A stretch of 63,831 nt of DNA, the filler included, from Folioceros fuciformis (Eukaryota): NCBI GenBank assembly GCA_049999805.1. It is 5 parts of 5 records of this genome, joined end to end, with 100 filler letters (N's around TTAATTAATTAA, not from the genome) between each part and the next. Parts side by side here need not be neighbours in the genome. Positions count along the whole stretch, not along the records: positions 62,771 to 63,831 come from JBNGIO010005143.1; 4 more parts are not named here. The stretch is one strand, 5' to 3'. The translations under genes and the position numbers were made by a program. Positions 1-63,831 of the stretch are shown here, piece by piece. Position 1 is the first letter of the stretch. The number at the start of each line of letters is the position of its first letter. The notes beneath the pieces were generated by a model. The model was not told the origin of the DNA. It worked only from the letters and a program-made list of their open reading frames with translations, and did not search any database.

Positions 1-261
1 TAACTGGAGTGAGTTTGTGGGCACCGAGAGAGGTGCAGCTGACCGCCGGACAGCGAGGCCTGTCCTACGCCTGATCGGAGCTGGAGGGGAGCCCTCAAAT
101 CCATCATCGAGTTGATCAAGTCCGACCCTCCCTCCACAGCAGCAAGGAACCCCATCGCTCCTTCGTGGGAACGAAATCCAATGTCTCAACGACAGTGGGA
201 TAAGTGTGGCCACTAAAGGTGGAATCCGTCGGCAATCAGTGCCCGGGGTTTTGCCTCCACA
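1..261 (+). mobile_element. 3' end of an Athila-like Gypsy LTR (ends ...TTTTGCCTCCACA), inserted into a Copia integrase
   Basis: Reverse complement matches 22519-22594 (which abuts a Gypsy PBS), 38346-38566 and 39792-40020; ends in CA and is followed directly by integrase codons. Confidence 0.8.
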
Positions 262-640
262 CCTGAATAGGATTATCACAAGTTCAGTCCCACACATGAC
301 ACCTTATGAGGCATTCTGGCATAAGAAACCAAGTTTAGCACATCTAAGAGTTTTTGGATCTAAGGCTTTTGCTCTTATACCTGCTAAGAAACGTAAGAAA
401 CTTGACCCTAGGGCACAGGCTCTCATCTTTGTAGGCTACAGCGAACAAGCTAAAGCATACAAGCTATATAATCCTGATAAAGGAGATATTGTATTGGCAC
501 GTAGTGTGACATTTCTAGAAAGAAGTTCACCAGCCACATCAGATGATATACAAGTGGATACTGAGACAGATACCTCTACGGCTGAAGCAGCAGATTATCT
601 CCTTGATGACCCTGATGCGGATGAACCCAACCATCCCACA
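262..640 (+). pseudogene. Copia integrase C-terminal fragment
   Basis: LNRIITSS..TPYEAFWHKKPSLAHLRVFGS..LIFVGYSEQAKAYKLYNP..ARSVTF motifs in ORF 206-661. Confidence 0.85.
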
Positions 641-1252
641 ATTTCTTCGAGATGCATCTGAACTCCGATCTGTGGATAGCCGTCGCTCCTTCCCGCTGAC
701 CAAAAGTGGTGTGTGTTGGATCAGATTGGTGCAGGACGGGAGATGGTTGAACAGCGTCTGATGCCGGCAAGCAATCAAGGTTGGGAACCGGTGATCGGTG
801 GTAAGTTGGAGTCGGGCCTCCTCCACAGACACATCCACGGCAAGAGCCGCTAGCTGTCGTCTTTGCGATGGGAAAGCGGTCGAGATGTTGGGGCCGATAT
901 CCGGATTGTGCACGGCTATATGAAGTGAGTACCGCGTCTAGTAACGGAGGAACTCTACATCTCAGCGCGCGTTTGTCTTGGTAGCCATACCGTAGGGACT
1001 CCCCTTGATGAGTTCTCCTATGGTTGGCTCCCCGTCGCGGCATCGCTCATGTACAGGATCCAGAGCAAAGCTCTGATACCATGTAACTAAGTTGGCTTGA
1101 GCGGAAGCTAGTTGGAAAACTACTTTATTAATAAAAGTAAAGTCAATACAATACAATAGATTGCTTAAATACCAAAAGTCGGTGACGGTTCACTAATGCC
1201 TATTTATCAAAAAGATTAAATAAGGTAGTTAATGTTTATACTTATTTTAACA
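640..1252 (-). mobile_element. Truncated Copia-lineage element A: 5' LTR 1082-1252, tRNA-Met PBS 1070-1081, 5' accessory ORF remnant
   Basis: TG..CA 171-bp AT-rich segment next to GCTCTGATACCA (revcomp TGGTATCAGAGC); ORF starting MPRRG at 1043. Confidence 0.75.
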
Positions 1253-1729
1253 TCCTCTGATCTCTAAAGAGTCAATCCCGAGACAGGTAATCCCTAATTT
1301 GGTGATCCTGTTGGTAGAGTGGCCGAAGCAGTTCGGCACGCTCTCTGTCTCTGGACCAATTCAGATTGTGAAACCCCGTCCTGCCCACAAGAGAATATGC
1401 CAAGTCGTTAATCTCGGCTGGGACCGTCCTAGAGGCTTCATGTAGGTCGTCGCATCTGTAAGGACGCGAACCACGCCCCTGACCAACAGATCCGCCGCGC
1501 CGAGGCATTATCAACAACGAGAATAAAACATCAGAACCACGTGGCTCTGATACCATGTCAATTTGGGAGTCGCAAAAGGTGAGAGCCGCGGAGCGCAGAG
1601 CCCTTGTGCGTGCAAACTACCAAATGTAATTGATTATGAATAATAAACAAAATTGTCTTTAAGTATTATTTTATGCATAACCCTATTATTTTCTTAAGTT
1701 GGGTCGTATAGGGTTACCCCCCCTCAACA
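1253..1729 (-). mobile_element. Truncated Copia-lineage element B: 5' LTR 1556-1729, PBS 1544-1555, 5' accessory ORF (MPRRGG..., 1272-1508); interrupted by element A
   Basis: TG..CA 174-bp LTR, Met PBS, short ORF after the PBS. Confidence 0.75.
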
Positions 1730-2077
1730 AGGGTTTAGAAGTGAAGAGTGAGTTGCTGAGGTGCAGGAGTGTGTGCTGAAGTGAAGGGTGAAGGGTTGAA
1801 GTGAAGAAGGAAGGACTGAAGTGGGAATCATGAAGAGCTGAAGGACTGAAGATCTGGAGTGTGAGTTGTGTGAGCTTATTTGAAGATAGGCTAGGCTTCT
1901 GGCCTCTTCATTGTGTGTGTGTGGTCAGGCCTATAGACCGGCTGATAGGTAGAAGTGTGAGTAGATAGCTGTAGGTGTTCCTTGACACTAGTTCACTCCC
2001 TTGGGAGCGAATCATAAGATTGCAACGACAATAAGGGGAGGTGTGGCCCTTTGGTCGTTCTTGGGTGCAAGAAATCA
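1730..2077. mobile_element. Probable LTR fragment of another family inserted into the RT of element C
   Basis: GA/GT-rich non-coding stretch ending ...GCAAGAAATCA exactly where the Copia RT frame (ISCKWVVK) breaks off. Confidence 0.5.
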
Positions 2078-5036
2078 CTTCACAACCCATTTACAAGAGA
2101 TAGGTTTTCTACCCTTTGGCAACTCCTCCAAAGTCCAGGTTCCATTTTTAACTACGGATGCATACTCCTCCTCTACAGCCTTCTTCCACTGTCTTGCCTC
2201 AGGTCCTGAATATGCTTGTTGCATAGAGACTGGTTCAACAGAATCCAAGGTGGATGCCACCATGGCTTGAACAAACCACATGGACGGGGTTGCATCCCCA
2301 GCTGAAACTACATCTTCATTGTCCACCTTAGCAGGTGCTCGTACTGGTGCCGGTGCCCCCACTACAGGCACTTCCAAGGTAACGACACTACCAGCATTCG
2401 ACTTGCCTCCCTTTTGCTTCTGTAATCTAGTAACCCTAGCAGGCCTCCAGTCTTCCATCTCAAGGGGAGGCTCCTTCCACGGCCTGTTTCGTTCACGCAG
2501 ATTGTATGTACTTCTCACTTGTGAAGCAAGTACATCAGCAATGGGTACCTCCTCTATGGGCTCTGCTGCTTCCAATCCTTCTGTATAGGTGTCAGGTGAT
2601 ATACTATCACCCTCGACTGTAGTCTCAATATCATGACCATCATCATCCTCGCAAAATTGACCAAAAAATGAAACTTCAAACTGATCTACATCAGCACGGC
2701 TCAGCATGGATGCCCCATCGACTGGATCATCCTCGTCGAGGTCCTCAACTGTCTCAGGTAGAACATTTTCACCTCTGTCTGAATCAATGGAGACAGTAGG
2801 TGGATGCATCACTCGTCGTTCATCGAAAACTACACTACGTGCATGACTGACAATGCATGCCTCAGGGTCATAAAGCTTATAAGCTTTGATGCCATCAATG
2901 TAACCTATGAACACTAACTTGTGTGCCCTGTCGTGCAGCTTCGTTGTCCTTTTAGGCTTTGGAACAAACGCATATGCTGGAGCTCTGAAAATGCAAAGGT
3001 GCTGGATTGCTGCTTTTCGTCCCCACCACGCCTCAAATGGCGTCTTGCCAGGTGACACTCGAGTAGGCAACCTGTTGAGCAGGTAGTTAGCAGTGTTCAT
3101 GGCCTCAGCCCAATATCGCCTAGGAAGCCTAGCCTGCTTAAGCAAAGCCTGAGCAGTTTCTTGCAACAGCTGATTCTTCTTCTCTGCAACGCCGTTGAGC
3201 TGAGCTGTGTAGGGGACTGTGAGCTGCTTCGTGATGCCAAGATCCCGACAATACACTTTAAACTCGCCAGAGATGTACTCCCCACCATTGTCGGATTGGA
3301 GGCTTTGCAAACTATGGCCAGTCTGCCGCTCACCCATGTGCAAGAAATCTTTGAAGTGCTAAAGGGTTTCACTCTTGTACTTTAGTATGTACAGAGTGTA
3401 GTAGCGAGTGAAATCATCAATAAAAGTGAGGAAATATGACCCACCACCAATGGAAGGTACTGAAATCAGGCCACATATATCCGAATGCATGAGTTCTAGA
3501 GGTGTGGAGGCACGATGAGCACGTGTCTTGTCAAAAACAGCCTCATGATGTTTCCCATAGATGCACGACTCACATAGTGGTAAGTCCCCCACTTGACCAG
3601 GTATCCCATCAGCATACAATGAGCTGTTCGACATTGCTGATAATTTTCTACCATGTGGATGTCTGCAGCGCAGATGCCAAAGCTGTCCACAATTATGCAC
3701 TTGTCTCCTTTGAATAGCACATTCAGAGTGGTGTTTGAAGTTAGCTTCCTTACTGATAGCAGTTCTTCGTGATTGCGGGAACGTGAAGAACGTCGTGCAG
3801 CACTAGAGTCTTGCCATGATGCAGGTGCAGGGTCACTATACCCATCCCAACTATGGGTAGTGAGCTCTCATCGCCTAAGAGTACGAACTGCATGTCCCTG
3901 TACTTCTCATACTCACTGAACGAGGACTTGCTGTGATAGATAGGCACAGATGCTCCATAGTCAACAAACCACGCTGAAGTATGCGTACCAGCCGTGGTCA
4001 ACCAAACTAAAAGTATCACTTGTGGGTTTTTCTTCTTAACAGCTTGCACAGTGTGCACCTCCGGAGAGCCTGCACCTTCCTTCTTAGGCTCACCAGCTTT
4101 GCGTTTCCGGCAATCTCGAGCCCAATGACCTGGTATGCCACAGCAATGGCAATTTCCAGCCTTCTTTTTACTTCCTGAAGTTTGTCCAGGAGCACTAGAA
4201 CTAGGTCTGCTGCCTTTGTTTGAGTTCCAGCCTCCACGTCCTCTTTGATACGGTTTGCCCCGTCCAACAAACAAGGCTTGTTGGCCTTGTGTTTGCTATT
4301 TGCCAGATCTAGAGGACAGCCGCGTGGCTTCCTCTTGCAGCATGGCCCCAACGACACCGTTAAATGTCAAGGGTTCTGCATCATTCTTTAAGGCTTTCGA
4401 CAGCCGGGCCTCCACCTTTACCATCGCCTGCTGACCAATGACAAAGGGTCCAAATTTGGGTGGTAATGAACTCAACAGCCTGCAACTAGCTTCGTAGTCA
4501 GTAATCTTTACACCCGTGGAACATAGCTTAGCTCGTGCAATTCTGAATCTCCCGATGTAGTGCTCCACAGTCTCACCTTCTGTCATTCTAAGGCTGTGGT
4601 ACCTTGCTGATGCAGACATAGACGCAGCCATATCATGGGAGGCGAACATCATTGCTAAATGATCCCACATCTCCTTTGCTGAGTCTCTAGGCCCATCTGA
4701 GGCCTGTCTAATCATTTTAGGACCCAGACCTGAACGAATCAGGTTCCTTGCACGGATATCAGCCAAAGTCCATACTGGTAGGTCGGCAGAACTGACATAA
4801 GGCTTCTCTATCTCTCCGCTCACAACATGCCAAAGATTCTTTTCTTCAAGCGCACCTTGCATGCGCATTACCCAGATGTCATATTCAGCACTAGTCACCA
4901 GACGGTCTTTCTCCTTAAACCCACCGCTGGTAAGTGACTGCAACACGTTGAGCATGTCTTCTCTAGCCTTCTCCTCCTCATCCATGTTGGTACGACTAAA
5001 CCAAACTGTATCTCTTTCTAACAGGTCTGTGTTCAC
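2075..5036 (-). pseudogene. Disrupted Copia gag-pol polyprotein of element C
   Basis: ORF pieces 4296-5036, 3750-4274, 3359-3700, 2075-3343 in Copia domain order, separated by a TAG and frameshifts. Confidence 0.9.
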
Positions 5037-6349
5037 AGATGCACGGGTGGAATCTACATCTGTACTCCTAATTGACTCACTATCTCAAGACTCTATAACA
5101 CCGACTTCCTGTGCTAAATGACAAAGCCAGGCAGGTGTTCTGTAAGAATGACTCTCGCTCATCTGTCACAGCTACCAGCATTGTTTGACTCAACTTGTTT
5201 CTGTTGACAGTGAATGCAGACTGTACGGTTTTCATTAGCAGCCAAGGACTGAGTGATCTTTGTATGTTCCAGGATGTGGGACTTGGCCAAGACAAACAAC
5301 TTCACATCCAATGGCTGTAGGTAGGATTCTAGTCTAGCCACTTGATCGGTTGACAGGATATGCTGGGTGCGACACAATGCTGTGCTGTTAATGTTATCGA
5401 GGCGTTGGGATAGATTTTGAACAGACACACGAAGCGACTCAACTTGACCTCTTCTCAACACTGACTCTGAATGACGCTGTGCAACAGGCTCTCGTCGACT
5501 GTACGACAGTGACCTACGATAGTGATGGATGCTTGGATTTGCCATAGCAAGATTCGGGATCCTCTGAGGCTGAGTGCACCTGTCTCGGGTCACTGAAATA
5601 TTGGTCACTTCATAAGGAGGGACGAATTGGGGCATGCTCCTCTGATTGCGCCTACTGGAACGATGGCGTTGTGCCATCCTAGGAACAAGGTACGCTGACC
5701 TCCCTAGTTCCTTTACTTGCAGGCTCTGAATTTTGACTTGCCATCCTCAACCCTTGCACCTTTGCTGCACTCGCTAGCAGTTGCAGTGTACACCTGCTGA
5801 CCTCCAGACCGCACTGCACAAGAAAATCAAGATCGTCGATGGGCAATCTTGACACGCTTGTGGATGTGAACCGCACTCTTCTTTCGTTGCTGCTCGTTGC
5901 GCCACAACACAACACTCACTACTTGCTCGATCATGAAGCCTAATTCCGGGTTCATGAATTGACAAAGGAACAACATCCAGCCAACCCACTGATTAAGGGG
6001 AAGGCTGCCCATAGCGTAAGTCGTTCTTGATTGACTAACCACTTTGCAGGGCGTTGGTGCTATCCATGTGCTTCCTGTCAAAGTGATAGAAAAAAGGCTG
6101 CGCCTCAATAGAGGGTGCAGGGATTGCATCAATGCCTAGTCAAGGCTCTGATACCATAACGCGGTGTACACAAAATACAAGGTTGCATAAAAGAAAAATA
6201 GCGCACATAGTTCTTGTAGGTTCGTGCGTGCGCGTGCGGGTGACACACGACGGTTATTCGTGTAACTACCTTCTAACCCTAACTACTTATTTTAGGTTAG
6301 CTATTTGACATTATTTTACGCTTTATAAGGAGGGCCGAATATCTCAACA
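2078..6349 (-). mobile_element. Copia element C (3'-truncated): 5' LTR 6157-6349, PBS 6145-6156, accessory ORF, gag-PR-INT-start of RT
   Basis: Met PBS; gag (FKEKDRL..), CCHC knuckle CHCCGIPGHWARDC, protease WFVDYGAS, integrase (SDNGGEY), RT start (GTWTLEELPKGRKPISCKWV). Confidence 0.9.
5159..5677 (-). CDS. Accessory ORF (172 aa) between PBS and gag of element C; Arg-rich N-terminus, helical C-half
   Basis: Open ATG ORF MAQRHRSSRRNQR...; same position as ORFs in elements A, B, D, E, H. Confidence 0.55.
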   Translation of the reverse strand: MAQRHRSSRRNQRSMPQFVPPYEVTNISVTRDRCTQPQRIPNLAMANPSIHHYRRSLSYSRREPVAQRHSESVLRRGQVESLRVSVQNLSQRLDNINSTALCRTQHILSTDQVARLESYLQPLDVKLFVLAKSHILEHTKITQSLAANENRTVCIHCQQKQVESNNAGSCDR

Positions 6350-7283
6350 TTGGGGTGGTCAACCCAGTTGCCAAGATGAAAGTCTTGCATGCTCAGTGGG
6401 TTGTCAGGGCGGCGGATCCTGCCTACTACCCCTGGAAGAGCCTGCTAACACAACATCTGGAGTGCACCCAAGCTGTACCTAGGGGAAGGAGGTCTATCGA
6501 CAACATCCTTGCTGATAAACCACTTCTTGATACGGTAGAGTGCTCCCCACTATTCAAGTCAATTTGGAGTAGCTACTTAGAGGTTAAGCGGTACATTATC
6601 CCTAGTAACCCTGTGCATGTTGATGATGTTCTGGGTGTTCCTTTGCAAGGTTTCTCAAGGTTGTGGGCTCAAGAGTTTAGGGCAAGGGTGTATCGGTCAC
6701 AGATCTTTGGATTGGCGGGTTGGCATGGAATAATCCAACTTGGTCACTTATGGAACAGAACATAGGTCCGTTGGAAGGAGGTGGAGGAAGTCAAGGGTGA
6801 ATTTGGATTAGTAACTAGACGTGTTAGCCTCAATTTTTTCATGGCTGCAAGAGGGGTTAGAGGATAAGGTACAACAGGTGTTAAGGCAACAACCTACCCG
6901 GGCACCGAGGGGTGGTATGCGTACTCCATGGATAGTAAGGGAGTCAACTCTGAAGAGGAAGAGCAGGAGGATGACCTAGATTTGGATAGGGTTGTTTCGC
7001 TTACAGGTACGGTTGACAAAGAAGAATTGCAGTCATTCAAGGTCTTGTTGCCGGAAGAGCTTTTGGAAGATCAGGGCAGGGATGATGGTGATATCCGAAG
7101 AGGGGAACTAAGGGCCATCACATTCCTCTCAAAGTCTGTTCGCACAAGGTGGTGGTGCACTCAAGTCGAACGTTCTAGTGGGCCACAAGCCTCGGTCAAA
7201 CCAATCGTGCGATGTTGGTTTCGGCTCGCCGAAAATTGGGATTTGGCCTTAAAACCAGATCTCTGCAAATGGCCCAAGAGGCC
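6350..7283 (+). mobile_element. L1-like LINE ORF2 post-RT region (left part), degenerate
   Basis: LGVVNPVAKMKVLHAQWVVR...WKSLL resembles the post-RT segment of plant LINEs; continues after the Copia insertion at 13336. Confidence 0.65.
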
Positions 7284-7971
7284 TGTTGCGTTTGTGAATT
7301 GAGGTGAAGCAGATCGTGTACGCACGAGAGACACAAAGATCGAATATTTTTCAAGTTTGGTGAACTTGGCATAAGTTGTCCAGACACATGAAACGGTTAT
7401 AACTAATAACTAATAACTAACTGAAGAGTGCCCTAATTATAGGTCTCATGTATATAGCAATGTATCTAAATAATAAACAATTATTTCTAACACCCCCTCT
7501 CATTGTATATACGTCCAGCAGATTAATGAAGAGTAAATAGCTGGATTTAAAACAGAAACATGCAAGCCCTATGACGGGTACTTAACACACGCTAGCCCCG
7601 TAGACAATATTCTCTCAGTCTTATGCCCACAAGCGTGTTAGGTGTTTGCCCACTGTTATTGTGGTTTGACCTACTACTGAGATACTCATCTTGTCCAACT
7701 GTCAGTGTCTAGAGAAAGGATGGCGGAGGAGTCTGGCATGGTTTGGATGGATGAAGACGAAGACGAATCTGCGGAGGATACACCTGACTTCGATCCAAAC
7801 TTCATTGAACTCTAGAAAATAAGCAAGAGAGGAAAATCAAAGGCCCTGTGTCCCCCCTCTTCTTCTGAAGGTTCTGAAGAGTTCTGACCACTCTCTAAGT
7901 CGGTCAAATAGGTAGGAGCTAGCATTAGATGAATCCCAACACATCTACCTACAGACTCCTCAGACAAACTC

Positions 7972-10900
7972 TTACTTTTTGTGGGACACGTTCTGTGTGT
8001 GAAGGGGTCCTAAGACACCCAATGCCTCCTTGAACTGATAGTGCTTCAACCTGGGTAAGGCCTTTGTAAGCAAATCTGCAGCATTTGAGTCAGTTGGCAC
8101 ATACTCTAACCTGACCTGTTTGGTTTCAACAGCATGCCTTATGAAATGATGATGAACTTCCACATGTTTCGTTCTGGCATGAAATACTGGATTTTGTGCC
8201 AACGCAAGTGCAGACTGATTGTCACAAAATATAACAGTTGGTTCCTTTTGTGGCTGTCCAAGATCTGAGAGAAGTCTACGCAGCCAAATTGCCTCTTTAG
8301 AAGCTTGTGTCAAGGCAGAGTATTCCGCCTCTATTGATGAGAGTGACATAGTTGTTTGTTTCTTTGAGGACCATGTAACAGCTCCTCCAGCCAACAGGAA
8401 AGCATAGGCTGACACAGACTTCCTCGTGTCAAGATCAGCGGCCCAGTCGGCATCGCAATAGCCGACCAGTGTAAGCTCCTCCCCTTCAAACCTTTGTTTT
8501 GAATAGTGTATGCCATGGTCACTTGTGCCTTTCAGATATCGTAAAATTCGCTTAGCTGCTGACCAGTGTACTCTTCCTGGATTCTTGAGGTGCTGAGAGA
8601 CCATGCTGACTGGAAGGGCAACATCCGGCCTGCTGTTGTTGGAGCAATAGATAAGAGATCCAACGGCCTGTGCATAAGGGACCGACTCCATCTCTTGTTT
8701 ATCAGCATCAGTCACTGGAGATTGAGAAGTCAATTTTGCAGCCAGTCTCGAGAGGTGTAACTGCTGTCTTTGCCTCCTCGAGCTTATATTTAAACAGCAT
8801 GTCCAAAATATACTTCTGCTGATGTATTACAAGTGTACCACTGACAGGGTCGCGAAAGAGCTGTGTGCCAAGACAATAGGACAACTCCCCGACATCAACC
8901 ATATCAAAGCGACCAAACAGCAGGACTTTCACTCCGGTAATTCCCTCTATATCAGTCCCTAGCAAAATGCAATCATCAACGTAAAGTGCTAGTATGACAA
9001 AGCCTGTTTGATCTTGCAGGACATAAACATTAGAGTCAGCTGTGCTTTTAAGGAAACCTAGTCCTAACAAAAACTCGTCTATACATTCATACCATGCGCG
9101 TGGACTCTGTTTTAAGCCGTAGATTGTCTTTAGCAACTGACAGACCCAATCCTCTTTCCCCTCAACCTCATATCCCTCAGGCTGTCGCATGAATATGTCT
9201 TCCTCTAATTTCCCATGGAGAAAGGCGGTCTTGACATCCATTTGGTGGATGAAAAGGCCGAAGAATGCAGACATGGAAAAGAGGACACGAAGGGATTGCA
9301 ACTTAACAACAGGACTAAACGTATCATGATAGTCTAAACCAGGAACTTGGGAAAATCCACGAGCGACTAACCTGGCCTTATACCTGGAGATAGAGCCATC
9401 CGCCTTATATTTTAGCTTGAACACCCACTTTGAGGTGACAATTTTCCTCCCCTTAGGCGGAGGAACGATCTTCCAAATATTATTCTGAATCAGAGAGTCG
9501 TATTCAGACTATATGGCAGCTTGCCAGAGCTTGGCCTCGGGCCCACTAACAGCTTCCTTGTAACTTTGTGGTTCATAGCCAGGTTCGAACGCCAAGTTAA
9601 CCATGTCAATCACGACTTCGTCTGCTGCTGAACCATGAGGACGAGGAACCTTCCTGAAGTCTTCACTGCGGTAAGGGGGCTCCTTCCAAGCTTCACGTGG
9701 CCTGTGCACTCTACCTGATCGTCTGAGTGGTGCTGGTGCAGGTTGAGGAACGGGCATAACGTACTCAACAGGATCATCTTCAAACCAATCAGGGTTGGGA
9801 ATGTGAGCAAGATGTGGGACCACAGGAGCTTCAAGCTCATCATCTGACTAAGCATGTGCAACTTGTTCAGGAGGAACCTCATCATCATAAGACTGATCAA
9901 AAAAATCACCTGGATCAGCATCACGGGCCTGCTGTGGATTGACTGGAGGTAAGGTACCATCTGGAACAGGCTCTGTATAAGAAGGATCAGACTCTGGAAA
10001 CGTGACAAAATCTGAATCACTAACTGTATCATCTGTCTGTACAGGCTGGACATCAACCTCTACTACATCAGGATCTGAAAAATCATCTGGAGATTGAGCT
10101 GGGGGTTGAAGGACAGACCTTTCATCAAAAGCAATTGTCCTAGCATGGGATACTCTACGAGTAGTTGGATCAAACAACTTATAGCCATGGATGCCGGCTG
10201 TGTAACCTATAAAGATGTGACGTTTTGATTTATAGGCAAACTTGTGACGTAGTTTATCAGGCACATGGGCATACGCAATGCTGCCAAAAACTCTGATGTG
10301 AGACAGATCTGGTTTACAACCGGTCCAAGCCTCAAAAGGGGTACAGCAACGCAGGGATGAGGCAGCCGACCGATTTTGCAGGTATGTAGCAACTTGAACT
10401 GCCTCTGCCCAAAATCTAACTGACAACCTGCCTTGATACAGGAGTGAACGTGCAGCATCTTGGATGGTTCGGTGCCTACGCTTAGCTCGACCATTCATGT
10501 CAGAATGATATGGTATGGTAAGTTGTCGAGTTATCCCCCTCTCCTGGCAATAATCTTGAAAAGCTAAAGACAAGTACTCTTTGCCGTTATCAGATCTAAT
10601 GCATTTCAGCTTGTAACCAGTCTGTCTTTCTACATATGCTAGGTACCGCTTGAAGCTAGAGAACACGTCACTCTTGTGACGTAATAATTCAGTCACTGTA
10701 AAATGTGACTTATCATCCTCAAATACCACAAAGTACTTTGCTCCACCCCAGGAGGGCACTGACATCGGGCCACATATGTCGGTATGGACAAGATCAAGAA
10801 TATATGTGGCTTTCCTTGATTTCCCACTACCAAAGTGGGACTTGAACTGCTTCCCATGTATACAGGCTACACATTGCTCAAGGTCAGTAAGTTCATGTTC

Positions 10901-12454
10901 ACTGAAACCAGTCACCATTTTTTCTCGTAGTAATCTCCTCATTGCCTGTATGTTAGGGTGACCCAAACGACACTGCCACTTGAAAGCATTACTGGAGTGT
11001 GCTGCCTCAGCGCTCAAATCAGTTACATTTGCTGTTGATGGTGGAACATCAGACACGAAGTCCAGCAAGTACAGATCGAACAAGGGAGTTCCCCGAGCAA
11101 TGACTACTGAGGGATCTGATAGTCGAGATATCTAACATTCAATGCCTTCAAAAGTAATCCTGTACTGATTCATCTTACCAAGAGCCATTGTACTCACCAA
11201 ATTCTTAGCCAGAGCTGGAACATGAAGGGCATTCACCAAAAGTAAGTAACTGCCATCCCTAAGAGTGATTTGAATCGTTCCAGCACCTTTTATAGGAATC
11301 GTTGAGTTGTCTCCTAATACAACAGCTGTTTGATGGCATGTGGGAGATCTCTCGTATGTGATGAAGGACTTCCGCTTCGAACACATATGATTGGAGGCTC
11401 CACTATCAAGGAACCACTTCTGACAGCCTTCCTTTGAAGACGTAAGACACGCCACCAACAGAACTGGAGTTGAAGCTCTAGTTGTGTGAGCTTTTGATGA
11501 TCTCCCCTTTGCACTGTCGTCCTTTGCTTTCTTTCGACAGTCCTTTACCCAATGGCCGGGTTTTCCACAATAATTGCAGTTTCCAGGCTTGGATGTAGAA
11601 TTAGAAGATGGCTGGCCAGGAGCAGAAGAGGATGTGGGCTGTGTGCCGGACTGACCTCACCCCCTGCCAAAGCCTCCCCTTCCTCTCCCTCTCCCTCTAC
11701 CTTTACCTCGACCCCATCCAGAGAACAAAGCCGTATCGCTTTGTTTATGAGGAGTATGAGGTGAGGATGAACCACCCTTCATCTGTCTTCTGTTGGCTTC
11801 AAACTGGAGTAGAGCACCTACTACCTTCTCAACTGTAAGGTTTGAAGTTGCAAGAGTGGTTGCTGTGGCTGGCACTGTTTGGGCGGACATTTGCAAACTT
11901 GAACTAAAGTATTCATAGCTTGGTGGAAGTGAAAGTAGCAGCTGTATGGCTGCTCTTGATTCAGAAATGATGACTCCACAAGAAGCAAGTTTGGCTCTCA
12001 CAACTCGAAACTTTGAAATATGACTCTCGACACAGTCATTTTCCTTCATGCGAAGTGTCTGGTACTTCAGAGTGGCTGCAGCCTCAGCTACCATGTCCTT
12101 AGTATCATAAGTAGATGATAGCAATGACCAGACCTCAGATGAGGTCTGCGTCATTCTTATATGTGGTATCATTTCTTGTGACACGGAAGCAACAAGGATA
12201 TTTCTTGCCTTCCTGTCCTTTGTCTTCCAATCTAACTCATCCTTTTGTGTCCATGTAGGAACAGTGCCGCCAGGAGTGGGAGGACCAGAGGGCTGTCCAG
12301 CAACTTTCTTCGGAACAGACCCATCTACTATTTCCATCAGAGTCTTTTCTTCAAGGATGCAACGCACCCTAAAGCTCCAGGCATCGTAATTGTGAGAGGT
12401 CAAGCGATCCTTCTCTTGCAACCTGTCGGATCCAGAATCATCCTTCGACCCCAT
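7972..12454 (-). pseudogene. Gag-PR-INT-RT-RH polyprotein of element D with four in-frame stops and one frameshift
   Basis: In-frame pieces 11657-12454, 11132-11458, 9848-11083, 9509-9823, 8708-9424, then a frameshift to 7972-8733; motifs WFLDSGAS, HTDICGP, LYVDDC, YCDADWA. Confidence 0.95.
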
Positions 12455-12480
12455 GATGCCTGTGAGTAAGAACCTCTGAT

Positions 12481-12990
12481 TTAGAGTGGTGAAGCCGTCA
12501 CGCGAGCAAGCTGCTCCCTGAGGCTTTCAATATCCTTTTCCTGCTGTGCCATTATGTTTAGATCTGAACATCTCAGAGTCTCAAGCCGCTCTTGTCTTGC
12601 CTGCAGGTTATCAGCCCTAGTAGTATACTCCAGAACAGTGCTCCGAATGTTGAGAATAGAATTCAGAATGGCATCGTGCTCTGTAAATTTCTCCGGATAA
12701 GGTTTTGAGAGATGTTGACAGGCACTAGACGACGCAGGATTAGATTGTGGATTCCTGCTAGCTGTCCTTCTCCTGAGTGGAGGCACCAATTTCGAATCTG
12801 AATCGTGGCTGTCCTCAGCAGGAAATTGTGAATCAAGAAAGACGTTGAGAAAGCGCTCTCTCTCGATCCGTTCTGCAGCAGATACTCCTTTCTTAAAATG
12901 CTTCTTCTCAAATGCTGTCAATATGGACTGTCTGAACTTTCCCTTATCAAAATCAGACCAGGACTGCCTGAGAGTATTTCTTCGAGGCAT
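12481..12990 (-). CDS. Accessory ORF (169 aa) upstream of gag in element D; basic N-terminus, coiled-coil-like C-terminus
   Basis: Uninterrupted MPRRNTLRQ...LQARQERLETLR...EKDIESLREQLARV; stop lies 26 bp before the gag ATG. Confidence 0.65.
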   Translation of the reverse strand: MPRRNTLRQSWSDFDKGKFRQSILTAFEKKHFKKGVSAAERIERERFLNVFLDSQFPAEDSHDSDSKLVPPLRRRTASRNPQSNPASSSACQHLSKPYPEKFTEHDAILNSILNIRSTVLEYTTRADNLQARQERLETLRCSDLNIMAQQEKDIESLREQLARVTASPL

Positions 12991-13335
12991 CCTGCCTGTT
13001 AAGTAGCTAGGGTTTCAGCAGCCCTGGGTGTGGTGTAGAACCCATCGCTCAAAACAGCAAGTAGGTATGGCACAACAGATGGATCTAAGATTCAGGCCCG
13101 CACATGGCTCTGATACCATGTTGCGTTTGTGAATTGAGGTGAAGCAGATCGTGTACGCACGAGAGACACAAAGATCGAATATTTTTCAAGTCTGGTGAAC
13201 TTGGCATAAGTTGTCCAAGACACATGAAACGGTTATAACTAATAACTAATAACTAATAACTAACTGAAGAGTGCCCTAATTATAGGTCTCATGTATATAG
13301 CAATGTATCTAAATAATAAACAATTATTTCTAACA

Positions 13336-14285
13336 AGGCCAGGGTGCAAGGCGGTCAACCTTTGGTCCTTCTTCAACTTCCCAACGGCGGACTTCCTCTG
13401 GATGGTACGAGCGTAGAAACTCAAGCAACGGCAACCAATGGCTCCCAAGTTACAGTTATCTATGAGGTGACAAAGGGAAGCTATCAAGTTGCTTTGGAAG
13501 TCAGTAGGTATTCCTCTCAAGGTTAGGGCGACAGTTTGGTGTTTTTTTCAAGCTTGTTTGCCTAATGCGGATCGTTGGGACGGGTTGTTGGTTGCTATGG
13601 GAGAAGACCAGTGTTGGCTATGCTCCACTGGTGCCCCAAGTAAAAGCCAGCACATGTTCTTCCACTGCAATTTCGCCCAAGAGATATGGAGTGAGGTGGG
13701 CAGCTGGTTGCAAAGGATTCTCCCTAACACCAACCTCAGGATCACGAAACATACTGCCCTCTTTGGGTTGGATTCAACCTCGGGTAAAGCTCTACTTCAG
13801 GTGCAATGGTGGGGTTTACTTTGGTCTTCTTGCCTTTTTCATCTTTGGGTCAACTGGTCTGCCGTGGTCTATGGAGGCAAGGAGCCAGCCTCGTCTAAGG
13901 CTCTACTTTGGCGCCTTTGGGAGCATATTTTGATTGCGGCAGAAAATCTGAGGCAATCCCATCGGAAACAATTCAAGCATAGCGAATGGAGGTCGGCAGG
14001 CTTCCTAGGTACTGGGAATACCGATCACTGGAATCACGCTTGCCCTTGGGGAAGGTGAGCCCATGGCCCTCGGGGGATTTTGAGGGTTATGATTGGATGG
14101 TCTTAGCAATCTGTTAATATCAAGGTGGTGGGGAGCTCTCTTTCCTCACCTTGTTCAGAGGGCTGGGCACGAGGTCATTTTTCTCCTGATCTTGTGCTCA
14201 TGATATGTATATACGTATTCAAGGGTCCCCTGAGTATTGTAAGAGGACGGGTATATTAATCTGAATATTTTCTTCACGAAAAAAA
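13336..14285 (+). mobile_element. L1-like LINE 3' end: zf-RVT-type zinc-binding region, 3' UTR and short poly(A)
   Basis: LWKSVGIPLKVRATVW...CWLC..SQHMFFHCNFAQEIW (CCHC); A7 tract at 14279-14285 abutting a Tork-like gag. Confidence 0.8.
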
Positions 14286-15371
14286 CTTCGACAATGTTAG
14301 CATGATGGTAGATCTAGCAAGCTCATCTAGGTCCTACCACTTATCCTGAGTCATGCTAACAGGTTTCACACCTAGCAACTTTATGGGCTTGATTTGCTTT
14401 TTCTGTACTAGAAGATTATACACTTGTTCTTTCCAAAATGGGAGGTTAGTACCATCTAACTTCTCGATATTGAACATAACATTTTTTGAGGATGTCATCA
14501 TTCAAAACCGATGCAAATCAAACAAAGGCTAGTTAGAAACGGTTTGAATGTAATGTAGATTCTGAAAGCTACCCTCACGCCTTGTTCCGCATTGGCTAAC
14601 ACAACTTGTAGACCTCAAACCATCGCACGAGTCTATCCACAATTCAAGCCGACACGACGGGCCCAAGCCCGATTCTGGCCCGCCTGGCATTGGGAGACTA
14701 AAACGACCGTCTGCAGCCAGAATTTGGTTGCTCACGACTAGAGTATCCCGCCCTGCGATCGAGATCTGGCCGCCCGTGGCTCTAGATCCGGCCACACCTC
14801 TTGGCGGCTGGGAGCCAAGCCAGAGCACCCCGGGCCTGATCCCGCGGTCAGGATCCGGGCTGCCCCACGCCTGGGGCCTAATCCCACCGCCTCGCGGCCA
14901 GGATCCCGGCTGGGGCAGGCACCCCACGCTGCCGCTACCCGAGCCTGAGCACGACGGGGTTGGAGCCCCCCTGCACCCTGGGCAGCAGGGTTGCCGCACA
15001 CGGCCCCCGCTCACTCCAATGCTTTCCTCACACCTTTGTGCACCTTGTCCGCAACACCTATAGACATCACCATCTTGCTCCACAACCTTGCTCTGATACC
15101 AGTTGAAAGATTGCTAGGGGAGCCACATGCTGAAGGAGGAGAGGAGAAAGCTAGGTCTTTCTCACAATCTCTGTATTGCAAGGGACCTCAAGAGGGTATG
15201 TATACCCTCTAGAAGAGCTCCCAAGGAAGCTTCACAAGAAGTTCACAGGAAGCTGCACAAGAAGCTTCCTACACATTAGCTTGAGCTAATCTAAACAAAT
15301 GATACTTAACTAGACACTAATCTTAGACTAAATACATTAGTCTAAGCACATTGGGCTTTAATAACCCTACA
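14286..15371 (-). mobile_element. Tnt1/Tork-like Copia fragment: 5' LTR 15104-15371, PBS 15090-15101, GC-rich leader, gag N-terminus
   Basis: Reverse-complement homologue of 35262-36600 (LTR TGTAGGGTTATTAAAGCCC..., leader and gag). Confidence 0.85.
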
Positions 15372-16664
15372 ATTTTGAATACAAGAATAAGACAGAGAAG
15401 TTTGTGTGAAGCAAGTAATAGCTATGATTTACAAGTTGGGGGCGAGACCAAAGGAAGTGATGACACTTTCAGTGGTGGTTTGAAAAAAAGTAAGCAAATG
15501 AAGGCTAGTGGAAAGATTGTAGAAGTTAGAGGAGGGAGAAGATAAAGTGCCAGTTTGGTTGATGGAATGGACACTTGTGAAAAACAACAGCATGCGGATT
15601 TCTAGTGGGATGCTTATGAGGAAATGAGTATTAATGATAGGGAAGACTTTGCAAAGGTTCTAGAGGATAGAAGACAAGTGTTTTCTTTTTTTTTCCAATA
15701 TAGAATTGAATAGGCATAAGACGTTTAAGTTTAAAATTCGTCTTCAAACTTGAGAGCCAATTTTTAGAAGACCATACCGCTTGAGTAAGGTAGAGAATGA
15801 GATTGTATACAAAAAAAGTCAGGAATTGTTGGAGGGGGATTGATAAGGTCCTCTTAGTCAAAGTATGCAGCGAATACAATACTTCCACCCAAAAAAAAAA
15901 GATGTACATGGTAATTGGAGGGGGGATTGATAAGGTCCTCATAATCAAAGTATGTAGCGACTACAATACTTCCACCCAAAAAATAAAGATGTACATGGTA
16001 ATTGGAAAGAGAAGACGATGTGTGGGGATTATAGGCCATTAAATGAGATATGATGGAGGAGTAGGATAAGAAGAAGATTGTTTTTTGGGGCAATAGATGC
16101 CTATGGGAGTAGATTGTTATTCCATTTGGATAAAAGAATGGTCCTAGTGCTTCTCACAGGGCGATGGATCATGCATCAAGGGGGCTATCTTTTGCTAGGT
16201 GTTACATAGATGATGTGTTAATTTTCAGCAATAGTGTTGAGAAGCATAAATAGCATGTTAGATTGGTGTTGGACAAGTTGATGGAGGTGGGTTTGACGTG
16301 TCACCCATAGAAGTGCAAATTTGGATCCTCCAAGATAGCATATTTATGCCATTTAATAATCCTTAATGATACAACATCTTGGGATGTCAAGGTGGAAGCA
16401 ATAGCAAAGATGACTTGGCTTCATATGTTGGGACCTTGCACTCATTCTTGGGATTGGTGAATTATTATCACAACTTTGTAGCAAACCATAGTGTGGTGGT
16501 GAAACCTAAAACAATGTTGTTGAAAAAGGATATGATGTGGGCTTGGGGAGAAGATCAACATAAGGCATTTGAGGAGATAAAAGCATTTTGATGAGCAAAA
16601 CTTTGTTGAAAAGACCTAATTTTGACAAGAAGTTTAAGTTGTACAATGATTGGAGCAAACTTGG
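15372..16664 (+). pseudogene. Degenerate Ty3/Gypsy RT-RNase H with an internal ~87-bp tandem duplication (15830-16005)
   Basis: MCGDYRPLN, PFG, CYIDDVLIFS, LTCHP*KCKFG, SFLGLVNYY, KLYNDWSKLG motifs readable across stops. Confidence 0.85.
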
Positions 16665-16764
16665 NNNNNNNNNNNNNNNNNNNNNNNNNNNNNNNNNNNN
16701 NNNNNNNNTTAATTAATTAANNNNNNNNNNNNNNNNNNNNNNNNNNNNNNNNNNNNNNNNNNNN
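16665..16764. other. Artificial contig linker (N44-TTAATTAATTAA-N44)
   Basis: Identical 100-bp structure four times; 12-mer gives stops in all frames. Confidence 0.98.
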
Positions 16765-17161
16765 TAAACCGTGTGAGCATGGACTCTACAACCTCAAGCC
16801 GGAGCAGAATCATGTCTGTAGCAAATGGATCCGACATAAGGTAAGGTTGCTCTTCAGCAATTCTCTGCCCTCCTCTTGCAAATGCAAGTAGCTCCTCGTC
16901 TTCACCAATTCGCTGCTCCAAACGGTCTAGCAAGCGCTGGCAATGTGCTGCCACACGGCCTTCAAAACTGTTTGGGGAAGCTGATGCTGCTGCAGCACGA
17001 ATGCTGTGATTTCTCCTAGCACGCATTCCATCTCTGTCAGCAATCCAGCCATTTGTTATCAGCTCATTGTGGCGCCTTTGGATGTACTCCTCCCTGGCTA
17101 GAGCTCTAGAAGAATTGTTGATAGGTGGACTTCCCCAACGTCGTCCTTTTCTCCTAGGCAT
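16765..17161 (-). CDS. Accessory ORF of element H (partial, >130 aa)
   Basis: MPRRKGRRWGSPP...HCQRLLDRLEQRIGEDEELL; open up to the gap. Confidence 0.55.
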
Positions 17162-17545
17162 TTTTCCAGGCTAGGATGCTAGTATTCATCTAGCAATATT
17201 CTTATTGTTTACTACACATGTGTGCAGGCAGGCAAACCCGCGTCATCATCAGACACATGCATCTATCTAATGATAAATGTAGATGTTCGATGATAACCCT
17301 GTTTCGCTTGCCATGCTCTACATGAATTTAGCTACGTGCCTAGCTAAAGTAAACAAAGTGCAGCGGAAAGATCAGAGACACAGCTCTGATACCATGACAC
17401 GAATTAGAGAACACACACAAACATGTACTCAACTGAATGATTAATTAAATTAATGAACAAAATTGTGTCTTATATACTGTGTTAAATATAAACCCTAATC
17501 GTTAACTATGTGAGGTTAACTAACCAAGAGTAACAAACTCTAACA
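16765..17545 (-). mobile_element. Copia-lineage element H 5' end: LTR 17395-17545, PBS 17383-17394, accessory ORF; inserted into the Athila-like pol
   Basis: 151-bp TG..CA LTR, Met PBS, ORF MPRRKGRR at 17161 running into the gap. Confidence 0.8.
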
Positions 17546-20500
17546 CCGAGTACCATATTTTAATGCCACATACAGCAACTCCTCATCAAGAAACCTGTCA
17601 TCCGTTTCTCTAACCTTCCCTTTGGTTTTGAGTCTAGAAACAAAGTCAGCATTAACATGGCTCTTCCCTACTCTTATTTCCACCTCAAAATCAAACTCCT
17701 GTAGCAAGAGAATCCACCTAGCAATCCTCCCCGTTAGGTCAGGCTTGCTTACAAGATACTTCAGAGCAAAGTGGTCCACATGAAATACTACCTTGCAAGC
17801 TAGAAGGTAGTGACGGAACTTCTTACAAGCGTAGATGATGCCCAAAGCCTCTCTCTCCATTGTGGAGTAGTTCCTCTCCGCATCCGTGAGTTGCCTTCTA
17901 GCATAGAAGATAGGGTGGTCCCTCTTCTTGTCATCTTGTTGGCTGAGGATGGCCCCTATAGCATAGGCTGACACATCCACATACACATGGAAGGTCTTCT
18001 CCCAATTTGGTGGGCTCAATGTCGGTGCTGCCACCAAACTCCTCTTCAAGTCCTGAAATGCCTCCTCCCTCTCCGGGGTCCACTCATACGGCACATCCTT
18101 CTTCGTTAGCTAGGTCAAAGCTGCAGCCTTCTTAGCGAAATCCTTGATGAATCTGCTGTAGTAGCCAACCAACCCAATGAAGACTCTAACATGTCTCACG
18201 CTCTGAGGTGCATCCATCTCCGAGATGATCTTCATCTTTTCCATGTCGACTTGCAACCCCTTGGCTGAAACTCTATGGGCTAGCAAGACACCCTCCGTCA
18301 TGCAAAAGAAACACTTCCCCCGATGCACAACTTGAGGTTAGTCTCCCTACACCTCTGCAAGCACTTCCTCAACTGTTCCAAGTGTAGGTTCCTCCTTCCA
18401 AAGACACAAAAGTCATCCAAGAACACCTCCATGAACTTTCAAAGGAACTCCTTGAAAATGGTATTCACCACCCGCTGGAAAGTTGCCGGAGTGTTGCAGA
18501 GCCCAAAAGGCAGCTTGGTGTAGGTGTAGGTCCCTCAATCAGTTGTGAAAGTCGTCTTGTCGCGATCCTCCTCCCGCAGTGTGATCTGATTGTAACCTGA
18601 ATACCCATCCAGAAAATTATACATCTCATGTCGAGCAACCGTGTCCAGCACACTGTCCATGAAAAGGAGTGGATGATGGTCTTTCTTGGTTGCCTCATTG
18701 AGCTTCCTGAAGTCCTGGAAAACCCTCACCTTGCCAGCTTGCTTCTTAGGCACCACGACAATTGGAGCTACCCACTCACTAGTTAGGACATGATAGATGA
18801 CTCCAGCCTCCAAGTACTGATCCAACTGCTCCTTCACAACCATGGAGTACTTTGGGTTCAATCGGTATTGCTTCACCCGAAGCGGAGTGCTTCCCTCCTT
18901 GAGATCTATCCTATGAACACCCAGCTCCTCCGGGACACCTGTCATGTCCGTCACCTTGAAGGCAAACACATCCAAATATTCAGTCAACAGTGCCTTCAAA
19001 CCTACCTTCTCCTTGGGTGTGAGGTACTTGGACACCTTGACCCTCTTCCCTAGGGGCAACTCCATGTCCTCGACAACATCGGGATCCACGTAAACTCCTT
19101 CGAGACTACTCCCTACACTTGTTCCTGATCCTTCTTCTGGGAAATCGTAGTCAGAGGCCTTCCCCTTCCAAAAGGCAGCTCCTTCCCTTTGCTCTTTATC
19201 CTCCTGTGGATCTTCATTCTCCACCTCTTGACCCAAATCCACCATCTTGACAGTATGCCCTACTCCCTTGTAGGCTCCTGTACTGCTAGAAGTGCTACCT
19301 CCAGCACTACCGGATGTGTACCCGAGGGATGGTCTTGCTATTTCTCCCCCATAGGGAGCTTTGCTCCAGGAGACAAACGAAACTTCAACAGGTCCTGTAG
19401 GTTTAGACCTAAAGGTCACACCTTTCCTGCCAAAATCAAACACACAAGCTGTCCCGTACAACCACGGTCTCCCAAGGAGCACCTTGTACCCTAGGTCAGA
19501 CACTGGCCTCATGACAATGTAGGTCAGCTTGAACATGATCCCTCCTATCACCGTGGGCACATCCTTCAACACTCCTAGAGGCTTCCTCTTGGTCTGGTCT
19601 GCCATCCGAAGGTACACGCGGATAGGGTCAAACTCTGTGAACCCTAAACGATGGGCTGTGTCCTTCGTCATGAGATTGACACCAGACCCCGTATCCAACG
19701 GTACATCTGGTACCAGACAACCTGCAATCTCCACCTCTATTTCAGGAGCTCCACAATCAGCCAACTCCACTGAACTCATCCAGGTTGAGACTGTCTTCCC
19801 TTCGAGTGGCTCCGCTATCCCTCGGATGGCCTCCTTCACGATCTTCCTGGCCTTGGGACTAACGGACAAGAGTTGTCTCAAGCTCACCACAAACTCCTGG
19901 TCAAGCAAGGCGTCAGCAAATCCAGCAACCTTCATGACCAAAGCCTCCCTTATTGTTGTTGTCTTAGTAGGATTGATCCCTCCATCCTCCTCGCTTCGAT
20001 CAACCTTCTCTCCTTCCTGTTCCTTCTCCAAGGGACTTGCACTCTCCACCACCCCTGTCACAAGAGGGTCTGCAAACGTGACCTTCTTAGACCGGTGCAT
20101 CAGCCTAGTCAGCTCTTCCTCCAGCATTGCAGCAACCTCCTTGCTGATGTCGGGTGGGAATGCTGATTCTTCAGCCTCTCCGTCAGCTAGTTCACCTTCC
20201 TCTCGATGAGGTGGATCAACCTCTTGCCCAGTCGGCACATCATTCTTCCCTTGCTGGACGAGTGGTTCCTCCCTTGCCTCTGGTGGTTTAGGAGTGTTGT
20301 CACGCTCTCTCCTCCTCCTCTTCTCTTCCTTCTTCGTCTTCTCCCTATAACGACGTTTGGAACGAGTGGTGACCCTTGCCACCATGACTTCTTCACCATC
20401 GCTAGCTTCGCCTGAATATCCCTCCTCCACAATGCCAGAAAATGCTTGAGAGTCAATCAAAGGCTCCTCCTCAGCCTCCACCGACAACACAGGTGCGCTT

Positions 20501-22594
20501 GTCACAGGAGCTGCTGTCTCCACCATAGGAGGAATTCCCTCTCGCGGTGCCTCCGTGATCCTCACTCCAGATCTAGGCAGTGCAGGCCTAGGGATGCCCA
20601 AACACCTTGGATCCCCAGCCCTATGCCCTGGATCCTTGCACACCTGACAAAACGGCACAAATCCAAGTTGCCGACGTGGCTCTGTGCACTCGTTAGCGGA
20701 GTGTCCCGGCAAGCCACAATTAAAACAACAACCTGCTGCCACCACTTGTGGATGCTGGGACGGATCTGGCCTCCAAGGGCCTGGAGATACCGGACGAGGA
20801 CCATACCTCATTCCATGAGGTCCTAGTGGTTGGAAAGATGGCCGAATGGACTGTGGTGGTCAAGGAGCAGTCACAGCCTGTACCCGATAGGAGTCATCCA
20901 CGTACCAATAGTCTCCTGGTAGGTAGGCGTCCACTTGGTTGACGGCGTGGCGGGGAGCCCTAGTGCACTCTTGGTGAGTGTGTCCTGATTGGTGACAAAT
21001 AGAACAGTACACCAGTTGCCGACCCGGTGAAGGTGACCTCCTTGGTGCTTGGTTGCGTACAGCCTTCACCTTTAGCTCGGCCAGCCTCCTCGTCAATGCC
21101 TCAACCTGGCTGGTTAGTACTCCACCACTTGAGGACGGTTCGCCTCTCTCCATCCTATAGGATCCTTTGCCTCTCCTGTCCTTCTCAGCTCGATGATTCT
21201 CATCCTCCTCATGCCTCTTGTGTGCTTTCTCCAGATCCTTCCTCATCCTCTTCTCATAAGCCCTATCGGACTCCTCATCGGTGTAAGGATCCGACACAAG
21301 GCTGTCATAATCGGGATCAGAGTGAGACGGTGGCCTCGACCTTGAAGAGGAAGATGGGCTGTGATGCCTCGACCTCCTATGATGCCCATACTTCCGATTC
21401 TGCTTCCTCTTCTCTTTGCTCAACTCTGACAGCTCAAAATCTTCAGCAGCCTTCAAAGCCTCCTGCAAAGTGGTCACACCTCTCGTGTAGTAGGTTGCCA
21501 TCCGATCGGGCAGTCCTCCAGCAAACCAATCCAAAGCTTGAGCATCCGTGTACCTTAGAGTATTCGGACCTCCTAGAACAACTGGCTTGCCACGCGGGAT
21601 CCTGTCCACATAGCTGTAGAACCTCTCAATGTAATCATAGAGATCCTCCTTCCTTCCTCGCTTCAAAGTCCTCAACCTCACGTAGGTGTGATGGCCATGG
21701 CTGAGACCTCGACACCTGGTCAAGAAATCGTCCTTCAGGCTGTCCCAATCCACTGGTGGTGTCACTCCATACGTCCAGCTGTACCACTGCTGAGCTTGTC
21801 CTCTCAGCAAACCTGGAAAGATCCTCAAACGATCAGCTGTAGTGTCCTCCATGTTGGCACGAGACACATGCTCGAACGTCCTTAGGAAGGATTCAGCATC
21901 CTCCCCTCTTCTCTTGTCTCCAAACTTCATGTATTGCTGACAACTGTGAATAGGAGCAGCCATCCTTGCAGCAACTCCTCCACCCACTTGGCTGATACTT
22001 GACGTAGGAAGTATAGCCCCTACTGAAACCACTACGGGGGCTGACAATGGAACATTGGTCATCAAGGGGTTTGGCTGACCACCAACAAGTGACTACCAGC
22101 TATCTAGCAATGATACCACAACTGAAGTATCACCTAGAGTTGACTGCAAAACACTCGATTGTAACACAGACTCCCTCTCAACACAACCCACTTGTTGGAC
22201 TCCTTCCTGCAACCAGATGTAATACCAACCTCCTGGATGTCACGCTCTCCGACAATCAGCTCTTCAGATTCGTGCTCTCCACTTGACCAAGGCAGCTCCT
22301 CCTCCACAAGGGTGCTAGCCTTAGGGGTCAAGCTACTCTCCCCTCTCAACAAATTCCTCCTTGTTGCACGTAGATCCCTAGGTGAAGGGGTTACAGCTGC
22401 TCTCCCTCTACTAGTTCTACGATCACCTCTTCCACCAGACATCCACCGGACAACTTAGACTCTCCATCCGATCAGCAAAAGAAACTCCCAAGCCGCTCCC
22501 CAGCAACGGCGCCAAAAATGTGGAGGAAAAACCCCGGGCACTTATTGCTGACGGGTTCCACCTTTAGTGGCCACACTTATCCCACTGTCATTGA
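17546..22594 (-). mobile_element. Athila-like (non-chromovirus) Ty3/Gypsy: partial 5' LTR 22519-22594, PBS 22496-22514, gag-PR-RT-RH
   Basis: PBS TGGCGCCGTTGCTGGGGAG (Athila-type, tRNA-Asp-like); gag 20860-22065 in frame with 18535-20811 across one TGA; CCHC knuckles; protease LDTGSG; RT VFQDFRKLN/FLDGYSGYNQI; RH YVDVSAYAIGAIL. Confidence 0.9.
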
Positions 22595-22845
22595 TGTTGA
22601 AATAGCACCACAGGCTTAGAAGGACTCCACAGTTGCTTACTTAACGTGCACAGGATGCTACATATATAGCCTTCAGGCGGGGCAACCCTCTATAAGGTAA
22701 GCCTTAGTCTTGAGGGTGCAATATCCTAGTATATCCTGATAACACTTAGGTGATAGATAACTACGAGTTCAATATGGGATAATCTACACTATCCTAAGTG
22801 TTTTACGCTCTTAATAGCAATTCAGTTAGAGCTTGATTTCTAACA
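22595..22845. mobile_element. LTR-like 251-bp segment (TG..CA) without matching TSD
   Basis: TGTTGAAATAG...TTTCTAACA interrupts the Athila LTR; flanks ATTGA and GGACC differ. Confidence 0.55.
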
Positions 22846-23062
22846 GGACCCACCACGATCGTGGAGACCACTACCGGTCACGGAGCTAGTAGAGTAGGGA
22901 TCAAAGTCGTAGAGTAGGGTCCGCGGTAGCTAGGCTAATTAGAGGGTAGTGGTAGGGAGCTAGTAGGTAGTAGAAACGCTAGTGGATAGGCCTGACCTAG
23001 GTAAGAGCCAGTATTAGAAGAAACCTGTGTTACTTGGCACAAATCATACTCCACACCATGTC

Positions 23063-23795
23063 ATCTAACTTGCGTCGTTCTGTTTAGGAACATAAGTATA
23101 CGCTGTGGAGCCAAATACTCGCATGTGCAACAGGCTTGGTTTCCACTTCCAAAAGGCCTCATAAGGGGTTTTACCTAGTACAAAGGTTGTCAAAACTCGA
23201 TTTAGTATGTAAGTAGCAATTGTGAGGGCTTCTACCCACTACTATTTAGGTAGTCCTTCCCATCCCAGCATGATCATGGTCATACCCATTAAGGTCTGAT
23301 TCTTACATTCTACCACTCCATTTTGTTGCTGAGTGTACAGGATTGAAAGCTGGCGTATGATTCCATGGGCTTCAAATAGCACTTCATACCGGTGGCCTAT
23401 GAACTCTCCACATTGTCCGTGCAAAAGCACTTCACCAAATTGCCAGTCTGTCTTTGTACCATAGATATCTAGGATTCAATACACTCAAAGGCATCACTTT
23501 TAAGACGGAGTAGGTACACCCAAGTGTAACGTGAGTAGTTATCTTTTAAGGTAAGATAATAGTCAGCCCCACCTAGTGACTTAACTTGCAACTTGCCTGC
23601 AATGTCTGCATGGACAAGTTCTAACATCGCTTGAGCTCTATGTGCTTGTTTATTTTTGAAGGGAAGCTCCTTCTACTTCAACATAACACAAGATTGATAG
23701 ACAGGGAGATGCTTAAAGCAAGAGAGCAATTTTTCCCTAAAACAGTCTAAGGAGGCCATTAGGTTCAACTTATCCTTGTTAATATGCCCAAGCCT
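23063..23795 (-). pseudogene. Copia element F integrase (older relative of element E), left part
   Basis: ELVHADIAGKLQVKSLGGADYYLTL..YSRYTW closely parallels element E; resumes at 30423 after the insertion. Confidence 0.85.
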
Positions 23796-24114
23796 TGTCA
23801 AACTAGCGGAAGCTTGTGTTGTAAAAATGATACAACAGAATTAATTAAAATCAGAGCAAGAGTATGTTTATACAAAAATTCATGTCTGTAGAGTTAGGGT
23901 TGTATAAACCCTGGTAACCTAAACCAGGTAGGGTTAAATAACCCTTCAACACCCCCACTTAAACCTAACTGGTTTAAAAAACGAGATTCCTATCGAGTAC
24001 ACTTCATAAAACTCAGCAACTTCGATCATTGCCCTTGCTCTCACGGGAATCCCGACTCTGGACTTCATATACTTCATTTGTTTCCTGTGAGGAAGAGCAG
24101 CTGCACTGTGCAGG

Positions 24115-24462
24115 ATGAAGACCCGGTCTGGAACTTCCATTGGAGAGGGGGACAACGACGAGGCAAAATCACAGCAGAGGGCAAGGGCCAGCAGCGCGTT
24201 GGAAGACCCAGACCTCAAGAGCTCAGACGATGGAGCAGATAGCAAGATGCACACTGCCCAAATTCTGTCCAACCTAACCAAGGACATGAATACTGCACTG
24301 GCAGCCTTGGACGAGGTGGAAAAACTTGTAGACCTCAAGAGGGAGGAAGTAGCTAGGCAACTAGCTAAGCTTATCTCAGAAGTGTCTACCCAGCGGGAAT
24401 CCAAGAACAGTAAGAAGCGTACTGGTGAGGAACTGTATGAGGTATGTGTTGTTCTTGTTTAG
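24115..24462 (+). CDS. Antisense ORF (115 aa, coiled-coil-like) in the 3' region of element E
   Basis: Open ATG ORF between pol stop and 3' LTR; heptad-like ILSNLTKDMNTALAALDEVEKLVDLKREEVARQLAKLISEV. Confidence 0.5.
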   Translation: MKTRSGTSIGEGDNDEAKSQQRARASSALEDPDLKSSDDGADSKMHTAQILSNLTKDMNTALAALDEVEKLVDLKREEVARQLAKLISEVSTQRESKNSKKRTGEELYEVCVVLV

Positions 24463-24731
24463 AATTTTTGCTGTCATCTACTCACGACTTGACAAGACGT
24501 GGAGCTTCATCCTCTGAGATGTGACAGCCAAACTAATAGAAGGCCTGTGTAAAGTCTGAACAGGAAGGCTATGCGCCTCGGCCATGATGGGAGAGCAAAG
24601 ACTGAAGACTGAAGTACTCCTGCACACAAGGTTTAGCTACGAAGTGTGCAAAGGATAGAAAATAGTAAACAGGCTAAAGCTAGTCCCACTTCAAATTTCT
24701 GCTGCTCAGACAATTGCCTTCAACCTGCTGG

Positions 24732-27700
24732 TTACAGTACAAACTCACGCAGACCTAGGGCTGCAAGATGTTGGAAATGCTTGGCTTTGGACAGACCCTT
24801 GGTAAAAATGTCCGCTGTGTTTTCATGTGTACTCACATACTCAACCTTCACGACCCCTCGTTCAGCCACATCTCTTATGTAGTGGTAGTATAGCTTAATA
24901 TGCTTTGTTCGGGCATGAAACCTAGGGTTTGCCACTAGAGCAATTGTGCTCATATTATCACAATATAACATAGTGGGTTCCTTCTGTTGCTGTTGTACTG
25001 ATTCCAGGAATTGCCTCTGCCATTCAGCCTCCTTACAAGCATCAGTCAAGGCTTTGTATTCAGCCTCTGTGGAGGAAAGGGCTAGGGAGGCCTACTTTTT
25101 GCAACTCCAGCTCACAGCTCCAGAGGATAGTAGAAAACAATAGGCCGAGAGGCTCTTTCTGGTATCAGCATCAGAGGCCCAGTCGGCATCTGCGAAGGAG
25201 GTAAGTACCATGCAGCTGTTCCCACTTGATGAATATTGCAATCCATAGTTGATGGTGCCTTTAAGGTACCGATAAATCCTCTTCACAGCAGCCCAGTGTG
25301 CCCTGCCAGGTTGTTGCAGAAACTGGGACACCACACTAACAGAGAAGCTGATATCGGGGCGGGTCCAATTTGCAAGGAAGATTAGACAGCCCACTGCCTC
25401 GGCATAAGGTACGATACTCATGTCTTCAGCCTCACGTTGTGTTTGTGGAGACTGTGCAGATGTCAGCTTTTCCCCCACTGCCGAGGGAGTGGCTACAGGA
25501 CGAGCATCCTGAAGGTTAAACCGCCTCAAAATCTCCTTAAGGTATTTCGTCTGGTGTAGGGTGATAGTACCAGCGAACCTATTACGGAGGATTTGTATGC
25601 CTAAACAAAACTGCAAGTCCCCTTGGTCAGTCATTTCAAAGGCCTGTCTAAGCATATCTTTAACCTTGGCTAACTGTTCTGTGCTATTGCTTAGCAGAAC
25701 ACAGTCGTCTACATATAAGGCCAAGATTACAAAGAGGGCTCCAGCAACAAGAAGAAAGACGTTGCTATCGGCAGGAGATTGAAGAAACCCGAGTTCCTTA
25801 AGGTACTTAGTAATCCTCTTGTACCACGCTCTGGGGGACTGCTTAAGTCCATAAATGGTCTTAAGTAGCTTGCAGACCTTTTTAACCCATTTTTTATTAA
25901 CGTACCCCTCAGGTTGTTCCATGTACAGCGTTTCTTCCAACTCTCCGTGGAGGAATGCAGTACAAACATCCATTTGCTGCACTTCAAGATCAAACTCGGC
26001 TGCCAAAGCAAGAAGGATGCGCACTGAGGATGGTTTGACAACAGGTGAGAACGTGTCCCCGTAGTCAATGCCTGGAACCTGACTAAAGCCACGAGCAACT
26101 AGTCTAGATTTATATCTGGCTACTGTACCATCAGCCTTAAGTTTTGTTTTGAATAGCCATTTACAGCTGATCGGTTTTCTCCCAGGTGGAAGATCAACTA
26201 GCTCCCAGGTGCCATTTTTGATAAGAGACTGGTACTCATCCTCAATCGAGACATGCCATTTGTCACCATCAGGTCCATTTACAGCCTCATCATAAGACTG
26301 AGGATCAGGTCTAACATCGGGAATGTGAAGATCAGACACCTGAACAGAAGGCCTGCGAAAATCCAAGGACTGGTAAGGAGGTTCAACCCACTGCTCACGA
26401 GATCTGCGTTCCCTTAGATTATAACGAGATTGTTGATCAGCAGCTGGTTGTTGTTGGGGTGTAGGCTTAGGCTCGTCAGAGTGAGCAGACTGTGCATCAT
26501 CTGCATCACTGTCCAGGGTGATAACATCTTCAGATTCATGTAAGGAAGCCTGGTACTCAGCAATTTCCCCCACTTCAGGGGCAAGAGGTATGTCCTCATC
26601 AGCTGCATTCAGACCATCCTCTGTAGGGCCTTCACCATCTGACTGAGGATATTGATGAGGTTCAACGTCAGGGTCTAAAGTTCATGTAATTTCATCTTCA
26701 GAAGGGGTAACTTGGATTGGGTCTATACTCTTATCAGGTGGAATATCATATTCAGGAAGGGCTCGAGACTGAGTAAGTTCACTCACAACCACGCTCCTTG
26801 CAAGAACAACCTTTGAAGTGATCTTATCATAGAGTTTATACGCCTTTGATTCCTCAGAATATCCTAGGAAAATAAGGGGGACAGACCTGTTGTCTAATTT
26901 GTTACGTTTTGCTTCTGGAACATAGGCAAATGCAGGTGATCCAAAAACTCGCAAGTGTAACAAACTAGGTTTTCTGCCCCAAAAGGCCTCATGAGGAGTA
27001 CAACCAGGCAAGGCTGAGGTAACCACTCTGTTCAAAATGTAAGTAGCAGTCACGATTGCCTCTGCCCAGAATTTCTTGGAAATGCCAGCCCAGGACAGCA
27101 TACTTTTTGTCATGCCCATGAGTGTCTGGTTTTTCCTCTCAGCAACTTCGTTCTGCTGTTGAGTATAAGGAACCAAGAGTTGTCTCACAATGCCAAACTG
27201 CTCAAACAGGTTGTCATACTTATGTCCTGTGAACTCCCCTCCATTATCTGTTCTGAAACACTTTACTAAGCAGCCTGTTTGGCGTTGCACCATAGGAATC
27301 CAGGCAGAGATGGTATCGAAGACTTCACTCTTCAGTTTTAGAGGGAACGTCCACGTATACCTCGAATAGTCATCGGTGAGAGTAAGGTAATATTCGGCAC
27401 CACCAAGTGACTTCACATGTAATTTGCCAGCAATGTCTGCATGAATTAACTCCAGAACTGCTTTAGCACGTGTTGGATTCTTGTTCTTAAACGGAAGCTC
27501 CTTCTGTTTTGACAGAATACAAGAACTGCAAGGGGCAAGATGTTTAAAACAAGACGGGAGTCGTTCCCGATAACAATCAGAGATAGACATGAAATCGAGC
27601 TTTGCCTTGTTGACGTGTCCCAGCCTTGCATGCCACAGTACAGCATGAGTGTGATGCGTAGACGTAAGTGCCCTAGCATGAACTTTTGCTGCTGTAACTA

Positions 27701-29051
27701 ATTGGTATAGGTCGTTAACAAGAATTGCTTTTGCTACGTGTGTATTAGGATCAGAAGGGTGATAAAGGTAACACTTTCTATCCTTGAAGCAAAAGACTAA
27801 GTGCTGATTTTGAGCTACGGCTCTGATGGACAGTAAATTCTTGGACATAGAGGGAACATACAAGACATCATGCAAACGCAAAGACTTGCCGTCTGCCAGA
27901 GGTAATATAACTGTCCCACTACCCTTTACCTCCACTCCACGAGAATCTCCAACGTATACTAACTCTGGTGTGTTCCCCCTCTGCTTGTGGAAGGTGGAGA
28001 ACAGCTCCTTGTTATTGCACACATGGGCAGTAGCACCAGAATCAACAAACCAGGAGGAAGAAGTCTCCTTGGATGAGGTGAGGCACACAATCAGGACTGT
28101 GCTGCTGCTCTTAGATTGTCCAGAACTCTTGTTGTCTTTGGAAGTCACATGGGCCTCAGATCTAGGATCTTTCTTGGGTTCCCCCGCTTTTTTCTTCCGA
28201 CAGTCACGTTCCCAGTGACCTTGTATTTGGCACCAGTTGCAATTCCCTCGCCTTTTGATGCTGGTCGAGGTGTTAGAAGGAGGTGAGTTAGAACTCTTCT
28301 TGCCTTTCTGTTTACCCCGGCCAAGGTTTTTGCCTTTTGCAGCAAAGAGCACTTTCTCCCCACGGATGCGAGAGGAAGTCCCTATTTTCTGTCGGCTCTG
28401 CTCTTCTTGCAGGAGAGCACCGACCACACTATTGAAGGTTAGTTTGGGTGGTTTCTGTGCAGCAACAGCAACGTATGAATCCTGTAAGGCCGCATTCTGA
28501 CTGGAGATGAAATTCTGAAAGCTTGCAGGCAGGCTGGATAGGATTTGAGCAACCGCATCCACCTCCGACATAGTACTCCCCAGAGTAGTCAGCTGTGACC
28601 TCATGTGTCTGAACTTGACCACATGAGGTCCCACAGCATCTCCATCACGAAGTTTGAGACCAAAGAATTCATTACGAGCAGCTACAAGTGTAAGAATATT
28701 CTGTACTTGGTATGTATCCTTCAATTGAGCCCAGACGTCAGCAGCAGTTGGTAAGGATTCAACCTCAGTTATTGTGGTTTCGTCCAGTCCAGAAAGAAGA
28801 ATTGCAAAAGCCACCTTGTTGCCTTTCATCCACTTATCCACATCTGCCTGTGTGACTCCAGGTTGAGTGATATCAGGTTTGGTAAGAGTACCATCAACGT
28901 ATTCCCACATGTCCCGAGCATCAAGAAAAGCCTTCATCCTGGCCCTCCAACTTTCAAATCGAATAGCTTTGCCAACAAACCTGTCCTTCTCCTTAAAATC
29001 GCCTGAATATGTGACTCCAACAGAGGTAGACATTTGTGAAGCAGACGCCAT
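24732..29051 (-). pseudogene. Gag-pol polyprotein of element E; one frame with only two premature stops (TGA 26682, TAG 25092)
   Basis: ORFs 26682-29051, 25092-26573 and 24732-25049 share a frame; all Copia domains present. Confidence 0.95.
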
Positions 29052-29674
29052 ATTGATTTGTGAAAGTGGATGTGGGTTTGAGTTTAATCTGTGACCCCTA
29101 CTTCTGATTCTCTCTGAATGGATTCCAAGCTACAAACAGAGAGAATACTGACCATTGATTCTGTGGATGAATCAGGGACAGAAGAACATGGGACAGAAGA
29201 CTCCTCACAGGAGGAAAGGGAAGGAGTCACCAACGTGCTATTCAGACATGCTCTAACAGAGAAGACAACTGAACATGAGCAGGTTAGCGCAACAAAACCC
29301 TAAAAACAAAAAAACGAAACGTTACTTAGGGTTTACTAATGGCAGTTGGATGTCAGCTGACCCTAAAACGAAAATTAAAGGGGTGCAACTAACACTGAAC
29401 CGACGGGTTTGCTGAGGCAGGTGTGCTGAGATGGCGAGGTAGCGAGAAGACAAGTCTGACGTGCCCAGCGCTTGAGATCCTCTCCAAGTGATCGCCAGAA
29501 AGGTACTCCCTTCAGCGCGCCTGTTCAGATCTGGTTACATAATTTTCAGAGAGGAACCTGATCAGGGAGTGGACCAGGAACAGGTACTGATCCGATCTGA
29601 ATGTCAGCAATCCCTGATGAATTCATCCGATTTACTGCAGAAGATTCACCCAAAGACAAGGCCGCCACTACTCC

Positions 29675-30091
29675 TCAAAGATCCCAGACTTGTTTTGCAA
29701 GGATTCGATAGTACTGCTTTTGCGTGGACAATGTGGTCAAACAGTGTTCTTCAAGCCTTGAGAATTTGTCCAGACAGGTAGCCTCAAACGAGTTGACCCT
29801 GGCTAACAAGGTAAGAGATGACGGGGAGAGATTGTCAAAATTGGGAATTGAGAGCTGCTTAACAGCAGCTGACTCTGTATTCCTTTTTCTCGAATTTTCT
29901 CTGTTCCTGACAACACCTGTTGGTCTGGATATTCTCTCCATGTAGGTGTGCCTGCAATCGCAGAAACAGCTGGGGTCTGTGATCCAGCAGTGTGGCGGTG
30001 GAGATCTCCTCAGCCCACCCTTGCAAGTGCGGCTAGCAGATTGAGAGGGGAGGCCTACACAACACCTGGATCCTCCGCCTCCTCGTGCCAT
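29675..30091 (-). CDS. Accessory ORF upstream of gag in element E (138 aa; probably continued past a TGA)
   Basis: Between PBS and gag; basic segment RNRENSRKRN then amphipathic helix LLARVNSFEATCLDKFSRLEEHCL. Confidence 0.45.
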   Translation of the reverse strand: MARGGGGSRCCVGLPSQSASRTCKGGLRRSPPPHCWITDPSCFCDCRHTYMERISRPTGVVRNRENSRKRNTESAAVKQLSIPNFDNLSPSSLTLLARVNSFEATCLDKFSRLEEHCLTTLSTQKQYYRILAKQVWDL

Positions 30092-30422
30092 AGCTCACAA
30101 CATCCAGAATCATTTGCAGGAAGGGAGACAGGGTCTTCAACAAAGTTCATCCAGCATCCGGAGATGTTGCTGAACTCTGTTGAATTCCCAGCCGCTCTTC
30201 CTACTTGTCCAGATTTTTATTCATAGGAATTAGATTCTCATCTATATACACATGGCTCTGATACCATGTCAAACTAGCGGAAGCTTGTGTTGTAAAAATG
30301 ATACAACAGAATTAATTAAAATCAGAGCAAGAGTATGTTTATACAAAAATTCATGTCTGTAGAGTTAGGGTTGTATAAACCCTGGTAACCTAAACCAGGT
30401 TGGGTTAAATAACCCTTCAACA

Positions 30423-31836
30423 AGCCTAGCATGCCAGAAGTTTGCTTCAGACACAGTAGAGGTAACATACGCTTTTGGTTCTGCAGTCATGTTAAGCTGG
30501 TAAATTTCGTTAACCAACTGACCTCTAGCAATGCATCTACCAAGTCTGGATAAATAGTAGAGACAACAATGGACTTGCTCGAAAGAGAAGCCATATTTTC
30601 TAGACTAGGTGGTTGCATGGACTGATAGCAAATTCTTTGACATGGCTAGTACATATAGGACATCTTCCAACAAGATTTCAGACACATCAAACAAGGTAAT
30701 GGAAACTGAACCTACTCCATGTACATCTACGCCTCTAGAGTCCCCCACATACACTGATTGTGGTGAAACCTCTATTGTTACTGTCGCAAACAGGTCCTTG
30801 TTATTACACACATGAGACATAGCCCCTGAGTCAATGAACCATGAGTTAGAGAATTCAGCAGAGGACGACAAATAGATTGTTACTGTTAAGATGGTTGAGC
30901 TGCTCTTGTGTGGAGTGGATCCCTTGTCCTTTGCAGCAACATGTGCCTTGGGGCGAGGGTCCTTCCTTGGTTCTCGTGCCTTTTTCTTACGACATTCCTG
31001 CTCCCAATGGCCGGAATTTGACACTAGTTGCATGTACCTTGGTGTTTGTTGGAGGGAGTTAAAGGCGTTGAGCCACCATATGGCTGCTGGTGAGATCGCT
31101 TCTCCTTCCCCCTTCCCGTCACAAATGGCTTGCCCTTAGCTGCAAATAACACCTTCTCGCCTCTTGAGCGAGTGCCTGGACCTGGTTTGAGTCTACTAGC
31201 CTCCTCTTGCAGGGAGCCCTGACCACAACATTTAGATGGAGGGAATAAGATAGGTTTGCAGCAGCGGTAGCATACGCAGCAGACAATGCCAAATTTTGTC
31301 TAGAAATGAAGGTCTCATAGGATGGAGGCAAGGCAGTAAACAATTGGGCGACCATCTCAACCTTGCTAATCTTGGCTCCCAATGCAGACAAGTTGTGCTT
31401 GCAGTATCCTCAGCTTGGTTACACTGGGTCCAACATGTTCTCCTTCCCGCATCCTGAATGAATGAAAGTCACTCCTGACATGCATTAATGTACAGACGTT
31501 CTGCACCTTATATGTATCTTTGAGCTGAGTCCAGACCTTAGCTGTTGTGGCCAAGAACTCAACCTCAGTTATTGTTGTGGCATCCAGCCCTGACAACAGG
31601 ATAGCAAACGCCACTTTATTTCCTTTGTCCCATTTTGCTTTTTTTATCTACTGTAGGTTGAACTACTATTGTAGCTGGTACATTGTGCCATCAACGTATT
31701 CCCACGCATAACGAGCATGCTGGTGAGCTTGCATTCGTGCTCTTCAACTTTCATAGTTCACAAAATTGCCGTTGAAACGGTCTTTCTCTTTGAACTCTCC
31801 AACATAGATGCCAGATCCAGTAGTAGTAGTAGCCAT
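30423..31836 (-). pseudogene. Copia element F gag-PR (right part)
   Basis: ATG 31836 MATTTTGSGIYVGEFKEKDRF; WFIDSGAM; LWHAR|LGH split by element E. Confidence 0.85.
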
Positions 31837-31954
31837 ATTGGTGACATGTATTGTTGGGGTAGCTAAATGTGAAGGGAGAATGAATGCAGGAAGCCGAGAT
31901 TGCAGGGATTGTAAGAAAGTACGTTCTGTAGCTAAGTCCTCATCTAGATCACTA

Positions 31955-32320
31955 CTTGCCGTCTCGGACTCCGCCAGCTGCCTCCAGGCTTTGGCCTCCT
32001 TCCCTCTTGCCTCTGCCTCCTTGCTCTAGACCTCATCTTGTCCGAGGCTCTGGCCCGTCTCCTCTTGGCAGGAGTCTTCTTCCTTGCCCCCGCCTTCCTC
32101 TTCTACCTGGTGGGGGTCTCCTCCTCCGAGCTGTTTGCGCCTCCCGACTCCCAGCTGCTGGAGTCGGCTCCCACTGGCTCGGCGGGCTTCCACTTCACAT
32201 CCCTTATCGGCCTCCACATATGGAGCGAGGTGAGTACCTCCAGTTCAGACACAAGGTTAGCATAGCAGTAAATATGGATTAGGAAGGGCGAGATCATCGA
32301 AGGCTGAGAAGAGGTGTAGA
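31955..32320 (-). repeat. Inverted, internally deleted paralogue of the ORF at 33505-33775 and 34245-34320
   Basis: Translations SSQPSMISPFLIHIYCYANLVSELEV and KWKPAEPVGADSSSWESGG match the plus-strand copy. Confidence 0.85.
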
Positions 32321-32899
32321 GGAAAAAAACTTTTGGGACTCCCATTTTGAAGGACGGAATGAACACGTTGTGATTTTTTTTGTGAGACTGCGAGTGGATC
32401 GCCTTAGTATGTGAATAAGACCTAGGTATTTATACCCAAAGTCTCTTTGGCCCTTGGTGTTTTGATAGGATGGAGTGACAGGACTGGGGAGAAGTGTGTG
32501 TGAGAGTGTCCTTGGCCCTTTGTGGTTTGGGGGGCACTCAGGTGTCTATGTATGCACCCCCCCCCTGGGGAAATAAGAAATAGGAAGTGGGGGTAGGTTG
32601 TTGCGGACTTAGGCAAAAATCGGAGTGTTGAATTGGGCGACGGTAGCTGGTTGGGCGACCGTCGTGGAAGGGGCACCGGCGGTAGTGGAACGGGAACGGC
32701 GACATAAAACCCTAGAGAGAGACAAGGAGAACTTGGGCAGTAATCGGGGCAGGAGCGTCTGCGAGAGTGAGAGTAACCACAGGGCGCGACGACGGTCAGG
32801 AGCGCAGAGGGAACTAGGTGGCGGCGCGGAGTAGGGCGACAGGCGACAGCAGGTGCAAGAGGGCAACGGTGTTCGGGGCGCGGAAGGAGATCATGCACG

Positions 32900-34609
32900 A
32901 TGAGGTCTCGACAAGAGTTGTTGCTAGGAGTATTGGTGCCGCAGCAGGAGGAGGGAGAACCGCCTGTCCCAAAGATCAATGTGCTCCTATGGCCCAACAT
33001 GGAGCACTGGAGGACCAGAGCCGGAGGGCTGGTCGAAGAACTAGGCCTCGGGTTCATGAACCAAAGGTGGAATCATGCAGCTCCACAGCTGGTCAGGGAG
33101 TGCACCCTAAAGATGAGGAAGCCCGTCCGAGAGGAGGGAATCCGTGGCAGACCCCAGGTTTGGAATCTGGAGCTGGTAAGACGGGTGTATGGCCACAATC
33201 AGTAGGAGGAGGGGGGGCTGGTGCTGGAGTCCCTAAAGAATCGTGGTGGCACAGCAGACGCCGAGGTGCTGTTCAAACCTAGCACCAAGAAGGAAGCGAA
33301 TGGTTGGCTGATCTGGGATATGGCCAACCCCCAGCTGATGGGTCTGGCCACGTGGTTCCTGAGCTTTCTGCAGGTTTGCAAGTAGGATTATTTGTCTAAT
33401 CACATGCTCCTCTTTCTGCATGATGTCGTCAAGGGGAGCAAGGTGGATTGGGGGAAAGTCCTGTATGCCAGGATGGACGAGGAGAGGCAGAATCTGACCT
33501 TGTCCTCTCCCCAACCTTCGATGATCTCTCCCTTCCTAGTCCACATCTACTGCTATGCTAACCTTGTGTCTGAACTAGAGGTGATGGCCTCACTGCACAT
33601 GTGAAGACCGATAAGGGAGGTGAAGTGGAAGCCCGCCGATCCAATAGGGGCCGACTCCAGCAGCTGGGAGTCGGGTGGTGCGGACAGCTCAGAGGAGGAG
33701 AGTCCCACCAGGCAGAAGAGGAAGGCTGGGGTAGGGAAGAAGACTCCCGCCAAGAAGAGGAGGGCCAGTGGCCAGATTGCTAGAAGAGGAAGCAGATCAG
33801 CACCACAGGAGGCAGCCCCAGAGCAGGCTGGGTAGGAGCGGGGGCTACTCAGGAACCAGTAGCTCAGGCGCCAACGGACCGAGAGCCGACGTAGCAGGAA
33901 CCGGGCGAAGAGGAACTAGGAGCACCCCAGGAGCAGAGGTTAGAGATGGAAGTGGTCCCTTCTGAGGTGAAGGGAGAATTAGGGCACGTTTCGGAGCAAG
34001 AAGTCTTCCTAGAATGGGAAGATGTTTTTAGAAAGGGAGGATAGGCTGCAGGCAAAGGAGCTGGAGAAGTTACGAGCGCTGCTGGGGAGGCAAATAACCA
34101 AGAGGGGAATGGCTCCTGTGGGGTCATAGGAGGTGAATCTGCCAGGACTAACCTCGGCCGTGGTGCAGACAGAGGCGGACGTGTTGGATTAGGTGGCCAA
34201 GACACTGACCTAGCTGAGCAGGCAGGCGGAGAGGGAGGCCAAGGCCCGAAGTAGGGAGGCAGAGGCAAGAGGAAAGGAGTCTAAAGCCTGAAGACAGCTG
34301 GCATAGTCTGAAACAGCCCGGCGGCTCTTGGAAGAGAAGCAACGGGTCCTGAGTGAGGACAAGGCACAAGCAGAGGGAGAGGCGTGCCAGGCCAAGGCAG
34401 AGCTTCAGGCGCTGAAGGAGCAACAGGAGTCGCTCCTAGCTCAAATGAGGGAAGCCCATGAGACTAATTTGGAAATACAGCGGGAAGTGGCTAAGGCTCA
34501 GGAGCAGGAGATGGCAGTGATGGAACAAATCCAGGAGCTGGCCAACAGGTACAAACGAGAGCGGGACAAGGCCAGGGAGCGAGTAAAGGGAAAGGGTAAG
34601 GATGGGTGA
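32900..34609 (+). pseudogene. Degenerate retrotransposon accessory/env-like ORF with C-terminal coiled coil
   Basis: Long frame broken by TAG/TGA; motifs LVRE.., KVDWGKVLY..MISPFLVHIY, acidic/basic linker with KRK/KKRR, long EQKA-rich coil. Confidence 0.55.
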
Positions 34610-35261
34610 AGTAGCCGGACGGCGACGCCGGTAGCCGAGCAATAGTGTCGGTAGCCAAAGCGGCTACCGGTAGTCTTGCGACACCCGCGGTAGCCGAAGG
34701 GGCTACCGATAGAGGAGGGACGACGCCAGTAGCCGAGACCACAACCCCGGTAGCAGAAGAAGTGATGGCGGAGGCGCCTGTGCCCAGGCGTTCTAGGAGG
34801 GGGACTCGCACTAGGCAAACCGAGCTGGAAGGGGTAGCATCTGGAGGGATGGAGGACTCTCAGGTACCCCAAGAGAACAGGGGACAGTCCGGCCGAAGTA
34901 GCCCAAGGGAGGAAGGGGTAAGCACCTCCCTTATGATAGAGGGTCAGATTATGCTGCAGTATGAGGAGGAGGCCTCTTATGTGCCGTGCCTCTATGTGGA
35001 AGGGGCCTGAGTTTTGAAGTTGTTTTTGTATGTACGTATGGGCACAAAAGGGACGCGGGGCTACGGCTTGCAACTGAGGACCCGCAAGGGCATCTACTAC
35101 TACCGCTGGCGGGTATGGGGGCTGCCTCATTGCTATTCCGAGGCAGTCCTGGAGGAATTGACGGAGAAGGAGGCGCAGCAGTGGGTTGAGCGGGAGCCTA
35201 TCCCCATCCTCAGCAATCGGCGATGGAGGGAGGAGAGGGATTCCATGCGACGGGGCCCACC

Positions 35262-38200
35262 TGTAGGGTTATTAAAGCCCAATGTGCTTAGGCTAATGTG
35301 TTTAGTCTAAGATTAGTGTTTAGTTAAGTACCATTAGTTTAGATTAGCTTAAGCTAACCTGTAGGAAGCTTATTGCGCAACTTCCTGTGCGCTTCTTGTG
35401 AAGCTTCCTAGGGAGCTCTTCTAGAGGGTATAAATACCCCCTTGAGCTCCCTTACTATTGAGACTCTATGTGAGAGTGTGACTTTTCTTTTCTCATGTCG
35501 TCCTTGCCTCCTCCTCTCCTCTTTCACCATATAACTCCTTCTAGCGATCCTTCAAGTGGTATCAGAGTAGGTGGTGGAGCAGGAGGATGATGTCCCTGGT
35601 GCTGCGAACAAAGTGGCTGTGAGGGAGACATTGGAGTGGCTGTGTGCGGCATCCGGGGTGCAAGGGCCTCTAGCCCGGAGAGGAAGCCAGGAGCAGGGTG
35701 ATCCCCAAGCCTTAGGATGCCCATCCACACGAGGACGAGCGCAGGCGCATTGAGGGCCGCGGGCGCACATAACGCCCCACCAGCCAGGCCGAAGGCCAGG
35801 CAACCCGCACGGGCGCGGGGTGCCTCGGCCGGCCAGGCTAGGATGCTTGCCACGGCGGCAGCCCTTAACAGGGGGCGCCTAACCCCGCGCTCTAGGGCGC
35901 CAGGCGCCAAGGTGCTCGGGCACCCTGCCACGCGCTAGGGGCGCAAGGCCCCTCCCGCCGGAGCCGGGTGGCAGGGCATCGGACTGCCGCCAGGGCATGG
36001 CCAAGCGTGCCGGCGGTCGGGGACCCGGCCGGTTGACAGGTGAGGACCCGACCGGCGAGAACAACAGCGCCGGCGGACAAGGACCTGGTCACGGGCGTAG
36101 CTCGGCTGCCGAATCGTGGGGCGCAGAAGGACGTGGGAGTGGCTGGCGCCGGACTCCGGATCACAGTCGCCGAGAGTGCAGACGCCAAGAGCGAGAGTGC
36201 AGGCACTGAACCGATCCTAGCTGTGGAAGTCGAGATCTCAATAGGACGACAGGAGATATTCCAATTGTGAGCGACCGAAGCCTTAATTGTGGATAGCCGT
36301 TTTGTTGTGAGGGTAACTTTAAACATCTACATTACATTCCGACTGTTTCTAACTAGCCTTTTGCTTGATTTACATCGATTTTGAATTATAACGTCCTCAG
36401 AAAACGTTATGTTCAATATCGAGAAGTTAGATGGTACTAACTTCCCATTCTGGAAAGAACAAGTGTATAATGTTCTAGTACAGAAGAAGTAGATCCAGCT
36501 CATCAAGTTGCTAGGAGTGAAACTTATTAGCATAACTCAGGATGAGTGGCAGGATCTAGATGAGCTTGCTAGGTCTACCATCATGCTAACATTGTCGAAG
36601 TTGGTCTACTTCAACGTGAAAGACAAGACCACAAGTTTCGAGCTATGGCAGAAGTTGTGTGACCTGTACGAGAAGCCAAGTGTGGCTTCTCAGGTGTATT
36701 GGTTGAAACAGCTGGCTGACTTGAAGATGAAGAAAGGGACGAGGATGTCCAATCATTTGAATGAGTTCAATACCATTTTCAGCTAGCTCTCATCTCAAGG
36801 TATCTCGTTCCCAGATTCCATGAGAGCTATGTTTCTGTTGGTCACATTACCAGAGAGCTGGGACACTTTTCGTACAGCTCTGAGTAATTCCGCTCCTGCC
36901 AGTGATCTTACCGTTGTAAATGTAGAAGGTAGCATGTTAACAGAGGAGGTGAACAGGAAGAATATGGAACCCTCGAAAGGTTCCAATGCCCTCATGGTGA
37001 GAGGAAGGTCTACTTCAAAGGGGAAGTACAAGGAGCAAAGTCGTTCCCGTAGTAAGTCTTGTAGTCGTAACAATGTTGAGTGTTACCATTGTCACAAGAA
37101 GGGTCACATCAGAAGGGACTATGAGAAGGTCAAGAAGGGCAAAGGCAAGGACAAGAAGTAGAGCGACAACAAGGAAAGTTCGAGTGTCAAGCGTGACGAG
37201 GTGAACTCTGTTGATGATGGAGATGTTCTTACCTCTTCTTCCTTCGATTCTGCACAACTGATAGCCATGGAGAGTCACTTATTCTCTAATTGGATAATTG
37301 ACTCTGGAGCATTGTTGCATGTTACTCTGCATAGGGAGCGGTTTAGCACTTGTGATGCTACTAGGGAAGGATGTGTTCGGCTTGGAAATAAGTACGCATG
37401 CAAGATTGCAGGCGTTGGTGATGTGCAGCTAAAGTTCGACGATGGATCTCCATTCGTACTGAAGGATGTTAGGCATGTTCCGAAGTTGACCAAAAGCATG
37501 ATTAGTGTAGGGCAGTTGGATGATGCTGACTACCACTGTTGGTTTGGAGATCGTTCTTGGAAGATCTCCAAAGGTTCTCTTGTGTTAGCTCGTGGATCAA
37601 AGTGTGGCACTTTGTACTCACTTCAGGTAACCACTGTCAAGGATCATGTGATTTGTGTAACGGAACAGCCAAGTGTTTCCTTGTGGCATAGTCGCTTAGG
37701 ACATATGTCTCAAAAAGGAATGAAGATACTATCTCGTTTTGGTTACGTCCCTGCTTTTGACTTCTTCGATTTCTCCGTGTGTGAGCACTGTTTGTATGGG
37801 AAACAGACGAAGTCACCACATGGAGCAAGAGGAAAACACAAAAGTAAACCTCTTGAATTGGTTCACAATGACGTTTGTGGACCTATGCCCATTGTATCGT
37901 TAGGCGGTGCATCCTATTTTGTCACTTTCATAAATGATTTCTCACGCAAGGTGTGGGTTTATCCTTTGAGGACAAAGGATGATGTTCTGACAGTGTTTCA
38001 AAAGTTCGTCACCCTTGTGGAGAATCAGTTTGGCCTGCGATTGAAGTGTCTAAGGACAGACAATGGGGGAGAGTATGTTTCGAAGGCTTTCTAGTCATTC
38101 CAGTATGATTCCACGGGAATCAAGAGAGAATTGACTGCGCCGTATACTCCTCCCTAGAATCATGTGGTTGAACGGATGAACAGGACCATCCAGGAGAGGA

Positions 38201-38345
38201 TGCGTAGTTTGTTGTCAAACTCTAGATTGCGTAACGGATTTTGGGCAGAAGCAGTGGTTACTGCAGTGCATCTTATTAACAGATCTCCTAATAGGGCTGT
38301 GGATGAACAAGTTCCAGAGGAGATGTGGTCTGGAAAGAAGCCGTC
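35262..38345 (+). mobile_element. Tnt1/Tork-like Copia element G (3'-truncated): LTR 35262-35554, PBS 35557-35568, GC-rich leader, gag-PR-INT
   Basis: TG..CA LTR with TATAAATA; TGGTATCAGAG; EKLDGTNFPFWK, CYHCHKKGHIRRD, WIIDSGA, LRTDNGGEY; several TAG stops. Confidence 0.9.
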
Positions 38346-38566
38346 TATGGAGGCAAAACCCCGGGCACTGATTGCCGACGGGTTCCACCTTTAGTGGCCA
38401 CACTTATTCCACTGTCGTTGAGACATTGGGTTTCGTTCCCACGAAGGAGCGATGGGGTTCCTTGCTGCTGTGGATGGAGGGTCGGACTTGATCGACTCGA
38501 TGATGGATTCGAGGGCTCCCCTCCAGCTCCCATCAGGCGTAGGACAGGCCTCGCTGTCCGGCGGTC
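38346..38566 (-). mobile_element. Athila-like LTR copy inserted into the integrase of element G; runs into the gap
   Basis: Near-identical to the reverse complement of 40-261. Confidence 0.85.
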
Positions 38567-38666
38567 NNNNNNNNNNNNNNNNNNNNNNNNNNNNNNNNNN
38601 NNNNNNNNNNTTAATTAATTAANNNNNNNNNNNNNNNNNNNNNNNNNNNNNNNNNNNNNNNNNNNN
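38567..38666. other. Artificial contig linker
   Basis: N44-TTAATTAATTAA-N44. Confidence 0.98.
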
Positions 38667-39791
38667 GTACGCTTGCAGAATGTATACGAGGAGAGAGAAT
38701 GGATGAAAGAAAGAGCATAAGTTCATGGGACGTGGCATAATACTCGCGGGCCCTACCACCCGGTCACCCGGTGGACTCACTGCACACACGTTTCAACCGG
38801 GAGCATTTCGTTCCGCATATTCCAAGGCCTTGGCACGACAGAAGAAATCATTCTGGATCCGTTACATATCCGTTAGCTTGTGAGCGAATGGCATGGATGA
38901 TATTTCTGAACCGATTTTTGTCTGCCGCATCCTATCGCTTTGTCTACGTCCCCACCTACTATCTAGCATTTTCAGAGTACTGAATGTACCTGGTCTTTGA
39001 AGGACGGAAGTTCATAGCCCAGCTTTCCTCATCTCCGGTGCGAGCGGTTGCCACACCGATGTTGTGATTTGATTTACGCAACCGCAATGTGGTGTCTCAT
39101 CATAGGCTTCGGGGGAGAGGTGTCCAATGGGTTGATTTTTTTTATCTCATTATTTTAGAAAAATTCAAAAAGGAATGAAGCCTTTTAGTGAAGAAGAAGG
39201 ATAGGAAAATCCATCTTCTCCAAATCAGAGGAAGAAAGAAACCATAAAGGCAATCGAGTTGAAGAGGACTAGCTCCTTACGGTCACCATATTTAAAGCAA
39301 CCAACGACACTTAATATATTGTGATAAGGAAGTCGAAAGGGTCTATTTACCATTGGAGTTGTTAATGCCACCATCACTACACTTGCTGTTGTTTTGTAAA
39401 AGTTGTTTATCAAAGCAATGGACACATGATGGCAAAAGAAGGCTATAACGTAGGATAGAAGTTATTTTCTAATATTGAAAAAGAGATAGAAAATCCCATC
39501 TACTCCATAGATGAGGAGAAACAACCTGAATAGGGCCAAAGTCCAAAAGGAGTACTAGCCCCTTCATACATCTTTCTCAAAATTACCTACTACTCCCAAA
39601 ACCTAAGCGGAATCTCATCGCAATGACGAAAGTTGTTGGTGCGATTCTAAACGCCTAAATGCAAGGTCGAGCCAAAATTCAAGAGTCTACTCTAGACAAG
39701 AGTGAATAAAAGCCCAAGAAAACCTGGGGATCAATAAGTCCAAGAGAATGGCTCTTATAGACTGACCATATTGCTTTTCCAAAAGAGGGGC

Positions 39792-40060
39792 TGTGGTGGC
39801 AAAACCTCGAGCAGCTATTTACCAAAGGGTTCGACCTTTAGCATCCACACTTATCCCACTATTGTTGAGACATTGGGTTTCATTCCCACAAAGGAGCGAA
39901 GGGGTTTCTCGCTACGATCGATGGAGGGTCGGACTCAATCAACTTGATGACGGATTTGAGGGCTCTCCTCCAGCTCCAATCAGGCGTGGGACAGTCCTCA
40001 TTGTCCAGTGGTCGATTGCACGTCTCTTAATGCCCATAAATTCACTCCAACCACTACAAT
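39792..40060 (-). mobile_element. Diverged copy of the same Athila-like LTR (right boundary uncertain)
   Basis: TGTGGTGGCAAAACC...CCACACTTATCCCACT...CTCCAGCTCCAATCAGGCG homologous to 38346-38566. Confidence 0.75.
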
Positions 40061-42492
40061 AACACTAACCTCTTAGGTCTACAACTTCTCTCACTCACTC
40101 CAGCACTCGTACCAGCACTAGCAACAACACCATTACCTTCGACACTTCCTTATAAATTGCCCCACTCAAAAAGAGTCACTAGACTAACCCCAAGGTAGAG
40201 AAAGAGATAAACACACTCCCCTCTTAGATACCTCCTTCCCACAACCTCACCAAACACCATGAAACATGGCCAGCATACAGCACTTGTCCAACCAAGAAAT
40301 AAGGGTGGACAGGTCAAGAGAAAGACACATCTTTTACAATCAAGAACTAAGGGCAAGCCCCTTCACCTTGGCCATCACACCTCATGCTCCTACTAGACGC
40401 TACACAACCGGCAACACGCTACTCGCGATTCTAGCACTGCATAGCCGGAAACACGTTGCATGTCTTGAACCAAGCAGGTCATATCACAAGAGAGATCGTG
40501 AAGTGACAAGCGGGTTCTAGAGGCTCACAGCCTCTTATAGAGGACTCCTAGCTCTAGTCCCCTTCCTCTCTCTACAGGTTGACCACTAGGACACGACAAC
40601 CAAAGCAATAAATTATAGCACATTATTATTTTAGACCAGTCTACCCTACCATCAACTTAACGAGCCGCCAACCCCCTTGCTAGTCTTACCAACAGGTCTT
40701 GCTAATCCTTGGCTATTGACTACTCTTCTAGATCTGGTGGGTGCCGCCTTCTTATTGTTGAGTGGCTGTCTGCAAAGGCTTCTCCTGCCACTGTTTCCAT
40801 GACTGTTGAAGTTGCTTTCGGGCTAGCCACCTTCACTCCTCCAACATTTCCCCTAACAGTTCTTACGGTGGCTAACGCACAGTCCTCATTGAAGGAGCAC
40901 TTAATAGTTTGTTAGTTTAGTCCTAAAGGGATGTTTTATGGGGTCCACAAACAATAGGTCAAACCTACCTAGGACATGCTAGAAGCAAGAAGAATATAAA
41001 AAGAGATGTAAGTGGGGAGGTTGCAGGAGTTGAGCTCCCGCTAGAGTGGGTTAGGGTAGCAAACAAACATCCATTATGTGCAACTAACGACCTCAAGGGA
41101 TAGTAGGCCGTTGGACTATCAAACAGTCCTGAGATGGAAGGCCCTTGATGTTAGTATAAGCAATGAGAGAAGAAAGGACAGAGATCAGAAGAAGAGTGAT
41201 CCGTAGTCGGAACCGGGCCTAAAATCGGCAGCTTATTTAGCAAAAGTGGCTTCCAGTTGAAACGGTCCCTCGGCCATCAAAAACTGATTCTAGGGTGCTG
41301 GGACGGTTCTCATACTGTCAAGGGAAGGAAACAAGTAAGAAAGAACAGAGTTGGAGTTTCTAGAATTAAATCCAGAAAAATAAGAGAGAGAATAGAAAAG
41401 GAAGAAAAAGAAAAGAGAAATTGGGAGGTAAGCTTTGAGGCGGGCTGGCTCAAGCTGGGAGACAACGTGGCAGTGGGATCAAAACAAAGGAGTCGAGGAT
41501 GGGAGCGGATCGGGAAGCAGAGTCGCGCTAGGATGATTTGGGCTGGGGAAAACCAAAATAGGGCAGGGGGTGGAGCGCAGGCGACGAGCGACTAGATAGG
41601 GAATCGGGATAAGACAAAGGAAGAGGGGAAAGAGATAAGGGAGGAGAAGGGGATCACGGGATGGCCCTGCTGCGGTTGACAAGAATTGGGCTAGCTGAGA
41701 AAATGAAAAACGGGGCAAGGGTGCTGGAGGACGGGATCATGATGGCAGGGCTTGCAAAGCAGTTAAGATTAGGATGGTGGAGATGGGTCGAGTTAGGAGA
41801 CCGAGTAGGTCGCACCACTGCTGGTCCCTGCAACGCCCAAATCTTTCAGCTTGTCTCCGGCTTCTCTTGTATGCACATTCAATCCCAACACTCTGGAATT
41901 CTGCCTGCAAGGAGGAAACGAGGCAAAAAGATTGAGAAGGAAGGGGGAAAAGCGGAAGCGGGGAAAAGAAAGTGTAGGAGAAGGAAAGAAGAGGAATGAG
42001 GATGGGAGCAGACGTATTTCTGCCCTAGCTAGGATCCCTCATGGCTGTTCAGTCAATCATGCAACCCTCTCAGCCAACCAGACCCTGCCATATCCCTGCT
42101 ATACCTTGACATATCCCTATATTCCCACTCCTAGGTTAAAACAATTATTTTATTATTTAATACTATGTGGATTAAATTATTATTAAACCAATCAAAAACC
42201 TAAATTCAAACCTTCATGATCCTATGATCCGGCACCAGACCTAAACTTTTCCAAGCCTAGGACCAAACCTATACCCACTCTAATAACCAGCCAATTGACT
42301 GGTCAATTAACCAAATTAGTAAAAAAACAAATAGAAAAATGACCAGAAAATAAAGGAAAATTAGGGAAAGTAAGTAGAAAAAGAAAATCAAACCATACCA
42401 CTATCATCCCTTTTTCAACCAAAACAAACAACTATTTTATTTAATTTTAAGTATAGACTGTAAATCTCAAAGATGTATTGTTGTTTATTGCA

Positions 42493-43632
42493 TTAGCTTA
42501 GTTTTTGTTTTTTATGGCGTCGTCGTGTTGCGTTTGAAAATAAAGATGCCTCGTCTAACAAATATTGATGATATGCATCAATGTCTTTTATGTTTAAGAC
42601 GGTTTCATGACACATATCATCTAAATATATTTCTACTGGAAAATTTAAGATAATCTTATGTGGCCCACCTATGCTTGATCTTCGTGCGCCTTTGTGTCGT
42701 ATTCCACATAGATACATCTTAATTCTCATCTTATCCGATGCATAAGCCGCTTCTTTTGCATTTGGGTAACCGCCACAAAAGATTTGTTTGGAATCATTAA
42801 TTGATTTGTTTTTTACGTTTGGCTGTACACTTTGCTTGCAATGTCTTTTTAATAATGGACGACGTGAGGTAGATGCTTGACTAGGTTGAGATGAAGAACC
42901 TGCCTCATTAGTTGAATGAGCTGGACACCATACGTAACAATCAAACTTGCCAGTAATTTTATTCTTGGTAACTCCTTGATATTTTTCCTCATCGTTATTG
43001 AGGCTTTGTACGTATGCATACTTTGTTTCACACATCTCCCGCATGCATTCCAACACAAATTTTCTTATGCTAACCTGTTGGTCATGAATTGACCTAGTTG
43101 GCCTGATAGGTTTCAATTTTTCTATGCGTGTTCGACTTTGAATTCCTTTTGTAGTTCCTTCATATATAATTGGATTTGAAATCCTCTTACGTTTCACGGA
43201 TTCATCATCCACATCATTGTTTTCAACATCCATATCATCTTGTTCGCTATCCGTGAATTCATCATCCACATTATTAATTTCAGCATCCATATCATCTTCT
43301 TCGCTATCTGTGGATTCATCATCCACATCGATAAATTTTCCACGAATCAATGCATTTCTTATGCAAATGTCTGAATTTTTTAGCCACTCAGCATGTGAAA
43401 CACGAATTGTTGGCGGCAAGTTACTTGGTGCACCAAGTTGAAATTGGGGAGGAATTGCAACATGTATGAATTCTGATTCAGGTGGTGGTATATAATGAGT
43501 CCAAGCCTCCAGATGTTGTCGTGCTCGAGGTCTTGCTCGAAGTTGTCTTACTCGAGGTTGCTCTACGTTTGCGTTAGACACAGATGCATATGATCTGGAC
43601 CTTTTATTGTTTGATTCCTTGTCGTTTGCCAT
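42493..43632 (-). CDS. Intronless AP2-domain protein (single divergent euAP2/ANT-type repeat), ~379 aa
   Basis: KYQGVTKNKITGKFDCYVW...KQIFCGGY..AKEAAYASD...ILNFPVEIY parallels AP2 R1 YRGVTRHRWTGRYEAHLW..RQVYLGGYD..AARAYD..TNFP..Y; acidic repeats; C-terminal RRRHKKQK. Confidence 0.7.
   Translation of the reverse strand: MANDKESNNKRSRSYASVSNANVEQPRVRQLRARPRARQHLEAWTHYIPPPESEFIHVAIPPQFQLGAPSNLPPTIRVSHAEWLKNSDICIRNALIRGKFIDVDDESTDSEEDDMDAEINNVDDEFTDSEQDDMDVENNDVDDESVKRKRISNPIIYEGTTKGIQSRTRIEKLKPIRPTRSIHDQQVSIRKFVLECMREMCETKYAYVQSLNNDEEKYQGVTKNKITGKFDCYVWCPAHSTNEAGSSSQPSQASTSRRPLLKRHCKQSVQPNVKNKSINDSKQIFCGGYPNAKEAAYASDKMRIKMYLCGIRHKGARRSSIGGPHKIILNFPVEIYLDDMCHETVLNIKDIDAYHQYLLDEASLFSNATRRRHKKQKLS
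43200..43330. repeat. ~60-bp coding tandem repeat (DVDDESTDSEEDDMD unit, ~2.3 copies)
   Basis: TTCATCATCCACAT recurs at ~60-bp spacing. Confidence 0.8.
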
Positions 43633-44789
43633 ATTCCACCCTCTTTTCTTCAATTCTTTAAGCTTGGTCCTTCAAGTACACCTTTTTTCCAAATTCCTTG
43701 CAATCAAACACTTTGCACGCTTTGCTTTGTTGTGTCTTATGATACCTTATTGTTTGACCACCGCCCGTATATTTGTGGCTGATCTAACAAAGAAATGCTA
43801 AGCTAAGGACTCATAGAGTGGACAAAAAAACCGTAGCCAAGACCCATGAATAAAGACAACACATATATACTCCTCTCTTGCTTCATAGATTCAATGAGAT
43901 TCTGAAAGTTAGAGCTCATGTATTCACTTGGATGTCAACTTAATAACTACAATGCATAGGTTAGGTTACATACATGTATACAGAGGGGGACGTGATTTGG
44001 TAGTTACTAAAGATTGAAAAATATTCCATAATCAAACTTTAGCTATATCCTTTTTGGTAATACTTCTTTTAGCATATGGATCAATCAATGGTAACCAAAA
44101 TTTATGACAAAAAGTATTTTTTTACCTTTTTAGTAATACCTTCTTTTAGGTTGTGCCCTAACCAATCATTCATACTTATTTTTTTTGGTAGTCCCAAGCT
44201 GGTTCATGCGACTTTCCATGACGAGTAAAACTCCGTCCAAGACCCATTTAGGGTTACAATCCTTGAGCAGAACCCTTAGTTACGATCCTTACGGATTACT
44301 ATCAAACCTGGCCGCAGTCTAAATACCCGCAGTGTAGCCATAGGAAGAGCAGCATATGTGGTGCTGGCCACCGGTGCCTTGTAAATAATTGAAGTGGAAG
44401 GGTATCAGGCTTGCAGTACTGGTCTGCAGCACGGAGGAGACAGCAGGCGAAAAGCGAGCTGCCAGCTTGCCGCTTGCCACGCGTTGAGGTGGGTTCACGG
44501 CGACGATGCTGAAGAGTACGCTACGCCAGATGTTGCTCTACAAGTTTTTGTGCAGGCTTTTCTGCTTGCTCTCACAGTGCCAATCGCCTAAACCTCATGG
44601 GCAAATAAATGCGCCTGGCCGCTTGCTCACCGTACCACGCGTGTGCTAAAAATCCCGATGCACCCACCCGGCTGATGCCCGCTTCCTGAATCCCTTCCAC
44701 AGCGACCAAGCCTCTCGGAGTGGGTCCTCTGCTCACCGTCCGCACTGTTCCGTGCTCCTGTCCGTAATGCGTTAGCATTTCAACCCTGA

Positions 44790-44960
44790 GCACGGAGAGG
44801 AGCTTCATTAGGCGAGCTCACGTCTCTTCAGCACGGGGAGGAGCTCATCAGGAGGGCTCACGTCTCTTCAGCACGGGGAGGAGCTCATCAGGCGAGCTCA
44901 CGTCTCTTCAGCACGGGGAGGAGATCATTAGACGAGCTCACGCTAGCGTCTCCTCAGCAC
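44790..44960. repeat. 40-bp minisatellite, ~4 copies
   Basis: GCACGGGGAGGAGCTCATCAGGCGAGCTCACGTCTCTTCA head-to-tail with minor variants. Confidence 0.9.
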
Positions 44961-45470
44961 AAGCGCAGATTGGCCTGACACTTTGCAAGGATGTACCGAC
45001 GTACAGTACGTGAAAATTTCGGACTTGCTACATGATCCCATCAGTGGATGAACTATGGTTCTTTCTCACTCTACGCCGTTTCCGTTTGGAAGACTTACAA
45101 AGCCATAGTAAGAAAAGAAAAGCAGGGCGTGAGAGGACGGAGGAGAGCGACTCCCTGACCCTTTCATCAACACCACCCAAGGGTCTGGTCTGCTGCGGTG
45201 CTGAGGTTAGACCAAATCCCACTGCGCACAGCAGGCCTCGATCTGATCTGAACTTGGGCGCGGTCCAATCTCAATCTCTCTCAACTTGGACCCGGTCCAA
45301 GCTCCAACTCTCGCGTCCAATCCAACCTGCACCTATCAGCCGCGTCCAAGACGCTTGGCCCCAGTCTTGGAGGCGGGAGCTGAGCCCCGAGGCCCAGACC
45401 GGCCAAACATCAAATATTCGTAAAGATGGTTAACCCAAGATAGTGATGAAGGAAAGAGAGCCCCGTCTGA

Positions 45471-45540
45471 GGACATAGGGGATCATGGATGGCACTGGGC
45501 AGGACATAGGGGATCATGGATGGCACTGGGCAGGACATAG
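45471..45540. repeat. 31-bp tandem repeat, 2.3 copies
   Basis: GGACATAGGGGATCATGGATGGCACTGGGCA repeated exactly. Confidence 0.9.
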
Positions 45541-46758
45541 CCGTGGAGCCGAAGGGTTGGTCGCCTAGTGGAGAGAAAAAGAAGATGCCGGCCGCCTGGA
45601 TCGGGGTTTGTGCCCCACGAGCGGACGGTGAAGAGGATCGTCTATTTGCTGCTGATGAGGTTTAGGCGAGGGCCTCAGAACTGATGTAGAAGTAATTTTC
45701 GTGGACAGTACGCACTGTAGTTGGGGTGCGGGGACCCTGACACAAAAGGGCCCGTGGTGGTGGGGTAAGAGCAGAGGCCGATTTCCCAGGAAAGGGTGCA
45801 AGGAAGGAAGCGAGGGCGGCAGCAACGATATCGAAAGGCAGAGGCAGGCAAACAAGCAGGTTGGCTGGCTGACTCTAACAACGACGCGACTGACAGCAGT
45901 CAAGCGACACACCATCGACAAACCCGACAATTCCAAGCACAAGCACAGCACGCTAGACTACAACATCAGCACCTCAATTGATGGGGAAAAGGTCCAAAGA
46001 GGTGCAATAAAAAAGTGGGACAAATCCTATCGGCACCTGGAAACCAGTCATCCTTCCGGTCTGAGTTGTCATGTCTACGAACGCATGCCACGGGGAACAA
46101 CGTCGGCGTGTTGGCAGCAGATATTATTCCCATGCCTCAACTGCACATTTGCAACCAGTGACCAACCCGTAGGAAAACGTACTGCCAGTATGGCGTCGCG
46201 GCTGTCGCATCTCTTGTCCCTCACATTGCACCTGATCCTCGCACCACAGACAAGCGACCAGGACATCCTGGGAATGACGGGACCAAAAGCCAGCCTCTGA
46301 CGGACAATTCAACCTACTGATGACAAGCTGACGAGGCATGCCATGCCTCCCTCACACTTTGAATCTGTCCCATGATGCTCAAGCCACACACTGGGTATGA
46401 AGCATATTTCCAAGGCACGACGTACAGGCAGTCAATATACACACTCTTAACGGACTAGAGGACCAGAAGAGGAGAGGGCCTGTGAGCAACAAATACATAC
46501 TCCAAGGATGCAAACGACACAGCCCGCCGAATCTCCACCCACAAGTCTGGTTTGACGCGTCAATAAGGATCTCTAAATTGCGTCATACTCCCACTAATTA
46601 CCAACCTACCCTACACTAGTGACTAGCTTGAGCCCAGTAAGACCTGCAATTAAACGGCTCGCAGTGCCAATCTCCCGATGAAGAGGATGCGTTTCGTATA
46701 CATAAAGAACTGCAGACTACCGAGTTCAGAGATTATCTTGATTAGAGGCAAGCAGATA

Positions 46759-48410
46759 TTACACTTTCTGCCGCTTCGCAGCCTGCACAAATCCAGTAAG
46801 GACTTGCACCTCGTCCAGTTGCTGCACACCCCCGACATCGACAAGAGCTTGTGTTAGGATAAGAAGCCAAGGATGTTTGCATACAAGCCACACTCTTGGC
46901 AGAAACAACAACACAGGCCCTAGGTAGCTAAGAGCACTCACTTGTGACATGAAGTGCCGCCCAACGGCTCGAAGCAGTTGCTCTTTGGTGGAGTTAGGGC
47001 CTACATCTCCCTGGAAGAAACAACAGCACACGACAACGAGTGTGAGAGCGCCTACAGGCTCTTCACACCCCGCACACATAGCCATGCGCACTTGTGACGC
47101 AGAATGTGCTTACGAGTTTGAAATGTCTTCGATATCTCTTAAGTGCAGCCGTCTCCAGCTTGCTTAAATCAACGTGCTGTAAGGTTACGTCGTCACACGT
47201 TACTATTCGCTCAAGGCAAAGAATGTTGCACAACGCTGCAGGAAACGTTGCAAGTCAGGACAAGAAACGTGAAGTTTGAGGGCTACCGGAAGCGCGGCAG
47301 GCTTTGGTCTGGGAATGTCGTCCCCCTTCTTGTCCAACTGTTGCATTGGTGCAGCAGCTGATTCCTTGGCACTGGCATTCCCTAAACCAGGGGCAAGGCT
47401 TGTGCTGCCCGAACTTGACATCGTCGTGATGGTTGGTTTGCGAGGCCGGACTCTAGGCTTGAAAGACCTTGGAAAATCTTCATCGTCTGCGCAAAGTCGT
47501 GATTGTCAGCGTGAGTTAAGAATTTGCTTAGTGCAAGCATGCACGCAGCTCCCAATCAGAAATCGAGGGTAATGCATGCTTTTAAAACTCGAGTGGCTTT
47601 GATCAGGTGCTTCACAATGCTAACGGCAATATATGGTTGGAAACAAAACAACAAAATCATCCAGAGACGGAAATAGCAACCGACCTAGGCTTGCGGTGCT
47701 GGAGAAGGGATTGTCCACCTCGTCATCCTCGTGACCGGTGGGAGGTCCAATAACACTGAGAGCATTCCGCTGCAGTTTCACTTCGTCGCCGTTTGTGAGG
47801 ACCTGACAAAAAGACCATGAACAAAAGGAATGAGGCAAGTTGAAAGTTGAGGAAGAAAAAAATCATGAGCCGTCCGATCCCCTCTCGAAGTGTAACTGAC
47901 AAGAATCCCCTGTCGAAGGGGATTCTTGTCACTCACACTGCATTCGTTTACACTGAGCATACATCCACATGCCGAGCGGATGCTCGTTCAGAAGCCTCAT
48001 CCCGAGGAGCTTGAGTCCGGTTGCAAACAACTTGTGTGCTCCTGAGAACATGTCCTCCTCAAGATCAAGAAGCACAGATGTACAATCCAGAGGAAGGGAA
48101 GAGGCGTAGCAAATCGAGACAAGTGCGCGAAAGGCGTTGGCAGGAAGAATTATAGCAAGCAATGATATGCAAGAAACAAATAATCGGGAGACAAGGTTGT
48201 GTATCAGCACGCACTCACCAGCCAATGCCAGCCCCCAAGGCCAACAGCCTTCTTCACAACTCCATGCAGGCCTACCAAGACTGACTTGGTCCTGTTATTG
48301 CCGGTGACAAGAACTTTCGTGTGCCTTGGGAGCACGGAAAGCCCCTCGTCACCGATCTCCTCACAGCAGGGAGGAAAAAAGGCCGGCGGCCCTCCTTGCG
48401 TCTGCAGCAT
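46759..48410 (-). CDS. SAP30/Sin3-binding histone deacetylase complex subunit, AFR1/AFR2-like (234 aa, 6 exons: 48219-48410, 47685-47802, 47287-47486, 47114-47176, 46942-47010, 46759-46821)
   Basis: LSVLPRHTKVLVTGNNRTKSVLVGLHGVVKKAVGLGGWHWLVLTNGDEVKLQRNALSV and VDLSKLETAALKRYRRHFKL..KEQLLRAVGRHF; all introns GT-AG and in phase. Confidence 0.92.
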
Positions 48411-49058
48411 CACCTCCTTTGACTAAGAAACCAATGAGCGAAGAAGCCTGAATAGCGGCCAGTCCTGGCCTCCGGGATTGCCTACATTGGCCGATAATAA
48501 CACCGTCCCGCCAAAGACCCTGCCATACCATCCCTGGATTGGCACTTGCTGGAGGTGCACCAGATCTACAAATGCTTGCTCACGGACCGCGATTTCTCCC
48601 CCATTCACAGGGGCCAAGAAAAGCTTAGAAACGGCCAGGCCAGGCCAGGCCAGCCCCGAGCCGAGAAGAGAAAGAATGAAGCAGCGCACAGAGGGGGAAG
48701 GTTGGCACAGACGTGGTGTAGATGTCAACGTCTAGTGCGACAACAGATAAGGCATAGGCTGAATGGCAAGGAATCAAGAAGCAGGCGGAGACAGGGGAGG
48801 GCAATCGGAACCCGGCTTAGCAATGCACAGCAAGATTTGGCAACCAAGATTTGGGACATCGGTCGGAATCCGACGCAGGGGCTTGAGAGAGAAGGCCTGC
48901 GAACAACTCCAGTCCTCCAGCCACAAGCGCGAATTGCAAACTGCAGTGTCAAATTGGTGAGAGCCGGAATAAGAAGGTGCTAATTCCGTAAGAGGAATGC
49001 GAGAGAGAGGAGAGGAGACTGGAAGACGACTGCAACAAGAAAGCAGCAGCTCCAGCAC

Positions 49059-49158
49059 NNNNNNNNNNNNNNNNNNNNNNNNNNNNNNNNNNNNNNNNNN
49101 NNTTAATTAATTAANNNNNNNNNNNNNNNNNNNNNNNNNNNNNNNNNNNNNNNNNNNN
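49059..49158. other. Artificial contig linker
   Basis: N44-TTAATTAATTAA-N44. Confidence 0.98.
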
Positions 49159-49327
49159 TTCTGCAGATCCTGCAGTGCGAGGGCAGATCGAGCTGGTATG
49201 ACACTGGATTGATTTGTCGACAGACTCGATTAATGGGTCCGGTGAATCTGTAGACAAGATTGTGTCTCTGCTGTACCTGGGATGGATACCTGTGTGGCTT
49301 CATGTAGAGCCACACAAGGTGCTCCAC
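49159..49327 (-). pseudogene. Gypsy integrase C-terminal (GPF/SH3-like) fragment
   Basis: LVWLYMKPHRYP..NLVYRFTGP..INPVSYQLDLP. Confidence 0.6.
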
Positions 49328-49329
49328 AC

Positions 49330-49990
49330 TTGGGCAGAAAGCTGGGCTGGCTGTGAAGTACTAGCTGATGCTGAGGGGTTGGGTCATGATTTGTCTGCAT
49401 CTCACATGTTCTATCTGGCAAAAGCATGACAGTTGTCCCAGCATTATTGTTCTTCGTCCTGTTCTGGGCTTCCGAGACATTCGAAATTGAAGGGATGTCT
49501 GAAACCATGTATTGCCTATGGGCAATGGTGCTTGTAGTAGAGATGGGACTAAGCTGATTGTAGCGGCTCATCCAGGCCTGTGGGAGTTGGGATCATGTCC
49601 TCTAACCCCTGTTCTGTGGAATTGCGTGTACAAGGAAGTACTTAAAGCTTGCCCCAGAGATCTTAGCCTGATGGCAAAGGAGTGTGTTTTGGAAGCATGT
49701 TATTCCCACAGGGTGGTACATCAGGTGGCATCTATGTCGGTCAACAGCTCAGGAGTGGAACTCTTCCTTCAATTGTGATATTAACTCTTGACGTGCCTCT
49801 CTATGGACATGGTATGCCGATTTGTTCCAAGGCACTACCGTGTACGCCTGTCTTGGCAGCAAAAATTTGTAACCTTCGAGGCAATCCTGAAGGCCCCACC
49901 GGACACTTCTGCCTGAAGTGGTGGGAAGGTCGATGGCCAAGAAATTGAAGTAACTTAATCTGCTCTTCGTTCAGCAGGCACCCTCGACTG
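49330..49990 (+). pseudogene. Decayed duplicate of the 3' half (exons 6-9, with introns) of the ADP-ribose diphosphatase gene
   Basis: Colinear similarity to 56830-57490, e.g. GATGGGACTAAGCTGATTGTAGCGGCTCA and TTTGTAACCTTCGAGGCAATCCTG, with indels. Confidence 0.85.
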
Positions 49991-50013
49991 TCCTCACCAT
50001 GGCTCATAAACGT

Positions 50014-52129
50014 TCAAGGAAACGCCGGGGGAGGATCCCTGATTCCCAAAATCCCCTCCAGCGGGAAGACAACCTCAATCAGCGTGGCCTCGTTGCAAGG
50101 TTTCCCAAGGAAGGACACGCCGAACGGCAGGCCTGACGAGGGGTCGTAGCCTGCTGGGATAGTGAAAGTGGGAAATCCCCCAAACGAGGCTGGCACGTCG
50201 ATGCTGCTATCTGCCGGCGCTAGAAGCGCGTCCAACTGGTTGTCGCTGAACACTTGCACCAGCCCCTGCTGGTTCTGCCTCGCCACGATCTGCTGCGCCA
50301 GCAAGTACGCCTGGCTGGACTGCCCGGAAGTCAGGTTCTGCGCTGCGATGAACAGGTCGTCGGGGAACTTACTGAATTGCTGCCATCGCCAAGGGAGCCA
50401 TTCCAGTCAGTTGTTGGACAGGTTTTTCTCTGGACAGATGTGGAGGACTGGTGGTGTTGGAGAACCTACGTACCTCGCGGGGATCGGCTTGATCGAAGGC
50501 GATGATGTCCTCCAGCGTTGCGACGGGGCTCTTCTTCAGCGTGGCCAGATACTTGTTGATATTCACCTTGAAGTCGGATAGGAGCAGGAATTTGTCGGCG
50601 GTGAGTGGCGCAGTGAACGGTGCTACGCCATTGAAGATCTGTGTGAACACTGCGGGGTTGAGGATGGTGTTGTCGATGACTATCGCGCCGTGCTTGCTGC
50701 ACGAGGAAGGCGAGGTGTGAGTTCTCCAGAAGTGGTAGAGGCCGCAGCCTCGCATGTTCTGAGATCGCGTGCTGGAACCGGGGACGGAAGACGGCTTACA
50801 TGAGCACAGAGATGACGATTTCGAGGGCCGATATCTGGAAGTCGGGAAGGCCTTGGAAGAAGTCGCGCGCGATGCCGATGCGCTTGCCGACCAGCCCGTC
50901 GAGCAGCTTGTGCGCTTGGTATCCACCAGACGGCGGCTGGCAGCTGAATGCACTGCCAGGATCGGCTGGATCCGGCACCGCGATCACGTCCAGCAGCGCC
51001 ACGACGTCCTCCACGTACTTTCCGATGGGCCTGCGGTTTGATTTGTTCCAGAGCGTGAGATGTGGAGGAGCGTAACATTACCACCTTTCCGCATTCAGTC
51101 TTCGGTGCGATTGTTGCGTTACGATCAAGGAATATGCGAGGATCTATGGAGATTTGGAGATTGAGACGGGAACCGATCTGGAATGTCTGGAGACGCTTAC
51201 CCCGGCGAATCAACGCTGAAGGAGATGGGGACGATCCCAGTGCGGGAGGTGAGTCCCGGGGTCGGCTTGATGCTCGCTACGGCGTTCCTGCTGGCTGGCT
51301 CGGTGATGGAGCCTTGAGTCTCGGTGCCGATGGAGAGCAGCACCAAGTTGGCCGCGACGGCCACTGCCGGACCTGAGCTGCTGCCGCCGGGGTTCAGCGT
51401 GACGTTGTACGCATCCTGAAGAGGCAGATCACAGCGATTGCATTACAGAAGTTGAAGGTATTGGATCTGGAAGGAAGAGTGGAATGAATTCCAGGCTTTG
51501 CAAATTGCATGGCATGGTTGCCTACGTTAGTTTGGCCACCTCTAGGGCTGAACCCTTGCGGTTGTTGGAGGGAGCGGACGTGCAAGAACTCGCTGAGGTT
51601 GGCTTTGCCGAAGATGATGGCACCCGCGCGGCGCAGGAGCTTCACGATGAACGCCTCTGTGGTCACTTTGGAGCCGAGCAACGCAAAGGATCCTGCAGTG
51701 GTGTCCAGCTTGTCTGTGGTGCCGATATTGTCCTTGAGCAGAACCGGGACGCCGTGGAGGCCTCCAACGTGCCCCCCTGCTGCAACCCTGGCCGGACATA
51801 AAGAAAGGGCATCACGGTCTTGTCCCAGGCTATTTCTTACAGGAGCACCGTGAGATGCGTTGCGTCGTTATTCACCTTTCTTGATCGGCTTTCTTGGCCA
51901 AGTACAGGACATCCGGGTTGATTTCGATGATGGCGTTGAGCTGGGAGTTGTATTGCACCACGCGCTGGAGGTACAGGTTTACTAGCTGGACCGAGGTCAG
52001 GCTTCCTTCCCGGAATGCTAGCTGTACGTCCGAAATGGCGGCCTCGATTATCTCAAATCCCGAAGCAGAGGTGCCGAGTACGAGAGCTAACGCCACAAGA
52101 ACAAGCAAGAAGGCTTTCTTGTTCGCCAT
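50014..52129 (-). CDS. Secreted amidase-signature family protein A (516 aa, 6 exons: 51876-52129, 51526-51787, 51201-51415, 50800-51030, 50474-50696, 50014-50379)
   Basis: Signal-peptide-like N-terminus; [52 protein letters not shown] introns in phase. Confidence 0.92.
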
Positions 52130-52872
52130 TGAAAGAGCGAGAGAGGAACTTACTCCATTCGCTCCTGCGTCTCCAGAATTTATGGAAGGGATGGACGCGG
52201 CCAGTGCATTGTGGGAGGCAAGTTGGCCACACTTGTCCGAAGCCGGCACAACGCGTACAGCGCAGGCGGCTGCAGACAAAGACAAAGGCATGGGGATGAT
52301 AATCTTTCGAGAATATGTCCCTCAACGTGAGACAGAAATGCATGAGGCCTGCATTGCCTTCTATGGATTAGGACTCTGGGTTGCGAGTGCTGTTTCTGTG
52401 GAGAAAGATTAGCGGGCTGAATCTGGTCAGTGGGCAAAGATGCATAAGCCGAGGGCGCGCGCCAGCAGAAGCTCTCGAGCGAACGGCCAAGAGATACCGA
52501 GACAAGGTTCGGGACATGGATGCAGACAAACTACTCACACTAAACGACGCTAGAGCGATCAACAGTCCCCAAACCGGGGTAGCAGAACCCTGGATTAGCG
52601 CACTCTGAACACCTTGCTCACCAGGCACCCACTGGGGTTTGTGTTCCAGCCTAACTGCCAACAGCGCCGACTTGGAGGTGGATCATCCCCACCTGGACGG
52701 AATTTCTGTCGCAGAATGGAACTCATGAAAAACACCAATGTCCAACAAGGCCTACTGGCCCTGTTGGCTAATCAAACACCAAGGCCTACTGGCCTTTCGA
52801 TGTGCTGTAGATGTCCATGATATTCGTGATCGAGTGATGATCAAAGGTTTCGGCTCTGCCTGCAACAAGGAT

Positions 52873-54990
52873 TCAAGGAAACGCGGGGGCCGATTTCCTG
52901 ACCCCCAAAATACGTTCCAGTGGGAACACAATCTCAACCAGCTTGGCCTCGCTGCAAGGGTTCCCCAGGAAAGAAACCCCGAACGGCAGACCCGACGTGG
53001 GATTGTAGCCGGCCGGGATAGTGAAAGTGGGAAATCCCCCGAACGCGGCCGGCACACTTATGCTGCTGTCTGCCGGGGCCAGCAGCGCATCCAGCCCGTT
53101 GTCGCTGAACACCTTCACCAGCCCCTGCTGGTTCTGCCCCGCCACGATCTGCTGCGCCAGCAAGTACTCCTGGCTGGATTCACCCGAGGTCAGGTTCTGT
53201 GCAGCGATGAACACTTCGTCCGGGAACTTGCTAAATTGCTGCCATGACCAGACGCGGCGATTCGAGTTCTCCCTGATCAGTAGCTGGAAGACTGGGATGT
53301 CTCTTCCGGACAGAAATTGAAGGTGGTGCGGGGAACCCACCTCGCGGGGATCGGCTTGATCGAAGGCGATGATATCCTCGAGTGTAGCGACGCGGCTATC
53401 CTTCAGCGTGGCCAGATAGTTGTTGATGTTTACCTTGAAGTCGGAGAGGAGCACAAACTTGTCGGCGGTGAGCGGCGCCGGGAACGGCGGCGCGCCATTG
53501 AAGATGTCGCTTAAGACGTCGGGCTGGATGGTGGTGTTGTCGATGACGTTCGCACCGTGCTGGCTGAAACACAAACGTGCGAGGTGTGAGTGCTGGCGTA
53601 GCGGTAGAGACGTGGCCTCGTGGAGCGCAAGCACTGTGAGATCGAATCCCTGATGGCAAGACTTCTTACACCAAAGTGGAGACGACGTTGTCGAGAACTG
53701 CTTGCTTAAAGTCGGCAAGGCCTTGGAAGAAGTCACGCGCGATACCGATGCGCTTGCCGACCAGCCCGTTAAGCCGCTTGTGCGCCTGATATCCCCGCTT
53801 CGGCCGCTGGCAATGGTACGGGCTGCCAGGATCTCCTGGATCGCGGTGCGCGATGACGTCCAGCAACGCTACGACGTCTTCTACGTACTTCCCAATCGGC
53901 CTGCAGGTTGTTACAAAGATTGAAACCTTCTCACGGCGTTCTGGATTCAAACGACCTTTGAGCATTCAGTGCGACAGGTTTCAATCCAGGAACGTGTGAG
54001 AAGGCGTTTCAATCCAGGAGTGTGCCGAGACGCAATGGTTGGAGACGCTTACCCTGGCGTATCAGCGCCGAAGGAGATGGGGAGCATGCCGGCGCGGGAC
54101 GTGAGCCCCGGGGTCGGCTTGAGGCCCGCTACCGCATTCTTGCTGACTGGGTCAGTGATGGCGCCCTGCGTCTCGAAGCCGATGGACAAAAGCACCAAGT
54201 TGGCGGCGACGGCTACTGCCGAGCCTGAGCTGGTTCCGCCGGGGTTCAGCGTGACATTGTACGGATCCTGGAGAGGCAGATCACAGGAATACCAGAGTGT
54301 GGAGGCGGGGGATTATGGAAACAAGTTCGGTTGAGGAGTAGATGAAACTGCGCAATGCGTACATTGGTCTGGCCGCCTCTAGGGCTGAAGCCTTGTGGCT
54401 GCTGGAGGGAGCGGAGGTGATAGAACTCGCTGAGGTTGGCCTTGCCGAAAATGATGGCCCCGGCGCGGCGTAGGAGCTGGACGATGAAGGCGTCGCTGGT
54501 GACTTTGGAGCCGAGGAGCGCGAAAGATCCTGCCGTGGTGTTGAGCTTGTCTCTGGTATTGATGCTGTCCTTGAGGAGGACCGGGACGCCGTGGAGGCCT
54601 CCGATGTACCCGCCTGCTGCAGCCCTGGTGCATAGCATACATACGGGGAAGCACATTACATTCTCGTCCAAGGTCATTTCTTCCGCCCATCCTGAAAGCA
54701 TCGAGCAGCATACTGTAAGCGTTTGGCGCCAACCTTTCTCTGTCTGCTTTCTTCGCCCAGTGAAGGACATCGGGGTTGATCTCGATGATGGCGTTGAGCT
54801 GGGAATTGTACTTTTCCACTCGCTTGAGGTACAGCGTCACCAGCTGGACAGAGGTGAGTCTTCCCTCCCGGAAGGCCAGTTGCACGTCAGAGATAGTGGC
54901 CTCGATTATGTTGAATCCTGAAGCAGCGTTGCTAAGTGGGAGAACGAAACCCACGACGAAAGCCAGCATCAAGCCTTTCGCGCTCGCCAT
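52873..54990 (-). CDS. Amidase-signature family protein B, probable pseudo-enzyme (517 aa, 6 exons: 54734-54990, 54363-54624, 54053-54267, 53670-53900, 53341-53563, 52873-53238)
   Basis: Exons 2-6 identical in length to amidase A; open frame; signature reads PGGTSSG and GFETQGAI. Confidence 0.9.
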
Positions 54991-55757
54991 CGAAAGCGAG
55001 CCAGAGGAACCTCGCATCCACTCCTCCCTCTCTCCTTCCCATAGACCGAATGATTTATGGCAACCATCGGCTCTGACCGCGATCGTGTGACGTACGCACA
55101 CAGTGTACGTACAGTGAGAAAAGAAAAGAAAAACCGTGCCAGGTCACGAAGGACGGACGACCGTCATAGCAGGCGGTAGAGCTATGGATAGAAGAACTCA
55201 AGAGTCATAAAGTAGCTCCCTTTGGGATATTCTTGGCAGGAATCCGTCAAGTTTAGATATGTCTGGGTTCCAAGTGCGTGAATGTAGATATTTCCAGTAC
55301 TCAACTGGAAGCTGGGAACGTAAACGTGATTCTCGAAGAACGATCCGATGGCAGAGAGGAATGAGCCAGTGCTGAATTCATGTGCCATCCCCACAACCGG
55401 GCTCCTGCTCTACAACTTGCTAGTATGTGAGTTCTGCAGTTCAATGCCATGGGTGGCTCCTGAGGCTGAATTGAGTTTAGGGTTTAACAAGCGATAGAAG
55501 GCAGATTCCTGCGTAACGGATCGGAAAGGAATATCCAAGGGAACTGGATACGGAACTGGCCAGGGACTTTCTTTCCAGGTGCAATGTTGGGGGAAGAGAG
55601 TGAGAAGATCTCCTGGGACAGTCTTCCCTGGTTTCTCATGTGAGGTGTAATCCATATGTTTGCAAGCTGGCCATGAGTCTCGGGCGGTGAGACGTCAGTG
55701 CAATTCGTTATACGGAGCTGTTGGACAGGTAGAAGGAACAAGAGTGGAAAAAGAGGG
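54991..55757. promoter_or_regulatory. Short head-to-head intergenic region, candidate bidirectional promoter
   Basis: 767 bp between the divergent ATGs of amidase B and the diphosphatase gene; inferred from position only. Confidence 0.4.
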
Positions 55758-57502
55758 ATGGAGGATTCACCTTTATCTGCTGTTAAGAAGCCTCTGTTTT
55801 CTTTCGGCTTGATTGCCGACGTCCAGTATGCGGACAAAGAGAATGGAGGTATTTTCGTCTCTGTATGCACAGGCGATGGCCTTTCGAGCTGTACCGATGC
55901 TTTTGCTTGGTTCCTCCAATGAACTGTGGGCTGTTGGTGGTGTAGAGTACGAAGGACGTATTCAACGATACCGGGAAGCACCAGGGAAGCTGGAAACAGC
56001 CGTGACGGCATTCAATGCTTTGAAGCAAGACCTGCCGTAAGGACACGAGCAGGTTTCAATGCTGTATATGTTGAAACCGTGCTTTGAAGAAACCATCAGC
56101 CCGCGTACTGTCCTGCTTTCAGCTTGCAAGGGATAACCCTGGTTCATCGGTGATGTGACCTGGATGTTGTGCAGGTTTGTCCTGACATTGGGCGACATAA
56201 TCGACGGTAATACCACATCAGAGAAGAGTTTGGAGGATTTCAATGTTGTCCTGGACGCTCTCGCCAAAGTATGGGCGTTGGAAGGGCTTCTTTGGCTGTT
56301 GACAGCTCAAACAACATATGAGTGATACGCTAACATTGCATAGATTTGCAGCTTGAGGTCCCTGCGTATCATCTGCTTGGCAATCATTGTTTGGCATTGC
56401 CACGAGATGTCATGCTATCGAAGCTGGCCATGAAGAGCCGCTACTACCGAGCTGACATTGCACCAAACTGGGCTTTGGTATCTGAGTTCTCCTGCCTTCC
56501 TGGAATGTCAAGCCTTCTCCATCTAGACGCCTGATGAGTGTCAGAGTATAACTCCTCTGGTTTTGGTTATTGCAGGTTGTGCTGGACTCGATGGATGTAA
56601 GTGTAAGGTGGCCAGAAGACTCAGGTAACTACCAGGTCAGTACACCTGTCGCTGTTCACTGTAAGAGCTTATGCTACATCGTGTGGTGATCCAAACGAAG
56701 TCAAATCTTTAACTCAACCTCCTATTCCACTTGGTTTGTATTGATGCAGGAAGCAGTCAAGTATCTACAAGCTCACCCACTGAGCGATGCGTACCCCCAG
56801 TCTGCAGACTGGAATGGGGGGATTGGGGCAGAGCAGAAAGCTTGGCTGGCTGAAATAATAGCTGGTGCTGAGAGGTTGGTTCACGTTTGTCTTGATCTCA
56901 GATAGTCTGGTTGTCCAAGCATTATTGTTCTACGGCCTGTTCTGGGCTTCCCTGACTTCGAGCGTGGTCTGAAACCATGCATGTGCTATGGGCCATGGTG
57001 CTTGCAGAGATGGGACCAAGCTGATTGTAGCGGCTCACCACCCTGTGGGAGCGGGGTCATGTCCTCCAACCCATCTTCTGTGGAACCACGAAGAGGTTCT
57101 GAGAAACTGCATCAAAGAACTCGGCTTCGTAACAAAAGCGTGTTGTTTTGAGGCACCTTATTTCTAAACCTTACTGGCTGATCTCTCAGGTGGCATCTAT
57201 GTTGGTCAACAGCCCAGCAGTGAAGCTCTTTCTTTGTGGTACCAAATTCTTTTCTCAAATGCTTTACGGCAAGAACCAAGGCACTTCCCTGTTGACATGC
57301 TGCTTGCTCTCGTCTTCCAGGTCACTACCATGTAGGAGGCTATGCTTGTCTTAGCAGCACACATTTTGTAACCTTCGAGGCAATCCTGGAGGCACCACCA
57401 GACACCACAGCCTATGGCGTGGTCGATGTCCACGAAAGTGAAGTGATCATCAACGGCTTCGGCTCTGCCTCCAGTCGGCGCCTGCCACTGAAAGCACCTT
57501 GA
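55758..57502 (+). CDS. Mn-dependent ADP-ribose/CDP-alcohol diphosphatase (ADPRM-like metallophosphoesterase), 301 aa, 9 exons: 55758-55848, 55946-56036, 56175-56268, 56352-56477, 56576-56635, 56750-56874, 57008-57095, 57190-57238, 57321-57502
   Basis: FSFGLIADVQYAD, LGDIIDG, LGNHC, WNGGIG..QKAWL, AHHP, GHYHVGGY motifs; GT-AG introns in phase. Confidence 0.9.
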
Positions 57503-57519
57503 CCCACCAAACTTCAGCA

Positions 57520-57665
57520 ATGATTCCTGATCGATAAAATCCCTTCCCGGGGTGAAGTGAATCTCAAACACCGTTACCTCGCGGCAGCGTTTCCTCGTCA
57601 CAGACAATCCGAACGGCGGCCGGGATGGTGAAAGTGGGTAACCCGGCAAATGCGGCTGGCACGAA
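57520..57665 (-). pseudogene. Relic of an amidase last exon
   Basis: CCGAACGGC..GGCCGGGATGGTGAAAGTGGG..GCGGCTGGCAC matches 52895-53056 with a deletion. Confidence 0.7.
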
Positions 57666-57917
57666 AATCTAGCCGGCTAGGTGCACGGGACAAAGCAGGG
57701 ACACTGGAATCCTTTCTTGTCTGTTCGTCGGCAACTGTTTGATGGAAATGTAAGAAGGATGTTGCTATCTGGGAGATACACAAGACCGACACCGGGAAAG
57801 CACTTGGGAAAAAAAAGGAGCATCCTTCAGAAACAATGACTTTACGACTTGAACCTAACCCAGCAAGTAGATTATTTTTTATTATTCAAAGAGATATGGA
57901 AAGTTCTATCTTCTTTA

Positions 57918-58210
57918 AAGATTGGAGATCGAAAGATTGGAGATTAGAGGAATAACCTTTGGAGATTGAAAGATTGGAGATTGGAGGAATAATCGTTGGA
58001 GATTGAAAGATTGGAGATTGGAGGAATAATCATTGAAGATTGAAAGATTGGAGATCGGAGGAATAACGTGAGCAAGGCGAGGAGGAAACGATTGGAGATT
58101 GGAGGAGGAAAAGATTGGAGATTGGAGGAATAATCATTGGAGATGAAACATTGGAGATTGGAGGACCTAAGCAAGGTGAGGAGGAAAAGATTGGAGATTG
58201 GAGGAATAAC
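57918..58210. repeat. Degenerate purine-rich tandem repeat (GATTGGA/GATTGAAA/GGAGGAATAA units)
   Basis: Repeated AAAGATTGGAGATTGGAGGAATAA variants. Confidence 0.85.
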
Positions 58211-58599
58211 CCGAGCAACGCCAAGAGGAATAACAAGAGTTCACACATCACATCATTCTAAACAATTACTACGGCTCCCGAAATACTATAATGTGCAATA
58301 ACAAAATGTCATGATGTGGAAAAACAAAAGGCTACTCATGCATGGGTCTTAATCCTCATATATGTGCAGCATTATTCCATGATAAGGGGCATACATAGGA
58401 GCTTAAGCGGGCAATTTATTGATCGTGTTTGGGTATAGAACTTGAATAAGACAAATATGCATGCAGGTAAGGAAGGGTTACTTATCATGCTCGGTTCTCA
58501 TGGTAGTCATGATGTGTTACAACTAATGTGAAACAATCCTTGACATATGTAGCATGTGCAATGACATATGTAGCATGTGGAAATGTCCATAGAGCGTAC

Positions 58600-58915
58600 C
58601 TACTAAACATGTATATTTTCAAAAGAGTTGTGAACAGATTATATATCGCAAAGCCTAATGCGGCTTATCTAGAAAGATGAAGACATCAATTGCAGGCAAA
58701 ACAATGCTTCTATAACCCATGAGATATTTCTTGAGTGGCTTCAACACTTTTAAAAATATCTTGCTACACATAAAAGGAGTAAAGTAACACATATCCTTGG
58801 ACAGTGCCAACTATTGTCAGCAAATGGAGCTCATTATACTCTACATGCCTAGTCATGTACTTCAATCTTTTGATGTTGTTGTCTTCAAGCCCTTCAAGCC
58901 CTTCAAGAAAGCTTT
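58600..58915 (+). pseudogene. Possible pogo/DDE_1 transposase relic
   Basis: ITHEIFLEWLQHF and SHVLQSFDVVVFKPFK resemble DDE_1 motifs (F..WL.HF; SH.LQPLDV..F.PFK). Confidence 0.5.
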
Positions 58916-59019
58916 GCGAAGGAGGAGTACCTTTCGGTAATGGGAACATCGGGAGATTGTTGGGAACCCTACCCTTCCCCTCCCTCCCGCCTTTTCATCT
59001 TTTTTGGGGAAGTCTTGCC

Positions 59020-59600
59020 TATTGATCTTGCACCCCTCTCGCTTGTTGATCCACATGCCGATCTCCCCTGTCACACTCCGCCTTGCCCGCATGTTGATTT
59101 GCCCTCCGCCTATTGATCGGCTTGCCTATGAGCTCTCCCCTATCTGCTTACCGATAAGCTCTCCACTTGTTGATCCACTTGTCGATCACCTCTGTGCTTG
59201 TTGATTCGCCAATCAATCCGCTTGCCGATCACTTGTTGATCTGCTTGTTGATTCACTTGTCGATCACTTGTTGATCGACTTGTCGATCACTTGTTGATCC
59301 ATTTGTCGAGCACTTGTTGATCCACCTGTCGATCACCTCTCCACCTATTGATTTGCCTGTTGATCACCTCTTCGCTTGTTGATATGCATGACGATCACCC
59401 ACACCTATGGACGATCTCTTTGCCCGTTGATCCACATGACAATCACCTTTGCACTTGTTGATCCGCATGACAATCACCCGTTGATCCACATGACAATAAC
59501 CCGTTGATCCACATGACAATCACCTCTGCACTTGTTGATCCGCATGACGATCACCCTCGTTGCTAATGTGCCCCCAACCCCCCTCCCCGCTTGTTGATCT
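59020..59600. repeat. Degenerate minisatellite (TGTTGATCCAC(TTGTCGATCAC/ATGACAATCAC) units)
   Basis: GTTGATC core recurs more than a dozen times. Confidence 0.85.
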
Positions 59601-61226
59601 CTTTACCCCCAAGGTTGGGAATAAGAGGGAAGTGAGCGGGATTGAGGTTAGAGTGAGAGTAGGTGGAGGAGAAGGGGAGCATAGGGGCAAGATTCCCAAC
59701 GGGAAAGGGGCATACTCAAATTCTAGGGAAGGGGAGGGAAAAGGGAGGCGATGGTATAGAATTTGGCCAGAATTATTCCAGCTCAATCAGCTTCAATGAC
59801 CAACTCTTGCAAGATCTACTCCCACAATATTCACCCTTAGGTGTAGAGTCCATAATCTGCCTATTAATGTACACTCCAACTAAGAACTTGAGACCGGTAT
59901 AAATACACTCTTTGGCATTCATATCTTAGCACTAGCTTTTATGCGCAAAAACTAGTTTTGAACCCAACCTAGCGAATTGCTTACCTATTGCTTGTTGGAT
60001 TCCTTTGTGTGGAATGAACCATAGTAGCAAGGTAGCTTACACATGTAGCAAAAGCTGTATTCAACTAGGAAGGTCCATGTGAACTCCAACAAGGACAAAT
60101 CTTGGCAAAATGTGGCTTAGAGAAGAGCGTAAACAAAGAAGACACTCGATGATTGACATCTTGTTCAAAATTGATGCTTGTGTTTTGGGTGATATTGAAG
60201 TCAATGCGAATTTGTGCAAGGTTTTTAAACCCATGCATGGCTGACAATTTGGATGCATAGTTCAACCCTTTTGTGTGGTTTTGATACATACTCTCGTAGA
60301 CTGAGGTTATGCGAGACTGAGGTTATGCCCTCAATTGTGGATGACGAAACACAGATATGTTGGGAGTTTATGTTAGACCTAGGTTATGCCCTAGTTTCTG
60401 GATGGTGAAATAAATATGGTGGATATGCCCTAGTTTCTAGATGGTGAAATAAATATGGTGGAAAACAAGGAGCCCACACGGTTTTATGTAAAGAGAGTGA
60501 AAAGAAGAGAGGGTAGGGCATGCCATGACACATGGAAAGTCACATGTGTGAAGCATTAGTTGCTTAAGAAATTGAGATGCAGGAAAAGGGATATGATCTC
60601 TCATGCTACATATACCCTCTCATATATATGAATGAACGGCCTAAATAAAATTAAGAATATTATCATGAACTTCATTTTTATAGCCTGTACCAAGTACACA
60701 AACAGGGAACGGGGTATGATCTGCCGGCCCGTTGACCCGTTGGCTCGGACACAAAAGTTATGATGTGTATGTCGGTGATGGCCGCATCGGGAAGCCCTCG
60801 CCGGAGAGGATGGGATTCCCGACGCGGAGTCATCAATCGCATCAATCACTGCTCTCATCATCGGGATGCCCGATGCGGTGATGGTTGTGAAGGTGAAATA
60901 TATGGACCGGAACCCTAAAATTTATTATCACCTGGGTGTTCGGGATGTCTATGTTCAGCTGACATGCGACACGTCCGGTAGTTAAAGTTAACGATTGGTT
61001 CGGCGGGTAGCGCGGGAATGTCTAGAAGAGGATGTTGGGGGAATGGTGGCAACTGCCCACCGCCTCCAGCACCATGGATTCACCTTCGGCGGGTGGAGCA
61101 GGAGGAGCAGCAGGGGCAAGTGACATTGCAAGAAATCGGAGGACACAGCGGTGCTCTCTGCACCACAGGCAGCAGCACCGATATTGGAGCCCGATGAGAG
61201 CGGGTGATTGATGGAACTGCGAGGTC

Positions 61227-62670
61227 ATGGACATGCCCCTCCGGCTGCTGCTGCTCCGCGTGGTGGTGCTGGCGGCAGGCCTGAGCCTAGCAGGCCCCGG
61301 GCTCTGCCATGACGTGAAATTCACGTACTTCCCTAGGGACCAGGGCAAGGGCTACTGCTCCGTCTACTGCGCCTCCGCCACCAACTGCACCGGCAACGAG
61401 GGGTGCAAGATCGACGACGCCACCCGGGACCCCGCCCTCAGCCTCATCCCCTTCGGCATCGGCAACAACCGCGACATCGCCGTGCGCTTCATGCGCGACG
61501 CGGCAGTGCAGCTGTGGGACAAGGACTCGGGGGCCAACGCCTCCGTGCAAACCTTCTTCGTGCTGCGGGTGTCGGGTGTGGTGGGCTACGCTACCGGGGA
61601 TGGCATGACCTTCCTCATGGCGCCCGAGATATCAGTCCCCACGGGCTCCCAGGGCGGGAACCTGGGCCTATTCCCCACCGACCCTGACGGGAACCCCCTC
61701 CCCGGCTCCGACCCCCAGACTCTGGCCATCAAATTCGACACCCACAACAACACCAAGTTCGGGGATCCCTCGGCCCCCTACGTCGGGCTGGCTGTCAACA
61801 CGCTCAGAACCGATGCCTTCGCGGAACTGGACGATGATCTCATCCCGCAGATAGACTTCCTGCACAACAAGTTCGGGGTGTGGGTGGACTACGACGCTCC
61901 CTCCCAGAACCTGCAGGTGGCAATCCTGCTGTGGCCGGAGTTCGGAGGCTTTGATGCCGCCAACGCCCTCAAGAAGAGCGCCAGGGTGGCATTCAACTAC
62001 TCCCTGGACCTGAGGCAGACGCTGGGGTCGTGGTCCTACGTCGGCTTCTCCGCCAGCACCGGCCATGACTTCGAGATCAACGAGATCTTCTACTGGACCT
62101 TCGTTACCACCGGGCTCGGGAGCAAGAAGAAGGCCATACCGACTTGGCTCGAAGCCTGCCTCATCGCCGCCGCGGGGCTGCTGCTGCTGCTGCTCGTTTT
62201 CTGCCTGCCATGGTGCCGCAGATGCTGCTCCTGCCGCCGGCACAAAAAGAAGCGCAAGTCCCTTCTTCCTTCCGTCATGCTAGGGGAGGCTCTGCTGCGT
62301 ATGGCGGCGGCCAGGGGCGGATCAGCATCCGCCCCGCTCGCCCACACGAAGCAGCCGAACTACGCCCGGCCTACGGGCGGGAGCATCCGGAGAGCCCGAC
62401 CCCAGCAGCTTCTAGGGTTACAAGGCGGTCACTCTGCTGCTGCTGCTGATGCGGCGGCGGCGAGGCAGTACCGGGATGTCAGAGCTCCCCCCATTGATGT
62501 GTCTGTCGAGGAGGATGCCGGTGACGAGCAACACGACGCTCGAGCAGCGAGCCCTAGCAAGAGCAAGAGAAACCAGTGGCTCGGCTTCTTTCTTCCTGCC
62601 GACAGTGCTGGTGCTGGGGGTTCTCGATTGGAGGAGCAGAGGAATGCGTCCGTATCATCCAGAAGCGGGA
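61227..62670 (+). CDS. Legume (L-type) lectin receptor-like membrane protein, 3'-partial
   Basis: Signal peptide; ASVQTFF, GDGMTFLMAP, GGNLGLF, LAIKFDT, VWVDYD, YVGFSASTG, IFYWTF; TM ACLIAAAGLLLLLLVFCL; runs into the gap. Confidence 0.85.
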
Positions 62671-62770
62671 NNNNNNNNNNNNNNNNNNNNNNNNNNNNNN
62701 NNNNNNNNNNNNNNTTAATTAATTAANNNNNNNNNNNNNNNNNNNNNNNNNNNNNNNNNNNNNNNNNNNN
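62671..62770. other. Artificial contig linker
   Basis: N44-TTAATTAATTAA-N44. Confidence 0.98.
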
Positions 62771-63831
62771 AGCTATGACCATGTCGATGGGGCCCAAGGC
62801 TTGGATGTGGCCCTGCTGTATATACTGGACGTCCTGAGGTAAGGACGTGAATGTATTAGCCAGAGCCTCAGCTGACAGTTGTTGTGGGAAACGATGTTGT
62901 AGACCCTGCAACCGAAATGCAGCAATTTGCCTGGCAACGAGGTCTTTGTCACAGTAAAGGTACCTTTGAATGCTCAAACCTGTCAAGAGAAAAGCTTCTA
63001 ACCCGGTACAAATACCACCAAACAGTTCAACGACTGTAAGGGCTAGCGCAGCCGGTGCCCATATGATGACAGTATTGTCCACATAAGATGTGGGACAAGA
63101 TGATAGAGTCCCGGCTTCCAACAATTGTTGCATCTTGCTGACCTGCTCTTGTGCCTTGGTCAGCAATGCCTCTGCCTGCTTTGGACAGTCAGGCTGAATT
63201 AGAGCTTGCTGCAAACTAGTACACCTCACTTGGGCCTCTGCAACATTGGTCTCTAGATGCTTGTCCACTTGGTATGTGTCTTGGACAAGCTCCACCACAT
63301 TGCTACTTTTGATACCAACTACAGCCGGGATTTTCACCAAAGTGGCTACATCAACCTCCACCTGGCCATGCAAATCTAATGGCAGATGTGCAATGCGACG
63401 ACCTCCTTGCTTCCAGTCAGGCCTATAGAAGGCTTGCTCAGTCCAGTTATCCACACCAACTCCTGGTGGAAAGAGGAACTCTTGCCCCAACAGCAAATCA
63501 TAGTTGGTGGCTGTGGTTACCAGGCAGGGCAAGGACAATGTCATGGCATCTGGCGTGCCCGAGTTCAAGGTGATGTCCAGGGGTTGGACTGTCTCACCAC
63601 AGACTCGTTCAATAGCCACGGATGCCGTCCTGATGTTCCAAGGCGAGGTATGCAATGCATCACCCTGAAGATGCAACCTTGCAGCTAGAATCTTCCCAAC
63701 GAGTACTGGTTGGGCTCCCGTGTCTAGCAACACCACTCTGGGTGCATACCCATTGATTGTGACGTGCCCACAACGATTGTCAACAACTGCATTGCTGACA
63801 CGAGCTTGCAGTCGATTGGTGGACTGCACTC
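62771..63831 (-). mobile_element. Retrotransposon polyprotein fragment: aspartic protease fused in frame to the N-terminal part of a C5-cytosine DNA methyltransferase
   Basis: Open frame >350 codons; VLLDTGAQ and YDLLLGQEFL (retropepsin); TVVELFGGICTGLEA (motif I), YLYCDKD (II), LPQDV (III), GPIDMVIA (lead-in to motif IV). Confidence 0.8.

Follow-up and report, generated by a model that had tools for sequence, protein, structure and literature searches.

Additional open reading frames (ORFs) in plant LTR retrotransposons are typically placed 5' in Gypsy elements and 3' in Copia elements, the latter in SIRE; this distribution, which an earlier note on the DNA considered here had stated, agrees with the part of the survey by Neumann et al. 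(2019; PMC6317226) that treats such ORFs. That part of the survey gives SIRE (Maximus) as the sole Copia group with an extra ORF reported as characteristic, and describes this ORF as highly heterogeneous in sequence. Extra ORFs were counted there only if they had at least 250 codons, so ORFs of the size described below lie beyond the reach of the survey as presented in that part. The 5' ORF proteins of Tekay and Ogre are characterized, in the relevant parts of two sources (PMC11728184, PMC6317226), by biased composition, predicted NLS-type basic stretches, a few helices and long disorder, and by the lack of amino acid similarity between host species.

The window analyzed here, a stretch of 63,831 bp, contains six Copia 5' ends on the minus strand (elements A, B, C, D, E and H), each with a primer-binding site (PBS) followed by a sense ORF. 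As in Tekay (RIRE3, RIRE8, Retrosat-2) and in Ogre, with its ORF1, the sense ORF lies between the 5' LTR/PBS and gag, and its products resemble the Tekay and Ogre proteins in their biased composition, predicted basic stretches of NLS type, a few helices, long disorder and mutual dissimilarity. However, Tekay and Ogre are Gypsy elements with the order RT-RH-INT, whereas the present elements are Copia, with INT-RT-RH; their ORFs are mostly much longer (~400 amino acids in sunflower Tekay) than those found here (78–172 amino acids); and Ogre ORF1 often has a plant mobile domain, whereas the present ORFs have no Pfam domain and four of them start with MPRR. Because position and character are alike but the domain order is that of Copia, the likeness to Ogre and Tekay is one of analogy and not of membership. 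SIRE elements are large and have long LTRs, whereas the present elements are 6.0–6.6 kb in length with LTRs of 151–217 bp. In addition, the SIRE extra ORF is 3' of pol while the present ORF is 5' of gag, unlike the SIRE/Maximus eORF-3'F between pol and the 3' LTR.

An exact TGGTATCAGAGC PBS for the initiator tRNA-Met is located on the minus strand at 1081 (A), 1555 (B), 6156 (C), 13118 (D), 17394 (E) and 30266 (H), adjoining 5' LTRs of 171, 174, 193, 217, 151 and 156 bp, respectively. All six LTRs start with TGTT; five end in CA, and that of C ends in TA. The leader ORFs start at 1043, 1508, 5677, 12990, 17161 and 30091, and the earlier description of six short-LTR (151–217 bp), Met-PBS elements with a sense ORF downstream is borne out at these positions. 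A seventh exact TGGTATCAGAGC PBS, at 15101, is part of a different Copia family. Pfam matches to Retrotran_gag_2, Pol_BBD, gag_pre-integrs, rve and SH3_retrovirus are all present in C, D and H, in which the order gag-PR-INT-RT-RH places integrase 5' of RT and RNase H, as in Ty1/copia (Pseudoviridae). The internal regions of A, B and E are absent from the window, and because these three are 5' fragments without gag, they are assigned to the clade from the architecture of their LTRs and PBSs. In C, D and E the ORF had been said to precede gag as a frame of its own; this holds for C and D but not for E, for which the window contains no gag, so the elements with this arrangement are C, D and H.

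Element D is complete, with an LTR pair, a PBS, a polypurine tract (GAGAGGGGG) and a 5-bp target site duplication (TSD), GGCCT. Its 5' LTR (13119–13335, minus strand as for all features below; TSD at 13336–13340) ends in CA, directly followed by the PBS (13107–13118), and its 209-bp 3' LTR (7284–7492; TSD at 7279–7283) has the polypurine tract just upstream; the two LTRs differ by one mismatch and two indels. The ORF of D, termed ORF0, is the best-supported copy: it is composed of 169 codons (12481–12990) and starts with MPRRNTLRQ. Two ATGs lie between the PBS and this start, and the LTR/PBS junction creates one more. The gag ORF (265 amino acids, 11657–12454; Retrotran_gag_2, E = 7.8e-33) starts 26 nt past the ORF0 stop in another frame, and the spacer contains no ATG. 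From RNase H to the 3' LTR, the ORF listing contains no sense ORF of at least 80 amino acids. As the earlier note had counted, gag-pol carries five lesions (four in-frame stops and one frameshift) beside an intact ORF0. The open frame beside these lesions is statistically uninformative, since simple arithmetic gives only ~0.6 lesions expected in 510 nt. A related genomic contig (82% identity, ~4x single-copy depth) aligns with the beginning of gag in D and with the half of ORF0 that encodes the C-terminus, and again with 36 nt surrounding the ORF0 start codon and with the PBS; the spacing on this contig is 426 nt versus 421 nt in D. These matches hint that a sister family of D may keep the same leader layout.

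The leader ORFs of C and H do not start with MPRR, yet they share its leader position, and their basic M-A-(Q/R)-(R/G) start is similar to the MPRR type. In C, a 172-amino acid ORF starting with MAQRHRSSRR (5159–5677) begins 479 nt past the PBS (6145–6156; 5' LTR at 6157–6349) and ends 173 nt before gag (229 amino acids, 4296–4985; Retrotran_gag_2, E = 9.4e-24). The weakest case is H, whose 138-amino acid ORF (29675–30091), starting with MARGGGGSR, follows an exact PBS (30255–30266; 5' LTR at 30267–30422) and ends 623 nt before gag. The 3' LTR of H (23796–23951) differs from its partner by one mismatch in 156, and domain matches place gag-pol in one frame of ~1437 codons with two in-frame stops (24734–29051). 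Seven ATGs lie upstream of the ORF start in C, as they do in H.

Of the four MPRR elements, D alone has gag; A, B and E lack it. Element A (PBS 1070–1081, 5' LTR 1082–1252) is inserted into the leader of B, and its ORF (576–1043, starting with MPRRGANHRR) belongs to A only at ~662–1043, or ~127 codons; the 3' part is the antisense of a Copia integrase fragment on the plus strand at 263–661. In B (PBS 1544–1555, 5' LTR 1556–1729), ORF0 runs for 78 codons from MPRRGGSVG (1272–1508) to a stop 24 nt before the inserted A LTR. Element E (PBS 17383–17394, 5' LTR 17395–17545) is inserted in a Gypsy pol gene; its ORF0 (16765–17161, starting with MPRRKGRR) has at least 132 codons before it breaks off at a stretch of N (16665–16764), beyond which no gag match occurs within the window.

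The longest sense ORF of a leader was compared with those of 2000 dinucleotide-preserving shuffles, affording p values of <0.0005 for C (0/2000), 0.0005 for D, 0.0015 for E and 0.023 for H; the longest antisense ORFs of the same leaders are of 34–61 amino acids. MPRR-coding 12-mers occur four times on both strands of the window, against ~1 expected from composition, and each of the four follows an initiator-Met PBS at a distance of 38–233 nt and begins an ORF of 78–169 codons. That the ORFs of A, B, D and E begin with MPRR had been noted before, and is confirmed with spellings (ATGCCGCGACGG, ATGCCTCGGCGC, ATGCCTCGAAGA and ATGCCTAGGAGA) that differ only by synonymous Pro and Arg codons. Nucleotide similarity between the leaders is significant only at the PBS region and a few adjoining bases, with none flanking MPRR. 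What is conserved at the start of these four ORFs is thus the peptide and not its nucleotide sequence. Across the window, seven of the 160 ORFs of at least 60 amino acids start with M[PA][RKQ][RKG], six of the seven within Copia leaders, and a purine occupies position -3 at all six leader ORF start codons.

A codon model trained on the gag-pol of other elements gave in-frame margins of 0.20 (D), 0.14 (E), 0.135 (B), 0.084 (C), 0.012 (H) and -0.009 (A). By way of comparison, true gag-pol and Gypsy ORFs score 0.14–0.29 and most junk ORFs -0.23 to 0.10; the control is imperfect, with two control ORFs as high as D (0.237 and 0.211). By this measure, codon usage looks coding-like in D, E and B, borderline in C, and devoid of a coding signal in A and H. 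Among 80 metagenome Copia loci (494 kb), there is no ORF of at least 60 amino acids with an M[PA][RKQ][RKG] start, and each of the seven MPRR sites in these loci opens an ORF of at most 20 codons. In 35 of the loci a PBS precedes the integrase match, and 14 of these have a PBS-to-gag leader of 18–174 nt; in loci with long leaders (600–1600 nt), the longest ORF without recognizable gag or pol has at most 83 amino acids. The leader ORFs are thus far more frequent and far longer than would be expected by chance or from other Copia leaders, and the shuffles and metagenome controls uphold the claim that a recurrent extra ORF between the PBS and gag is a non-random feature.

The leader proteins had been described as poorly alignable with an Arg-rich N-terminus, and both statements stand: the N-termini are basic, and past the start no pair shows significant similarity. 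A BLASTP comparison of the six proteins found nothing convincing, and Smith-Waterman scores against shuffles gave p < 0.05 for two of 15 pairs (best z 2.25), leaving the MPRR of four of the six, encoded by synonymous codons, as the only significant similarity among them. An RLE tripeptide spotted by eye in four of the six ORFs was rejected as a shared motif, as it occurs in 19% of shuffled sets too. No homologue was found among 1.84 billion representative proteins (two matches are tandem-repeat artefacts), in word-indexed protein searches or in the ESM Atlas; no leader ORF has a Pfam domain at E values up to 5, and Foldseek returned no fold match in the PDB. AlphaFold2, run on D ORF0 without an alignment, predicts helices at residues 16–31, 38–55 and 100–166, the last with 67 residues and a pLDDT of 89–97, whereas the model of the C protein is of low confidence (mean pLDDT 38.9). 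A crude heptad test yielded p < 0.05 in one of the six ORFs (C, 0.037; D, 0.15; others not significant). Of the heptad-like C-terminal helix proposed earlier for most of these proteins, what remains is the predicted helix of D.

In an integrase tree, C, D and H group together (SH-aLRT 93), apart from the 80 metagenome Copia loci and from family J of the window; this grouping was flagged as a meeting of long branches. The N-terminal gag motif FKEKDR is common to C, D, H and host element I. The other Copia family of the window (G and J) also has Arg-rich leader ORFs, with no conservation from one of its two copies to the other.

It is possible, though less likely than the reading favored below, that these ORFs are a mixed bag, with A, B, D and E (the MPRR type) forming one gene family and the ORFs of C and H being unrelated to it, either incidental, decayed or independently arisen in unusually long leaders; no single recurrent ORF would then be a hallmark of one lineage. 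The absence of MPRR from C and H, their seven upstream ATGs each, their weak or absent coding signal, the poor fold of C, the marginal length test of H and the lack of any similarity linking either one to D or E would all fit this explanation. It is harder to reconcile with the C ORF being the longest relative to shuffles, or with the start that C and H have in common (M-A-(Q/R)-(R/G), basic at the N-terminus and with a purine at -3), and D, itself of the MPRR type, shares the gag motif and integrase-tree group of C and H. Less probable is an origin by chance, in which long leaders happen to be open or hold relics, selection plays no part and MPRR is coincidental. The failure of the protein searches to find homologues, the lack of a coding signal in A and H, and the differing Arg-rich leader ORFs of the two G/J copies are what such an origin would predict; the shuffle length tests, the synonymous spelling and placement just after the PBS of all four MPRR sites in the window, and the control Copia loci, in whose leaders of 600–1600 nt no non-gag ORF exceeds 83 amino acids, argue against it.

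Alternatively, a long upstream ORF could throttle gag-pol translation as a form of copy-number control, its peptide being functionless. In C, D and H such an ORF does separate the cap from gag, the D spacer to gag is short and free of ATGs, ATGs between the ORF and gag starts number only three in D and seven in H versus ~8.6 and 15.8 in shuffles, and the ORF bodies are unalignable. We nonetheless regard translational control as unlikely, since an upstream ORF needs no 130–170 codons and would not be expected to retain MPRR through synonymous change, to have gag-like codon usage or to encode the confidently predicted 67-residue helix of D. Most improbable is that ORF0 represents an alternative N-terminal Gag extension produced by frameshifting or splicing, like retroviral glyco-Gag. 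Consistent with this possibility, gag occupies the +2 frame relative to ORF0 in each of C, D and H, the D gag frame stays open for 72 nt ahead of its ATG, overlapping the end of ORF0, and the heptamer ACAGGCA, which appears to resemble a 3' splice site, precedes both D ATGs. However, the gag frames of C and H contain stops, their ORFs are 173 and 623 nt from gag with no overlap, and a slippery heptamer was not spotted by eye in the D overlap.

The explanation that we favor, with a probability of roughly 0.55, is that Ty1/copia elements of this land-plant genome with short LTRs and initiator-Met priming form a deep clade that carries a real 5' accessory cistron, ORF0, at least in the MPRR elements. 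ORF0 would come first among the long cistrons of the full-length genomic RNA, with a purine at -3 in all six elements and, in D, preceded only by short upstream ORFs. Its product would be a small basic protein of about 130–170 amino acids, in which a Pro-Arg-Arg-rich N-terminus may serve as an arginine-rich nucleic acid-binding or nuclear-targeting arm, followed by a disordered linker and, at the C-terminus, a helical part that, in the model of D, is a single 67-residue helix and could self-associate. Translation of ORF0 would have to reduce scanning-dependent translation of gag, so Gag-Pol would need to be produced by reinitiation (across the 26-nt spacer in D), by leaky scanning, or from a shorter or spliced RNA.

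The likeliest role of the product may be that of a cis-acting RNA-binding or chaperone cofactor for the element's own RNA. The layout would parallel that of the small basic proteins with a coiled coil that badnaviruses and caulimoviruses encode ahead of their polyprotein, and that of LINE ORF1p. In plant pararetroviruses, small ORFs located 5' of the capsid-polymerase polyprotein are expressed from a polycistronic pregenomic RNA by leaky scanning or reinitiation, and ORFs I and II of badnaviruses and tungroviruses and the CaMV P3 virion-associated protein encode small, basic, coiled-coil proteins that bind nucleic acids. The analogy is functional only, and the protein and PDB searches found no sequence or fold match for the present ORFs; pararetroviruses are episomal and have neither LTRs nor integrase, whereas the present elements are LTR retrotransposons in which ATG depletion is only partial. 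LINE ORF1p, encoded first on a bicistronic retroelement RNA, oligomerizes through a coiled coil and both binds and chaperones its own RNA in cis. Here too the likeness is one of analogy: no RRM, zinc knuckle or other domain was detected in the present ORFs, which order their basic and helical parts differently and belong to another class of element.

The body of ORF0 would evolve too fast to be aligned between families whose Gag proteins share only 30–35% identity. Together, the recurrent 5' ORF and the four shared MPRR starts point to a small, fast-evolving accessory protein that is undescribed for plant Copia elements.

The window is land-plant DNA rich in transposable elements, including Gypsy ORFs and a LINE with a zf-RVT domain, and Ty1/copia insertions, every one of them on the minus strand, are stacked in the first 31 kb. 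Six of these (elements A, B, C, D, E, and H) carry an exact initiator-Met primer-binding site (PBS), TGGTATCAGAGC, at positions 1081 (A), 1555 (B), 6156 (C), 13118 (D), 17394 (E), and 30266 (H). Their 5′ LTRs measure 171, 174, 193, 217, 151, and 156 bp, respectively. The six short-LTR (151–217 bp), Met-PBS elements of the earlier note, each with a sense ORF downstream, are all present. A seventh exact site at 15101 belongs to element G, a member of a different Copia family with a plus-strand copy, J, at 35557. No Rfam family was detected in the window, and the sole clear host gene noticed is a legume-lectin-domain ORF of 499 aa (61227–62726, plus strand; Pfam E = 4e-33), which probably belongs to a gene for a lectin receptor kinase. 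Four identical-looking masks (44 N, 12 bases, 44 N) occupy 16665–16764, 38567–38666, 49059–49158, and 62671–62770, and one of them cuts the ORF of element E.

Two of the six elements are complete. Element D (∼6.05 kb) is bounded by LTRs at 13119–13335 and 7284–7492 that differ by one mismatch and two indels, and it has a polypurine tract and the target-site duplication GGCCT. Element H (23796–30422), inserted in another Copia element, I, has an LTR pair with one mismatch in 156. Element C is a 5′ part consisting of LTR, leader, gag, protease, and integrase; B is nested inside C, and A inside the leader of B. Element E is a 5′ fragment within a Gypsy pol gene and is truncated by an N run. The Gag proteins of C, D, and H are only 30–35% identical in pairwise comparison, D and H are ∼52% identical in the reverse transcriptase, and an N-terminal Gag motif, FKEKDR, is common to C, D, H, and I. 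In an integrase tree built with 80 metagenome Copia loci, C, D, and H cluster with an SH-aLRT value of 93, to which a long-branch warning is attached, and J is placed elsewhere, with 70% identity to locus L056. The host site of D is a LINE-like repeat (6280–7283 and 13336–14183, plus strand; zf-RVT match at 13597–14058), and contigs from the DNA runs that join 7274 to 13338 and 7283 to 13354 represent copies of this repeat without D.

Each leader contains an extra sense ORF, here called ORF0, on the minus strand. In D it spans 12990–12481 (169 aa), starts 128 nt after the PBS, and ends 26 nt before gag, which lies in another frame. The C ORF (5677–5159, 172 aa) starts 479 nt after the PBS and ends 173 nt before gag, and that of H (30091–29675, 138 aa) starts 175 nt after the PBS and ends 623 nt before gag. 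The ORFs of A (1043–576, 155 aa), B (1508–1272, 78 aa), and E (17161–16765, at least 132 aa) start 38, 47, and 233 nt after the PBS, and none of these three elements has a gag in the window; the placement of the ORF upstream of and separate from gag, which had been claimed for C, D, and E, is therefore seen in C, D, and H and not in E. The A ORF enters an antisense Copia integrase fragment at 263–661, which leaves only ∼127 codons that belong to A itself. The B ORF stops by itself, 24 nt short of the LTR of A. All six starts have a purine at −3. Upstream ATGs number seven in C and seven in H; in D, two lie downstream of the PBS and one is formed at the LTR/PBS junction.

The leader ORFs exceed chance. 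When the longest sense ORF of each leader was compared with those of 2000 dinucleotide shuffles, the observed length was reached in none of the 2000 for C, and p values of 0.0005, 0.0015, and 0.023 were obtained for D, E, and H; antisense ORFs of the same leaders reach maxima of 34–61 aa. As had been noted, four of the ORFs (A, B, D, and E) begin with Met-Pro-Arg-Arg (MPRR), and these are the only sites in the window, on either strand, that encode this tetrapeptide (exactly four vs ∼1 expected). The Pro and Arg codons differ among the four sites, and leader-versus-leader nucleotide similarity is significant only at the PBS region and a few adjoining bases; the peptide is therefore what is kept. 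The looser start M[PA][RKQ][RKG] occurs in 7 of 160 window ORFs of at least 60 aa, six of which sit in Copia leaders. The leaders thus carry a recurrent, non-random ORF whose start, in A, B, D, and E, is conserved at the peptide level.

Whether long Copia leaders might harbor such ORFs as a matter of course was judged against 80 Copia loci (494 kb) from metagenome contigs, retrieved with an integrase alignment and used as controls only. No ORF of at least 60 aa in these 80 loci begins with M[PA][RKQ][RKG], and each of their seven MPRR sites opens an ORF of 20 codons or fewer. A PBS was located upstream of the integrase match in 35 loci, with a PBS-to-gag leader of 18–174 nt in 14 of them. Where the apparent leader is long, the long ORFs are pieces of gag or pol, as identified by Pfam for L013, L025, and L059 and as judged by the start of the sequence for the remainder, and the non-gag ORFs are no longer than 83 aa; long leaders alone therefore do not yield long ORFs. 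One control leader ORF, in L057 (74 aa, starting MPARAYTRRRP), is without a Pfam match and lies within a typical angiosperm-type Copia element.

A codon model trained on gag-pol of the other elements gave in-frame margins of 0.20 for D, 0.14 for E, 0.135 for B, 0.084 for C, 0.012 for H, and −0.009 for A, compared with 0.14–0.29 for true Copia/Gypsy ORFs and −0.23 to 0.10 for most junk ORFs. By these references the ORFs of D, E, and B resemble coding sequence, that of C is borderline, and those of H and A show no such resemblance. Three control ORFs also gave high margins (0.145, 0.211, and 0.237), and two of the three may themselves be coding. The highest of these margins belongs to an antisense 115-aa ORF in H (24115–24462, plus strand), between RNase H and the 3′ LTR, which has only sub-threshold Pfam matches, is helical-looking by eye, and may represent an extra ORF of the 3′ antisense type known from Gypsy elements. 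The earlier note had also drawn attention to the open ORF0 of D beside five gag-pol lesions; this is indeed seen, and its weight is small, since only ∼0.6 lesions are expected in 510 nt. The lesions of D (7493–12454, minus strand) comprise four in-frame stops and one frameshift, and H (24734–29051, minus strand) has two in-frame stops, in both cases despite near-identical LTR pairs; the stops are not located at a gag/pol boundary common to the two elements. Such a pattern suggests that copies already defective were mobilized in trans, or that decay was rapid after insertion.

Public reads add a hint. In two DNA runs that contain this stretch, D is at single-copy depth, and among the matches listed is a related contig with 82% identity to D at ∼4 times single-copy depth. 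This contig covers the start of gag and the C-terminal half of ORF0, and also matches the PBS and a 36-nt island at the ORF0 start, with an overall spacing of 426 nt vs 421 nt in D, which suggests that a sister family retains the layout and ORF0 start of D. Run X4, putatively RNA, leaves the D ORF0 without cover and contains a 56-nt piece of the C ORF, and carries no weight either way. In run X3, from the same sample as both DNA runs, C>T and G>A differences from window positions 4200–16664 are strongly overrepresented (601 and 662 places), as expected from a bisulfite-type library.

Do the six ORFs encode one protein family? BLASTP and Smith-Waterman comparisons of the six against shuffles gave nothing convincing (2 of 15 pairs at p < 0.05; best z 2.25), and an RLE tripeptide in the C-terminal regions of the C, D, E, and H proteins was rejected as a shared motif, being equaled by 19% of shuffled sets. 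As to the heptad-like C-terminal helix ascribed to most of the proteins, a confident helix is predicted only for D: AlphaFold2 without an alignment models its ORF0 with two helices near the N-terminus, a disordered linker (residues 56–99), and a helix at 100–166 with a pLDDT of 89–97. The mean pLDDT for C is 38.9, and a crude heptad score is significant in C alone (p = 0.037). A homodimer prediction for D residues 96–169 scored 0.27 against a mark of 0.32 and counts neither for nor against binding. A word-indexed protein search found no homologue of the D or E ORF, and the two matches of the D ORF0 among 1.84 billion representatives, both tandem-repeat proteins, were dismissed as artefacts. 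The ESM Atlas held no match of at least 0.9 for D and no usable match for C, Pfam searches with E up to 5 returned only sub-threshold noise for the leader ORFs, and Foldseek found no match to the D model in the PDB at E ≤ 0.001. H Gag residues 1–330 likewise gave no homologue at E ≤ 1e-5, and neither metagenome nor viral contigs contained a relative when searched with the gag alignment. The leaders of the second Copia family, J (35557–36540, plus strand) and G (14330–15101, minus strand), are GC-rich, ∼600–950 nt long, and contain Arg-rich ORFs of 53–73 aa; these (MAKRAGG.. in J, MPGGPE.. in G) were set aside as further members because they are not conserved between the two copies. Stretches in or beside the LTR and leader of G (14184–14599 and 15016–15431) reach word depths of up to ∼36,000 vs ∼10 for single-copy sequence in the DNA runs, marking a very abundant genomic repeat.

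The reading we favor, as slightly more probable than not (roughly 0.55), is that ORF0 represents a genuine accessory cistron in A, B, D, and E, the MPRR elements, at least. That all six ORFs form one family is less likely than this and, on balance, doubtful. The observation in the earlier note is confirmed in part, and its interpretation supported in part. Were the favored reading, a real cistron, correct, ORF0 would be the first long cistron translated from the genomic RNA, yielding a small basic protein that combines an arginine-rich arm at the N-terminus with a helical tail and whose likeliest role would be that of a cis-acting nucleic-acid-binding cofactor. Translation of gag-pol behind it would need reinitiation, leaky scanning, or a shorter or spliced RNA. 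The 26-nt ORF0-gag spacer of D contains no ATG, ATG triplets between the ORF0 and gag starts number 3 in D vs ∼8.6 in shuffles and 7 in H vs ∼15.8, and the heptamer ACAGGCA precedes both the ORF0 and the gag ATG in D. Tentatively, and at a little under even odds, we propose an undescribed deep clade of bicistronic plant Ty1/copia elements encoding a small, fast-evolving, basic pre-gag protein with a strict Pro-Arg-Arg N-terminus and a helical, self-associating tail, which would act on the RNA of the element itself or on the silencing or nuclear machinery of the host.

Plant Copia elements are regarded as minimal gag-pol machines. The only systematic survey, by Neumann et al. (2019; PMC6317226), counts only extra ORFs of at least 250 codons, reports these in 582 Copia elements in 45 groups, and describes as the sole characteristic Copia extra ORF that of SIRE, which is located 3′, whereas ORF0 lies 5′ of gag. 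Gypsy Tekay/Ogre elements are described in PMC11728184 and PMC7264820 as having 5′ extra ORFs with basic NLS-like stretches, helices, disorder, and no cross-species similarity. In the full-text literature searched, a small 5′ sense ORF in Copia was not found described; the supplementary tables of PMC6317226, which give extra-ORF positions for each lineage, may hold 5′ Copia cases of at least 250 codons. If the cistron is real, ORFs of this kind would have escaped surveys because extra ORFs were counted only from 250 codons upward, and pipelines for TE annotation in which leaders are masked or disregarded would likewise overlook these genes. A conserved small 5′ cistron would give Copia an accessory gene class and would call for an explanation of gag-pol translation downstream of an ORF of 130–170 codons. 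The strictly kept MPRR N-terminus would serve as a search handle in other plant genomes and would help to test ideas of RNA packaging, nuclear targeting, or anti-silencing. On the bicistronic reading, these would count as ‘complex’ members of Copia, in the way that some retroviruses are complex, and would be comparable to pararetroviruses as well.

Follow-up and report, generated by a model that had tools for sequence, protein, structure and literature searches.

Retrotransposons that carry a DNA methyltransferase (DNMT) of the kind discussed here were first described in 2018 in a green alga, Klebsormidium nitens, whose KnitGypsy-Dnmt3 has a Dnmt3-type DNMT as part of the Gypsy Pol polyprotein (PMC5890265). 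In that paper its split repeats are given as A-coding-B-A-B (legend to Fig. 4c) and purifying selection is reported on the DNMT of the K. nitens copies. In yeast, the KnitGypsy DNMT produced no methylation, a result that the paper calls inconclusive, human DNMT3B having failed as well. The Discussion of the same work (de Mendoza et al. 2018, PMC5890265) proposes a methylation-mimicry hypothesis for elements that make their cDNA before insertion.

Other retrotransposons bear DNMTs on different backbones. SymbioDIRS-Dnmt3 and SymbioLINE-Dnmt of Symbiodiniaceae, the DIRS ones with a Dnmt3-type enzyme and split repeats, rely on a tyrosine recombinase or on a LINE backbone instead of a protease (PR) and a DDE integrase, and they are considered an independent acquisition, according to the 2018 paper (PMC5890265). 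The elements called DAM-LTR and EpiLTR are Ty3/Gypsy-like and hold DNA methyltransferase modules, but these are an adenine (DAM) methyltransferase and a DNMT4-related cytosine methyltransferase with chromodomains; their description states that they are distinct from the streptophyte Gypsy-DNMT3 elements (bioRxiv 10.64898/2026.05.21.726589). In the literature searched, K. nitens is the only streptophyte case. On DNMT-carrying retrotransposons of land plants or bryophytes the literature searched offers only the 2018 paper and passing mentions, and the text of recent papers names only "streptophytes", with reference to 2018; in both instances supplements may list more.

Here we describe a piece of DNA that is very probably a polyprotein gene fragment from a Gypsy-DNMT3 element, an LTR-type retrotransposon with Ty3/Gypsy order. 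By analogy with the described elements, the polyprotein would be cut by its own protease, and the Dnmt3-like module, made together with the reverse transcriptase (RT), would methylate cytosines either in the cDNA of the element or in a copy that has just been inserted, which would thereby bear a host-like (CG) methylation mark instead of being treated as foreign.

The open frame and its protease

The window, that is, the whole stretch of 63,831 nucleotides that was analysed, joins five contigs (1-16664, 16765-38566, 38667-49058, 49159-62670 and 62771-63831), and our finding is the entire last piece. The joins are four identical artificial spacers of 100 bases, each made of the word TTAATTAATTAA with 44 N per side (four occurrences in the window against none expected from 100 shuffles). 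The spacer at 62671..62770 marks the end of the contig of interest and is no biological gap. Since this join is artificial, the lectin gene at 61227-62670 is unlinked to the 62771-63831 piece; the lectin protein of this adjoining contig has one distant relative only, a Zingiber lectin receptor kinase (27%). The other contigs of the window hold plant-type Copia and Gypsy elements, amidase exons and the L-type lectin, a content that fits a green-lineage, probably streptophyte, host. An Rfam search of the window returned no match.

In one frame of the last contig, a retropepsin is followed by a linker and then by the SAM-binding start of a Dnmt3-like cytosine-5 methyltransferase. A preliminary description of this DNA, made from the sequence, had announced a single stop-free, intronless frame, and this is what we found: on the minus strand, 62771..63829 is a retrotransposon polyprotein fragment of 353 codons (P0001) without a stop. 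At this composition, the chance of a stop-free run of 353 codons is about 4e-8 by an arithmetic estimate. Both ends of the frame are open: upstream it runs off the window, and downstream it stops at 62771 because the contig ends there. Among 1.84 billion representative proteins scanned, the frame has 596 relatives at E ≤ 1e-3, 166 at E ≤ 1e-10 and 9 at E ≤ 1e-30. Within the window, tblastn detected no second copy of the fragment, the six other matches all having E ≥ 2.2.

The motifs reported earlier lie where they had been placed: LLDTGA at 63713-63730, YDLLLG at 63485-63502 and VELFGGICTGLEA at about 62993-63034, followed by YLYCD, PQDV and PIDMVIA in this order, the last of them ending at 62771. 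It had also been suggested that a gap cuts the frame exactly where the catalytic GxPC motif is due. Motif IV is indeed what would come next after the end of the frame, but the 'gap' is the spacer between two contigs.

The N-terminal protease stands on three lines of evidence that all agree, namely Pfam families, the catalytic D-T-G and the fold. The retropepsin domain spans residues 23-119 (63473..63763, minus strand) and holds D-T-G within LLDTGA. The Pfam families PF13975 and PF13650 match the frame with E-values of 1.2e-6 (29.4 bits for a cut-off of 28.2) and 2.8e-6, respectively; the best Foldseek matches are the RVP domain of Ddi1 and retroviral proteases (E 5e-6), and VIA-align superposes model residues 13-125 on proteases with Z 9.6-9.1. 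The AlphaFold model was built on an alignment of relatives (alignment A1) and has a mean pLDDT of 59.6, with 56-84 in the protease blocks, 65-93 in the C-terminal part and mostly less than 50 in the linker region 117-246. The linker itself, at about residues 160-255 (63065..63352, minus strand), is variable among relatives and carries two predicted helices at pLDDT <50; the helical linker of the preliminary description is a prediction only, in a poorly predicted part of the model, and supports no claim about its fold.

The methyltransferase part, and motif IV in relatives

Residues 261-353 (62771..63049, minus strand) were assigned from structure and from alignment A1 to the N-terminal portion of a Dnmt3-like C5 cytosine methyltransferase. 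Motif I is at F270-G276 (63002-63022, minus strand), and after YLYCD and PQDV comes the strand ending in IDMVIA that precedes motif IV. This part is modelled as beta-alpha-beta-alpha with pLDDT 65-93. In a wide VIA-align search of 48,161 chains, about 90 C-terminal residues superpose on human DNMT3A (9lq1_A) with Z 9.1 and an rmsd of 2.0 Å (75 residues at 33% identity, model 261-353 onto chain 632-706), followed by generic Rossmann and methyltransferase folds at Z ≤ 7.6. The fragment therefore ends inside the strand preceding motif IV. Fainter signals came from a sequence search of the PDB, with eight weak hits (E about 2) that are all DNMT3A at motif I (residues 264-294), where ELFGGICTG aligns with the motif I region of DNMT3A, and from the ESM Atlas, with sub-threshold leads only, to PF00145 clusters (score 0.85). 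The PDB matches listed by Foldseek are proteases only, with no methyltransferase among them.

The preliminary description had looked to the Pfam family PF00145 for support. The fragment, which corresponds to about the first 60 of the 324 profile positions, has no match to it at E ≤ 10, but relatives that run past motif IV do match. PF00145 was found in four of seven relatives in one set scanned, in six of ten in a second set (the four lacking a match reach motif IV at most), in one of three in a third set, in all seven of another set at E ≤ 0.01 (five above the cut-off), and in four of ten in the last. In alignment A1, 10 of 11 relatives run on past ...IDMVIA with G-W/F-x-C, and two such gene models stop there; the longer ones continue with Q-G-x-S, a Y..ENV block, AHR.R..WTN and EPTA.ERERAMGF. 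A word-based search for longer proteins with the DNMT part found none, a weak result given that the profile-free scan did find long relatives.

A profile built from seven relatives, without the query, retrieved DNMT3A, 3C and 3B first (2.1e-17 to about 1e-12), then the DRM proteins of tobacco and Arabidopsis, and then M.HhaI and M.HaeIII. With the structure leading to DNMT3A and the relatives' profile placing the DNMT3 proteins at the top, the C5-methyltransferase motifs announced after the protease are substantiated, and the identity of the C-terminal 90 or so residues as the SAM-binding start of a Dnmt3-type C5-methyltransferase is supported. The likeness to the cellular enzymes DNMT3A/3B and plant DRM lies in the fold and in the order of motifs in the part present, DNMT3A being the best match. 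Unlike DNMT3A/3B, however, the module in our frame is fused to a retropepsin, is intronless and multi-copy, and comes without PWWP, ADD or other host companion domains; its relatives also differ from these enzymes by a Glu in place of Pro in motif IV.

This last difference bears on catalysis. To our knowledge, Pro-Cys is close to universal in C5-methyltransferases. In a set of 230 proteins, which includes near-duplicate cluster members, 85 matches to motif IV have Glu before the catalytic Cys in 62 cases, Pro in 18, Ser in 4 and Leu in a single, probably spurious, match. The related loci described below show Glu 23 times, Asp twice and Pro never, with no match in 51 of 76. Most relatives read GWECQG at motif IV, while GAQ93235.1 of Klebsormidium keeps FPCQG. 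In the source organism itself, a diverged contig continues past 62771 and, translated by hand, reads G, stop, E, C, Q, G, F, S, which is motif IV; the stop in this diverged sister copy stands where relatives carry Trp, two residues before the Cys. The main text of the 2018 paper, as distinct from its supplementary motif figure, makes no mention of a Glu-for-Pro change (PMC5890265).

Does the module still act as a cytosine DNA methyltransferase? It could instead be a pseudo-enzyme, or have another substrate, and be retained in the polyprotein because it binds DNA, RNA or SAM or methylates RNA. The replacement of the canonical Pro by Glu in most relatives (62 of 85 matches; 23 Glu, 2 Asp and no Pro in the loci) speaks for this reading, as does the absence of methylation by the KnitGypsy-Dnmt3 DNMT in yeast. 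Yet relatives retain the catalytic Cys, the ENV/ENT motif, an RxR-type motif and the C-terminal ERERAMGF block, and, as set out above for K. nitens, the yeast result was inconclusive, human DNMT3B failing too, and the DNMT of the element's copies is reported to be under purifying selection (PMC5890265). We consider a pseudo-enzyme or a change of substrate unlikely, though this is the alternative to be taken most seriously. A Glu-for-Pro change beside the catalytic cysteine, conserved in relatives, poses a concrete biochemical question.

Complete elements, phylogeny and copies

The preferred reading, a polyprotein fragment of a Gypsy-DNMT3 element, finds its counterpart in named proteins. In GAQ93235.1 (P0038) of K. 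nitens, a zf-CCHC domain, a protease and PF00145 occur in one protein, which aligns to residues 23-353 of the query as one stretch (E 1e-17, 25% identity). That the fragment comes from a Gypsy-type element, as had been proposed, is supported by the same PR-DNMT fusion in this Klebsormidium protein. The closest named relatives belong to the liverwort Calypogeia fissa (CAM6094570.1, CAM6104163.1 and CAM6125022.1): they show the PR-DNMT fusion and fall in the sister clade of our frame, but their host is another one and their identity to the frame is no more than 37%. CAM6094570.1 (P0230), encoded on a 20.9-Mb record, has a protease and PF00145 and aligns over residues 15-353 of the frame at that identity with E 2e-72. 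In the literature searched we found no description of these C. fissa proteins, which are database entries.

In full-length relatives the DNMT stands after PR and before RT, with RNase H and integrase further on, in accordance with the preliminary description. P0131 has the order zf-CCHC-PR-DNMT-RVT_1-RNaseH-integrase within one protein. Further relatives came from a pattern scan of JGI metagenome contigs, which gave 207 stretches encoding them; 80 loci were kept, with 29-38% identity, and none of these matched the window in blastn at E ≤ 1e-10. One, L014, encodes PR, then, after one stop, DNMT-RT-RNaseH in one frame, then integrase-PHD, and is bounded by a repeat A (6389-6680) and by B-A-B (15060-15713). 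The element adjoins a PPR-DYW gene, and such genes are characteristic of land plants. An A...B-A-B layout was seen in 7 of 15 loci examined (L014, L027, L042, L043, L045, L050 and L076, of which L043 and L045 are possibly one sequence filed twice); the other eight are without it. Of the related loci, 45 extend at least 3 kb downstream, and 34 of these have a YxDD motif in the first 4.5 kb. The PR-DNMT region is stop-free in only 3 of the 80 metagenome loci, and therefore most of those copies are dead.

Judging from the sequences of these relatives, a complete element would begin with gag, including a zinc knuckle, continue as PR-DNMT-RT-RNase H-integrase, in many cases end in a PHD finger at the C-terminus, and lie within A-coding-B-A-B repeats. 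The PHD finger on the relatives' integrase may steer insertion by reading histone tails. The PR-linker-DNMT order is the same in GAQ93235.1 as in our frame, and the relatives share the A-coding-B-A-B repeats that the 2018 paper describes. The differences from KnitGypsy-Dnmt3 are nonetheless several: only 25% identity and separate clades, as noted here, FPCQG versus the ECQG of the nearest relatives and of the sister copy, and a PHD after the integrase in the relatives, a word that is absent from the paper's main text (PMC5890265).

We built a quick maximum-likelihood tree of the region from PR to the start of the DNMT, with 37 rows: the frame, 20 of 25 candidate proteins (the five that cover the region only partly were excluded) and 16 of the 80 loci. 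Calypogeia and the metagenome loci form a clade with full support, our frame is its sister (SH-aLRT 90), and Klebsormidium is placed elsewhere. The tree is unrooted, and its deeper nodes are unsafe owing to long branches.

Not all relatives with a DNMT part share this domain order. In P0077, from Closterium sp. NIES-54, an integrase and RVT_2 precede the DNMT, which is the Copia order; in P0080, from Chlamydomonas eustigma, the DNMT stands between RNase H and integrase, and several unnamed long proteins have the order RT-RNaseH-DNMT-integrase-PHD. Could the fragment stem from an element of either type, that is, a Copia element with integrase-RT-DNMT or an element with RT-RNaseH-DNMT-integrase-PHD? 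Both orders do exist among the relatives (P0077, P0080, P0040, P0054, P0069, P0041 and P0081). However, the DNMT of our frame follows directly on the protease, as in the PR-DNMT-RT order, and the frame groups with the Calypogeia-metagenome clade, whose member L014 has that very order, making another arrangement highly improbable.

Turning to the source organism, the stretch was found in four public runs from three studies, all filed with a single organism label. In run X1, one contig of 9251 letters spans the whole of 62771-63831 with 16 differences and extends 4393 letters past 62771 and 3797 past 63831. Runs X2 and X3 have 31 and 34 contigs on the stretch, in identity classes ranging from at least 99% to less than 90%. 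Contig depths are about 200-340 for the main version and 7-25 for diverged versions, values that are depths and not copy numbers. The many contigs, together with the spanning one, mean that the element is repeated, with several diverged copies as had been expected, and that it exists in a longer form. Among the runs listed, none recorded as RNA contains the stretch; one run that does contain it is RNA by guess only.

The 16 differences between the window copy and the X1 contig divide into eight synonymous and eight non-synonymous, which points to weak constraint at most. Non-synonymous sites where the window copy itself deviates from the residue common to relatives number at least three, and for this reason it may be decaying. 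It is young relative to the near-identical copy, from which it differs by 1.5%.

The same data bear on where the contig comes from. Being a short contig end that only an artificial spacer connects with the others, it might be a contaminant or derive from an associated organism, for instance a symbiotic alga. Against this, runs of three studies with the same organism label contain the stretch in many copies, and the other contigs of the window are likewise plant-type and transposon-rich; contamination strikes us as an outside chance. As for a domesticated or chimeric host gene, an immobile host DNMT3 with an acquired protease-like N-terminus, nothing favours it beyond the fact that only a fragment is visible, and the multiple diverged copies in the source organism, the intronless frame and the presence of the same fusion inside complete elements of relatives make it scarcely credible.

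Place in the green lineage

The fragment is thus best read, as above, as part of a Gypsy-DNMT3 retrotransposon. This kind of element is already known, and the window itself adds little beyond a truncated new member. It is the relatives, not the window, that supply the three domain orders, the wider distribution, the PHD finger and the Glu-Cys motif. The proposed extension to land plants likewise comes from a relative, the liverwort C. fissa, which has the same fusion.

A bolder reading can be put forward tentatively, and we hold it to be possible rather than probable. The fragment might represent a young, possibly active Dnmt3-Gypsy lineage whose host lies outside the protein collections searched, sister to a bryophyte clade and part of a superfamily that extends throughout the green lineage. 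If this is true, transposon-borne Dnmt3 would be no oddity of Klebsormidium but an old green-lineage superfamily surviving in land plants, spanning Klebsormidium, Closterium, Chlamydomonas eustigma, Calypogeia fissa and the land-plant-like metagenome contigs. Its members would show three domain orders, a PHD finger on the integrase and, instead of Pro-Cys, a conserved catalytic Glu-Cys, possibly the sign of an altered chemistry or of a different substrate.

Plants silence transposons chiefly by cytosine methylation, and a transposon with a de novo methyltransferase of its own is a striking exception to methylation-based silencing. The fragment, and above all its relatives, indicate that such elements occur widely among green algae and that at least one land plant, a liverwort, has them too. 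Such a wider host range offers more tractable hosts in which a transposon methyltransferase could be put to the test.

Contigs and spacers

The window brings together five unrelated contigs, held together by four identical 100-base spacers (16665-16764, 38567-38666, 49059-49158 and 62671-62770), each made of 44 N, TTAATTAATTAA and a further 44 N. No linkage should be assumed across these spacers.

Other retrotransposons and genes in the window

A nearly intact Copia element occupies 25092-29129 (-). Its first frame (26682-29129, (-)) encodes gag, Pol beta-barrel, gag-pre-integrase, integrase and SH3 domains, and abuts a second (25092-26681, (-)) that encodes RVT_2 (E 2.7e-76). A conventional Gypsy-type element at 18535-22092 (-) lacks a DNMT; it runs from Retrotrans_gag through a zinc knuckle and an aspartyl protease to the start of RVT_1, with a protease-to-RT spacing of only ~240 residues.

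Two amidase-family frames (51394-51867 and 54246-54836, both (-)) match the same portion of PF01425 (positions ~38-110, E ~1e-17 in each case), and may represent either amidase genes arranged in tandem or one exon that has been duplicated. An intronless gene at 61227-62670 (+), cut off at the contig end, encodes an L-type lectin-domain protein with a signal-like N-terminal start and a hydrophobic stretch; the sole relative we found for it is a Zingiber lectin receptor kinase, with 27% identity.

Motif IV of the transposon-borne Dnmt3 family

Motif IV canonically has Pro immediately ahead of its catalytic Cys. In the transposon-borne Dnmt3 relatives, this position is mostly occupied by Glu (GWECQG/D): Glu accounts for 62 of the 85 matches among related proteins, the others being Pro (18), Ser (4) and Leu (1), and the related loci from metagenome contigs (L001-L080) present 23 Glu, two Asp and no Pro. 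The Klebsormidium protein (GAQ93235.1) has kept Pro before this Cys.

Organization and origin of the related elements

A PHD finger (PF00628, E 1e-8 to 1e-10) forms the C-terminus of the integrase in many relatives, as seen in the complete element of locus L014 (L014:13853-15010) and in proteins P0040, P0054, P0069 and P0041. The word 'PHD' is absent from the main text of the article by de Mendoza et al. (2018; PMC5890265). Split direct repeats in an A-coding-B-A-B layout flank DDE-integrase elements at seven of the 15 loci examined, namely L014 (6389-6680 and 15060-15713) and six others. The same DNMT module also occurs in other domain orders: a Copia order, integrase-RVT_2-DNMT, in P0077 from Closterium sp. 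NIES-54, and RNaseH-DNMT-integrase in P0080 from Chlamydomonas eustigma.

The L014 element adjoins a PPR-E-DYW gene (L014:17979-19367). Such genes are characteristic of land plants, and this neighbour suggests that the related metagenome contigs are of land-plant origin.
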